A stretch of DNA of 63,060 bases, filler included, from Perkinsus chesapeaki ATCC PRA-425 (GCA_013115145.1; 10 parts of 10 records of this genome joined end to end with filler, not necessarily neighbours in it); one strand, 5' to 3'; counted from the first letter of the whole stretch, positions 1 to 63,060 are shown. Program-made: numbers and translations. Notes: generated by a model not told the origin, from the letters alone.

Positions 1-2
1 TT

Positions 3-257
3 TGGGCTAAAATCGGTTGCACTGCCGCAGCTAATAATAACATCACCGCCTATGCCGAGATCGGTACAAGTGTCAGTCTCTTGATCGCCGGTGCTGGTGT
101 ATCTGTCGATATCAAGGGTAACACGATGGATCACCTTCCTAACAAGTGGCAGTTCTTCTCGGGTGTCAATCTGAACGCTTGGGTTAACGTCCTGGTCTAT
201 AAGAACAAGTGGAACTGGCGTTGGGAAATATGGCATGCCAGCCCCGTGTACTTTTGA
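3..257 (+). CDS. 3' end of a protein-coding gene (start outside window); Trp-rich, beta-strand-like C-terminus, function unknown
   Basis: Frame +3 is open from base 3 to TGA at 255-257: WAKIGCTAAANNNITAYAEIGTSVSLLIAGAGVSVDIKG...NAWVNVLVYKNKWNWRWEIWHASPVYF*. Confidence 0.6.
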   Translation, partial: WAKIGCTAAANNNITAYAEIGTSVSLLIAGAGVSVDIKGNTMDHLPNKWQFFSGVNLNAWVNVLVYKNKWNWRWEIWHASPVYF

Positions 258-583
258 GGCTCCAATGCAAGGTTACGGTGATAAGAACTCTTTATGATAC
301 TATAGTGATATACGTCTACAAGCAGTCATCAATCTTTAAACCGTCGTCACTCATTCTAAAAGGGCCGATATAGCGACTTATTGTCAGTCGCTATGACTCG
401 TATAAAATGAATGAGTAAACTTTCTGTGAATAAGTCTTGAGAATGTCGTTGAGCCAATGGTTTTTGAACTAGTTTTGAGAAATGCTTGCTCCGTTGTCTT
501 GAAGAGCTGTCTTGTGATATGCTCAAACAATGCTTTTGTGTCTTGCTATTTATTGTAAATTACCAGTACTCAGGTATACGAGC

Positions 584-2072
584 TTACTCGCACTCCGGCT
601 GTTGTACTAGGCGGCCGGCATATTTCGTTAGTCACTCCAGCGTAGTGTTGATAGTGAATTGATGGTCGAGAAAAAGCATCTGTGTAGTCCCTCTTGATAG
701 CCACTTATCGACCGGAACTCTCCGACTTGTTGCTAATCCAGGAACACTCTGAGGGCTCATCCCTCCGGGCGATGCCAACACAACTTCGTGCCCGCTTGAG
801 AGACTAGAATGCCCACATTGTGGTCTTCACAAGGATCAGAGCTTATACTATGATCTTGACCTCATTGAAGAGTGTCTAGCGTTTTCGGAAACAGACTATA
901 TGACTGCAGTGGTTTTAATGACATAGGGTGCTCGGACAGGGGGACGAATGATTGCTATGGTTCCTTGTCCAGAAGAAAGATACTCACGCTGTAACTTAAT
1001 ATTGATCATGAGAGCGGTCGCATAATTAGCGCCCAAATGTTGGTGTAGTCTGTCCAAAAAAAGCTGTTGAGCATAAGACCATATCATTGCAGTGAGATAC
1101 TCTTGGACTCAGAGTCTGATTGGAGCTACAGTGTGGGATGAACCGAGATCCTGGCTGAGGAGCGTTCGACACGCTGGTCATTCACGTTGAGCATTCTCTC
1201 ATTTCCACTGAGAAACTTGAAACTTCCGACTTTCAATCACCCTGTTAGGATCATCCTAATAGGATGGGATAGGCAGGCTTGATTTTAGCATACTCAATGA
1301 TCGGTATGCTTAGTCTCGGCCCGAGACTCTCGGGAATAGGGTGTCAGTTTGCTTGTTCGGATACTAGTTCGGAGCTTGCCTTTATGAGGTCGTGCGCGAG
1401 TAGAAGCTATATGTGTCTTAACAAGAATAGTAACATGGCGTATATATATGCGTACCTGGGAGTGCTAGTATACCGAGATAAGCGAGACAAGATACCGCAT
1501 ACCGAAAGCCGTTGGCAAAATTACACAGGTCGCCACACAAACTCTGTCCCATTACTAATGACCCATTAGTAATGGGTCATTAGTGGAAGATAGAATCAAC
1601 TCGAGCAAGATATCGCGGTAAGCGTAGATTGATCGATATTGAGCTACACGCTCAGCCGAGAGAAGCGACAGCCTTCGATCGCATCGAATCTTTCGATTCG
1701 AATATATACTATCGTATACTAGACGATCCAGATACTTTACGATGAAACGTAGCGATGCCAGGCGCAGCGTATAATGCCTTATCGTTTTTGTTCATAAAGT
1801 ACGAGGCATGCATCAGTTACGTAAATCAATTAGCGGATATCTCAAGGACGTCCAATGAAGCTTAACACAGCCGCGTTTTGTTTTCCACGCCACATCACTT
1901 CCTCCAGACTTGAGAGTTCGAAGTGCTGACGTCTTGAGTGCTGACGTCTTTCGTATAACTCAATCGATCTAGCATGCTCCCTAGTATGAATTTCTATATC
2001 CTCCCAGAATCGGGCAGAGATTAATTGACAAAAAGATCAAGCCGCGACCATAAGACGAATAGATGCAGCACA
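584..2072. repeat. Repeat block A, copy 1; an internally deleted direct copy lies at 9104-9925
   Basis: 584-780 matches 9104-9300, 1195-1345 matches 9310-9450, and about 1780-2072 matches 9630-9925, in the same order and orientation. Confidence 0.85.
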
Positions 2073-2349
2073 AGTTAGTAAATGTGAGCAATAAAGAGAA
2101 CAAAAAATGTGAATTTTCTATACATACCTAAATAGCTGTTTCGGTGAGGCGTGTCCGGCCAAAAACCATACAAGGATATGATATAGCCAAGAGTATCTAA
2201 AAAGAGATTTTTAGGAAGAGTCTGTTTTAGGGGATACAGTTTACGGCCAAACACATAGCGATTGAATGAAGGCAGTAATTCAATTGATATTATACTAAAG
2301 CCACGACCATATGAACAGTTAAGAGAACAGTCCAGTGATACAGGTGGAA

Positions 2350-5300
2350 CAAATTGGTCCCTCCTGGCACTGTATTTCCTACAGCGGCGCACCACAAGCA
2401 CCGCAAAATTCGCCGAAATAACGGATTTTCGCGAAAAGCAGTGCATTCCCGTAGGAAGGCACTTCCTGATCTTAATCGAAGCAACCTACACTGATCAAGA
2501 TGAGAGATGGATGAACCATGCCCCCACGGTAGAAAGAGTTGAGCTGCTCGTCCCCGAGAATCAGATCTATTGTGAACTGGATGAAGTAGCCGAAACTTTG
2601 ATAGGCTTTATAGTTAGAAATAGCTACCAAATGGTACCTATCCGAAATCGGTCTTCGCAGCAGGAGCAGGGAGGCCACCTACCTGGTTGGAGCGAAACGT
2701 GCCTGAATCTTTGCAGGCAATTCAAACTCATAGAGAGAGTCACCAAATGCCAGTAGCAAAATAAGGCCAACAATAGTCCAATACTCAGCACTGGTCGGAG
2801 TGTCAATCTGAACCCACTGTAGCATACCATCACCACTTGGATTCTGAAAGGTGAATACGTTATGCAATACAAAGTTGGATGCGACTGCACCACCATCTCA
2901 TACTCGACGCAACCTTTCAATTATACAGTTGTTTAAATTTGATATGTACAAACATATCAAATTACACTTATAATACAGTGCGAACCAAACCGTTATGCAA
3001 ATTCGTTTTTTTGGTACATAAATTAAGATACAAAAGTACATTTTTCACAAATCCTTTGAAAAACGGAGGTTCAACTCTATAACCTCTAACACGCCACATA
3101 AGATACATGTATATATATTAAAAAATGTCTAGACAATTTCGCCACATCTCTTCGATCCATGGGTGACCAGCACAGTAAACTAGTGGCAGAGAAATTATTT
3201 GCGGAACAACACATTTTCGTTAGGATATGTGATACGACACCCACAAAGGGTGCTGCAGAGAAAAAAGGGTCCTCTTCCAGAATTTAATTGTCGCATGCAA
3301 ATTCCTGAACCTTTAGTATTTCACGTTTGAACGAGTCGAGGCGCTCCTCGGTGGCGACCAACTGTGGACATGCCAGTTCAACCAACATATACTCAAGACA
3401 CTGCAACTCACTGGAGTGAAATTGGAGCTGAGCCATGTCTGCAATAAATGTAGAGAAATAACCGTAATGAAAAACGTTAGCTGGGCCACAGTGGCAAAGA
3501 AGTATGCCTGAACAATGCGCACTTTGCAAAGTTTCATCATGCAGATGTGCTACCATTCCTCGCCCCAGTCTTCTCGTGGTTATCAGACGTCCCCAAAAAT
3601 GTGAAAAGATTGCATTAAAAATGAAAAAGATGCTCTGCGCCGCAACCGCCGTTCGCACGCCCAGGATAGGGGCAACCAAATAACGACTGAAACCTCCGAA
3701 AACATAGCCGACCACCTGAAAGCAAAATTTGGCTCTCCGAAAGTTTCACAAGTGACCATACCATGCCGTTGGTTATACACCCTGGTATTAAGCATAACAT
3801 ATCCTTCTCTCTGAGCCCGAACAGCAAGGTATCCAGCGGTGATGTGACCGGTTCCGGGGCGCCTGAAAATTAAGGTTCGGCGCGCAAAAGTTACATTTTT
3901 CAGGAACATGAGACAAAAACATGACCGCAATAAACGCACTTCTCCTCTCATCAGGAATATTTCGTGCATTAAGCCTTGCGTAGCCTTACCCAAGTATATG
4001 TCCCATTCAGTGGGAGTGAGAAACCATAGATGTAGAAAATTAAGTATTGGTGCTCTCTTGCAGAAACTACGGCTCACAAACCGTAATGCAGTTAGGGCGA
4101 ACCAGAAATGCAACGATTCTCACCGAGTCAGATGAGACCTCACTGGAATAATATTAGATAAGACACGGAGCAAGCACAGCCCTGAAATTCTCAAGTTGAA
4201 ACGCTCCGCAGTTAAGCGTCTGACGAGAAGCGAAAAAAAGACCGAAAAGTCTCATCGATTTACGATTTACGTTACCAGGAATGATATCGCTCTTTGGGAC
4301 AGGAGGGACCATCAGGAACACAAAGCCACTGGCGAGAGGGAGCATCGCCATAGCCCAGAACAGAGGCACTCTCCACCTGAGATATACGATTAGTGATGTA
4401 ATTATGAAAGATATTCTACTCGGCTTCAGGACTAGTCTTGAGCGCTATTATGGCCATGGGAATCAGGAGAACTCCTTGCAGTTGAAGAAGTGTGAAGAAT
4501 ATACAACTGAACCTAAAGGAAATCAAGGGAAGTAATAATCCACTAAAATCCATATTTCTGTAGTGAAAATGTAAGCTTTGTCAGAGTTACAATAAAGAGC
4601 TAGATTTATTGAAAAAAGTAATACTGTTATAGTAGTAGTTTCCTTGTCTACTGCTACAGTAGGTAGTTTCCCATGTTTCAGTAAAAAATATCTTTTACCT
4701 AGAGAGGATCCCAAAATGCAGCCTCGGACTCAAACAAGCAGTTATGGATGGTAACATATCAGTACATAACGCAACTACGCAGGGATGTTCGATGATACCG
4801 TGTGAGCACACACCATCCAAGAACAGTTGATTTTTTAACGCGGCGCCCACATCAATTTCTGAGGAATCGAAAGTTTCAAGTTCATCGATTTCTCCTATGG
4901 TGAATGCCTGAGAGTCATCAAGAGGTTTATTCGACACTGGTTAGCGTTCTTAGTGCGGAGAAATAATGGGAACTTTACATGGAAAATCACCATTACGAAA
5001 ATTTTTAGGAAAATATTTTCCCGGACCCAAAATGAAGTCTCAAATACAATTCTCTCGGGAAACATCTGAAGTTTCTCGCCAGTGAGCGCATCAGTTCGGT
5101 GAATGTGACGGATCTATTAGCCACGTTGAAATCTCAACCATCTCAAAATCGCTGGTACTTTATCAATGGTGATAATGCTATCATAAAAAATCATCGATAT
5201 ATCAACTTACTATCAGATCATGCTGTATTAATAGTACCAAACGAGAGCAGCAAATCTTTATCCTACTTTGTAGTTGTCATTCTGAGACGACTCTGAAAGT

Positions 5301-6330
5301 CCTTCACTGCAATGCAATCTCTGGGCACAACTCCCGCACCTCCGAAACTTGTCAGATCTCTCGAATGGAAATATCTGCATTTCAAATTCACCAAGTCACT
5401 TCGCTAAACTTACGCGCATCTGCCAACGATTTCTTGGGATGTTACAAAAACGAGCGGCGCGCCGAGTCCGACGAGCACGCTGGCGATGATGAAAAGTGTG
5501 GCTGATGAGGTATAGAGTGCCGTTTCACTTTCACCGTCAACCCCAAGGATATTAACGTACCTGATAATCGGAAAAACCGAGAGTTGTTCCGCAATTGTTT
5601 CGAGCTTGAAGCAGTGGAATTGTACTAAGTTAATGAAACTTGATAAGTTATTAAGTGTGCGATTTATTCCGACACATTTGTACATATAATATGATTCTCC
5701 GTCGGAAAATCTCCGACAACTGCAACAAGCCAGGCTTTTCAAGTTGTCCTATAACGAGCTCAAACGTATCTTCCAACCTCTGCAGCTTACAAAAAGAAAG
5801 TGTACCCCAACGATCCGATCGCCGCTAGGAACTTTAGTTGTGTATTCACTTCAAAGAACCTCATCATTGGAGGCATAAGGAAACAACCAACAGTAAATAG
5901 CAAGTACCTGATCATCGTAACACTTGTTCGCCTCTCATAAAGATGATACATACAACCTGTTTACTATATAATATATCCCATCGATGACACAATACAGAGC
6001 GTTCGAATTTCTCATGGACATCAGTGAAGATTATCTATCTCTGGTCCTACGACGGCTTAGGTTGCCGAAGTTAATATAGGAACACGGAAATTGGGGTCCA
6101 CAAGGCTTCATGAATCGGATAAGTTGGTTTGAGGAATGAAGAAGGATGGACTAGACTTATAGAATCTAACCAAAGACTCAACCAACACCAATGGAAGTTG
6201 TTTGAGAAAGTTACTATTGTTAACACTGAACATGATGAAGGTTAGTAATATGATTAGAAGGAGTTTCTTAGAAGTGCCACTAACCGAAAGAATCACTGGT
6301 GTTTCAAATTCAATACCTCTTCTTCGACCC
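2350..6330 (-). CDS. UNC-93-like MFS membrane protein, multi-exon; ends approximate, possibly a pseudogene
   Basis: Minus-strand exons with short GT-AG introns, in UNC-93 order: YLLFTVGCFLMPP..SLGYTFF (~5780-5910); LFIIASVLVGLGAPLVFVTSQEIVGRC (~5415-5500); DTLLFGLREKDMLCLIPGCITNGM|VVGYVFGGFSRYLVAPILG..NAIFSHFWGRL (~3560-3850); LILLLAFGDSLYEFELPAKIQ (~2700-2770); ISNYKAYQSFGYFIQF (~2570-2625). Some middle exons appear to carry stops. Confidence 0.7.
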
Positions 6331-7429
6331 GTTTCACGACATTCACAACCAGCACGTAACAAGTTGACGTGATTCCTCGAATACCAAACGTTAAAAAACG
6401 TTCGCAAACGTTGAATGAAAAACTCACACAGTAAAGATTCCCGACGAAAATTTCTTACACAATCACAGAGCCAGCTATACCGACACTTCCGCTGAGTCCG
6501 CTGGTCAACGTGGTGGCAGATTTGTACCCTCCCTGTAAAATGCACATGGCCAAACCAGTAAATGACCTAACAAAGCGATAGCGCAAAATCGATCACGTGA
6601 TCGATTTACACGACTGTTTGCCAGTAACCGGCATCTTTATATTCCGATACAGCCAGGGAGGATGAACCTCGCGTTCTGCTCACTTCGACCTGGTGGCAGA
6701 TGAGGCTCTGAAAAATGCACAACACCATCCGACGTCGAACTCTTCGATCATTACGACAAACGACAATTATTAGGTCATAAGGGGTCTCACTAGCTGAAGT
6801 GCTTCGAGCGAAGACGAGGTACTATGGAGAATGCACGCGTGAAGCTTGGATATTCCAGAGTGAGAAGATATCTCAACAACAACAATTACCCCTTGAAGCC
6901 TAAACCGCGAATGAAATGTTCGATGGCCTGCTTTGAAGAAAGAAGTGGTACTTGTTGTGCCTTGGTATGAATGTGAGGCTTGATATCCCAAAGAAAAAGT
7001 CGGTGTTCACAAGGAAAGAGAAAATACTAGACGCGAACGACGTGCATTCGAAGGATTCCAGTGAACCTTTAGAATTTTCATAAACAATGAATTCCAAAAA
7101 TTAAATGGTTCAGAGTTCCCCCGGCTCACTCCTGCACCTCCACCAGAAAAACCGGAGCTTCTTCTGCGCATAGTGCCTAATAATAATATAAGGCGATCGG
7201 AAATCCACAGTGGCTCACTGAAATCTGAATGACGTCTTCGATTCCTTTGTGCCTTCAGCGGTTGCAGGATCTGCGGATCAGAGCTGGCCTCTGGCACACA
7301 CATTAGAACAGACAACTTTGCTGCGGTGAAGAAGCAACTTGAAACATTCCAAGTGGGAGCGAATATTTCATATACAGTATTGTGATATATTTATAAGATA
7401 CGCTGTGCATATGTAATTCTATAAGATAT

Positions 7430-7650
7430 TTATTATCGACTAGATTCTAGCGGTCGCAGCATTCCACTGATACTTCTCCTTTGATTGGTAATCGATAATA
7501 TTGCTTTGTTGCTTACCAAGTAGTACGTAGTAAATGCTTTCTCGAATAGATGCTTCACCGAGCTACTTACGCACGCGACTGAGTCGCGTTCTTGAAGTGT
7601 ACCCCAAAAGGTTTTCAACTAAGCATCCGCCTTGTACCTTTGTTATTATA
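7430..7650. repeat. Repeat block B, direct copy at about 9930-10150
   Basis: TTTATTATCGACTAGATTCTAGCGGTCGCA...CCTTTGTTATTATA is present at both loci with scattered substitutions. Confidence 0.85.
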
Positions 7651-7790
7651 TAATCGATTGGATGGAATAACATTTTACTAGTGTAAAAATAAATTATATA
7701 ATCGATTGGATGGAATAACATTTTACTAGTGTGAAAATAAATTATATAATCGTTTGGATGGAATAACATTTTTCTAGTGTAAAAATAAGT
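7648..7790. repeat. 48-bp minisatellite, about 3 copies; related units at about 10965-11050
   Basis: Unit TATAATCGATTGGATGGAATAACATTTTACTAGTGTAAAAATAAATTA; it explains the 16-aa periodicity of ORF 7563-7769. Confidence 0.9.
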
Positions 7791-7794
7791 TATT

Positions 7795-9080
7795 CATTTA
7801 GCAGCAGCAACAGAACCAGGCACAGCAGCAGTAGTAGTAGTGGTGGCTGTAGTAGAAGATGTGGTAGTCTTCGTGCCAGTAGTATCCTTCTTGTTTTCTA
7901 GTGTTCTCAGCAGCTGTATTAGTCTTGTTCTTGTTTTTATTATTCCTCATATTATCATTAGTATTATTAGTCAGACTAATTTAGTCTTAGTATCATTATT
8001 TTTAGTATTATTCTTATTATTTTTTTAGTATTCTTCTTTTTTTTCTCTTATCATCACTGCTATCATCAGACTCCTCGTAGTCATCGTTGTCAGAGGCGTA
8101 GCCAGGCTTCCTCAAGTCTTCAGGGGGCGCCCGAGGGGCAGCTCTTTTCCGCTGGGTGGCTGACAGCCCAATATTTCTACCAGATTATTTTCAAACTAAG
8201 AACTAAAAGCGGCGTGGGTATATATAAGTCGCTGATTGCTTGGCATAGAAAACAATTGCAAAAAGTAAAAAGCAAACTTTAAGTTAGCAACTTGTTGAGG
8301 ACTCCTCAATGAGGAGGTCTCAATGACATGCACACTGCAAATGTACCCTTACAGCACTCAGCAATGCACCTGGGGCAATGCCCCACGTGGCCACCCCTAT
8401 ACACCTGGGTGGCGTTGAGGGGGCCGCCTAGAAAATCAGGGTGGCCTCCGATACGATTCGTTGTCATCGTACTCACAAGATGAGGACGCATCTTCATCAG
8501 CAAGGACTTCCTCCTCGGCCTCAGCGGTCGTGCCAGTAGTAGTAGTACTAGGAGTGGTGGTAGTAGCAGTACTAGTAGGATCGGTTGTTGTAGTAGTGGT
8601 GGTAGGAGTGAAAGTATTGGCAGTAGCTGCTGCGGCAGTAGGTGTGGTAGTATTGATAGTACTTTGACGTCCAGCTGAGAAAAAAATAAATTAATAATAA
8701 TTTATACAATAACTAAACTTACTTTACGCCCATGCTGTTTCCCTGTCAGGGAATCCCTGAGCAAGGTCCTATTATAGCCGGCTAGAGCCATCAACATGGA
8801 CTCATTCAGCCCGCCGCTCCCTTTACCGCCGCAGCGGCGTTATTTCCATTGGCTGGAGCGGCGAGATTGATGTTTGGAATTGTAGTTGTTGCCGTTGTAG
8901 TGGTTAGACTGGGAACGCTTGGGCATTTACAACAAACAAACCTAAACAAAGAAACCTAAACAAAAAAAACTAAACATAACAATAAAACTAAACTAAAAGA
9001 TAATCAAATATCTGAATAACTACATAGCAAACTCAACAATTACAATAACTACAACAAAGTGCGGATACTACATCATACTT
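7795..9080 (-). pseudogene. Degenerate Thr-rich mucin-like gene remnant
   Basis: Minus-strand Thr/Ala runs (TTTPTAAAATANTFTPTTTTTTDPTSTATTTT; CKCPSVPSLTTTTATTT; TTTSSTTATTTTTAAVP) are broken by stops. Two 14-nt scars lie in the region (8295-8316, 8739-8760). Confidence 0.45.
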
Positions 9081-10635
9081 GGGACAGTAATCTACAGCTC
9101 ATGTTACTCGCACTCCGGCTTTTGTACTAGGCGGCCGGCATATTTCGCTAGTGCGTCACTAAAGTGCAGTGTTGAAAGTGATCTGATGGTTGAGAGAAGC
9201 ATCTGTGTAGTTCCTCTTGATAGCCACTTATCGACCGGAACTCTCCGACTGGTTGCTAATCCAGGAACACCCTGGGAGCTCATCCCTCCGGGCGTTATTC
9301 GCGTAGACCATTTTCTCATTTCCACTGAGGAACTTGAAACTTCCCGCTTTCAATCACCCTTTTAGGATGGGATACTATCCCAGGGATAGGCACCCTTGTT
9401 CCCAGTATACTCAATGATCGGTATGCTTAGTCTCGGGAATAGGGTGACAGTTTGCTTTTTCGGATACTACAGCATTTCCCGCTCATGTTTCCGACACGCG
9501 CACTGTTATTTCCGAGCGATCACGAGCAAAAACCCGGCGCGTCGCAATTATTTCCGACCACGCTCATTTATCTGATTCGGTCAGGTGCAATATCCGACGA
9601 ATACAGTCATTCTAATATAAGCCTTATCGCTAGTGTTCATATACTTGAGGCATGCATCAGTTGCCAAGTCAAAATAATTAGCGGCTGTCTCAAGGATGTC
9701 CAGTGAAGCTTAACAAAGCAGCATTTTGTTATTCACTCCACAGGAAATTCCTGTCAGGAATGTCTCCGGACAGAAGAGTTCGGAGCAATTTGCTTCACGT
9801 CTTTAGTATTGTCTAATCGATCTAGAATGCTACATAGTATGAATTCTTGCATTCTCTCAGATTGGAACACAGCTTGATTGACAAAAAAACCTAGTCGTGA
9901 CCACAAAAAGAATAGATGCAGAGCAATCTTTTATTATCGACTAGATTCTAGCGGTCGCAAAATTCCACTGATACTTCTACTTTGACTGGTTATCGATAAT
10001 ATTGCTTTGTTCCTTACCAAGTAGTACGTAGTGAATGCCTTCGCAAATAGATGCTTCACCGACCTACTTACGCACGCAACTGGGTCGCGTTATTGAAGTC
10101 TACCCCAAAAGGTTTTCAGCTGAGTATCCGCTTTTTACCTTTGTTATTATATAAATGTAATATATACTATTTAGATATATCTGTAGCAGTTAGGATCTTA
10201 AAAAACGCACAAGTCGAAACTTAGGTCAATTCACTCATAGGGTGTTTCAATTCCTTATGGAAGTCTTAGTTGTCTCTGGGCACAGGGCGGCTTAGGGTGC
10301 CCAAAAAAATCGAATGAGATATCGATCAACAGTTTCACTGACCGTTTTCAAGGTTCAACTTACTGCATGTTATTGTTTAATATTTCCATCCTAGAAATGA
10401 GTACGGTCATCATGCAACTCAACAAGGTACAGGTGAGAAGTTTAAAAATATCATACGTCAGCCTATTATAACTCGGGATACCCAACCGGAACGAAGCAGG
10501 CTGTCGACCATCACTCCACAAATAGCTTTCCGATTCAAATCGATCACTCTCTCAGTGATTCTGGCAAGCTCTCGTTGGTGTCTGAGGACTCAACATTCTT
10601 CAAAGATGAGAAATAATCTGTATGCGAGATGTATG

Positions 10636-13600
10636 CTAACTAACCATACATCTTTTCCCACGGTAAGCCTTACCTTCTGAATCTTCGATGGGTTTGCCGA
10701 TAACCTCCACTGGCAACGCGATCTCATCTTCGGTGGCCTCGACATCGTTGCGAAACGATACGAACCGGCGTGCCAGCAGAATCACAGTTGTTACGAAACA
10801 CACCGCGGAAGAGATAATTCGCAAAACCGTATGAAGCATAAAAATACTTGAAGCCAGCAATGTGAAGATAACGGCACGACGGAAGAAGGTGACGCCTGAG
10901 GGGGCAACTACGCGGACGGAAAAAAGAGCATTGGGAAGGGTGGAAATGAAATAACATATTACAATTTACTATTTTACTAGTGTAAAAATAAATTATATAA
11001 TCGATTGGATGAAATAACATTTTACTAATGAAAAAAAAATTATATAATCGGCTATTTTCACACATTCCCAAAACTTCCCAGTAGCTCGATGGGTGAAATT
11101 GTTACTTATCTTGTCAGCTAGTCCATTTCCAGCCAAAACGCCGAGTATCGAACCAACAACAATGGAACTTATCAATAGCCCGTCGATGTCTTCCATGAGA
11201 CCGCTCGTCACCACTGTTGGAAGACGACCGACGTTATTCACTAAAACAAATAAGAATACGAACAAGAAATGTGAGAAGGCGACAGAAATCCGGGAAGGGA
11301 AACACAACGAGAAGAGATACTATGGGAAAGCGAATGCCGGCAAAAACGGGATGAGACAGAAACAGTATACAGGAGCAGCCAAAGAAAGATCTGGTCCCTC
11401 GAAGGAGGCCTATCATCAGGCAAATCGTCGCCACTCGACCATGACATATGTCTACCTGTAAATATTAGAGCACTAGTTCCACGCCATGTCGTGGGGTCCG
11501 GCTCGGCTAGCAGAACCCACACCATCATAGGTGGACCACCAATACCTAACAGACGGAAAGAAAATTCTCAGAAATTATCCAGATTTCGTCCCGCAGATGG
11601 CGATGATTAATCTGTGTGGCATGGAGATAAGAGTAGACGATGAAAAAACGGGCGAGCGAGAAATGCATCATATTGGCTGCTGAACCATCTCATCAGTAGA
11701 GTTGCCATATGGAGGGAAGAGTTAGGGGAATATGTCTTCCCCCTGTAGTATTGCAGCAGGAGTCAGATCTTGGACGTGTAGATGTAATTGTGCCAGTACA
11801 CAATCCGAGTATCTCCTAGCTCTAGTAGTACTCATTGATGTGTATACGTCGATAGTTAAGCTTCTATGAGTCCATCAGGTAGCGAGTTATGGTGATTACA
11901 GTATAAGATGATAGCGCCCATGGACGGCAGTGCAATTTATTATAAATTATTTATAAGAAAACCACGAATAAGTTGTCACCATTAATCCTCCGAGCATGAC
12001 AGAGATGTCAGAGAATCATGCACTTGTACTGTACATATTAGTAATTATTATAATAGTAACCATAATATCAACTGTTGATATCAGCGCGAGTACTATAGTA
12101 CATAGTGAGACACGATGCAGAAGCCTTCTGCCAAAAGGCCAACAGAGTGACTCACTGAAAAGGCCTATCATTGCTCCACTCGCAATTCCAGCTACAGCCG
12201 CGCCAAGTAACGTCTTTCTTGTCATCACCGTTTTGGTATCATCACACGTCGATGTGGGAAAACCTAATAGGCACTAAAGACGGTAGGAAGATCTAATTGT
12301 AAAGCGACACATAGGTCTTTTATCACCATTAGAGACCCTCTACGATATCTGTGGGTGATGGCGCAGCGCCATTGGAGCGGCATTGGCCATTAATTTCCAT
12401 CAGCGTCACTCGCGGCATTCGAACTATTCGAGGAAGTCTCGTGATGTTGAGAAGTTTTGGCGGCAATATCCCTCTCCACCACACGCACCCACATTTCGGA
12501 GTCAGGAGGGCTTCACGGATGTGTCGTCGTATCACAGGAGCATATATCGAGTCCATCATGGACTGTTCATGCCACCTCCAGCCCGAAGGTTAGATTCGCT
12601 CGACAAGCACTATGCGAGGCAGGGATGATTCACACTCTCATGATGCAGGGCGCAAGGCAGTGGGGGAAAATTCATTTTGCCGAAGCAGAGCAAACTCAAG
12701 AAGCAAGTCTTGCACGCGGAGCTTACTCCAGAACTCGTTGACAAATTGCCATAATCCGACAACAAGAAGAATCACTCCCAAAACAGCTTTTAAAACATCA
12801 GCTTCATTTGACCATTTTTTCAACAGCATCGTAAATACTATCGTAGTAGGAAAGCCTAGAAAAACAACCGCATATTGGGCGTTACGCATTTGTGTCTTAC
12901 AAGTGACGAGAACTGCCAAGAAAAGTTTAATGCTTGCGGCTCTCCAAAGCATGATCAGTTGGGAAAGTGCCATTGCTGGACTGAGTACCTTAAGAGTGAC
13001 GTGAATTTCGTAAGTGTCACCCAATCACGGGGTATCAGAAGTCCGCACTGCGAACCAACGGGGTTACGTAATGTTGCACGGGAGTCCAGTGACTGGACGC
13101 AATCGATGTCCAAACATATTGGATTGTTGTCTTAACATCTTTGGTGTAGAACCCGCTGCAACACCCTCCTCTTACACATGCCAAGTTCGACTTCGCAAAA
13201 GATGAGCTCACGAGAGCACAATAAGCCGATATCCTCGAAATTGATGAGCGCTTAGCCGACTTCGAAACCGTCAACGATTGGGACGGAATTTTGTACGACC
13301 GAATCCCTTGGCTACTCCATTAGCCTCCGTAGGTGACGCCTACTACGCCTACTAGGCGTGAATTACAGTGGTTTTAGCGAACCTGGAGCGCTTATACCGA
13401 GGGTCCCGACGACGAAGAAAACGTCTCCTCTTCCTGGCGTTGACGCTAGTGATGTCAGTGACCGGGTCACTGTGCGCAAGACCAAAGTAAAAAAGCAGCT
13501 TTTCAAAAGCTCTGAACTCCGAGCTAGGATTCCTAAAGCCTGTCAGTCTTCTATCTCCGAGTCCCGGAGGGAGGTTCTGAGATCGACCTGGAGACGGTTG

Positions 13601-15717
13601 TAATGACTCGCCAGACCCGGACGAGTCGGCCATGTCACGTGCTGAAGATGACTTCATTAATAAACTGATCCAAGGCCTTAACCACGACTCGTGGTCTACG
13701 AATCTCCTTCCGATTGCTCCGACGACCCCTCTAGAAGACTGGTTAAAAAAGAGGCTATGGACCCAATCGAGAAGGCGGGTGTCAAACCAGCGATCGCGCT
13801 GCTGCTAATTAACGAAAGTCCTTCCATTCAACCGACGCATAGGTGTGAGCATTCGCCCGAGGAATTTTTGATCCGGCATTCACTTCGCAGAAGCGAGGTG
13901 AGTAATAGTTTTCAATATCTGTCAAGGCGCCTACATGTCCATTATCATTCAAGTCAGCTCTATTCAGATCTGATTCTAGTCGACCGAGCATTACTCTTGG
14001 GCTTAATTATAGTTACATTCATCGTGATGAAAGACATCTATGTCGTCAGAACATTTGATAGGTGCTTCTTCGACGCATTTTGTCACAAAAGTTTTGCCTA
14101 AATCAACTTTGACATGGCTCCAATCCAATTGCAAATAGGCGTTCATTGTTTCTGGCAGCAGGGAATGTCTTACCTGTCTACGGCGATAGTGATGCTGACG
14201 GATATTGTTCCTCAAAAGAGCGATTTCTATCAGTATCAATCGATATCCATTTGATCAATATAAGGAGCCTTATTAAGGACCACGCCGAAAGCATGAATAG
14301 TACAGGGAAACTAAGATTAGACTAATCTGATTAGTTTCGATCCCTATTCGATCCTTCCCTGATGTATATCTACAGTGTAGAGGTCTACCGGTTATCCCCA
14401 TAGAACCCCCTAGTTCCCTGACCAATTTCGGTTCGTTCAGCTTAGATCAACATGATAGCAACAGTAGCTTTCTCGCACCAGCGAGAAACCGGCGATTCAA
14501 CTCTTATAATTTTAGTTGACCGCTCGGTGCTTGAATCAATGACCTTTTGAGAAGGTTCTCCTGAATTTGCCCTTTAGCTGATCGAATCAGGGGATCAGCC
14601 TGATCCTCTATACCGCAGTATCGCTACACGCAAAGCTCTCACGCGACGAATCCAGAGAGAGCTTCCCGTTATAAGGTGGCCATAGACGAGGTCTACCTAC
14701 ACTGGTTCAAAGCGTACCTAGTATTCCGTCGGAATGATCCCAAGAAAAGTACTACTTAAGGCTCGTTTTCCCAATTATCTCACCTTCTCTTATCATGGGC
14801 ATCGTTCACAGGTATGATCGATTCCGAATTTTCTAGTTCAGGGCCTTAAACTCTCAATTTGGGGGTCCCAAGTTAGCGCCTCTTAGTACGGAAACGTCCC
14901 GCCCCCTGCTGGGAAGCAGGAAAGGTCCCACTCTAGGAAGAGATGTTGCTGTCTCCTCCGTCGGGAAAAAGGGTCGCCCGGGGCGACTCGCCCCCAGGAA
15001 ACATTCTACGCTGGCAGAATGTCCCTCGATGGGACCTCTTGGTGGGCAAATAAGGATATTTGTCACTATGCTGAGCTTTATGTACTCCTATGGTTGGCTT
15101 TCATGCCGACGTACTCTGTGCGCGGCGCACAGTACCCCTGCCCATCGGTTTAAATTTTTTAGGTAGGAAGTTCGGATTATTCCAGTGGGATAAATGCTCA
15201 CGTGCTCAAAGCCAATACTAACGAACGACCTCCCCAAAAAACTCACAGCAAGATGTACCGTCGCAGTGACCACGGAGCCGTCACACCATTGCGGAAAACC
15301 AATACCAAGGAGATTCCTGAGACAGATGGACAAAGTAGGTTTTGCCGCAAAACTTCTGCGTTACTGATGGATGAAAGCGGATCACACAAGGAGTCTCCCC
15401 TTGGGGGAGCGAGTTGGAATGATTCGCAAGATTGGCAGGTGTTGCTAGCAAGAATGTATGAATCAATTCTGAGCGAGGATACCCGTGGTGCAAAAGTTTC
15501 ATTCTTACTCGAATTATTACCAAGCGTAAAAAACGGTGAGCGTCTAAGAACTGGAGATGCTAATTCAGCAAATAGTTCGAAACATACCATTATCAAATTA
15601 AGCAACTTACCATATTATATGATACAAAATGGCGTTGCCAAAACCACTTATGGCATAAATTATGCATGAGAAGAATGAATTAAGGAAAACGAGAAGTGCT
15701 CCTATCAATGGTATCAT
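10636..15717 (-). CDS. TauE/SafE (DUF81) family anion/sulfite exporter-like membrane protein, paralog 1, multi-exon
   Basis: Exon 1 15717-15611 MIPLIGALLVFLNSFFSCIIYAISGFGNAILYHIIW splices in frame to exon 2 15316-15247 NLLGIGFPQWCDGSVVTATVHLA. Later exons: VLSPAMALSQLIMLWR (~13000), LGAAVAGIASGAMIGLF (~12200), GIGGPPMMVWVLLAEPDP (~11520), DIDGLLISSIVVGSILGVLAGNGLADKIS (~11150); last exon to the stop at 10636. Confidence 0.8.
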
Positions 15718-16451
15718 CTCAACTTAGGCGACAAATGCAACATGGAAGTGGACAACACTGAAAACGTGAAGAGTTTGTATTTGCCTTCATTGAATGGTCT
15801 TCGATATGCAAGCATATTCCCTAGCAGGAAATGCTTATCAAACTTTCTATTATATCTACGCATTGCGATACACCTATCCAAAAGGTTGCATGGATTCTTT
15901 CCGCTCCGTTAACACTTACGGTAGCAGAAGATACTCGAACTTTAACACAAAACGATTTGTCGGGGACAACACGGCAAAAAAGTTATCATGTAAACATAGC
16001 ACAAACGGCTAATAAAATCGTCATTCACGCAGCAGCTGTCGCTCCAAGTCGGCCACTGAAAATCACCATTCTAGTTACTTCAAATTTCTCCCGCAGACGG
16101 TTATTGTTTGTTTCCGCTACGTGGAACATTAAAAATGTTCCGTGAACAGCACAGATCAATTTCTTTCCTTCTGGGGGCCGCAACAGGTTGACACAGCAAT
16201 TTTTCTAGCAGAATTTTCACCACGAGATGATGATAAAGGGATAATGTGATGATGATTGAGATAATACAAAATCGATCAACCGTTTCGCTGGGACATCTCT
16301 TAACAATAAGTCGTAAAAACGAAGCTTCCGCGCGAGACGTGTCCATTTGTGAAATGGAAATCGCTCGTTTTTCTCGAGAACTAAATATTCGTCACGTGTC
16401 ACCAACCGTGCTGTTGGTGAGCGATACGCGTGCGGAGGCTATCAGCGAAAT

Positions 16452-19400
16452 CTATCGCTCGCCGTGGTCACTGACCACGCTTCCCTTCACACAGATGCAG
16501 CGAAACCGACATATCTCACCTTTTCCACGGTTTCCTCTGTGCTTGAGGAACCACCACCCCGAAAAAACGGCCGTCAATGCCATAGTGACAGCGAGTAGGA
16601 TAAAAACGATGTGGAGAGGTGTCATTAATAAAGACGTGGCCACGAGGAAAATTATCGTCAAGTGGCGCAGAATCGTCTGACCTGCACGCGCAGTCAACCA
16701 CGGACAATTTCGACCAAAACTCACTGATGTGATGGCTTAAGCTGTTTCCTAAAAATAAACCCGTGACACCTCCCACATTCAAGGCAATGATGAGCCAGAT
16801 GTCAACATGGTCCAGCAAAGTCCCTTGGAGCATCACGGGCAGACGCGTCAGTGCATGGACGGCTGAGAAGCAAGAATGGGAAAAAGTACGCCAAACACGG
16901 CAGAGACCCGAAAAATTTTGTGTAAAGTTACCCTAGGATTTAGTGACTTAATTTTTCCGTGGGGGGTTCTACCGGGAATGTAGCTTCACGATCGAGCAAG
17001 GAAAGTGAGGCAACTAGCAGCGAGAATTTGAAGTTCAATTTTTCGGGAAGCGTTGGGAGTACTGTATATTCAAGTGTTTAAATTTCAAACACTCAAATAT
17101 ACAGCACTTCCAACCTGAAAAAAGTGGTTCCCAACTGGAATTTGAGCATAGACTTTCTCATACAAGAAATGGTAGATTAATTTTACAAGGAAAGCGCAAC
17201 GAAACCTCGGACCTATCGACAGACTTCATCAATAACAAAGATATTATAATTATAAAATTATTAGGTAGTACTAATAGAAGGGTTTCGATTGGGCTCTCTA
17301 TTCTACGTAAGTGTCAGACAGTAATAAGATATTATAAAATAATAAATCACTGTACAAAACGTAGTTCTATATGTGATATGCGCTGTTCAATTGTATAGTT
17401 TGTATACTAAACTTAGCTTACGATTACGTAGTTGCTTAATGTGATGAAATCTGCACAAAATTGGTATTTTTTATTGTGCGCGCGCTGTCTCCTTGTCCTT
17501 AGCTTAGCGCAACCACTATTTTTGTAACAAAAATGAACAAAAATTTTTGTAACAAAACAAAAATTTTGTTTGTATTAATACTTTATCAGAACCAACTAAA
17601 ACGGCTCCTGTTGAGCTCTTTAATCTACCCTTAATAAATACATTCATACAATACTCTTCTAATTATATATCTGCTGTACTAACTGCTGGGATCGGAGAAA
17701 GATTATGATATGTAAAGGGATATGATATATTAGATTTCTACCACCAGACTTACCAAAATTCATCACGGCGCTCGTGCTTCTCCATGCCAACACGGTGGGA
17801 TGTGCGAGAAGAACAAAAATCATGCACGGAGGCGCGCCGATGCCTGAAAACGAAAACTTCTGCAACAGCAGCGAAGAGCAAAAATTTGTTTTGAATTTTC
17901 TGACCGATTCCGAAAATAATATTTTGGAAATCTACTTTTACCGGAAGCGTTACATAACGCTTATACGAGTCGTAATTATGTGGCGCGTGACTCGACATCG
18001 CAAAGCAAACAGAAAACTCGATTGAATAGGTATGCTGACGAGTGATTTTTTGAATTTCCGATTTTCTTGGATATACCACGCATCAAATATCACAAAGAAT
18101 TATGTGGCGCGTGACTTGCCACCGCAAAGTGCCCTGCTAGATCTATCAATATCTAATCACCCCGTTTATCGCCACTCTGCAACAGGCAAATAAACTCAAG
18201 TAAAATCGATCAAAATGGCGAGCGCTAACTCACTGAAGAGTCCAGTCATAACTCCACTTGCTGCACCAGTTACCGATGCCCATATCTTTGGGGCAAGCTT
18301 TCCGTCCGGCCCCAGATTCCAAGGTTGCCGAGCTTTAGGAGAATCGTCTGAGGATCGCCAAATGTCAAAGTCGCTCTCTATCGATACGGTTGGTCTCGAG
18401 CAGTTGGGCGTACTTGCGCCCACCTTTTATTCAACATGGGTCGAGCCAACGACCACACAAAACCGCCCCAAAGAAGAAGTAAATTCGGTGCTGCATTCCG
18501 CTTCAAAATGCGAAGTTTCACCCACTGTGCATATATGGAGCGAGCCGGCTATTCCAAACTCTTGTGGAAGAGCGGACACAGAGAAAGGGAAATTGATCCG
18601 GTCGTCGTTCGGCCAAATTTTTGGCAAAGCCTTGAATATTATTCTCTATATTTGAATGCTTTCTCATCGACGTGCTGAACTTCACACGGCCCTGGAAATT
18701 ACAAAGTGTCGAATAGGATATTTGCCTTTCACAAGAAAACTGAATCAACCAGATTTACTTCACAAAAATACTCAGAGTTGGGCAAAAATTCAGGAACGAA
18801 ATTTTGAACCGTATATATGTAATTATATATATGTATATGTATTATAATGTAATATTAAAGCTTGGTAACTCTACGCTGTCCGCTCACTTTCCTTTCTATC
18901 GATGTACTCCTTCACATCCGCCGCAGCTTGACAGATCGAGGAAACACTCAAAAGCGTGCCCAGTGTGGCTCGCAATAGTCCAACCTAAACAATGGCCACT
19001 AAAAAATTCAGCAGTCGAAGAATCTACCTCGTGCTTCCAGGTGTCGAGGAGCATCGTTGATGGTATTGAAAATACGATCGCTGAAAACAAACAACGTCCC
19101 GGCGAATTGGCAGTATACGGATATCGCTGCGAGTTCAGGTTTCCCGGGTAAAGTTCCGTATTATATATCTATTATACACTTCTGTAACATGTTTCAAATT
19201 TCGTGTTTATAGTCGTCGAAATGGAAAGGTTACGATAGAAGAACTGATTTGCATAACAGTTTGGGCCACACTGTCTTATATACTTCTGTAACATTATAAC
19301 AAGCAATTAATTTCTGAGTGTCCCCATAATACCCCTACCATGAAAAACCCGAAAACCCGGTGGAGAACAAACAGCGCTCATCTTCAACGTGATCGTCGAA

Positions 19401-20459
19401 AGGCACTCTCATCCGAGCATTTTTACTTAAGGAATGCCTACCAGGAATTGTAAGGTAAATGGTGAGCCACAGATCAGCAGTTCTCCACAACTTAATAAAC
19501 TGTATGGCCGCCATAATTGGAGACAGCACCTAGCACACAACGAATCGCACAGCTCTCCAACTTGATTTGGAATTAAGCTTGAAAACATCGATGATCGAAA
19601 CTAAACCGAATTTAACTATGAATTCTGATTATGTCATGCGTAGGTATATTACACTCGTCACAGCTTTCGCGCCGAATAGAGGAGCAATTAAGTGAAAATG
19701 CTTCTATCTCGAGGAAGTTATCTCCAATCAAAATTTCTGATAACTCGGAACACATTTCGATCTCATAGGAGCAGTCTTTCACAAGGTAGGACGGTCCGCT
19801 TCTTGCACGTACGCGCAAATGAATGAATTCAGACGTCTTATGAAAATCGCTCCGTGAAGGCGATAGATTACACTTATATGTGGTCACATAGTGCACTTAA
19901 AAAGGATATTTTTTTCCCTGAAACTCTGGAAAATACTCAGGAAAATATATACAAGAATAAGGATGATACAGAATAATACGCAATAAATTTTCAGCATCTG
20001 AATGATTATCCATCACTGAAGCACTCACCGCCACGGTGGCGCCGCCACCTGCAGGGCTCCGGCTCGTCCAAAATCGCTTGCTGAACGCAAATTGCGTATC
20101 ACAATCTTATAAATTTATACTGTACAATTGAAAATTATTTTTTCAGAATAGAGTTATGAAACTCTGGAAAATAATTAATTATTTTATTAAAATTTTCCCA
20201 ACATATTTCACCACCGAAGCACTCACCGCCACATGCACGGCTCCGGTGACCACAGAACCATCACAGTACTCATGAGGGACAACGAACCCAAGCAGGCACC
20301 TGGCATGAAATGAACCCATCGAGCTCGAAAGTCGTACCAAATTATCTGATATAAAATTGCGTTGCCAAAGCCAGAGATGGCGAAGAGAGCGCATGATAGC
20401 ATCGAGATGACCATGGTGATCAGCAAAGTAGGGATTGGCGTCACGAGCGTTAGCAGCAT
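16452..20459 (-). CDS. TauE/SafE family paralog 2, multi-exon
   Basis: Same exon series as paralog 1: LFAISGFGNAILYQIIW (~20340), YCDGSVVTGAVHVAV (~20250), LSPIMAAIQFIKLWR (~19500), ASVTGAASGVMTGLFS (~18250), GIGAPPCMIFVLLAHP (~17820), DIWLIIALNVGGVTGLFLGNSLSHHI (~16770). Confidence 0.8.
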
Positions 20460-21072
20460 TGTTCCCGGAGGAAGTGAAATAAAAGATACTCTGAAAAATT
20501 ATCAGGGAAATATTAATTTGACGCGCTTATGAATGTAAAGATTTTTTATTAAACTGCCATGGGGGAGAATTGTGTAACGCAATCGATTTGGATGGAGAAA
20601 GAAACACTACAGGCAAGTGACCTATTTACAAACTAAAGTAAGCTATGTGGTGCAGTGGCGTACCTATACGTTGCCCATCAGTGAAGGAGAGGCTGCTTCT
20701 TCTCTTTACCTGATGGAAGAAGTAACTTCTGGAGACTAAAAACACAGATGCTAGATGATCGAAATTTACGCAAGAAATTACAGAAAATTTCATTTTCAAT
20801 CAGAATTTTTTCCAGGTTATTTTCTTACTCATGAAAGGCATAACAAAACAGTCGGATTTTTATTTTTTGCCTTTCAATTTGAACACACCGCCGCTAAATA
20901 GAATAAGCGTCAATCGGGCTTCCAAAGACCTGCAGCAGACTCCATCTTGCAGCGACCTTGTCCTTCGCTTTCGCGCCACAGTACTTGCGAATTTGAGAAC
21001 TCCGGAATGAATCGATCTTCAATTTTCCTCTGGTAGCACTGTTTTAACATGTATAGGAGTATAGCCACAGGC

Positions 21073-24000
21073 TCAGTCACTCGTAAATGGCTGAGCCCTA
21101 TGACGTGTAGAGAGAAAAATGCCGCAAGAGCACACCAGGTCCCCAAATCTCCCGAGAATCGATATGCACATATGGAAGTAGATGATATCAAATAAGAAGT
21201 CCACTTCGCCTACCACGACTTTTCCTTTTTTTGTACTTAGTCCAGCTGAGGCCGATAAACATTAAAATAACAGCCACGGCAAGTATAGGAATGAATATAT
21301 ACATCGGGGTCATCATAAAGGATGATATCAATAGGAACACATCTATAGAGGCGCGGAAGAGTGATGGACCTGAGAAAGATAGATGAAAAATTATGCAGCA
21401 TATTCAGCATGAACCATTACCAACATTCCAGAAGATATTAAAATGAAATATTATCCTTTATATTACAAGGCTTATTCCAAATTAAATTTATCAAGATCTC
21501 GAAATCAAACCAAAGTTCTATCAGGAGCGAAATTCATAAAAATTAATTCCGAGATTTCATAGTGTCCATTATGATCTGAATCGGCTAGATTTCTCAGGCC
21601 TGGCTTTGTGGCTTCGAACCTGTCACAGCCTTGGCGACCTGACTCGGGTCACCCGAGATCCCACCGACCCATTTAAAACGGATTCGAACAGCACCGCGAA
21701 AGCAACGATAAAGTGGAGGAACGATTCCCGCCTTACTGACGTAACGGCTGATCCTGTTTCCCAATACCAAACCACAAACGGCACCGAGATTGAGCGCCAA
21801 GACGGTCCAGAGGTCGATGTTGTCGAGGAGCGAGCCGGCAAGCAATACCGGCAGTCGAGTGAACACGTGGACGACTAAGGTGAAGAGCAGCTTATTCGGG
21901 ACCTCAGAAGATCCATTTTGCACAGCCTGCCCTGGCTGCAATTTTGTAATGATTGAATCATAAACCGGGGAGAGTTTCACTTTTTAATTTATCACCAACA
22001 TGATATTCGGTTTTGTTTTAACCCTACATAAACGTGCTGGGGCGATCAACCGCTGACTTCAATTCTTCTAGCGTGAAAATATGGTTAATTACGATACACT
22101 TATAACAATCAGATTGCAAACAGTTGGGAGGTACGAGTTATCATTAATAAGTAAAATGTTGAAGTATACCAAGCACAGTATACCTCGACGTTGTACATCT
22201 TTTCAGTAGTTAATAACTTATTGAACTACTGAAAAGAAGTACAGAATCGAAAGAGACTAAGACTATTTTTCGCGCGACTGAGATTTCCGTATTCCGTATG
22301 CCTACCAACGTTGAGCGCCGCAGCAGTGCTTCGCCAGGAAAGGGGATCAGGGTTAGTTAGAAGCACAAAGATCATATTAGGTGGGCCGCCAATACCTGAT
22401 ATCCAAGGTTGAAGCAGGTAAGATACAAACTAGGTTAATAGCGCTGCACCTACTAAATAATCCATTCATCGCGCCACTTGCCAGTCCGGCAAGAAGTGCG
22501 CCACCTTTCAACTGCCAAGGTCCACTGGGGGACAAATTAAGTTTTTTGGTAGTTCTTTGAGATGTACCTTCGAAGCCAGAAATAATTCTTTACATATTTC
22601 CTGAGACTTCCATTGTCACAATTCGAGCCAAAAGGGACAATTCAATGACCGATTCAATATTCAAAACGATACGCATTCGATGATTCTCGCCACTCATCAA
22701 CATACAGTGAATTACATGTCGACAAGTGACCTCAAATTGGTGTGTGTTGGGCTTGGGATGACAATGTCGCTCCTGTGAGGTAAGAGCTGACGGGCGACGC
22801 CGCGTCCCACCACTGTTGAAGAACGGAGCACAGCAATCACCCGCCTGCAAATCTCTTTCACTCGGTTAGTTTCCACGAAAACGCCGAAAATCTGTCTTGT
22901 GGAATTGTTACTCACTTCCATCCGATTTAACATGCCGTTTGATTTCGCCATATATTTGCCAGAACGCAAGAGCGCTCAATATAGCACCGAGAATGCTGCG
23001 CAGCAAGGGAACCTTAATAAGAATAGACCACACCAAATTCAACCGGCCGCCTTTCCTTCCAGCAGTAGAGATAGCGCGAATCCACACTGTCGAATTTCGA
23101 GGCATTATTGCGCATAACTGGTAGCAGAATAATAACTGAAAATCTTGGTTTTTGACATTTCTGGCTAGAGTCCATACAAGACACTAAACTCACGCAACGC
23201 GAGTCGCGTTCACGGAAGAGTGGTCTCATATACCAGCTAACGGCCAAAAGTAGCTCTGAACGAAATGCCTTAAAAGTACCAATTCATTTGATGAAAAATC
23301 TCTACCATAGCCTTCAAAAACCTCAACATATCCAACGACTAAGACATACACTTACTTCGCTCTGTAATGTGTCCAGCAGCATTGTACACGGAATCGCAGC
23401 GGAAGCAGCTAAAAGGAGAATCAAATTCGCTCAAACTTGCAGTAAGGTCGATGAAATTTCAATACTAGTAGATTCCTCACCGCTGGGAAGAGGAGTTGAA
23501 CATCGGTTTACCTGCTATAGAAAGATACGCTGCTAGCCAGTAATTCGCACTGCGCCACAGCTTGAGGAACTGGATGATTGACATCAAGGGAGCGTGTAAC
23601 TGAAGGCGATAGTGGAGCTTCCGGTACCCCGAGTCTTGGGGTCCAAGAGCAAGTTGAACGAAGCATAAGTTTGGGGGGGGGTTGGCTTCGACGACTCCCG
23701 ACTCATTAGAGTCGGCCAGGCCCAAGCGCAACTCGTGAAATTCGAATCATGGCGATCGGAGATCACAAAATGAAATAAAAGTAAGAAAGTTACAAGCAGT
23801 AGGGTGAACTTGAACACAGAGGCAATAGTCATACCGCATCACCAGACTGGTGACACCAGTTACTGGTAATTGGCTTAACAGTTTTGTCACAAATGCCATC
23901 ACAGATGTGCTCTGAGGGCTCTTCCCTCTGCCACGAATTGTAACAGAAGGTGTCAAAGAAACACCTATCAAATGCTCTGACAGCATACGTCTCATTTATC

Positions 24001-26075
24001 ATAATGAATGTAATTATCATAAACGCCAAGAGTAATGCTCGGTAGAGCAGCATTTGTCTGAGTTGGGGCGTACCCCACTATTAGACCAAGCGACACACCG
24101 TTATACTCGACCCTTAGCACCGCCAGGTGCTCGTTTATCGGTTTGAAGTCATAGTCTTCAAACAGCCCATCTTTGATTAGGAAACCTACTCCTCCGTATG
24201 CTGGTCTGCCTACTCTCACTCCACTGTAGAGTAGAGTGTATCCGTTATAGACCGCCTCTTCTGCACCTTTAAGTTTGGTCTCTGTTAGGAAACGGATTTT
24301 TAGAAACGCTGCGGCCGCTTCTAAAGTCACCAACCGTAATCGATCGATGGTACTGATGGTTCGAACATCCCACAATCCCATATAGTCGTACTGTCTGGCC
24401 TGCCTGGCATTCGAGACACCTAGCTAATATCCAGTTAACCCAGCATAACCAGTATTGTAGATTAGTTTTTAGTCTGCCTCTCCCAGTTCTCCCACTTCAT
24501 GTTATTATTGTGTTTATGGCCATGGAAATGTCCGTATAAGGTGCCAGCGCCGTTGCATACAGCTCCAAGTCTCTCCATACTTGATTAAGATGAAACAGGT
24601 GTTCGTATAAAAATAGCCGTCGAAGTTAACGAATATCTGCAACGGCTTGATGTTTATGAACTGGCTTATCGCGAAGTTCGTCTATCCAACAGTGCCTCTG
24701 TTACAGAGGGCCTCTACTCAGCTCTCAGCTCGAAAGATGATGCGACCGTATTTAAAGTACTTGACCACAATCGCGGTTGAACCTCGATATCACCAGATAC
24801 GAGTCCACAGTGACCGGTTTGCCAATCCCAGATTGGCAATACTCTTCGGATGACAAAGCATTTGCCCATGAAAGACACTATAGTGACTATTTGCGGTTGG
24901 TTATATCGGAGATAAAATCTCCTGTTCTTTACATGATATGAAAAGTTTTCATTGAAAACTATTTCTCCGTGTCATGAAACTGTTCGAACCCGAGTGCTAG
25001 TAAGATAATAATTGTCACCAGTGAGTTCATCTCACCGATATATTGTTATTTTGAATGTAAATACCACGGAAGTTATCAACTATTTCCATTTTCGACCATA
25101 TATTACCGCCACATGAATCGCTCCCGTAACAACAGAGCCATCGCAATATTTGGGAGTTAAGACGCCCATAACATACCTGATAAGGGTAGTGCAGATCCCC
25201 AATTCAAAAATTCCGCGAATGCCCAGTGAAATATTGCCTAGCAGCATACTGCTCGTTGAAGTAAGACGCCAGCATAAGAATGAGCCACGTTAAAAGCTTC
25301 CTCTATAAATGATGCTGCCCTTGTTTAACGCAAGTTGTGTTGCGAGCTATGGGACAAGTATCCTAGCTCCTCAAGCTAGACTGTTAACTCACTAACATCA
25401 TAATTACTATAGTTATCTGTCAATATATATTAATTGAGTTAATCATAATGGGTTCTTCCAACGACGAAACTTTGGACCTTAGCAGTATGAATATTTCCCA
25501 CGTTCTTGCTGAGCTGAAGAGTTCTCAAAATAAGCTCGCGTGACATGAGAAGTTTTGCAGCAATCACATCTTCGTTGCATTTCCAGAAACGATGAAGCAG
25601 AAATTTTAACTCATCCACTGTTCCACAGCAGATGCTCCCTGTAGGGGTACATTTTTACTCCTTCCCTGGCCCAGGCACCTACTATTTTCTACCAAAATTT
25701 GTAGAACAACCACTGATCCAGATCAAATGCAGACCAAAGAGAGCTTAAGGTCGAAATTTTTACCAGCCGGAATGGTCCACCGCTTGTTAAAACAGGACAG
25801 GATCGGGAGGGGGCACCAAGCATCCCCAGACGGAATGCATTCCGCGTTTGCCTTTCGGTCAAGAAAAATTTGTAATTAAATTCGTAATAATTTTGTAGTC
25901 TCTGATCCGCGAGGAATGCACTTACGTGAGGCCCATGACTTCCCATATACTACCATATAATCTGATACAATATGGCATTGCCGAATCCCGAGATAGCGAA
26001 CAGTGAAGTAGACACTGTCGCATTGAGGAACATTATAAGCAACGTTGGAATCGGGGTTGTGAGGACAGTTATCAT
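21073..26075 (-). CDS. TauE/SafE family paralog 3, multi-exon; 3' end approximate
   Basis: MITVLTTPIPTLLIMFLNATVSTSLFAISGFGNAILYQIIW (from 26075), YCDGSVVTGAIHVAV (~25130), APLMSIIQFLKLWR (~23570), LLAGLASGAMNGLFS|GIGGPPNMIFVLLTNPDP (~22340-22510), DLWTVLALNLGAVCGLVLGNRISRYV (~21780), last TM exon from about 21371. Confidence 0.8.
24060..24400 (-). mobile_element. 5' fragment of an RTE-type non-LTR retrotransposon (APE endonuclease N-terminus) inside a TauE paralog 3 intron
   Basis: GLWDVRT..LTETK..GYTLLYSG..GGVGFLI..F.PINEHLAVLRV..IVGYAPT matches APE endonuclease motifs; similarity stops just after YAPT. Confidence 0.8.
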
Positions 26076-27239
26076 TCCTTTAGGAGCAACAACAGGGCAG
26101 CCTAAAAACTTTATAGAGGCTTACAGCTCAAAATTAAACAAGCAGTATCATGCTTTAATATGCATGTCTAATCTAATATATAATTAAGGATAGATAATAT
26201 CAAGCAAATTTGAACTAAGCTTATATAGGGCAAAGTACTTTACTGTATCGAGCATGAAATTGCTTGATTTTCAAGAGTAAAATTCGGTTCTTCAATCGAC
26301 CCTAATACGTTGTAGTCGTCTCCACCAGTTTTCTCTGTCCCTTTCTTGGACATGGCAAAGAGGCAAGCTTATCCGTTATCGAAATGAATAAATATTATAC
26401 AGTTTGTCTGGAGTGGATTACGGAAAGCTCCGTGCAATTTTTACCGTTATAATTTGATTTCTACTCCGCACCGGTAATCCCCACGGAACGCTGAAGCGTA
26501 GAACTCTACGGAGGGAGGTCGACCGGTGTTCGGAGCTAGACGCCAAAATTCAATCTGCGCCGCAAAATCGATTAGAGAGGCGAGCGCTACCTTAACAGCG
26601 CACATTCGGCGGAGCTGGATTGCCTTTGAACTCGCGGAAAGAGCTCGTGAACAGCATACTCTTGAAAAGTTGATTAAAAATGGCTATCCCTGAAAGTCGT
26701 CGAGGCTCTGGGAGCTCAGAAGCTCCTGTGATGGACGAATTTGAGGATGACTCTGAAGTTCGCGGAAATCTTTACTTCAGTGCACCTGTTGAGGTAAAAG
26801 AACAAGTGCCGTTATGAAGTTGTAGTTCTGGAAAATTGAGATACTATATCATTTATACTTTCTCTTGTACAGCATTTCTCTCATTAGAGATAGCTGGGGC
26901 TCAGTCACCCGTAAAATGCTGAGCAGCCCTACGAAGTGTCGACACAAAATATATACTTTATACAGTCTTATCTATATAAAAATTCATTCAATATAATTAT
27001 ATTATTGACTCATGATAGTATTGTTCACCGTAATAGCACACCTAGCTCTGTTCAGCATCGCCCGAAACCCACTATATGAACCCGCCTGGTCTTGCACGAC
27101 GTGAACGGGCGTATTACATCGACCTTTACTGTAGCTTTGGCAGCAATTTGTCGGGCTGGACAGAATCAGGTGTATAGAGTGGAAGTGGTGATTTAGGTCT
27201 TACCATGCACTCAACGAACAGCAGATCTACTCGCCAGGA

Positions 27240-28640
27240 AGGCAGCTGAAAGGCAAAGACGGAGGTGATAATGGGAAGGCTACTGTCTGGATTAAATAGG
27301 GGATTGCTGAGAGGATATCGATAAGTCATGGAACACGTACTAGTAAAGTGGGAATGCTGAATAGTACTAGTAAAGTGGGAATGCTGAATAGTAGTAGTAA
27401 AGCGGGAATGCTGAATAGTAGTAGTAAAGTGGGAATGCTGAATAGTACTAGTAAAGTGGGAATGCTGAATAGTACTAGTAAAGTGGGAATGCTGAATAGT
27501 ATTAGTAAAGTGGGAATGCTGAATAGTAGTAGTAAAGTGGGAATGCTGAATAGTATTAGTAAAGTGGGAATGCTGAATAGTAGTAGTAAAGTGGGAATGC
27601 TAAATAGTACTAGTAAAGTGGGAATGCTGAATATTGTAGGAGGGAATGTAAAAAATTTTAGAGACTCTAACATCCTTATATTAACAGAGACTCCTTTCTA
27701 ACCCTCTGATTTAGAGTTTTAGTAGAATGTGTATTGTCCATATTACTAAATTTCGCATCATTAAATTAGGTTGAGTATAAATTTCTCAAAACTAACTCTG
27801 GGTTGTTAATCGCATATCTTTGTATTTTCCATAGTTGACTCTTATTCGGTTTCTTTGACCTTAAGTTTATATATTGGCAAATACTGGTGAAGGAATTCAC
27901 AGAAAATATCAATGTTCTAAATTTGCGGTAGTAGTTTTGTATAGGGAAGAAGCGGAGGAGTTGAGGAGGCGTAAAGAGGAGGAAGAAGCTCAACGAAGAT
28001 TGCGGGAGCAGGAAGCGAAAAAAATGAAGCTACTGATGAAGCAACGACAGAAAGAGGAGGTGCTAAATTGGGGCCCGGAGATGGGGTGGAATGAGATGAA
28101 ACGAAATAAATATGAATGGTGGAGGGTTAGAATCCCGCGAAGGACGAATTTAGAAGATTGTTCATCAAATGGTTGCTTTGTGGCTTATGTTTGCTATACA
28201 GCCCGACTCGATGGAATTATTCGTATTTGCTAGATTCATCGCACTGGTGTTGTAACGTGAAAACATGAGACCTATAGGAAGGATCAAAAGTCGAAGAATA
28301 TTTCATTGCATCGGGCTATGCGTCGATTCTTTAAAGGGATACGCAAGGGTTGATTTTTCTTAAGATAGCGGCGGTAGTCGAATTTCGAGGTCATAGCGCT
28401 CAGTGGGTCGTGTCGCTGCCACTGGCAAATATTACTGTACTTATATATATGTTCAGATTAGCTACCATTAGTCTCATTTATCAGTACTAGCATTATGTTT
28501 GTAACAAGATTCGGTTACGTTCAGGAGCAACGAAAACGAGAGGAAGAGGAACAACGGAAACAACTGGAAGGCGGGCTTGATAGGATTCTGGCTCAGTTGA
28601 ATCGGAATATGGGAACGGTACAGGCGGTCAATTTTGCAGG
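27240..28640 (+). CDS. Exons of a charged coiled-coil protein gene, boundaries incomplete
   Basis: AG/GT-bounded segments: TADLLARKAAERQRR (~27215-27265), EEAEELRRRKEEEEAQRRLREQEAKK..QKEE (~27946-28060), EQRKREEEEQRKQLEGGLDRILAQLN..VNFA (~28524-28639). Confidence 0.45.
27341..27633. repeat. 27-bp minisatellite, about 11 copies, probably intronic
   Basis: Unit TAGTAAAGTGGGAATGCTGAATAGTA(C/G/T), head-to-tail with no unique spacers. Confidence 0.95.
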
Positions 28641-29022
28641 TAATATTTTCTGGCAATTTCCATTCATTAGTAGAGTGGTGCTTATATGTATGAATAAGCG
28701 TCGCGCGCCACAAAATTAGATAGTGATGGTAGTATGGCTTACGATAAGAGCTAGATTGGGAATAATGATTGACACCTCATCGACGTGACAAGTGTAGGGC
28801 GAGCAGGATTCTGATATTGGTGATCGTATCTCTATATACAGTAAGTAGTAGTATAGTTAATATACTGTATTAAATTTTCATAATCCTGCGCATTCACTTA
28901 TAGCCATTTTATATGGCACATTGGCAAGTTGTAAAGCGTTCGCCTTCGCTGGTCCATCGCACGAGTGCTCCTGCCCCTGACCAGCATGTCCCAACGCCCA
29001 CTACTGTTGAGCAACCGAGCAC

Positions 29023-29122
29023 NNNNNNNNNNNNNNNNNNNNNNNNNNNNNNNNNNNNNNNNNNNNTTAATTAATTAANNNNNNNNNNNNNNNNNNNNNN
29101 NNNNNNNNNNNNNNNNNNNNNN
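29023..29122. other. Artificial contig-joining linker (first of nine)
   Basis: 44 N + TTAATTAATTAA (stops in all six frames) + 44 N. The others are at 39953-40052, 42669-42768, 44256-44355, 46024-46123, 52747-52846, 54324-54423, 60011-60110 and 61679-61778. Confidence 0.98.
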
Positions 29123-30683
29123 AATCCGAAACGGTTCAGTTTCGGGCGACGGCGATAATTGCATCATGGATATGACAACGTACAGAATCTTATCAGAACC
29201 ATTCCACGTTTGATGGGACAGAAGATCCACCGCTTAGAGTGAATCTAACCAAAGTCGCGGATCAGGTGAGAAATGAAGAGGAGCACGTACGTGACAAGGT
29301 TCCAGACTAGATCTTCCTGTTCCATGTCCATCATTCTGTCCAAGATAGTGTTCTTCAACTTGTCACCATTCTTCAGTTCTTTGCTCCTCTGATCTATTAT
29401 TTCTGTGCAGTATTTCTCAACACTCTCGATGGACGAGTGTAACTGGGGACGAAGTTGGTAGCGATCTACTTAGAATCCACGGGATTTAATCCCGTAAGGA
29501 AATAGACCCACTCACCTTGGCCACCGGTTTGTTAAGCGTAAAAGGAAACCTGTTCTTCATCATTGGTGCCATCTGAATATGGTTCAGCATGAAATCGAAC
29601 CCCTCAAGGAAATTTTGGAATACTCGGTAGGTATATTCACGTTCAGCAGCGCTATGCGGGTCTGACAGGATACAACAAACCGATTCGGTTTAACCGAATG
29701 AATATATCCGAAAGACTTCTACCTAAGGGACTTAGGAGGTTGTAATCTCTCCCGAAATTGGATGCCATTGTGAAGTCCAACGCAGCGCGTTGTAGCAAGT
29801 TATGTGGTTCCCAATCATGAACAGTTCCATGCTGGTCGGCCAAGGCTGATAGAACGTGAACCTAACAGACATCATTAAGAAGTAATGATTTCCATCGTTA
29901 AGCTGTGCCTCATGACCCACCAGCCTTCGAGCCATCTGACCCATAATTGGCACCATCGCCCGAGTATTGGGCTCTGCGAGAATGGGGTCCACTTTCCTTC
30001 TGTTTAAACGCCATGCATGTCCATCAGTTAAGAATGTTCCGCGACTCGGCAACAAACCCTTCAAGTTGAGCTGCCTGATCACAACCTCGTTCCTCGAGTC
30101 CCTGATGATTTGCGTCACGGTCTCAGGACTCCTGGTGACGATGAATGGTGTTGCGAAGACCCTGAAGAGAGAGCTGAATGTCCAGCAGCACTCGCTATCG
30201 GGGGAGATATATCCCTGACGCATTATTACGTGATACAACAGGTTTACTTGAACAACCAGTCCCCGAATACGCCATGCGACTAGTAGATAACCAGCTTTAT
30301 TATCTACTAGGTCGCATAGTCTATTTGGAGATCGGTGCTATGCAAAGGACTTACCAGAAAGCAATTGTTTTGCCATACTGATTAGTCCAAGCGCGCAGGC
30401 ACTTCAAAGCGTTATTCGGATCCAACTCTAGGGCTACACCGAATATAGGATTACCCTGAAGAGCGGGATCTGGAACTAAACTACCTCGACGATTATCCCA
30501 AAGAAAATTGTGGGACTTTACCTCAGGCCCTGGAAATGGCAACGGCTCTTTGCCGATAATCATTTTAACCAGTTTCAGAGTCCCAAATGCAGTCGCTAGA
30601 ACGAGTCCTCCGCGCAAAGCAATCGGTGCATAACGCTGCAGGATCTGCCCAATCTTGACGTTCAGTATAGCTGACACTTCCAT
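29123..30683 (-). CDS. Cytochrome P450, N-terminal part through helix I, truncated by the contig end; apparent 1-nt frameshift after helix I
   Basis: TM anchor, then PGPE|GNPIFG..LKCLRAWTNQYGKTIAFW|VFATPFIVTRSPETV..GTFLTDGHAWRLNRRKVDPIL (C-helix WxxxR), QRAALDFTMASNFGRDYNLL, and I-helix LVT|FTLSGGSSVPSNVEWF, with in-frame GT-AG introns. Confidence 0.85.
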
Positions 30684-31490
30684 TTGATGGAGTGCGACAA
30701 ATCTGATTCAACAACACTGATGAGATAAAAAACCCACTTGTACTTGACATTCGGATGGCTACGTACTCGACGGAACAGAGAATGGGGAGGGGGGGAAACT
30801 AGAGGAAACTTTAGGGAGAAGTGAACACATGGATAACCAGCTCATCATGGGTACCCCGCATAAGGTAGCCCGCCGGTGCACTGTTACCCATTCAAGTCGG
30901 ATGCTCACACAGTATCACACAACTGCTATCATGAGCAATTGTCTCCTCTAGCCTAGCTCTTCGATTCCATTATTTATTGTTACTTGATTGTGCTCAACTC
31001 TAGTTGCGGTCACGACTAACTATAGTCTAGCCCTCCCCGCACAATGGCATTTTCTGTGACACTTTCACGATGTTCATGCGTGCGTAACCGAGATGCTTTA
31101 CTTTAGAATATCCATGCTTAAGTATCAATGCAGTATAGAATCTATGCTCCATTGGAGCAATGGAGTTGGATGTAATGGAGCAAAATGGTGTGAGATCAGC
31201 ATCATTTCGCAGACATGGGCATGAGTTATCTTTCAAGCCATCGGAATCTGCTCAAGCTACGGCCTGGGAACCTCACTGGACCGTCGAAGACGGACCGTCT
31301 CTCTATCGGCTTAGGGGCCTCTGGAACAGGAGATCCACTACTTGAAGTAGACCTTATCGGTGATTAAGAAGCAGTGGTTACTAACCACAGTGAGGGGTCG
31401 AGTGAAGCACGCAAAAGACTGGTTAAATCTTCCTGTGCTATAGCGATCACTCTGCGACAGGAGTCCTGTCACAGGAAATGGCTTGATATA

Positions 31491-33428
31491 CACCATTTCA
31501 AGAACAAATTAGTAAACGCCCAGAACAAATTAATATAGCCCAGAACAAATTAGTAAAAACCCAGAATAAATTAATATAGCCCAGAACAAATTAGTAAAAA
31601 CTCAGAACAAATTAATAAAGCCCATAACAAATTAGTAAAAACCCAGAACAAATTAATATAGCCCAGAACAAATTAGTGAGAACCCAGAACGATTTCGTGA
31701 GGGTCATGACGTGAGCTGAACAAGTTGACCGAAATACCCATTGACTTCGCGGCATAGTACAGTGCACAGTCTGCCGAACTTCCGTGCGCCCACCCAAGGG
31801 AGAAACCAGGGTGGCCGGTTTTTCATTCTTTCATTCTTTCTTACGGAAAGAATTTCTATTTTTCCGAAAGAAAGAGTGTCTATTTTTCCTCGGAAAAATA
31901 GGAAAAATAGCCACTCCGAAAACAAGAGGCCTAGCACGTAGGGAGAGTCTTACAAATACCGCAATACACTTATAATCCTCGGCAAGGATTTAGTATCAAT
32001 GGGGTTGAGAAGAAACCATAAAAATAGATGCCATCTATTAGATGGCTTTTATATGACCCTACCAGGGATCAAACCCGCTCCTTTCTCATCTGGGGGCATG
32101 CCTCAGCAAAGATACCCTGCCTATGCCTCCGAATACGCTAAGTTTGTAGTAATTTATTGCATTAGCTTAACGCTAATAGTATGCTCCATCTCTATAATGT
32201 GCATAATAATCATGCCATAATTAATGGCTCCGATCCTATCTCAGCGAAATTCCCACGATTTCTCTACTATACGAAAAGGTCCGAAGTAGCGCGAGGGCCA
32301 GAGTTGCCCAAGCGTTTCGCGAAGGTGAAGACGGTACGCAATTGCAGCTGCAAATGGTATAAAACCGACCACAGGCCCCAATATTCACTGCTTTTGCGCG
32401 ATAATGCAAACTGGTCTCGTATACCATTGCATTAAAAGAGAAAGTATAAATAGAGCTGTATGTGCTACGATTGTTGAAGAGATGCTAGACAAAATATCAG
32501 CTAGCGGACGGAATCTCGCCGACCTCACCTTCGTCGGCCCGACGACGTCGGGGACAATGCTCCACTGGAGCATTGTCCCCTGGTGCTCTGTGGAGCAGCT
32601 CCAGCCCATTCAGGGCTGGAGGCCGTGTTCGAAGCCAAAGGTAGCAAAAACTATTGTCATACTGTACCACTGCCACCTCTCTTTCAACAGGTGCGCGATT
32701 GCTCCGCTTGCCACCTCATTCTTTCTCAATTAATCCCATAGAAGACTGTTTCTCTGCCGCGAAGCAAGCAATGAAAACACAGAACGCAGCGACCAGACAG
32801 CAGCTTTTTGATGAGCAATGGGATAACGGTAGAGGCCAAAAACGAAAACTGAGTACCGTCTGCAATACTGCGAGATGCTCCTACAAAAAGGCGTGGATGC
32901 TATAACAATGGGGACCTGCATAAGGTGTTTCAATCACGTACAAACGCTTTATCCACGATGCTTGGCAATGGAGGACATGCCTGTCGGAGCATGAACGTCA
33001 TTATACATAATGTAACTTATAGTGTACATTCAATATATGTAGGGTATAAACTACATGTCCAGGTGCATGTCGCTTACATGATGTAGGCAAGGTAAACTTG
33101 CCGAACTGTCGGAAACTTTCCGACACAATGGGAGTTGTTGACTGAATTGATCTAGGAATATATTAATTTGTTCTGGGCTTTCACTAATTTGTTTTGGGCT
33201 ATATTAATTTGTTCTGGGATTTTACTAATTTGTTCTGGGCTATATTAATTTGTTCTGGGCTTTTACTAATTTGTTCTGGGCTATATTAATTTGTTCTGGG
33301 CTCTTACTAATTTGTTCTAGGGTATATTAATTTGTTCTGGGCTACTAATTTGTTCTGGGCTATAGTAATTTGTTCTGGGCTTTTACCAATTTGGTCTTGG
33401 GTTTTACTAACTAGTTTTTGAAATGGTG
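31491..33428 (+). mobile_element. IS630/Tc1-mariner-superfamily DNA transposon, defective, with long tandem-repeat TIRs
   Basis: TA (31489-90) + CACCATTTCAAGAAC ... TTTTTGAAATGGTG + TA (33429-30). Transposase remnants GPNIHCFCAI, FVGDNAPAH (after scar removal), LLRLPPHSFSINPIEDCFS. The first catalytic Asp region appears deleted. Confidence 0.9.
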
Positions 33429-35224
33429 TAGCCTTTTATAGTCTTGATAGGCTTTTCAATCTCTGCCGTCCTTGACATTATTTCTTCATAGTATACTCAC
33501 GCCTATTCCCAAATATTTCCCTTCCCTAGCAGACTTCTCTAGAGTCTTGACTTCACGATTGAGCCTGGATGTTTCTACTGGGGAGTCTCTGATGGGAAGC
33601 TTGAGTGGCTGATAGTGCCGGGGTTCCGGCAGCCCGACATTATCGATAAAGTCCAGTCGATCACATAAGGCTTTAGATTGTCTTAGATTTCGTACCTCTC
33701 GGCTTAGATTACCCAACGATTACTTTGAAGCATCTTGGTAAAAAGCGTCATCAGGAGCCCATTTCGAAAGTCTCTTTAAAGAAGCTTTCGTAATGGTGAA
33801 ACCGTTTCACCATTACGAAAGCTTGGCCGTTACGGCCAGAATCTGCTTTAACTGCTTTCGAAAGTCCCGCTCACCAACCTCAAGAAGGCTTCTTTAAACC
33901 GGCAGTTTCTTTAGGTTGAAGAGAAGGGCCCCCTCTTTAAAGGTGCCTTCTTGAAAGGTGCACAATGTACATGTTAAATTTTTTAAGAGTCTTCCAAGAA
34001 CCCCTTAACTGGCTTCAAAAGCCCATCCTTCTTGAAACTCAAGGCTTGAGAAGCTAATCCCCCTCATGGGAACTTCCTTGGGGAAGTTAACCTTCCCATT
34101 GGGAAGGTTAAGTATCTTAACCCCGGAAAACCGATCTTAACTTAAGATCGGTTTTCCGGGGCTCTTAAACGAAAGTATGTGGCTTTGTAGCGCGGCGCAC
34201 TGGTCATGGTCAAACTGGTCAAAGCATGATGAATTTGAGGCTTGTGAGACTTCGAATGGAGCACTTTGACTAAATATTTACTAGGATCGATTTCTTCAGG
34301 GCAAATTTCGAGTCATAACTGTGTCAAAGACGAGACGCGGGTTCAAATCCTAGTTAGTACATGTGTTTTCCCACCCAATAAAAGCTCAAGAAGGCTTCTT
34401 GAGGTATAAGAATGTGTTGCGTGGACAGTTGCAATTTCAGTGGGTTATGCAATGGTCCACTACTAGTCGGTTTTGGATCTGAGGGGATTGATGGAAGCAT
34501 TTGAGTTGCTGTTTCGTGACGAAACTTTCGTGAAAAGTTGAGGACGAGGGGACGCGACCGTGCGGAGTCAGCATGAGGTCGTATGAGCTTTTGAATCCCA
34601 CTAACCATGGCCCAGTTCATTGTTGATCCCGCAAGCGCCATGCAGTCCAAGTACTCGAGGATCGAGATGCCATTCAAGTTCAGGTATGCCACTCACGGGA
34701 GTCTAAAACGGTCTGCAGCCTGGATGTTGCTCGTTTGTGGGCCAAAAATGACCGTCCATTCAACACATGGGAAGATTACAACTCTTTCACGATAATCGTT
34801 CTCCTGTCAGTGACCAAAGTGAAGCGCGAAGCACCTACAGAAGACGTTTACTTGTTATCCCTGGGGATGAGGAAATCGATGATACGCCTCTGGCGATAAT
34901 ACCAAGAGATGACTCTGTTTTCGCCCAGGTCGATAAGGAGTTCACCCAGGTGACTCTGAAGCCTCGGATAAGGCTCTCCTAGAGGCTTGAGCATTAGGGA
35001 GACAAATTGTCTCAGACAACTGACACTCTAACTATCAACTCGACAATCCAGTCGTGTCGGCTTCATCGTGAGCAAGATCATGTTGCCAAGATGGCTTGTT
35101 TTCATCGGGTCGCTAAATAATTTAGCACACAATGGATTGTGGGAAATAGGCTACTAGCTAGGCCGCTCCTCTTCCGGAAGCTTAGCCACCCAACGAGGGG
35201 CCCTGGGATTGCTTAGGATTCAGG

Positions 35225-36990
35225 ATGAATCCTAAGGATGATTTTTCGGATGGTCAGGAGATAGAAGCGGAGATCCTGGGCGTTGAGAGCGGTCCACGTG
35301 TACTGGAGCTTCACAAAGAGTTGCAGGAAGTTTCCGAAGAGTTGAACAGAATTGTGGAAAATCTACTGGAGGATCGCGAGAAGGTGGCAGGTTGCAGTAC
35401 TGAATTAAGAAGATGTGTCAGGATTTCTTCCTCGCATACCGGACGCATATGTACACAGTGCAGCATGAACTGAATACGCTCAAGACTTTGTCGGATTCAA
35501 ACGAAACTAAAGGTAGACGCGTTCAGAAGGTAACTTAAAGGTCGAACTCGATATTCGCGAGTCGGCTAGTACAGATTCATTCACTGGAATCTGAACTGGA
35601 GTGGTTCACAGCGGAAGCTCTGAGGTGGGCTTACGAACACTCAGCTACGGTCTAATCATATGTATTTATGTTGCTCCGCTCTTTTATAACACTCACGATT
35701 ATCTAGTAGGACTATTTGTCCTTTGCACTCTTTGAAGAAGAATCCGAAACCCACATGGGCTGAGAACTGACTTAGGAGGAAGTTCATAAGGAAATTGCGA
35801 ATTTACTATCGGCTGGATGAAGCTGTTTCCCATCGAAATGAAACGAGTAGGATATGAGTGGGCGCGGAACCTTTCTGTCCAATAGGCTGGACAACCTATG
35901 CAAGAAGCACCAGAAGCACTTACAGGCGTTCAAGGAGAATGTGCAATCTCTTGAAGACGATCGCGGATTCCTGGAGGATCAAATTTCCGGATCAAGAAAG
36001 GAGTTCAAAGCGCTGAAGAAGGCCGTTGCTCGAGCGCAGGTTAGTGTCGTAGTGTATCGTGTGACATGACCCGCGCCCACGTATATGTGATGCATACGGT
36101 ACTGTATAAATCGTCGCACTCATGGGCGTGCTCTGAAACGGCCCCCGCATATCATCTTGAGATCCATAAGAGGACAACGATTCATTGTCGAAGAGATTCG
36201 GGTTACACCGTCCTTCAGAAATGCATACGATGTGATTCATCGATGTGCTTGTTGACAGATATCAGTCGAGAAGGCCAATCGGGAGTCCTCAATTAAAGAG
36301 TCTGCGTATGCAGCAGGGCAAGGCCGGATCAATAAAGACAGATTAACTGCAGCAGGCAGCGTGTTGGACCAGGAGTAAGAGACAATTGAAAATGAGATGG
36401 ATTGAGTTTGTCTAATCTCAGAAGTGGTCTGAGTGGCGGATCTTCCTCTCGAATGGATGAGAGGAAAGATGAAGAACGATACCATAAAATTGTCGACGAG
36501 CTGTGCTGCAAGATTCGTGCAGAGAAGACTATGATCTGCAAATTCCGCGACACCGCTGAAAACAATCAAGCTGTGCCTACTCTTGACGAGTGTTTTGCTC
36601 AATGTGTGGACGCGGTGAGCGTGCGTTTAGCGAGGTTTAATGGTACTGGAGGTTATCAGATGAAAGATGAAGTGTCTAAAAGAAGGAATGTTACCACAAC
36701 GAACTCCACCAAGGCAAAAGCGAAGGATAGTGGGTTGCAGCGCGGACGGGGGGTCTTCTTGTTCGCGTCGCAGGTGACGGTGTGCTGGAGCCACGGGATG
36801 TCAAGTTGGAATGGCTAACGGCTGGTGACAAGAAGCGCCTCTTGGAAGCATTCCTACTGAATGGACAAGTGAGATTAACTCGTTCAACTATCGGAGATTC
36901 TAACCGCTATCGCGTTATCTTTTCTCTGATTAAGGTACTCCGGCTTCTACAGCAAGATGTCCCGGTGGAGGCAAGTGCCAACGTCTGAAT
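35225..36990 (+). CDS. Multi-exon coiled-coil protein, possibly flagellar/basal-body type; boundaries uncertain
   Basis: Heptad-rich exons LELHKELQEVSEELNRIVENLLEDRE and LQAFKENVQSLEDDRGFLEDQI, then LDECFAQCVDAVSVRL and LTAGDKKRLLEAFLLNGQV. The family guess is from memory and weak. Confidence 0.45.
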
Positions 36991-37808
36991 ACCATGACTT
37001 GTGAGTGCGTGTTGGAGTACCGCCTGTTGAGTTGCGTTAGTCTTGGAAATTTTTGGGCGAATTGCGGGAAACCATTGGTTTCAAACCAACAGTCGCATGA
37101 CAACAATGTATCCTCGAAACGATTGGTACAGCTAAACCCGAATATGACATGCTCGGCGGCCGGGGCGGGAAGCACTAGCCGATGATGGCTGTTCTGTACC
37201 AGGCGGGCTGAGGCTTTACAGTTGTAAATCCACTCCGTGCTGACCGACATGAGGCATGGATGTTACACGCAGCGAATGTTCGACCGTTATGCTTTGCGGT
37301 CCCCGGTAGTTCACAGATGGGCAAGGTATCACCTCACTCAAATCGAAACTTTCCTTACCAAACGAGCATAACGTGGTGCAAATCCAAGCACGTTTCGTGC
37401 TCGAAGGTCGACAGGCTTTGCCTCGATTCCTGAGTCCTCGATGGCCAGCCAGCTCCTCTCCGCTCGGACGTTCACGTATCACGTCGTTCAGTGTCTTATC
37501 TTCGTCGCTTCGAGGCGCAGCGTTAGCTGGACGCGTTTCACGCCAAGCAGAACGGAACTAGACGGTTTCGCAACGCAAGCCCAATATCCGAAACCGCTGG
37601 GCTAGCGCGTTGCTGACGATTCGTAAGTCAACCAATATCTACTTTTGCTAGGATTTATTCCAGTGAATTTATTTTCACAGAATGTAATATAGCTGATCAT
37701 GTGAGTGGTAATTCGTTGAGTAATGCTTTTCATTTTACTTTGAATTGTTCGGCTTTTGGCTGATGATACTCTGGTTTCATGGCTGCCTACAGCTTTTTTT
37801 GATTAACC

Positions 37809-38576
37809 ATGCACGTCGCCATTCTTGTATCCATCATCGCATTTTCTTCTAGTCAGTCTACCACCGAAGCGCCGACTACTATCTCCCCTTCCACCGTGGT
37901 AACCACTACCCCGGTTCCGACCACTGGTGACTTTTTCACTTCGGCGAGTACTACGGTTGCTCCTACAACGGTTCCAGCTGCTTCTACAGCTTCGACAACC
38001 CTGGGTGCTACAACAGGTCAAGGAGAAACTACTATAGCGTCGACCACGGCTACCGGCACAGCTGCAGGAACCAGCTCTGTCGCGGCCACAACAGTTGGAT
38101 CATCCTCAATTGTATCGACTGGTGCTCCTCAAACGACCACGCTATCGCTTTCTACAACTCTTTCATCCACGGCTTCGATCAACACTACTGCTGTAGCTGG
38201 CACGACTGTTGCAACTTCAACTGCTCCCACTACCGGTTTACTCAATGCAACGTCGCAACCAGCATCCACCACCTCTGCGTTCACGAGCTCTGCCTCCACG
38301 TCTTCCGGATCCAGTTATGCTTCAAGTAGCTCGGTAACTAGTGCGGCCCAGAATGCCACCTCTGCGTTCACTAGCTCTGCCTCTACGTCATCTGGATCCA
38401 GTTCTGGTCCAAGTAGCTCGGTGACTAGTGCAACGCAGAATACAACCTCGGCAGTTACGACAGCTTTGAGGAGCACTACTACTAGTGGAATATTCACCGT
38501 TCCTACCTCAGACACGACTGGGAACTCGCCCTTCCCAAGTCCGATTTGGCTTTTACTTGTGAAATGTCTCTTATAG
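37809..38576 (+). CDS. Ser/Thr-rich mucin-like secreted/surface protein
   Basis: Signal-like N-terminus MHVAILVSIIAFSSSQ, S/T-rich body, a 29-aa tandem duplication (TSAFTSSASTSSGSS..SSSVTSA.QN), several NxT sequons, hydrophobic C-terminus. Confidence 0.8.
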   Translation: MHVAILVSIIAFSSSQSTTEAPTTISPSTVVTTTPVPTTGDFFTSASTTVAPTTVPAASTASTTLGATTGQGETTIASTTATGTAAGTSSVAATTVGSSSIVSTGAPQTTTLSLSTTLSSTASINTTAVAGTTVATSTAPTTGLLNATSQPASTTSAFTSSASTSSGSSYASSSSVTSAAQNATSAFTSSASTSSGSSSGPSSSVTSATQNTTSAVTTALRSTTTSGIFTVPTSDTTGNSPFPSPIWLLLVKCLL

Positions 38577-38745
38577 TCGATAATACAGTATTGGACTGCA
38601 AGGTAGACTGTGTTTGTATAGGTGCTGCCCAGCACCGTGCTGATTCAACCGTTTATCACCTGTGAGTGAGCAGTGTATTCCGCCGGTGAGTTGAGTTGTT
38701 TCGCTTTTCGACTCTTCGTTGGCTTTCAGCTTTTGACGTTGCAGT

Positions 38746-39090
38746 ATGATGCGAGTCTTGTCTCTCCTTGCTATTATCGTGGCCGTCGCTTCCCAGACAA
38801 CTACGGTTGCTGCTACCACCACTGCCGCAGCTGCGACTACCACAGCTGCCGCTACGACCACGGTCGCTGCAACCACTGCAGCTGCTACAACTACTGCCGC
38901 TGCCACTACAGCCGCTGGAACTACGACTGTTGCTGCTACCACTGCAGCAGGTGCTACGACCACAGCCGCTGCGACTAGTGCTGGAGCTACTACCACCGCA
39001 GCCAAGACTACCGCCGGGCCGACTTCCAGTGCTACTGCTGCCGCTGTTAGCTCATTCATTGCCGTGGCAATCGGAATTGCTGCATTGTAA
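38746..39090 (+). CDS. Small Thr/Ala-rich mucin-like protein, probably GPI-anchored
   Basis: Signal MMRVLSLLAIIVAVASQ, ATTTAA repeats, C-terminal SSATAAAVSSFIAVAIGIAAL resembling a GPI signal. Confidence 0.85.
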   Translation: MMRVLSLLAIIVAVASQTTTVAATTTAAAATTTAAATTTVAATTAAATTTAAATTAAGTTTVAATTAAGATTTAAATSAGATTTAAKTTAGPTSSATAAAVSSFIAVAIGIAAL

Positions 39091-40704
39091 TTCAGTCCTG
39101 CTTATAAGTAAAGTATTGCATTTTGTGATATCGGATACGTATTAACGTATTTATGATAGCGAAGAACATGTCAATGCGAACTTCTGTTGAGTTGATAGTG
39201 ATGCGGAACGGCATGGCAGATTGAAAACGATAATTTGATAAAGATGCGCAAACCTACCCGGCAAAGTAGTAAGCTTGGAGCACGAGTGTTTTTCTTGGAT
39301 ACCTCATCCACACGGGTTCTGTTCTTCATCAGATTACACCAAACGCGTTGTGTATATCGTTAGTTCAGCAAGTTATAGGAGCTAGTAACAGCTGGTAGCA
39401 GTACTGTGGTCCCATCGCAACAATCTTAGAGTTGCCGTATCGCCGTCATTTCTGGATGAGACTGTGGGCATTGAAGGTCTCCCCCCTGAACTAGTCTGCT
39501 GTGTTTCGTATTGGCCTCCCCCAGTACAGTATCTTTGCCTACGCGAGCCTATCCTCAATCAACACAACAGTAACAAGTGTGCATGCGATTCTAACTGCGA
39601 TGCTAACAATAATGTCAAGTGTCGATTAGTTTCGTGACTTAACCGAGCTACATTCGCGTTGCGAGTGATCATAACGAACAAGCATATCGCTTCGATGGTA
39701 ACGTATATGTTGATTAACAAAAATGTATGTACGTATAACATATCCCTTGCTACAAGGGTAGAAAAGCCTGTCGAAGGCGAGCCTAGCCCTCGCCGTGTCA
39801 CCACAGGAGTATCCGAAACGGCTGGGATTTTTGCGGTAGCGTAGCCGCTAGTTGGACAGCCTCAGTTAGGAAAAGTTCAGTTAGTTTTACGTCATCAACC
39901 AACTCTCTCTCACGAAGGCGGATGGGGCAGCGCAGTGCACCCAAGCGAGCGGNNNNNNNNNNNNNNNNNNNNNNNNNNNNNNNNNNNNNNNNNNNNTTAA
40001 TTAATTAANNNNNNNNNNNNNNNNNNNNNNNNNNNNNNNNNNNNNNNNNNNNTCATAAACCTTATATCAAAGTGGATATCTTATACAATTCACAAAAGAG
40101 ACTTATCAATCTATGTAATCCTTACAACTAGCGCTAGGGGACAGTAACGGGGACATATCTTTTGTGCCCACACAAAGTAGCGATTAGTTAAGATTGCAAG
40201 AATAACAAAGACGGAACAGAATCACACTATAATTGTTGTCTCTCTACAGCCTGCTCGACAAAAATATCGATCCATTTATTATACCACCAGCGCTGTGGCG
40301 TTGGTGTTACTCTGCACTACAGAGCTTGCAGCACTCTGCTGTTTTGTGACCTTGTTTCACCCATGGTGCCCGGCTGCGTTGAGCAGTGATATTCCGCGCA
40401 GTCTCCGCACGCATTGCACGGTAAAGTGTTTTGCGTATAGGTGCATCTCGCGAAAAACGGCGAGAAACCCTCGAAATGGCGCAGTGCAATGTGCATTGCA
40501 CCAGTGTTTTGCGCTGCACAGGTGCAACTCCAGTGTCTTCGCGAGCCGATCCTCAATAAACACAACAGCAAGACGAGTGAATGGGTAAATCGTCTGGTTC
40601 CAGCGGATCGAGTTGTCACAGACAGACACCGCTAGACATATCAATTATTGATAATCAATATATCAGCGACACAAGATAGTTCTAAGATGTATATGGGTAT
40701 ACGT

Positions 40705-42450
40705 TTATGGGTTATGAACCAGTTGCAGATCTTCGATCCACGTTGGCCATGACTTGATATCCTCACCAGACGCGTGCTTGGTTGCAAAATACTGCCTAAG
40801 ATGTAGGTGACAGCGTTCCAGCCATCCCCCATAGCTCTTGTGGTGGGGAGGTAACACTGCCACACGGATGTTCCTTACAGAACACCACTCCTTAAAATGC
40901 TCGGGCTTGAACCCGCCATCGACCACGAAACATAGAGGCCACGAGATGTCAGCTAGACAGGATTCTAGAATCTTCGCAGTCTCTGCCATCTTCACTGTGC
41001 GAGTCGCACGAGACCAAGTATAACCAGTAGCAGCACATACCACTGTCAGAACATGACGATAGTTGCCCTCGCCCGTCGGAAGGTTTGCGACATGATCTAC
41101 TCCCATTATCTGTGGGTGTATCATGTCTCGTACACCGAAGACTCGTACACTTTCACTTCGTTCACCACCCGTACAGTGAATATTCGTACACCCCTCGGAT
41201 CCGTACATCGTCAATCCGTACACCCCAGACTCATACACATAAAACCCATACACACAAAACCCGTACACATAACAAATTGTTATTAACAATCGTACACATA
41301 AAATTCGTACACCAAAAACCCGTATACCGAAAACCCGTACACCGTCAATTCGTACACAACGATAACCCGTAGACTTCGCAGTCATGCAACCCTCATCTTG
41401 GGTTTCCTAGCTTTTACAGATTCTAAGGTTTCACGGCTGTTATGGTGGCGGTGTTAGAATGTGGTGTTACTTCACCAAAGGTCGTGAGTTCAACCCTCAG
41501 GGAAACTAAATTAAATCATGTAATTCAATGCCGAATCGGTATGGCCGTGTTGAATTTCCATTCCGAAGTAGCATACCTGGAATACTATTTCATGTGCCGC
41601 ATTTGAGTGCTGCATGCTGAGTATTCTGTGTACGAGCTTAAAGTGTACTGGTATTATGTGTACGAGTATTCGATGCTTGTCATGTTAGATTCATCATGAC
41701 GGCGTCGCCGTCATGATTTCCAGAGCGCTGAAGCTACACTTAGGTTATCAGAGTGTAGTACAATGAGGATGATAGGTAGCTCGGTGAGGAAAAACAGCAC
41801 GGTTTCAGACGAGAATTTCTTGTCAAGTAATACAAGAATCTGACACCGCAGTATACAAAAGGCAGCCCGCCGGGCTGCCGGGAACACAATTCGTACCAAT
41901 TTCAATAAGAAAAACAATCGCTACTCTCGACTTCGCGGCGCTATCGAATGCCTTGGGGTTTTCCTGGTTTGATGGGTAACTACTGGGAGCGAAATGCACG
42001 AGGCCCGTGCAACTCAGGACGCATTCTCAAACTAACCCTTCCCTCCCCCACACCCAGGAGGGCAGAGCACCCCCTCCCTGTCAACCCAGGGGGGCACGTG
42101 CCCCCTTTGCCCCCTATGTTGGGCGCCTCATGCATTGCATGAGTATTACGTGTATGAGTGTTCGATGTATGAGTATTTACTGTACGGCCTTGAAGTGTAC
42201 GGGTTTCCGGTGTACGGGCTGTAAGTGTATGAGTATTCGAGACATGAGTCGAAGATGTACGAGTTTTCAGTGTACGGGACGTGAACATCCCTTATCTGTC
42301 CTGGAACAGTGGACTTGACCGGTAGGACTCCTGCGGTTTGATCCTCACCTGGGTAGAGACCGATGAGGGTTTGTAGACGGGACGTAGAGGTAAATAATAA
42401 CTCTGTGTCATCAGAACCTTGCGGAAATCCAGCGATAACTCCGCAAGAAA
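40705..42450 (-). mobile_element. LTR-retrotransposon integrase fragment interrupted by a 1178-bp DNA transposon
   Basis: DDE core GVDH..VVDGG..WLERCH. Removing 41114-42291 and one TSD copy restores VLPVKSTVPGQIMGVDHVANLP. Confidence 0.8.
41114..42291. mobile_element. Non-autonomous DNA transposon with 8-bp TSD, GGG termini and inverted ~15-bp subterminal repeat arrays (MULE-like; Merlin or hAT not excluded)
   Basis: TSD TTATCTGT at 41106-41113 and 42292-42299. Left end GGGTGTATCATGTCTCGTACAC; right end reverse-complement GGGATGTTCACGTCCCGTACAC. CGTACAC-core array 41125-41372; GTGTACG-core array about 42140-42280. Confidence 0.85.
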
Positions 42451-42873
42451 AGTCCGGCGTGTAACAGATCGCTCAGATTGCATGATCACGAAAGCAAATA
42501 ATGACACCCAGGTTCGATTCCCACTGGGAATTTCCCAGTGGCGGCATATGACTATGATATGATGAATTGCCCACTTGATAAATCTTGCGCTTAAGCTGTG
42601 TTGCTGTCCCGTATCTTTTTTAGCCTAGCCAGGCCGCCTGAGCCAATACTGTATATACTTGATTATCTNNNNNNNNNNNNNNNNNNNNNNNNNNNNNNNN
42701 NNNNNNNNNNNNTTAATTAATTAANNNNNNNNNNNNNNNNNNNNNNNNNNNNNNNNNNNNNNNNNNNNGAACAATTGATCGATCGAACAACAATAATTTA
42801 TATAACATATTTTTATATTATAACAGGAAAAATCTTGTTCAATTGATCAATTTCTAGAGTTCTTTTTATTATC

Positions 42874-44255
42874 ATGTTTCACGACACCCAAGCTCTTGAC
42901 CCCACCGCATACTCTTTGAGTCAACTGGGCTCCCCTTCTATCGCTGAAGACGATCAAGGCTCACTGAATGACTTCATAGTTCCGGATACCTCTCAAGTTA
43001 CTTTATATGATGCGTCACAAGGAGGTGGATTAACGCAGGTGATACACGGAGGAAGAACGGTTGCTACGACAAAGTTTTAAACGGTCGTTATTTAAATTCC
43101 GTGAACATGACTGACGGTTTCAGGCCGATCGCAGAGGTCTAAACCTACCAACTACTCCAGAAATTCCTGAGGGACCACCGGCATGTGACTTCTCTTCTTT
43201 CTACTTGATTACCTGGCCTCATCCAGTGAACGATGCCCAACAATTGTTGAAACCTGGGGACGACTTGTCGAAAGAGTCATTCGCGGCGATACTTCAAGAG
43301 TCTTTCAATGCACATAATGTGCCTCTCACATACCTATGCGTTGCTTCTGAGCGCCATATAGATGGCAGGATTCACTTTCATGTTTCAACGCGGGCTGGCC
43401 GCAGACATAGGTGGAAGAGAATCTCTCAGTGGCTGCGACGCCGCAAAATTGCAGTGAACTTTCGACCGTTCAAGTCATATCTGGCATGCTATCAATATTG
43501 TTCCAAGTCGGATCCCCGGCCATTCCTGTCTTCCAGCCATCCACCATATCCACTTGAGCCATTACAGAAAGATATTCGTTCTAGTGATAGAAACGGTGAT
43601 GCCGGCGAGGGCTGTAAACTACGCAGGTTAAGCGACATTTCTGACTGGGTGGTCGCGAAACAAATTAAAACAGTCACACAACTTTTGAGGGCTGCGAACC
43701 AAGAAAAAAACATCAAAAGGTTCATATTGGACTCCAAACAGGAACCGAGCAGTATGTTAAGCAGAATCTGGGCTCTAGAGTCAGCTGACGCCACGCTCCA
43801 ACGAGAGTCGATGTCAAGAATGGCGATTCTAAAGGAGACGGCAGAAGTGAGTGCGTGTGCGTGCGATGGCGGAACGATCGATGCTATCCAAAGCATACTT
43901 GCCAGGAACGACATCTCGCCCGAGTCGTTTGCCAACACTATTACACATATGCTGAAATTTGGTCGCAGTCGCAACCACAATATAGCCCTGTCCGGGCCGT
44001 CAGGTTGTGGTAAAAGCTATATAGCAAAACATCTTGGATCGATATACACTGCCGTTAGCATATCATCTGCCAGCTATCCGCTGTCGATATTATTAGAGAC
44101 AAGTCCAGAAATCATCATAGCGGATGACTTCAGAGTATATCAACATCAGAATGGGTTTCAAATATCTGATTGCCTATGCTTTTTAGAGGGTAAGTCGCCG
44201 ATGGTGGTACCACTCCCTAAAAGCTATAGCAAGAGCGATGGTCTCTTCTACAAAG
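42874..44255 (+). CDS. rep: CRESS-DNA-virus-like Rep (HUH endonuclease + SF3 helicase), probably two exons, truncated at the contig end
   Basis: Motif I YLITWP, motif II HFHV, motif III YQYCSK, Walker A GPSGCGKS, Walker B IIADDF. Predicted exon 1 42874-43038, phase-0 GT-AG intron 43039-43123, exon 2 in frame from 43124. Confidence 0.85.
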
Positions 44256-44355
44256 NNNNNNNNNNNNNNNNNNNNNNNNNNNNNNNNNNNNNNNNNNNNT
44301 TAATTAATTAANNNNNNNNNNNNNNNNNNNNNNNNNNNNNNNNNNNNNNNNNNNN

Positions 44356-46023
44356 CGCTGAGATAAACTAGCCTGCTGTCGTCGCTGAGCTGAGAGATTG
44401 GACTCGGCCCGCCAGACATGGTACTCTGGAAGGAGTTCGTCACAAGTCGATCGAAGTTGATTCACCCATAACGACTCACTCTGCTCTGAGGGCACTATAT
44501 CAGAAGAATCTCCATCTTCTCGTTCAGCAGTAGATAGTATACCAGAAAGAACTGGCGAACAACCATATATACGCTCAAAGGCACAGCTAGAACCACTACC
44601 TTGACGATATAACATATTGATCATAACTTCACATAATCCCAACCAATGATGGAGATCAGATGCTGACTGTATCTGACCTTCACTAATTCTCAATATATGA
44701 GAAAGAGCACCATTACATCTCTCGATACGGCTATTGCCCCGTGCATTACCCACAGCAACAGTCTTATGCTGAATGCCTAACAATGCATTAGATAATCTCA
44801 TAACCTCATTCAAAAAGCTTGAGCCTAGGTCAGTTAAAATCACTGAAGGACACCCAAATCTTACCAGCCATCTTCTGAAGAAGACTGTATAGGATTCGCT
44901 TGGCTCAAAGCTCGAAACGGGCTCGAAAATACAGTAGCCTGAACTCATATCAATAATACCAAGGACAGCTACATAATTAGTAGCAGCTTTAATACTCTCA
45001 GGTAATATTTTATGATCCATAGCTATCGTATTAAACCGGGCTTGAACTTGTATGATGTCTCCAAAACTTCTAGCATTTGAAGGTAAATTGGATTTTTCCT
45101 GACACCAACACTGCATCACAAAAGCCTTCACTGAAGATAGACAGTTGACCCACCAACCGAGGCGGATACAAGCATTTTGTGTGCTTCCTACTCCTAAGTG
45201 GGTAGTAGAATGAGCCTGTCGCATAAGTTTCCATCTTAAAGACGGCTCCTCATCACTAGCGTCTGACTCTGGCGGAACCATCAAGACGACAACTCGAGGT
45301 TGAGTAGTAGTCGTAGACGAAGTTGTACATACTTGAGCTGAAGAAAGTACATAAAGTAATGGTACCGAGCCCCCCAGCTCGCAGTTGGCGGCTGGATGAT
45401 TTAGACACCACATAGAATGACCAAACCAACCTTGGATTTGTCTCTGTACCAAAGGCGCTAGCGGACACGTTACTTTCTCTCGCAGGCAATCCGCGTATAC
45501 CAAAATATCCTTCACCCGAACACCGTGGAACGGAGTAGTATCTTCTCGCTGTAGTTGGCCAATCCGGACTACCTCGGACTCGGAGAGATCTAAGTGGACA
45601 ACACGAAATGGGACTGGCAAAGACTGAAAATCTTCTAGCATCATATCACTCGCTGAAGTAGATCCTACCGTGAGCGCGAAAGCCAGTGGACTAATTGCGG
45701 GCTCCTGCTTAGCGACGACTTGGGCATCAAGTTGCTCAGTAAACCTTGAGATGACATCACTCGAAGAGTTAAGATCTCCTTGAATGTGCTTAAAATATAT
45801 ACCTGCACTGCGACACTCTTCCAGCTCTTCAAGCCATCCTATAAACTTGCGAAGCTTGACACCACACAGGTTATCAGGAGCAACCTTGAAAGAATTAACT
45901 TCTCCTTCAGAGCGTTCTCTACAAGTTGACAACCATAGACGACTCCACTTCTTATTAAATGCGCGCGATTGGGGTCTTGTAACAGAGCCGCATTTGCTTC
46001 CGATGGTTGTATCGGGACAGTTG
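44356..46023 (-). mobile_element. Ty3/gypsy-type pol fragment (RNase H end + integrase), open across the whole contig
   Basis: HIQGDLNSSSDVISRF (RNase H end), HHCC AHSTTH..CWCQ, core AMDH..LTDLGSSF..SRIERCNG; RNase H before integrase is the gypsy order. Confidence 0.9.
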
Positions 46024-46123
46024 NNNNNNNNNNNNNNNNNNNNNNNNNNNNNNNNNNNNNNNNNNNNTTAATTAATTAANNNNNNNNNNNNNNNNNNNNN
46101 NNNNNNNNNNNNNNNNNNNNNNN

Positions 46124-48793
46124 AACGGTTCGCGGGTCGCGGGTTCCAATTTAGGTATTCGACACCCTACCGCTCGGGAGGAAGGACTCGGGTAAACCGT
46201 TCATCCGGCTAGCTCATAGTTTACGACACAACACTTCATTCGGTCCAAGAATCTACTCCCTTACCAATCCAGCAGTAAGATTCTAATTATTGCTATCCAT
46301 TATACCACCACACGTGCAATAGTATCCAGTCTACCTCAACTTCAATAACAACCGTAATATTGAACAACTTCCGTCATAGAGTTCGTGCGAGCGACCTGGT
46401 GGTATTATACACATAATACCAGTACAGCTTCTTTTATACGTCCTTGACACAATTGTTAGTCCTATTATTCTTGTATATTTTGACTTGACTCTCCCTATAA
46501 TATTATTACCACTTCTGCCTTCGCAAGTGCCTTCACCACTTGAAGCAGCTCGATGGGATCTTTAAAATCTTGAATTCGGCGCATAACCTGACCAAGATTC
46601 GATCCCAGGACCTCCACAAGGCCAAACCGTGGCCCTAACCACTAGACCAACTATCCTATTACATCGTCGGCTATGTCTACATAAAGCATCTGATCCCTAT
46701 AGCCAAGAGAACTGAAGGCGTACACTATCTGGCTTATATGACTTGGCTCCAAGACCGGCAGTCGATGAGGCACTTCATCCGCAATCCTGAAAGACGAGGA
46801 AATTACCCCGAAAACCAAAATTGTTGCACACAGTCAAGCGTAAAAACATAAACACAAATCCTCTCTAAATGTTAAGGCTTCAATCATTTCTTGAATGAAG
46901 TCTTTTTCCCCGTTTCATGGGCTTATTGATGGAGTCTATAATTTGACAAATCCATGAGTAACATTTTCCCCTGTAGTGCTCTGACCGGTTCGAAGTAGTT
47001 ATGCTCCCACAGTGGTGACCCGCAAAAAGTCCTGAATACAGTTTCCAAATTTCTGTCCCCACCGATGTAGAAGCGGTGACACGTCCAGATTGCTATATCG
47101 CAAAGTCCGTGACGGACCGATCAACCTAGTGACACTCAGCTCCGAGATTAAAGCCTTAACACCGAAAATAAAATAGTAGTATAAACAATATTTCCAAAAC
47201 CAACATTTACCGAAACTCCACGTGAATTCTCTCGAGACTTCGCAGCAAACAAAACTATGTTATACTTACCACATCCATCGAATTTGAGAATCAAATTTTA
47301 GAAATATTTTCCCAACAAAATGATATCATCTACACAGGACCAGCTTTACTACCTCCTCAAAAGCTTCTCATTATAATATCTCAACTTCATCAAACCACTG
47401 CACAACATCGATAACTCTAGTGGGCCGAAGAATCTTAATCGACCCGGGATGACGTCAGATAACCTCGAAAGCATCTTTTCGTGAACTACCCTAAAAAAGG
47501 GACAATAACGAGTTCATCGATATAACAAAATCACTCAAATTCATATATATAGACAACATTCAGTCGTTTATAGATATTTAAATTCAGATTCATTTTCAGA
47601 TATAGTCATTTAGTCATATTATTTTAGTAATATTACCCTTATTAAAAAAGAAAAAGATGGGATTCAAGCTACAGACTGAAACAGCTACTATCACTGATGA
47701 AGTGTATACTCTCTACGGCGATAATTCCCACACTTACTACTATTACTTCTCACATTCTCATATTTATATTCTACAGTACAGTTTAAGACTTGTTTTTTTT
47801 CAATAATTAATATAAATTATTAATTTATAATCTATTTATAATATAATATATAAGACTCCTATTAAACGTTAAAACATATTTATACTGCCCTCGTCGCCCA
47901 CCTCACCTAGCACGACCGAAGGCCACCATTGCCAAGCCTAAGCTTCGAGGCTTCATACCACTACAAACCTCAGCAATCCTGTCAGCATATCTCATCATTA
48001 AATCTGGCTCGTCTAACCCAAACTGAACCTAATAACACCAAGATCGATGTCTCAACAATGACAAGTAAACCATTTGCAACTCAGTAATCCTATCTATACT
48101 ATTATCAAATAAAATGCCACTTGGGAAGAACCAGAGATGCGGAAATGATATAATTATACATTACCATAAATGATGCTATACGTATGGCAGGATATTAGGT
48201 AACAGGGAGTATTGGCTAAAGTAAAAGGAATGGAAGAAATTAAATAATTCTACTATGACGTATACCGTAAGTCGATCAACTAGTAATAAAATTCACTGTA
48301 TACGATAAATAATAACAATTATCGATAGCACAACCAACCGCTCAGATTGGCCAATAATTCAATAATGTTTCCGCAATTGGCACTATTGATTATTTATGAT
48401 CAATAAAACAATAATAATATAAGCTATTAATTCAATAATATAATATTATTACTGTTCTAAACACATGTGGTCCAATAGTTCCGGCATCGAGGCCTTCGGG
48501 GTTATACATTAAACCTTTAACCATGTCATCTGGAGTATCTCGTTTCTTACGAGCATGCCAAGGATTAGCCCAATCATTTTCGTACCTCAAATAGGCCATA
48601 TCTTCCGCAAATATCAAATGCACGCTTCAACCTACTTCTCATCGATAACACCACGTTTTTTAAGGCGTAATCTAGGCATGGTTTTGCCTCCTCTTTCGCC
48701 TGGTGAGACCTCCCGCGCGCCAGGAATTGATTTCCATAATTTATTAAACTCCTTCGGCTTCGTTCCACATTTAATTGCCGATAATTTCAGCAT
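46124..48793 (-). CDS. Heptatricopeptide-repeat (HPR/RAP-type) helical-repeat protein, multi-exon, 3' truncated; probably an organellar RNA-binding protein
   Basis: Exon ~46660-46785 reads IADEVPHRLPVLEPSHISQIVYAFSSLGYRDQMLYVD-IADDV, an exact 37-aa period. Similar repeats at ~47340-47490 (LRFFGPLELSMLCSGLMKL), ~47900-47990 and ~46510-46610. Candidate basic N-terminus MLKLSAIKCG.. from 48793. Confidence 0.7.
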
Positions 48794-49063
48794 ACTAAAA
48801 ACCTATTTTAATATGCGCTCCTACTAGAATTTCGTGGCGCGCGGTCAGTGGATTTTTTGGGCGCGCGGTCTTTTCAAGGTGACTGCGCGCGCCCGGGAGC
48901 GCATGACGGATTTTGAGCGTTGTTTGGAAGGGCCGTCTCGTAGGGTCGAGGAATCAAGGATATCTTGAGGTTAAGCGAGCAAGATACGCATGAGCTCGAC
49001 TCCATGATCGTGAATATCTTACATCTGATACTTCATATTTTAGTTGGTTGACGTTATTTCGCA
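48794..49063. promoter_or_regulatory. Candidate bidirectional promoter between the HPR gene and PP1
   Basis: About 270 bp between divergent candidate ATGs, with clustered T-run+GCGCGC motifs. GAATTTCGTGGCGCGC (48827-48842) recurs inverted at 53929-53944. Confidence 0.4.
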
Positions 49064-51596
49064 ATGAAACGCTTGGCCAACAAAACCGAGCCTTCTTCAG
49101 AGCAAATCGAAAAGTAAACCAAACTAAATCGTTATTATAATTTCACCTCCCCCTCAGATGGTCACCGGACGCTTTAATTGACCAGCTTTTGGCAGTAAGA
49201 GGAAAACCAATAACGAAGGTAACCTTCGTCGATTATTTTAATGTTATATTTTTAATTAGCCTGTCCCGATGCAAGAATCCGATATTAAATGTTGTTTGGG
49301 AAGAGTTAAGAAGGTCCTTGAAGGTATGTTGGTCAGCTTATTGATAGAATATCACCAATAACCGTATCTCACAAACGATCACAACTGAAGGGCAAACAAA
49401 TCGATTCTAGCATTATATACGTAATTCGTCCTTCTGGTGTCCTCCAGCTGCCACGATCTCTTCAGCCTTCCTTAGCGTCTATTACTACATATTGCTGCAC
49501 TCCTTCATTTTTATTGGTGTTTTTCGGGTTCCTTCGTTTTTGTTTAATATTTATTTTGATTCTTTACGAGCACTGCTAAAACATAGCCTGTCCATGAACG
49601 ACATGAACGTCAGAAAGGAAGAAATTTCGCTCCTTTCCTGGGGGACAGTCGAAAAGGGGCTCCTCGAATGACAACAAACGCTTTCAATCGCCGAAATATG
49701 GCAGGAAGCTTTATAGAGATAATATAATAGTAGGAGCCCTATTCTACCGGGCTTGTTACTTTGCTTGTGATCAATTCTTCATAATCGGTCGAGTGATGTT
49801 CAACATGCCAATATGAGTCCTAGCTGCTGCTCGTTATAAACTGGAAGGACTCGTTCAAGAAACGGCGCGGAAATCTACATCTCAGTGGTTTTCACAATTT
49901 CTCAATCATCGGTTGGGCAAAAACGATACCGTCTATGCGCCAGTTGATGGCTAGCTTTTCAATCCTGATTAAACTGTCACACTTTTCCTTAGGCGAATCG
50001 TCTCTACTTAACATCGAGGCTCCATGTAAAATCGTTGGAGACATCCACGGACAGTACTCTGACCTTCTACGTCTGTTGGACTGTGGAGGCTACCCCCCGG
50101 AGACCAGGTCAGCTTCAAGTTACGTCTATCTAATATGATCAACATTCAGGTATCTTTTCCTCGGAGACTATGTCGATCGTGGTCCGTATGGTATGGAGTG
50201 CATGATCCTATTGTCAGCGTTGAAAATCAAATTTCCTGATCGAGTGTAAGTTATAGGAAAGGACAAACTTGCCTTTGAAATTTTATCATTTTGAGCTTCG
50301 ACTTGTTCGATCGCCTCTTGATGTGCAGTGAGGGGCACAAGTGTGAACGTTTGAATGAATGAATTATAGTATCTCATATATTATCATTGTGTCGAAAGAG
50401 CAAGCGGTTCTTGCGCGTCACCGTACATTTTGGAGAGTATAACTTCTTCAGTTACCTCCTCCGCGGCAATCACGAGTGCGGTCCTATTTCGCGCATATAT
50501 GGTTTTTATGACGAAGTGAAGCGAAGGTTCAATGTTAAGCTTTGGAAGACGTTCTGTGACATGTTCAATCTTCTACCACTCGCAGGTAGGAGTGATAGAT
50601 TATTCTGATAAAGTCCGTGATGGCCATGTATGTGATGTGAGATCCGGTTGCATCCAGCAGAACATCGATTGTGAGTAAAAACATTAGTGAGTATTAAACT
50701 GTTAAAACAGTATATAAGACCGCAGACGTCGGTACTGGATCTCTGACCCATTTGATGTCTTTCAATGTCTTGTTGTTGTTTGCTGTAGGTATGAAATGAA
50801 CTTTGCTTGTTTTGTCTTAGCTATAATCGATGAGAAGATTTTCTGCGTCCACGCAGGCTTGAGCCCAGATTTGACAACAATGGACGCGATAACCAAGATA
50901 AAGCGACCTACTGACGTATCATATAGTTTATCAAATCCCCGCTTCAACCTAAGATACCCCTCAGGTCCCTGAGGAAGGTCTTGTATGTGATTTGCTCTGG
51001 AGTGACCCTGAGCCTGGCGTCACTGGTTGGGCTGAGAACGACCGAGGTGTTAGCTATACGTTTGGAGCTGATGTGGTTCAGAACTTCCTCGAAAAGTAGT
51101 ATTCAAAAAACACAACACTCTGCTATCTTACACTTACGATGAGCAAATATTAATTTAATCACCTCGTTAAATGATTGATAGAATGGTTTACATATTTTCC
51201 GGACCTGTTAATTTTGATAGGAGATGCTCAGCCTCCCGTCTATATAGCCGCTAGTTGGCTTACGGGCTCACAGTCTTTCATTATAGCCCGACTTATTTTC
51301 CGAATACTGGTGGCAGCTTTTTCCGACTTGCTTTCGTTTTAATTAGGTTCGACTTTGACTTGGTTGTCAGAGCTCATCAGGTTGTTGAGGATGGTTATGA
51401 GTTTTTTGCTCAACGGCAAATGGTATGAAAATATCGAATAATAATTTCCCGAAAATTTCGGAAAATTTTCCAGGTGACGATTTTTTCGGCGCCGCATTAT
51501 TGCGGGGAATTCGACAACGCCGCGGCAATGATGACAGTCAGAGACGATTTGATGTGCTCCTTCCAGCTTCTCAAACCGTCGATTAAGAAGAAGTAA
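49064..51596 (+). CDS. Ser/Thr protein phosphatase, PP1-like catalytic subunit, about 11 exons
   Basis: [49 protein letters not shown]; stop TAA 51594-51596. An apparent 1-nt deletion near 49295 breaks the frame (error or pseudogene). Confidence 0.9.
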
Positions 51597-51598
51597 TA

Positions 51599-51660
51599 TT
51601 GGCGGAGTGGTAGAGCGCTCAACTGTCATTCTGTACACCCTGGTTCGATCCCTCTGCCTT
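51599..51660 (+). ncRNA. tRNA-derived sequence (Pol III A/B boxes) just after the PP1 stop; not a foldable tRNA
   Basis: A-box TGGCGGAGTGG, CTGTCAT loop-like segment, B-box GGTTCGATCCC; acceptor and T stems do not pair. Confidence 0.45.
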
Positions 51661-53227
51661 TCAGATAATTCTTCTCATCTTGAAGGCGGCCGGTGTAAAA
51701 TTTATTTGATGTATTTAAAACCCACACAAGCAGCAGCAGCTGTAGTGGCAGTCTAGGGCCAGATAGCGTATCCTTCTCCTCTGAGCTAGGATGTCCCCAC
51801 CGTCCATGATCTGGGTTTGTTATTCACCATATTTGCTATTATATATCCTCTTGTGACGTGCTTGCACTAACCATGCTTCTCGTTGCTCACGTTAAAGGTG
51901 TCGCACTCTTATGAACAAAGATAAGCAGTGCTAAGTTACCAATGGGCAGCTTGGGTTGAGTCTTCAATGCTCCAGCGGTGAGGGGGGGTTCAGGGATATC
52001 ATTTGATCCCGCCGACATCCTTGCATGGAAAGATGGCAAGTCGTTGAAAGTTCCTCCTCACTGCTTCGAAGAAAGAAAACTCTCGAGCTGGGATGTAACT
52101 TGGACACGTTCCATCGTGGTGTTGATGATACCTCATAACTCCATGGTATTAAAGCTTCATCGCTACCTTGGGTGCAGTTATTCATTTCGCACCAATGCGT
52201 CCCACCTCCCCAGACGTCGTCGATGAGGCCACCTCGAAGGCTCTAGGATCTCTCATGTCAAACGGTAACAACTCCCTCACCAACGATTTCATTAAGTCGC
52301 TTCTTTCAGCGTTGAATCGCGGGACCCCTCGCCAGGATAGGTCAGGTAGTGGTAGCGAGTTGAGGGTCTGTTAATCGCCATACCGACTTTTTCTCAGCAA
52401 TTGGGTCCCAAGATGCCTCGCCAAATATCCCACTTTTCCACAAGACTAGAGCCTGCGTCTATTACGAATCCGGGTAATCAAAGATATTTGCATCTTTCTC
52501 TTCGACGGTGACTCGTATTAACTCTTCATCTTCAGTCGAGGATGCGTACATGGAGAAAACTGCCTCTACGCGCACGGGACTGAGGATCTGAAAACAGCTC
52601 CGGACCTCAGGTAAAGAAGGGGAGGATGCACGACAAGGATCGACGAGGGAATAATTATAATGCATTTGGTGGCACATATTTCCTATCAAACTCCTTTCTG
52701 TTATATCTCCTCCTCCGTATCACTAGTAACATATTTCCTATCAAACNNNNNNNNNNNNNNNNNNNNNNNNNNNNNNNNNNNNNNNNNNNNTTAATTAATT
52801 AANNNNNNNNNNNNNNNNNNNNNNNNNNNNNNNNNNNNNNNNNNNNTGCGGTGCCACATGCTAGGCTGCCTGCGGCGGCGAACTGCCTTTTCCTCGGTAG
52901 ATCTCTGTGCTGCTACGGACAGCAGCAGGGTCCGTACTTGTTGCACGCTCCTTGCATGTCCAGTGTTTACATGTGGTAGTCACCTTGGAAGCTGAACCGC
53001 TCGCACTGGGGAGGCTGGCTATGCTCACGAAGAGCTTCATTGACTACTAGTCAATGACTAGCTGTTACGCTGGGGTAACAGCTTTGCAGAGAACTGACAA
53101 GAGTGATTCAGTAGTTACGAATCACTAGTATCATTCAGCCGTTTCAACGGCGTTTCATTCGCGCGCATTTCGCGCGCCAGGGACCATTGCTTAGATTACT
53201 GCTGCTTTGGATTGCTCAGTTTTAGGG

Positions 53228-53280
53228 GCCCGTGCAGCCCCGCTGAAGCGGGGACCCCCGCACGGGCTCGGGCTGACTAG
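53228..53280 (+). mobile_element. Helitron-like 3' terminus: GC hairpin followed by CTAG
   Basis: GCCCGTGC (53228-35) pairs with GCACGGGC (53260-67), inner CCCCGCT/AGCGGGG hairpin, CTAG at 53277-80; the following base is A, not the canonical T. Confidence 0.35.
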
Positions 53281-54150
53281 AACCTGCGACCTTTGGATTG
53301 CTGGACATTACTCTTAACCACTAGACTAACTCTCGGGACAATAGAGGAGTGTTTCCAGAAAGGTAGAGACTGCAATGTCTCGTTGAACTTAAAAATACCA
53401 TCCTTAGATTTGAACCCACGACCTTCGGCATGACAACCTTGTTCGATACCGCTACGCTAGTTTTACTGCTGATATCATGATAATACTTTACGAGGGACGT
53501 TCACTGAAGTAATGTAAGGATGATAAGAAGAATGTATGTAGAGTAGAACAATATGTGAAGGCTTGTTCACTAATCAGATCTGTGAACAATGATGCGTTAC
53601 TAGGTCTGGTAATAAGCAAGTAGCCTTCACAACAGGCTAGACTTGTCAGGGACATTGTAAAGTAAAAAGCAATATCTGTGATTTGAACCTGCGACCTCAG
53701 GGTTATGAACCATGAATCGTACCACTACACTAAATCCTCCCCTGAAATAGAGATTGCACTAAAGAAGTGGCTATTGTCTGAGTGTTGAGAACAGGCTAGA
53801 ATAAAGGTCCACGCTAAACGGAGAACATCCCTACACCCACTCAAAGCTATACCACACACTTCCAGACACAAAGGTACTGATAATGGAAAGGGCAGACATT
53901 ACAGTACTGCCGGTAGCATTAAATTCTTGCGCGCCACGAAATTCCCCTGACTTGCGCATTTTAGTGTTAGATCCCACTCTAGTACTGTCAGACACTATCA
54001 CCGACCCTATTATCCCTTATTTAGCAGTGACTATCACTTGGAAGGCCTTCCCCCACCATTGAGATTTAATTCCCGAAAAGTTGAACCAGTCGGATCCGTA
54101 CCACCAACCTCGGGTCTTCAACCGAGCACCTTAACCAGCTGAGCTGTGAG
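53281..54150 (-). repeat. Four co-oriented degenerate tRNA-like units
   Basis: Units at ~53281-53335, 53405-53460, 53678-53735 and 54085-54150 with A-box-like TAGYNYAGYGG; the first three share AGGTCGYRGGTT(CAAATC); acceptor stems are unpaired. Confidence 0.55.
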
Positions 54151-54593
54151 CCAGTTCAGAATCACAAAGTGACAAAGACGGTGATGATCATTGAGCTGAA
54201 TCTTAAATCGATCATAGCTCTTTATCCATTCATCAATCTCCGGAATTTTCTTCGTCTATATTACTCAGGAGACCGAGACGAGTCGATTGGTACTACTCTT
54301 GACCCCGTTTATGAGCTAGATCGNNNNNNNNNNNNNNNNNNNNNNNNNNNNNNNNNNNNNNNNNNNNTTAATTAATTAANNNNNNNNNNNNNNNNNNNNN
54401 NNNNNNNNNNNNNNNNNNNNNNNTGTTTACTGTGTTAAAGTGATTGCACGGAATTATGTCCTTGGATTGGAAACAGTGCCGAACTTGGAAAACTCGGCCT
54501 CCGCAATGCGCAACCGAAACACGTACTTTTCCACAAGCCATAGCACCCTGAGTCACTCAGCCTCATTTCTGCACGAGTGCGTACAGACTGCTC

Positions 54594-55667
54594 TTATAGG
54601 GAGCAGTCGGATTCGTCCTCAGACGCGACCCCCTCTGAGTCAGACTCCACCCCTCCGTCGCTGATATCTGAGTCCACATTCTCTTCTCTGTCAATGTTGT
54701 TTACGATGAAGAAGTTCCGCGAAGCAGCGCAGGCTCTTATCGTGTTACTAGTGAGCAACATCGATTGTTCTCCAGTTGAACGTGGCCCTCTGATGCGCAG
54801 GTCTTTAAGACACCTAAATTGGCTTTTCCATACACCAATGCAGCGCTCAACGATGCTCCTAGTGCGGCGGTGCCTTTCATTATACGCGTTTTCTTGAGGG
54901 GACAAAACCCGCCCGCCAGCCTTCGACACCGGTGTCTTCAAGTAGTCCGAGCTTCTGTATGCACTGTCACCTAGGAGAACGACATCGCGATTATCTGGGC
55001 GCCATCCAGCGTGGAGCTTCATGCCGATAGTAGAATTACGAAAGACTCTACTGTCGTGAACCCGACCACCCCACCTTGTTGAGAGGCTACAGATAAATAA
55101 GGAGCTAGTACAGACAACTTGGCAGTTCAGGGAGTGGAAATGGTGCCTATTGAGATAACTGTCTTCACCAACTTGGGGAGGATGAACTTTCACATGAGTC
55201 CCATCAACACAGCCCCAGACGTTAACCATTCCGGCCACAGCCCGGAAGCCCTCAATGGACTCTCGAAGTACGTCGCCTCCCGGTATGGTGATATACGCAG
55301 GGCATAAAACTTTTACCGTTGCTCCGACAAAGCGTTTAACCACAGTGCATACTGTCGCAACCGAAACTCCGTGCGCATCTCCAATGGTGCGATATGTCCC
55401 ACCACTTGCCAGGGCTCGCAGACCAATGGCTACTTGTTGACGAACCGATAGTGTGAATCCCTTCCTAAGCGTCTGTTTACCACTATGCTGCAGCTCCGGC
55501 TGAAGCATCTCACATAAAGTTTGTAACTGCTCAGTGTTGAGACGAAACCTAGCCTCAGCAAAACATATCTGAGGTCCTGAGATGTTGCGTCGACATTGTA
55601 CAACGTAGGGGCGAACGACGTCGTTGTCCGACTCGGATGACGAGAAGACAGTTGAGTCGGAAAGCAT
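54594..55667 (-). CDS. PIF/Harbinger transposase (HARBI1-like), intact ORF
   Basis: HTH LSVRQQVAIGLRALASGGTYRTIGDAHGVSVATV; catalytic GCVDGTHV, LLGDSAY, RSIVERCIGVWKSQFRCL. Confidence 0.93.
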   Translation of the reverse strand: MLSDSTVFSSSESDNDVVRPYVVQCRRNISGPQICFAEARFRLNTEQLQTLCEMLQPELQHSGKQTLRKGFTLSVRQQVAIGLRALASGGTYRTIGDAHGVSVATVCTVVKRFVGATVKVLCPAYITIPGGDVLRESIEGFRAVAGMVNVWGCVDGTHVKVHPPQVGEDSYLNRHHFHSLNCQVVCTSSLFICSLSTRWGGRVHDSRVFRNSTIGMKLHAGWRPDNRDVVLLGDSAYRSSDYLKTPVSKAGGRVLSPQENAYNERHRRTRSIVERCIGVWKSQFRCLKDLRIRGPRSTGEQSMLLTSNTIRACAASRNFFIVNNIDREENVDSDISDGGVESDSEGVASEDESDCSL

Positions 55668-55801
55668 GATGATAGACTGCGGAAAGGCAACGTAACGCCA
55701 CGGTATGGTTACAAAGGTGGTTCAACAGATGCACATAAACGGTTGAATTTGAACCACCTACTCCGACTGTCGGTCTTTCCGTTGAATTGTAGGCTACATA
55801 A

Positions 55802-56626
55802 ATGCCACCCTCTAAGAGTAAGCAGAAAGCCGCCGCGGAGCAGCGAGCAGTGGCGGCCAACGAGAGGCTGCAGTTCCTGAGTCTGATCGAGGACAACTAC
55901 TCCAAGCTGACTGGAAAGTTCGACGCCACTCACACCAAAGATACCCGAGACGAGTGTTGGAAAGCTATAGCAGCAACCATAATCGGTGACGGGTTGTCTA
56001 CTCTGTGGGGCACCTTGACGGATGGAGAGGTAAAGTTAGCCAAGACAGGTGATCCTGTGATCATGAAGAAGATAGCAAATCACCTCCGTGATAATAAATG
56101 GAGCGATCTTCGTCGTCGCTACACGAAGAACCGAGGTAAGCTAAGTAAGACGGGTGAGGGTGGTGGTGTTGCTGCTCAGCTTGACGAACAAGATCTACTG
56201 GTAGACAGAATAGTGAACGGCAATAATGGAGAAGGTAAAGCCGCCGTGAGTGGCCTTGACGTGTTATCCGACGGTTGCTCTCGTGATGGTGATGGTGTTC
56301 AAACTACGACCGGTGCTATCTGTTCACACAGCGAGGCGGCAGTGCGACCCTCAGAGCCTGCTCAGAGTGACGACGGAGTTATACATCTTCAAAATGAGGA
56401 TTCTAAGAAGACGGCGACGGAACTTTCCGAAAGTGGTCTCCTGCAGGAGAATCAGCTGCTAAGAAGGAAGCGCGGAAGATCCATCACAAGCAAGGCAGCC
56501 TTGATAGATGACTTGAATGCTGCAAGAATCGCTTACATCAAGCAAAAAACTAAATTCTACGAGCTGTCCTGCTTGAAGCTCGCGAATGACATGAAGGATG
56601 GGGTTCGAGAAGTAAATGAGAGTTGA
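55802..56626 (+). CDS. Myb/SANT-like (trihelix) DNA-binding partner of the Harbinger element
   Basis: ERLQFLSLIEDNYSKL..RDECWKAIA..KWSDLRRRY; divergent from the transposase with 134 bp between them, the usual two-gene Harbinger layout. Confidence 0.8.
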   Translation: MPPSKSKQKAAAEQRAVAANERLQFLSLIEDNYSKLTGKFDATHTKDTRDECWKAIAATIIGDGLSTLWGTLTDGEVKLAKTGDPVIMKKIANHLRDNKWSDLRRRYTKNRGKLSKTGEGGGVAAQLDEQDLLVDRIVNGNNGEGKAAVSGLDVLSDGCSRDGDGVQTTTGAICSHSEAAVRPSEPAQSDDGVIHLQNEDSKKTATELSESGLLQENQLLRRKRGRSITSKAALIDDLNAARIAYIKQKTKFYELSCLKLANDMKDGVREVNES

Positions 56627-56663
56627 TTAAATGATGCACTTTCATTGAACAACAAGCTGTAGA

Positions 56664-57407
56664 CTACAGCCTGTAGTTGGGTGTCGAAATATGTTTCTGT
56701 GTTAAATTCGTGTAAAGGGCAGTGTTATACGAGTACCCGGAAACGCGCGGGTCATGGTTCGGAGTCGCGCAGGTCGTGGAAGAATGACACATATTTTCCG
56801 AGTTGGAGATGTTCACTTTAACGCTTTTTCCCGGGGAGGGAAGGCTTCCACGTGGAATCCTGTCCCAGCGCGTGGATCCAAGTCCGTGGAATGGGAACCT
56901 GGACGATAGTTGCACTTTAACACAAGTAATTTTTCCAAGTTTGGAAGGGTCTACTTTCCAGCTCTGTGGACTTGGAAAATGGTGCACTTTAATTGATCCC
57001 TGCACTGGCACGCCACCAACAGAGTGGGTCTTAGGCAACACTCCAAGGTACGGCGGTGTGTCCAACCATCGCAGGAAAGCCTGGTAATCTCCTTCATGAC
57101 GAGTGCCACCAACAGGCACAGGCCAGATTTCAGAGTAGACGGTCCTAAAATCTTCAACCCGGGCAACATGTACCACCCTATAAACCATGAACCGTGCGAG
57201 GGCCGACTGAGAAAGCGTCAGCAACCAGGCGCGGAATTCTTCAATCCCGGGAGTGCCCAGGCAATGGTTCGTCTTCCCAGTGATGGCGGCTAGTGGCGAC
57301 GTACCACCAAAATAGAACACACAGGCTGCAAGGCAAGACAAGATTGCCCGAGCCATTATCACCCTCCCACGCCGTGTGCTCTGACAACGAGGAGGGCACC
57401 ACTGCAC
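56664..57407 (-). CDS. Intronless ORF of unknown function (third of a packed trio)
   Basis: 247-aa open frame starting 5 bp after the previous ORF; no recognised domain; the 3' part may run into Harbinger end sequence. Confidence 0.35.
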   Translation of the reverse strand: MQWCPPRCQSTRRGRVIMARAILSCLAACVFYFGGTSPLAAITGKTNHCLGTPGIEEFRAWLLTLSQSALARFMVYRVVHVARVEDFRTVYSEIWPVPVGGTRHEGDYQAFLRWLDTPPYLGVLPKTHSVGGVPVQGSIKVHHFPSPQSWKVDPSKLGKITCVKVQLSSRFPFHGLGSTRWDRIPRGSLPSPGKSVKVNISNSENMCHSSTTCATPNHDPRVSGYSYNTALYTNLTQKHISTPNYRL

Positions 57408-57412
57408 CTTTG

Positions 57413-58246
57413 CTAGTGGCGGCGGGGACGCAGTGAGTACTGCTCCCGATTCCCAGCTTCTGTAATGCCCGATTTCTTTGGCCTGCTCTTCCTGACAGTA
57501 GCGGCAGAAGGTTGGAGAGTAGCACTCCTCGCGGCTTGGGACTCTCCGGCCTGCAAACCGCTGCTCCCAAAATCCATTTGACGTTCTCTCGCCATCTCCA
57601 TTAGTTCGGATACAGCCTCCGCGCGCTCAGCTTCCTCCGCAGCCAATTGGGCAGCTAAGGCGGCAGCCTCACTGTCAACGCCGACCATCTCGGATTGGTA
57701 GATCCTTTCGCAAAGCCCAGCTACATCCAACCCAGCCCTGGCTGACTTCACAATGGACTTGAAATCGCTTTCACGCACTTCCACATCCATGTCCATATCA
57801 CAGAATTCCTCCCAGGTCAAAGCTGGATTGAACTGCATCAAAAGTTCCATTGAAGCAAAAGCATCGCCACGATTTTGGCAAAGCTTGGTGGTAACTCCAT
57901 TATCAGAATGAGGCACCACGGTGTGGTACAATGAAGCCATCACACCAAAGGCTTGTGCTCTCTTCGACTTTTCCACCCAATCCCAGTCTTCGACCTGAAT
58001 TGGCTTCGTCAGATTGGAGCCTGAGGCTGTGGCCTCCCCATTCAACACCTCGAGCAGGCGAGAGATCAGATCCCTGATAGACAGTGAAGCACTGCCTCCC
58101 GCTTCTGCACAATAAGCTTGTAAGGCACGAGCACTCTCATGCAACGCAGGCTTGGGGCTTACCAATTTCGAGGAGGCCTTGCCCAATGTCATCATAGGGC
58201 GCACCTTCTTACTAGGAGGCTGGTCCTCAACTGAGAACCCATGCAT
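57413..58246 (-). CDS. Intronless ORF of unknown function ending in YSLRPRRH
   Basis: 277-aa open frame with a coiled-coil stretch (AAALAAQLAAEEAERAEAVSELMEMARE) and a basic C-terminal motif of the type seen at retrotransposon ORF ends. Confidence 0.55.
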   Translation of the reverse strand: MHGFSVEDQPPSKKVRPMMTLGKASSKLVSPKPALHESARALQAYCAEAGGSASLSIRDLISRLLEVLNGEATASGSNLTKPIQVEDWDWVEKSKRAQAFGVMASLYHTVVPHSDNGVTTKLCQNRGDAFASMELLMQFNPALTWEEFCDMDMDVEVRESDFKSIVKSARAGLDVAGLCERIYQSEMVGVDSEAAALAAQLAAEEAERAEAVSELMEMARERQMDFGSSGLQAGESQAARSATLQPSAATVRKSRPKKSGITEAGNREQYSLRPRRH

Positions 58247-58351
58247 ATCCCTCCCGTCCGCACCAAGCCCGGACCGGCTGCAGGACCATCAACGGCAGCA
58301 ATATCCACCAGGTCCCAACCCCACCCCATACTGAATACGGGATGATGCACA

Positions 58352-59302
58352 TCACTCAGAACGTGTTGCCTCCCAATGGGAGGCATAACTGTCAACTTGG
58401 TATATCTTCTTGATCTCACCACCTGTGCGAGTACGCAAGGGTAGATGGCCCACACTCAAGCGTGCTGGCATCACCACGTTTCGAACAGGCACCCGAGTGA
58501 AACCATCACCCGAATATTCAACATATTGAGGCACCATTCCAGCAAACCGAGCCAGATACTCGACACAAGCGCCAGCCTGCCCAGCTTCTACTATGATGCG
58601 AGCATCCTTGGGTACGTCCAGCGGCCGTAATTGCTGGCAGCCAATGGGCTCGTGGTCCCCAACAGCCACCCCACGCCACAGCAACTCATACGGATCCACC
58701 ACATTACCATGTAGCACCAAATCCTTAATATCACTGCGGAGGTCGGTTGAAACAATACCACCCAAGATAGGGCCCAGATCACCGCCAGTGATGGTGTTGA
58801 AGATCGCGTTGACAGTTCCACAAATGACCAGATGCTGAGCATTCGACACCAATGTACTGACCACACTAGCCAGTTCTGCCTCTTCCAACAATCCCGCACA
58901 GACATAGCGGGCCACATACGACGAGAGAATAAACTCCAGGGAGTACCGTCCCACTAAGGCCAGGACGAGTCCGTGCTCAAGTAAACTGAGCCAAAAGGCT
59001 TGTTGAGGGAAGGGGCTCGCTCTTGCTCCTGCCACGTCGAAGTGCTCGACCAACAACGGCCCGAGGGCTTCCACGGCCGAGGATGGTGGAGGAATGCGGA
59101 CCCTGATTGATCTGGATCCACTCACCAACCACTTCTCACCCCCCTGGTCAAAATAAAGCATTGCAGCCACATCACGCACCATGGAAAGGAACCCGTCAAG
59201 CAACCCACGCGCTCGGAAAAAGTAGGTCAGGGTGTCCCAAAGCACATGCGGAACCAAAGCGACCAAGGTGTCCCGGTCACGATTTGCATGTACGATAGGC
59301 AC
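58352..59302 (-). CDS. Intronless ORF of unknown function
   Basis: 316-aa uninterrupted frame with normal composition, downstream of an integrase remnant. Confidence 0.55.
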   Translation of the reverse strand: MPIVHANRDRDTLVALVPHVLWDTLTYFFRARGLLDGFLSMVRDVAAMLYFDQGGEKWLVSGSRSIRVRIPPPSSAVEALGPLLVEHFDVAGARASPFPQQAFWLSLLEHGLVLALVGRYSLEFILSSYVARYVCAGLLEEAELASVVSTLVSNAQHLVICGTVNAIFNTITGGDLGPILGGIVSTDLRSDIKDLVLHGNVVDPYELLWRGVAVGDHEPIGCQQLRPLDVPKDARIIVEAGQAGACVEYLARFAGMVPQYVEYSGDGFTRVPVRNVVMPARLSVGHLPLRTRTGGEIKKIYQVDSYASHWEATRSE

Positions 59303-59502
59303 GATCCCTGTATGCCTCTAGCATACGCTCTAGCATACGGAAGGCCGCTCTTTAGCACCGGAACCTCCTGTTCCGTTCCCCGCGTCACCCATCCGCTGAC
59401 GCACGCGTGCACATGGAGTTACGCTTCGCCGGATGCCCATAGGATTTTACAACGAGACACTAATGTGTATCGATATATAAAATCCTTGTCGCGCATCCTT
59501 GA

Positions 59503-60010
59503 TCATCGCAGAGACGTTGGGCGAGAAGCGAGGACGAACAGGCTGCTCAACAGGAGATGAGTCTCGATAAGTACAGCGCTTGATAAGTGCCCTACCGAGA
59601 GACGAGTTCCGCTGTGATCCCCAAGACCAGTCGTTCGTAGTACGAAGTTACTTCGTACTCGCATCACGCTCAGACTCTGCGATGCCGACAGAGAGAACCG
59701 AACCCCACCATTCCTAGCGGACCAGTCAGCAATCTCTTTGCTACGAAACTCATTGTCACTTCGTACATACAAGGGAAAACCGTTGCGCAGACAAATGGTT
59801 GTTAAGGCCTTCAGGTACGAGTTATGTAACTGGTCGGTAACAACCTCAAAGTCCACTGAAATAGCAACAAGCAGTTAGCAACATACCTCCTTGACCAACG
59901 TGAAGGACATCAATACCGATCTTCCGCCAAGGGGCCATATGACGATCAGGTGATCGAGTACCATGTGGGACTTTAACCCTGTTTGTATCATCCACCTTCT
60001 GGCATATTTC
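59503..60010 (-). mobile_element. Degenerate LTR-retrotransposon integrase core fragment
   Basis: APWRKIGIDVLHV (~59900) and LKALTTICLRNGFPLYVRSDNEF (~59750-59820), with frameshifts. Confidence 0.7.
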
Positions 60011-60110
60011 NNNNNNNNNNNNNNNNNNNNNNNNNNNNNNNNNNNNNNNNNNNNTTAATTAATTAANNNNNNNNNNNNNNNNNNNNNNNNNNNNNNNNNN
60101 NNNNNNNNNN

Positions 60111-61678
60111 TAATTATCTATATAGATAATTAGCTATAATGACGTATATTTATAATAATATTGCTATTTATATACTATATAATATTATATCTATATTTAT
60201 ATATGATAGCCCCTAATAATAAATTAATAATATATTTACTATAATCTATTCATATATATAAACTAAGGGGCTATATTTATCATATAATATTTATAACTAT
60301 AAGTATTCATATCTATATCTATAATTTATTGTATATATTGATTATAATGAATTAAATCTATTATATACTGATATTTATAAATAATGAATAAATAGTGATA
60401 TTATACCCTAGGAATTATATTGATATCTATATATATCTTATATCTTATATTTATTAATGCCCTGCAATATAATATATTATTAATGATAACAGCAGGGCAT
60501 AGATATTATTTATGTATTGTATATTATTACATTTATTATAATATTAACTTTATAACATATATTATATTTAGTATTATTTATCTATAAATAGTGATATGCT
60601 ATAATATCCTTATCTATAATTATTGTATTATAATATATATTTATAATAGATCTATTAGTTTATAATAATATATATACATTTGTTAATATTTAATATTTAT
60701 CTATATATAATATCTATATTACATTGGTATAATTAAGTATAATATTAACTTGTGATTATATATAATATAATCAGCTATCAGATATAAATATTTATATAAA
60801 TCTTTATGCAGTGCTTAATTATTATATATATTATTGTATTGCACTGCATTATTAATATTTAATATTTTATATATCTATAATACCCATATTTAATAATTAA
60901 TAGAATTATAATATAAATTATGATTATATATGATTAACAATATAATATTCCCTATAATATTATCTATAGTATTATAATAGATTATTAATAAATGGTATAG
61001 CTTATCATATATTTTATAATAGTTATAATATTAAGATAAATATATAATCATATATAGATATAATAAACTAATGATTAATAAATGTATAATATAATATGTT
61101 TAAGTCGTAATATGGTAATTGCTGGTATATTAGTAATTGATAATGCTATAAATTATAATAATATTATATATGAGTCTAACTAGTCTTATAAATATATACC
61201 CCGCCATACAATAATCTAGATTTATATTATATATCCATTATATTATCTAGTCATATTTTATCTAATATTTTAATAAAGGCGGGGTAATAAAGATGTTAAA
61301 TATGATAAATATACCTCTAGCTAATCTATACCCCGCCCTAAGGTATTAATTTATACATTTATATTATATTAAAAGGCGGGGTATAATAATTATAATAATC
61401 TTATAAATGTATATCTTTTATATTATATCTAGATTTAATATTCTTATTTATACTACTAGTAATATAATTATATAATATATAGTATTAATAATGTATAATA
61501 CAATGAATCTATATTATAATCTATGATATCTCTATTATTAATATTAATGTCTAATGATATAAAATAAGTATATTTAATAGATTATTTATTCATATCCAAC
61601 CAGATATATATTTATTATTATAATGCATAAGGATATTAAATGAATAATAGTATATTATGAATATTTATATCTATATCT
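60111..61678. other. Extremely AT-rich contig, probably mitochondrial DNA
   Basis: About 85-90% AT by eye, no ORF in the track, five GC-containing inverted-repeat pairs and an SSU rRNA 3'-end-like motif. Confidence 0.65.
61102..61139 (+). rRNA. Candidate fragment of a fragmented mitochondrial SSU rRNA (3' conserved motif + helix 45)
   Basis: AAGTCGTAATATGGTA resembles the conserved AAGTCGTAACAAGGTA; it is followed by the hairpin AATTGCTG-GTATAT-TAGTAATT at the helix-45 position. Confidence 0.55.
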
Positions 61679-61780
61679 NNNNNNNNNNNNNNNNNNNNNN
61701 NNNNNNNNNNNNNNNNNNNNNNTTAATTAATTAANNNNNNNNNNNNNNNNNNNNNNNNNNNNNNNNNNNNNNNNNNNNGT

Positions 61781-63060
61781 CGGACTCGGGCGAAGCGGGC
61801 TCGTACAGCGTCTCCTCCCCCTCCGGGCGAGCAGGGAGCCCAACAACATTATCATCCGAGAACCGTCACGCCCGGTGAATTCGCCGAGTTCCGAGAGCAG
61901 ATCGGTGACTCTCTTAAGGGCATTACTGATACCATCACATTAATTACTTCGCAGCTCCGAGAGCTGCAGGCTGACAAGGCAGCTCCAGCGGTCGTGAACA
62001 TGGACCGCGAGCTCCTTTCGCCGGAGGATGAGTCTCCGACGGTAACCGATCCTGTATGGCTTGCGCAGCCTAAAACAGGAGTGCAGATCCAGCCAGGTGG
62101 GGCCGATGCGGTAAACTTCCCGTTTGACCCCTATCTCGTGAGCAGGACATCAACAACAAGCAATGCCACCCACGCCCGAGCCAGCCCCGAGCCTGCAAGA
62201 ATGGTCCCTTCGGCAAGCAAGGGCCTTCAGAGCACCCCGGTCTTTGGGGCTACCACCAGTCATCCGAATCTTCCGACCTCGTCTACCCAGACACCACCAA
62301 CTACCACACAGGATTTGGCCGACCGATATGGCCAGTATCCCAACATTGCCCTACAACAAAGGTCGAGTACGGTCCCACAGACACCGGCTGGTCCTCACGG
62401 GGCCTCCGGGTCTCAACCCCCGAGAGTGTGGGGCTGCAAGGTGTTCTCTGAGGTGTTGGCGAGTGTTAGGAAGAGCGCTAAGCTGCCCGGAGGGCCTTAC
62501 CTGGGAACTGGTGACTCACGTTGTTTGGGCGAATTCTTGCGGGAGTTGGAGGTGGATCTGACTTTCGCTGCGGGTGACCCCGTTTGGAAGCTTGCCTTCT
62601 TGCTGAACATGCTCAGTCATGGCGTGCAGGCAGAGATACTGCAGACATATGCTCTCGTAAACGGCCAGCCCATTGAGAACCATCTAGCAGAAGGCCATTA
62701 TGTGTTCGTTCTCGAGGCCGTCCAGCAGATCATTCGACAGGTGTACTCGACAGCAGACGACCGACGAAAGGTGATCAACAAGTTTAATTCTTTGAAGATT
62801 GGTAAGGCTACTATTGCACAGTATGATTACCAGTTCGACTTGCTCCGTACCGAGGTTCAGATAATCTCTGGCCAGTCGCTGTCGGAGGACACGGTTATGG
62901 CTCATTACCTTAATGGCCTTGGGGAGGACGCCCAAAGCTTCGCAGAGGTGCATCTATCTGGTGTTACTTCCTTTGCTGAACTGCGAAGACGAGTTAGAGC
63001 ATTCTGGAAGTCGGAGGAGAACCGATCACTCCGCAATGCCTTTGCGGCCGCGGCCTGCAC
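61781..63060 (+). mobile_element. LTR-retrotransposon gag-like ORF, open at both contig ends (absent from the ORF track)
   Basis: Frame +2 is stop-free for about 426 codons; Pro/Ser-rich N-part, then KFNSLKIGKATIAQYDYQFDLLRTEVQIISGQSLSEDTVMAHYLNGL (Retrotrans_gag-like). Confidence 0.75.

What the first reader, a model, noticed from the sequence alone, without database searches (positions are those of the whole stretch)
1245..59658. Stereotyped 22-nt '7-1-6-1-7' scar (+14 nt), perfect 14 times: probable hairpin-mediated excision footprints of an 8-bp-TSD transposon
Seen: an 8-mer X appears as X1-7, complement(X8), revcomp(X2-7), complement(X1), X2-8. Perfect cases (X): 1245-1266 TTAGGATG; 1313-1334 GTCTCGGG; 8295-8316 TTGAGGAG; 8739-8760 TTCCCTGA; 9368-9389 TGGGATAG; 9740-9761 ACAGGAAT; 14314-14335 AGATTAGT; 14973-14994 GTCGCCCC; 23839-23860 TCACCAGT; 32024-32045 ATAGATGG; 32531-32552 TCGTCGGG; 40639-40660 TATCAATA; 42517-42538 ATTCCCAG; 53040-53061 TTGACTAG. 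One-mismatch cases: 1555-1576, 20028-20049, 31456-31477; variant with filler: 59633-59658. Fourteen positions are fixed by X, so chance expectation is about 6e4 x 4^-14, or 2e-4, per window at uniform composition. Established: hAT, Transib/RAG and the MULE Muta1 leave hairpins on flanking DNA, giving inverted additions centred on the complement of the junction base. Inference: both TSD-derived hairpins open to expose the same 6-nt inverted core and anneal there, giving one fixed footprint rather than the usual heterogeneous spectrum. That would be a genome-wide fossil record of transposon visits and a major indel source, suggesting microhomology-dominated repair. I do not know of this fixed signature being described for this lineage.
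Basis: partly seen in the sequence, partly recalled or inferred. Interest (0 to 1): 0.9.

Follow-up and report, generated by a model that had tools for sequence, protein, structure and literature searches.

The report
Uniform transposon excision scars in Perkinsus
This piece of a Perkinsus (shellfish parasite) genome carries about 50 identically built 14-base insertions, several of them missing from other copies of the same sequence, that are likely scars left when a cut-and-paste jumping gene, not itself seen here, cut itself out and the broken ends likely rejoined through an 8-base overlap.

Summary
It is simply X1-7 + revcomp(X) + X2-8. There are 21 perfect, 15 one-mismatch and 17 two-mismatch cases in 59.3 kb, against 0, 0.03 and 0.6 in shuffles. 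Only 8-mers trimmed by one base per side are enriched. The DNA is Perkinsus. Seven sites are empty in paralogues or other genomic copies, so these are true insertions (+14; one variant +39).

The geometry is what a hAT-type transposase would leave: an 8-bp target duplication, a nick one base into the flank, and flank hairpins. Hairpins opened 8 or more nt from the tip would share the whole 8-nt revcomp(X) (not 6 nt) and funnel into one product. X shows a weak T2/A7 bias.

A published table scores Ku70, Ku80 and Lig4 present in P. marinus, so loss of classical end joining is not supported. No element or hAT transposase was found. The scan has reported this scar on other Perkinsus DNA at least eight times. 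Verdict: new variant of a known kind.

The parts
1245..1266 (.). perfect scar, X=TTAGGATG; the paralogue near 9362 has the empty 8-mer
1313..1334 (.). perfect scar, X=GTCTCGGG; exact 14-nt gap in the paralogue near 9430
1548..1584 (.). compound cluster: three overlapping 1-2-mismatch registers and a 15-nt one-base-centred palindrome; likely repeated events, not resolved
5695..5716 (.). one-mismatch scar
8295..8316 (.). perfect scar, X=TTGAGGAG
8739..8760 (.). perfect scar, X=TTCCCTGA
9368..9389 (.). perfect scar, X=TGGGATAG; the paralogue near 1265 has the empty 8-mer (reciprocal to the 1245 scar; the two targets overlap by 2 nt)
9740..9761 (.). perfect scar, X=ACAGGAAT
12117..15360 (.). dense field: one-mismatch scars at 12117, 12550, 13077, 13490, 15339; two-mismatch at 12358, 13681, 15117; perfect at 14314 and 14973
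14314..14335 (.). perfect scar, X=AGATTAGT
14973..14994 (.). perfect scar, X=GTCGCCCC
20028..20049 (.). one-mismatch scar; exact 14-nt gap in the paralogue near 20226
21636..21657 (.). one-mismatch scar
23839..23860 (.). perfect scar, X=TCACCAGT
24688..24709 (.). one-mismatch scar
31456..31477 (.). one-mismatch scar
31490..33426 (.). host sequence, not the cause: decayed multi-copy Tc1/mariner-type element (TA flanks, inverted 41-bp subterminal arrays, weak DDE_3 hit) that has collected scars its other copies lack
32024..32045 (.). perfect scar, X=ATAGATGG; three contigs from other copies span it with 14 gap letters (gap position not printed; the only scar in the span)
32201..32222 (.). one-mismatch scar
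32531..32552 (.). perfect scar, X=TCGTCGGG; '14 letters left out' at 32532 in other copies (run X4, depth 401 of 542); also skipped by the run X1 joint
32558..32604 (.). non-canonical two-ended footprint of one 8-mer (+39 nt): left hairpin arm 15, filler, right arm 6; absent from other copies in run X1
33782..34161 (.). long one-base-centred palindromes (arms 21, 12, 20) and a two-ended +33 variant at 34066-34106; present unchanged in public contigs
34511..35093 (.). one-mismatch scars at 34511, 34999, 35072
40639..40660 (.). perfect scar, X=TATCAATA
42517..42538 (.). perfect scar, X=ATTCCCAG
53040..53061 (.). perfect scar, X=TTGACTAG
59633..59658 (.). non-canonical two-ended footprint with 4 extra bases (+18 nt), X=GTTCGTAC

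Best explanation
The 22-nt strings are 14-base insertions of the form X1-7 + revcomp(X) + X2-8 at unrelated 8-mers in Perkinsus DNA, and they are likely excision footprints of a hAT-type transposon whose flank hairpins were likely opened far from the tip and rejoined through the 8-nt revcomp(X) overlap. Steps: (1) Insertion duplicates an 8-bp target X (inferred; only k=8 is enriched). (2) On excision each flank is nicked one base inside the duplication and the 3'-OH attacks the other strand. The left hairpin reads X1..X7 then complement X8..X1; the right one is its mirror image (inferred from the one-base trimming; flank hairpins are established for hAT elements). (3) The host opens each hairpin 8 or more nt from the tip (inferred; arms of 12-21 nt at variant sites show that distal opening or copying happens). 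(4) The two 3' tails both carry the 8-nt word in complementary sense, anneal, lose their flaps and are filled in by 7 nt per side. Any pair of distal openings then gives the same +14 product (deduced). When annealing fails, longer arms with filler result. The scars are mutational debris with no function of their own; they accumulate mainly in gene-poor and repeat DNA.
For: Geometry exclusive to k=8 with one base lost per side: 21 hits, against 0 for the other 15 trimmings and 0 for k=7 and 9-13. Classes 0/1/2 mismatches 21/15/17 against 0/0.03/0.61 in 100 shuffles. Empty state seen for 7 sites: 1245, 1313, 9368, 20028 in in-window paralogues; 32024, 32531, 32558 in other genomic copies. One-base-spacer palindromes with arms 7/8/9/>=10 number 55/17/5/9, against 3.9/1.0/0.1/0.05 in 40 shuffles; spacers 0 and 2-5 give at most 5/3/1/2. 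Non-canonical footprints keep both 7-base ends and both complement centres of one 8-mer: 4 rows (3 loci) with arms summing to >=8, against 0.18 by chance. T at X2 or A at X7 in 20 of 42 positions against 11.4 in local nulls, P=0.004, the direction of the nTnnnnAn preference of Hermes/hobo (motif recalled). Ac/Ds footprints are palindromes centred on the complement of the base beside the element, with microhomology in 85-100% (Arabidopsis) and 88-89% (yeast) (PMC5873905, passages). Cleavage at the flanking nucleotide and a dominant single footprint (11 of 17) are reported for Ds in Arabidopsis (PMC1978519, passages).
Against: No X-element-X site was seen: no TIR pair with an 8-bp duplication in the window. 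No hAT domain in about 313 of 342 ORFs of >=62 aa scanned with Pfam. The whole genome was not available. The T2/A7 bias weakens to P about 0.02 with mismatched scars (27 of 70; 37 of 100), and I looked for it after seeing the logo. P. marinus is scored as having Ku70, Ku80 and Lig4, so nothing yet explains why short tip-opened footprints are scarce: the +8 type is 4 against 1.1 by chance, max 5. Precise excisions and deletions leave no recognisable trace, so the share of events that give this scar is unknown.
Confidence: 0.75

Rival explanations
1. Same chemistry, but the element is not a hAT: an 8-bp MULE, an untargeted Dada relative (no terminal inverted repeats, so missed by TIR scans) or Merlin, all with 6-9-bp duplications.
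For: Dada and Merlin families are reported from P. marinus; Merlin has 8- or 9-bp TSDs, and 8 bp was not excluded for some Dada (PMC3706591, PMC8101967, passages). The MULE Muta1 forms flank hairpins (PMC5499845, passages). No hAT was seen in the window.
Against: Muta1 excision is over 90% precise when TSDs flank the donor. No k=9 or k=7 scars, although MULE and Merlin families often give 9 and Dada 6-7. Known Dada targets are fixed RNA-gene motifs, whereas X has almost no consensus. P. marinus Merlin copies lack recognisable TIRs and TSDs. The one-base offset with complement centre is the described hAT signature.
Confidence: 0.13
2. A hit-and-run or domesticated hAT-like nuclease: insertion is followed almost at once by excision, or a short host DNA piece is cycled, so scars pile up with almost no resident elements.
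For: About 50 recognisable scars against 0 resident 8-bp-TSD elements in 59 kb. Mismatch classes 21/15/17 are nearly flat, as expected from steady deposition over a long time (inference).
Against: A few ordinary active copies elsewhere in a roughly 44-Mb genome (size of run X1's contigs) would leave the same trail over time. One gene-poor window of short contigs under-samples intact repeats.
Confidence: 0.06
3. Replication template switching, or polymerase-theta-type fold-back synthesis, copies 8 bases from the opposite strand and returns, with no transposon involved.
For: The four-point template-switch model can create inverted and direct repeats from one event (PMC5453318, passages). No element was found. 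Filler at 32558 and 59633 may be templated.
Against: Template switches have a length distribution and often start from existing inverted repeats. Here 15 of 16 geometries at k=8 and k=7, 9-13 are empty, and the empty paralogues show no pre-existing palindrome. Nothing in replication fixes 8 and 1.
Confidence: 0.04
4. Assembly, library or amplification artefact (fold-back chimeras).
For: The public runs may be the source data and are contigs, not reads.
Against: Two samples of two studies hold the scars at full depth with 0-1 differences over listed pieces. Scars have decayed by point mutation (32 of 53 carry mismatches). They differ between paralogues.
Confidence: 0.01

Closest known systems
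Ac/Ds (hAT) excision footprints in Arabidopsis, S. cerevisiae and Candida albicans (PMC5873905, PMC1978519; passages read)
   Same: Palindromic additions centred on the complement of the base next to the element; one flank base lost per side; microhomology at the join; long arms occur (up to 20 nt in yeast); one footprint can dominate at a given site.
   Different: Those are heterogeneous, site-dependent spectra from engineered donors (28 types among 128 clones in Candida, mostly very short). Here one length-fixed +14 product recurs at dozens of unrelated natural sites and is fixed in the genome at about 0.9 per kb, while the short +8 type is not clearly enriched.
Ascot-1 footprints in Ascobolus immersus (Colot et al. 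1998; recalled, paper not held)
   Same: Natural hAT element with a flank hairpin and strongly biased repair products.
   Different: One locus with many distinct products (recalled). Whether its commonest product has the 7-8-7 shape could not be checked.
Muta1 (MULE), Transib and RAG flank hairpins (PMC5499845, passages)
   Same: Hairpin forms on the flanking DNA and is opened by the host.
   Different: Muta1 mostly excises precisely. Untrimmed geometry (X + revcomp(X) + X, expected for a nick exactly at the junction) has 0 hits here. Transib's 5-bp duplication (recalled) does not fit.
Short template-switch mutations (Loytynoja and Goldman 2017, PMC5453318, passages)
   Same: A local reverse-complement copy flanked by direct repeats.
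   Different: Variable lengths and switch points; no fixed 8/1/1 geometry.

Membership tests
hAT excision footprint | 8-bp target duplication as the unit | tested here: met
   21 perfect at k=8, 0 at k=7 and 9-13
hAT excision footprint | one flank base lost per side; palindrome centred on the complement of the junction base | tested here: met
   only trimming (1,1) of 16 is occupied; 1-nt-spacer palindromes strongly enriched, other spacers near background
hAT excision footprint | footprint is derived; an empty single-copy target exists | tested here: met
   7 sites empty in paralogues or other copies
hAT excision footprint | microhomology at the join | tested here: met
   the central revcomp(X) belongs to both palindromes in every perfect scar; read from sequence, not from an assay
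hAT excision footprint | occupied state X-element-X at a scar site | tested here: inconclusive
   none in the window or in the rows shown from laid contigs (most loose-end rows not shown); no allele panel available
hAT superfamily (the causal element) | hAT transposase and short TIRs in the genome | not testable with these tools
   whole genome not held; none in about 313 of 342 window ORFs
hAT superfamily (the causal element) | target preference nTnnnnAn (Ac/Hermes type) or central TA (Buster type); motifs recalled | tested here: inconclusive
   T2/A7 20 of 42, P=0.004; 27 of 70 and 37 of 100, P about 0.02; central TA 0 of 21
RAG/Transib-type footprint | no flank base lost; short (5-bp) duplication | tested here: not met
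   trimming (0,0) gives 0 hits at k=7-11 and 1 at k=6
MULE (Muta1-type) excision | mostly precise excision; 8-9-bp or longer duplications | tested here: inconclusive
   no k=9 scars; precise events cannot be seen
Dada | 6-7-bp duplication inside a fixed RNA-gene motif | tested here: not met
   k=7 empty, k=6 has 2 hits; X has no consensus; ARAGORN finds 0 tRNA genes
repair in a lineage without classical NHEJ | Ku70, Ku80 and Lig4 absent | not testable with these tools
   this species' genome not held; P. marinus is scored 1/1/1 in Table S1 of PMC6635534, which argues against
template-switch mutation | spread of copied lengths and switch offsets | tested here: not met
   single geometry dominates; the minority variants keep the same two ends

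The most novel reading that the evidence does not exclude
Perkinsus keeps Ku and Lig4 yet cannot open DNA hairpins at the tip, so nearly every visible excision of an 8-bp-TSD element collapses into one +14 scar. The responsible enzyme is not an ordinary resident hAT but a near-invisible hit-and-run, TIR-less (Dada-like) or domesticated transposase. The genome would then be a countable, datable log of thousands of its visits, and it would reveal the cleavage chemistry of an uncharacterised transposase family.
Probability: 0.15. Interest if true: 0.8.

Novelty: new variant of a known kind. Interest (0 to 1): 0.5.

Why it matters
Excision footprints are normally too heterogeneous to recognise once the element has gone. 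Here a self-checking 22-nt signature gives back the target 8-mer, an age (0-2 mismatches) and a position. Past transposition can therefore be counted, dated and mapped from one genome, and target preference read without the element. In this window recognisable scars add about 730 nt, roughly 1.2% of the DNA (52 excess scars x 14 nt in 59.3 kb; computed). Because 14 is not a multiple of three, a scar in an exon is a frameshift, so this is a real mutational load in a mollusc parasite. The scars are also homoplasy-poor presence/absence markers for strain typing, and they point to an unusual hairpin-opening step in a lineage whose best-studied species is scored as retaining classical end joining. 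The underlying chemistry is textbook, which caps the surprise.

Tried and rejected
Whole genome not held, so no genome-wide count, no hAT search and no Ku/Lig4/Artemis check in this species.

TIR + 7/8/9-bp duplication scans found only low-complexity or chance pairs and the contig linkers. Pfam scans of about 313 of 342 ORFs >=62 aa found no hAT, MULE or Merlin domain. The roughly 29 ORFs left out were low-complexity or antisense frames. The window's Harbinger and Tc1-type elements were rejected as the cause: the Tc1-type copy has TA flanks and is itself scarred; Harbinger's 3-bp duplication is recalled.

My starting guess that Perkinsus lacks classical NHEJ was dropped. Metagenome scans for more Perkinsus DNA gave 0 loci and 1 weak, unused locus. 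The protein Atlas did not answer.

Laying contigs on 1-20000 showed no 14-nt indel among the rows shown (5 rows hidden) and no isolate polymorphism for these scars. The second, diverged sequence set in sample S2 aligns only in patches, so it was uninformative. The +8 'two complement bases' footprint is not clearly enriched (4 against 1.1, max 5). The 3- and 4-mismatch classes (43, 142 against 8, 67) were not used for counts because they mix with variants and shifted registers. The cluster 1548-1584 was dropped from the target-bias test. The 15.6%-GC contig was dropped from the palindrome and two-ended scans, and one search also left out the last 1.3-kb contig. I suspected the palindromes at 33782-34161 of being read noise; they are present unchanged in both runs.

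Papers not held: Yu 2004, Colot 1998, Scott 1996, and look-ups meant for Lazarow 2012, Hickman 2018, Yuan and Wessler 2011 and Arensburger 2011. Their footprint tables may already show the 7-8-7 product.


Full report
OBSERVATION. A direct scan finds all 14 listed perfect cases and 7 more, 21 in all, at core length 8. Lengths 7 and 9-13 give none. The string simplifies to X1-7 + revcomp(X) + X2-8 and is the same on both strands. Over 16 trimming geometries at k=8, only loss of one base per side is occupied (21 against 0 for the other 15). Scoring each position by majority of the three copies, classes with 0, 1 and 2 mismatches hold 21, 15 and 17 sites in 59,310 bases, against 0, 0.03 and 0.61 in 100 order-4 Markov shuffles. 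Three of the 53 are overlapping registers of one cluster at 1548-1584.

CONTEXT. The window is ten contigs joined by 100-base N linkers. The Harbinger-type transposase at 54597-55721 has its best relatives in Perkinsus marinus (87%), P. chesapeaki (69%) and P. olseni (60-66%), then drops to 39%. I read the DNA as Perkinsus, species not fixed. Perfect scars fall 12, 4, 3, 0, 0, 0, 1, 1, 0, 0 over the ten contigs. None lies in the long intact ORFs (Rep-like, integrase, Harbinger pair) or in the exons of the PP1-type phosphatase gene, by comparison. No whole genome is held. Five public runs from two samples and two studies hold 99% of sampled words. Their contigs match the window with 0 or 1 difference over the listed pieces. 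They may be the source data, so they exclude an assembly slip but are not independent populations.

THE SCARS ARE INSERTIONS. The paralogues 1177-1366 and 9294-9469 differ reciprocally: the first has scars at 1245 and 1313 where the second has single 8-mers, and the second has a scar at 9368 where the first has the single 8-mer. With scars collapsed in the script, the pair aligns at 130 of 148 columns with 4 gap characters. The scar at 20028 is a clean 14-nt gap against its paralogue near 20226. The decayed Tc1/mariner-type element at about 31490-33426 is multi-copy, and other copies lack its scars. Fourteen letters are left out at 32532 (run X4). Three contigs spanning 32024 have 14 gap letters (position inferred). 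A run X1 joint skips both 32531 and the +39 variant at 32558. That makes 7 sites with a visible empty state. For the others no second copy was in view.

DOMINANT, NOT UNIQUE. Perfect palindromes with a one-base centre and arms of 7, 8, 9 and >=10 nt number 55, 17, 5 and 9, against 3.9, 1.0, 0.1 and 0.05 in 40 shuffles. Spacers 0 and 2-5 stay near background. Sixteen one-base-centred palindromes with arms of 8-21 nt are not centres of canonical scars (counted from the list; about 1.1 expected). A scan for sites that keep both 7-base ends and both complement centres of one 8-mer finds 21 canonical sites. It also finds 4 non-canonical rows at 3 loci with arms summing to >=8 (0.18 by chance), such as 32558 (+39; arms 15 and 6) and 34066 (+33; arms 4 and 12). 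The +8 type with two complement bases is 4 against 1.1 (max 5), not a clear excess. So the visible spectrum is mostly one product with a tail of longer ones. Precise excisions and deletions would be invisible.

MECHANISM. Established: hAT, Transib, RAG and Muta1 form hairpins on flanking DNA that the host opens (PMC5499845, passages). Ac/Ds footprints are palindromes centred on the complement of the base bordering the element, mostly joined at microhomologies, with arms up to 20 nt in yeast (PMC5873905, passages). Cleavage falls at the flanking nucleotide (PMC1978519, passages). Deduced: with X on both sides and a nick one base in, the left hairpin unrolls as X1..X7, then complement X8..X1 and onward, and the right one is its mirror. 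If each is opened 8 or more nt from the tip, both 3' tails contain the whole 8-nt word in complementary sense. Annealing, flap trimming and 7 nt of fill-in per side give exactly the scar, wherever the openings were. This funnel explains the fixed length, and the long-armed variants show that distal opening (or copying round the hairpin) occurs. A nick exactly at the junction would give X + revcomp(X) + X, which has 0 hits. X has little consensus. T at position 2 or A at 7 occurs 20 of 42 times against 11.4 in local nulls (P=0.004), and 27 of 70 and 37 of 100 with mismatched scars (P about 0.02); central TA is 0 of 21. This fits the recalled nTnnnnAn preference of Hermes/hobo but is weak and post hoc. 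The near-flat 21/15/17 series suggests long, steady deposition (inference).

AGAINST, OR MISSING. No TIR element with an 8-bp duplication, no hAT domain in about 313 of 342 ORFs, and no occupied allele. Table S1 of PMC6635534 (one row and the header read; main-text passages) scores Ku70, Ku80 and Lig4 present in P. marinus. My initial idea that loss of classical end joining causes the uniformity is therefore not supported; the hairpin-opening step is the better suspect, untested. The Perkinsus CRISPR paper (PMC8062965, one passage) gives no repair data. Dada and Merlin occur in P. marinus (PMC3706591, PMC8101967, passages) and remain minor rivals. Template switching (PMC5453318, passages) can make the shape but not the fixed 8/1/1 geometry.

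NOVELTY. Ten full-text searches (listings seen) showed no description of this scar or of excision footprints in Perkinsus. However, the library lacks the key footprint papers (Colot 1998, Yu 2004, Scott 1996 and others), whose tables may contain the same product as one of many. The scan's own notes report the same scar and the same hAT reading on other Perkinsus DNA in 11 findings, 8 shown. These are unchecked AI notes and not independent support; I had stated my reading before seeing them. Two of them prompted the palindrome-spectrum and ascertainment checks. Searches of the notes for a Perkinsus hAT element found none.

VERDICT. Real, derived, and best read as hAT-type excision footprints (0.75 for an ordinary hAT; about 0.94 for any flank-hairpin transposase with 8-bp duplications). 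The chemistry is known. The new aspect is one convergent product fixed at about 0.9 per kb, which makes past transposition countable. New variant of a known kind; interest 0.5.

Noticed in passing
window 43115-44254 (+): Intact-looking 380-aa ORF with weak Pfam hits to a replication-associated HUH protein (REP_ORF2-G2P, E 0.0025) and a P-loop NTPase. It looks like a CRESS-type Rep with helicase, or an HUH transposon, on its own 1.5-kb contig.
   Followed up: partly
window 54597-56626: Divergently oriented Harbinger/PIF pair: DDE_Tnp_4 transposase (-) and Myb/SANT protein (+), both open; relatives in three Perkinsus species.
   Followed up: partly
window 56664-59317 (-): Three long overlapping or adjacent ORFs (320, 291, 321 aa) with no Pfam hit beside the Harbinger pair; possibly part of an unrecognised mobile element.
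   Followed up: no
window 60111-61678: Contig of 15.6% GC with short G/C-rich motifs among AT runs; may be mitochondrial DNA (guess from recalled Perkinsus composition, untested).
   Followed up: no
window 31490-33426: Decayed multi-copy Tc1/mariner-type element with TA flanks and inverted arrays of a 41-bp subterminal unit; DDE_3 remnant at 32645-32902.
   Followed up: partly
window 2974-3016 and 19228-19274: Two multi-copy ends of another TA-flanked, CAGTG-starting Tc1-like family in inverted orientation, 16 kb apart.
   Followed up: no
window 49980-51600 (+): Intron-rich PP1-type serine/threonine phosphatase gene (Metallophos hit at 50363-50605); no scar in its exons.
   Followed up: partly
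window 5300-13000, runs X2, X3, X5 (sample S2): Sample S2 holds about twice the sequence of S1 and a second copy of several stretches at equal depth, about 85% identical and only in patches. This suggests a second Perkinsus genome or a diverged subgenome in that sample.
   Followed up: no
window 42500-42550: The scar at 42517 interrupts a tRNA B-box-like motif in a degenerate tRNA-like sequence; ARAGORN calls no tRNA in the window.
   Followed up: partly
window 37803-39090 (+): Two adjacent Thr/Ala/Ser-rich ORFs with signal-peptide-like starts and hydrophobic ends, mucin-like surface proteins by appearance.
   Followed up: no
window 44355-46023, 40705-41406, 61781-63058: Retroelement remnants: integrase (H2C2 and rve hits) and a weak Ty3 capsid hit; 27283-27687 is a 27-bp tandem array.
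   Followed up: no
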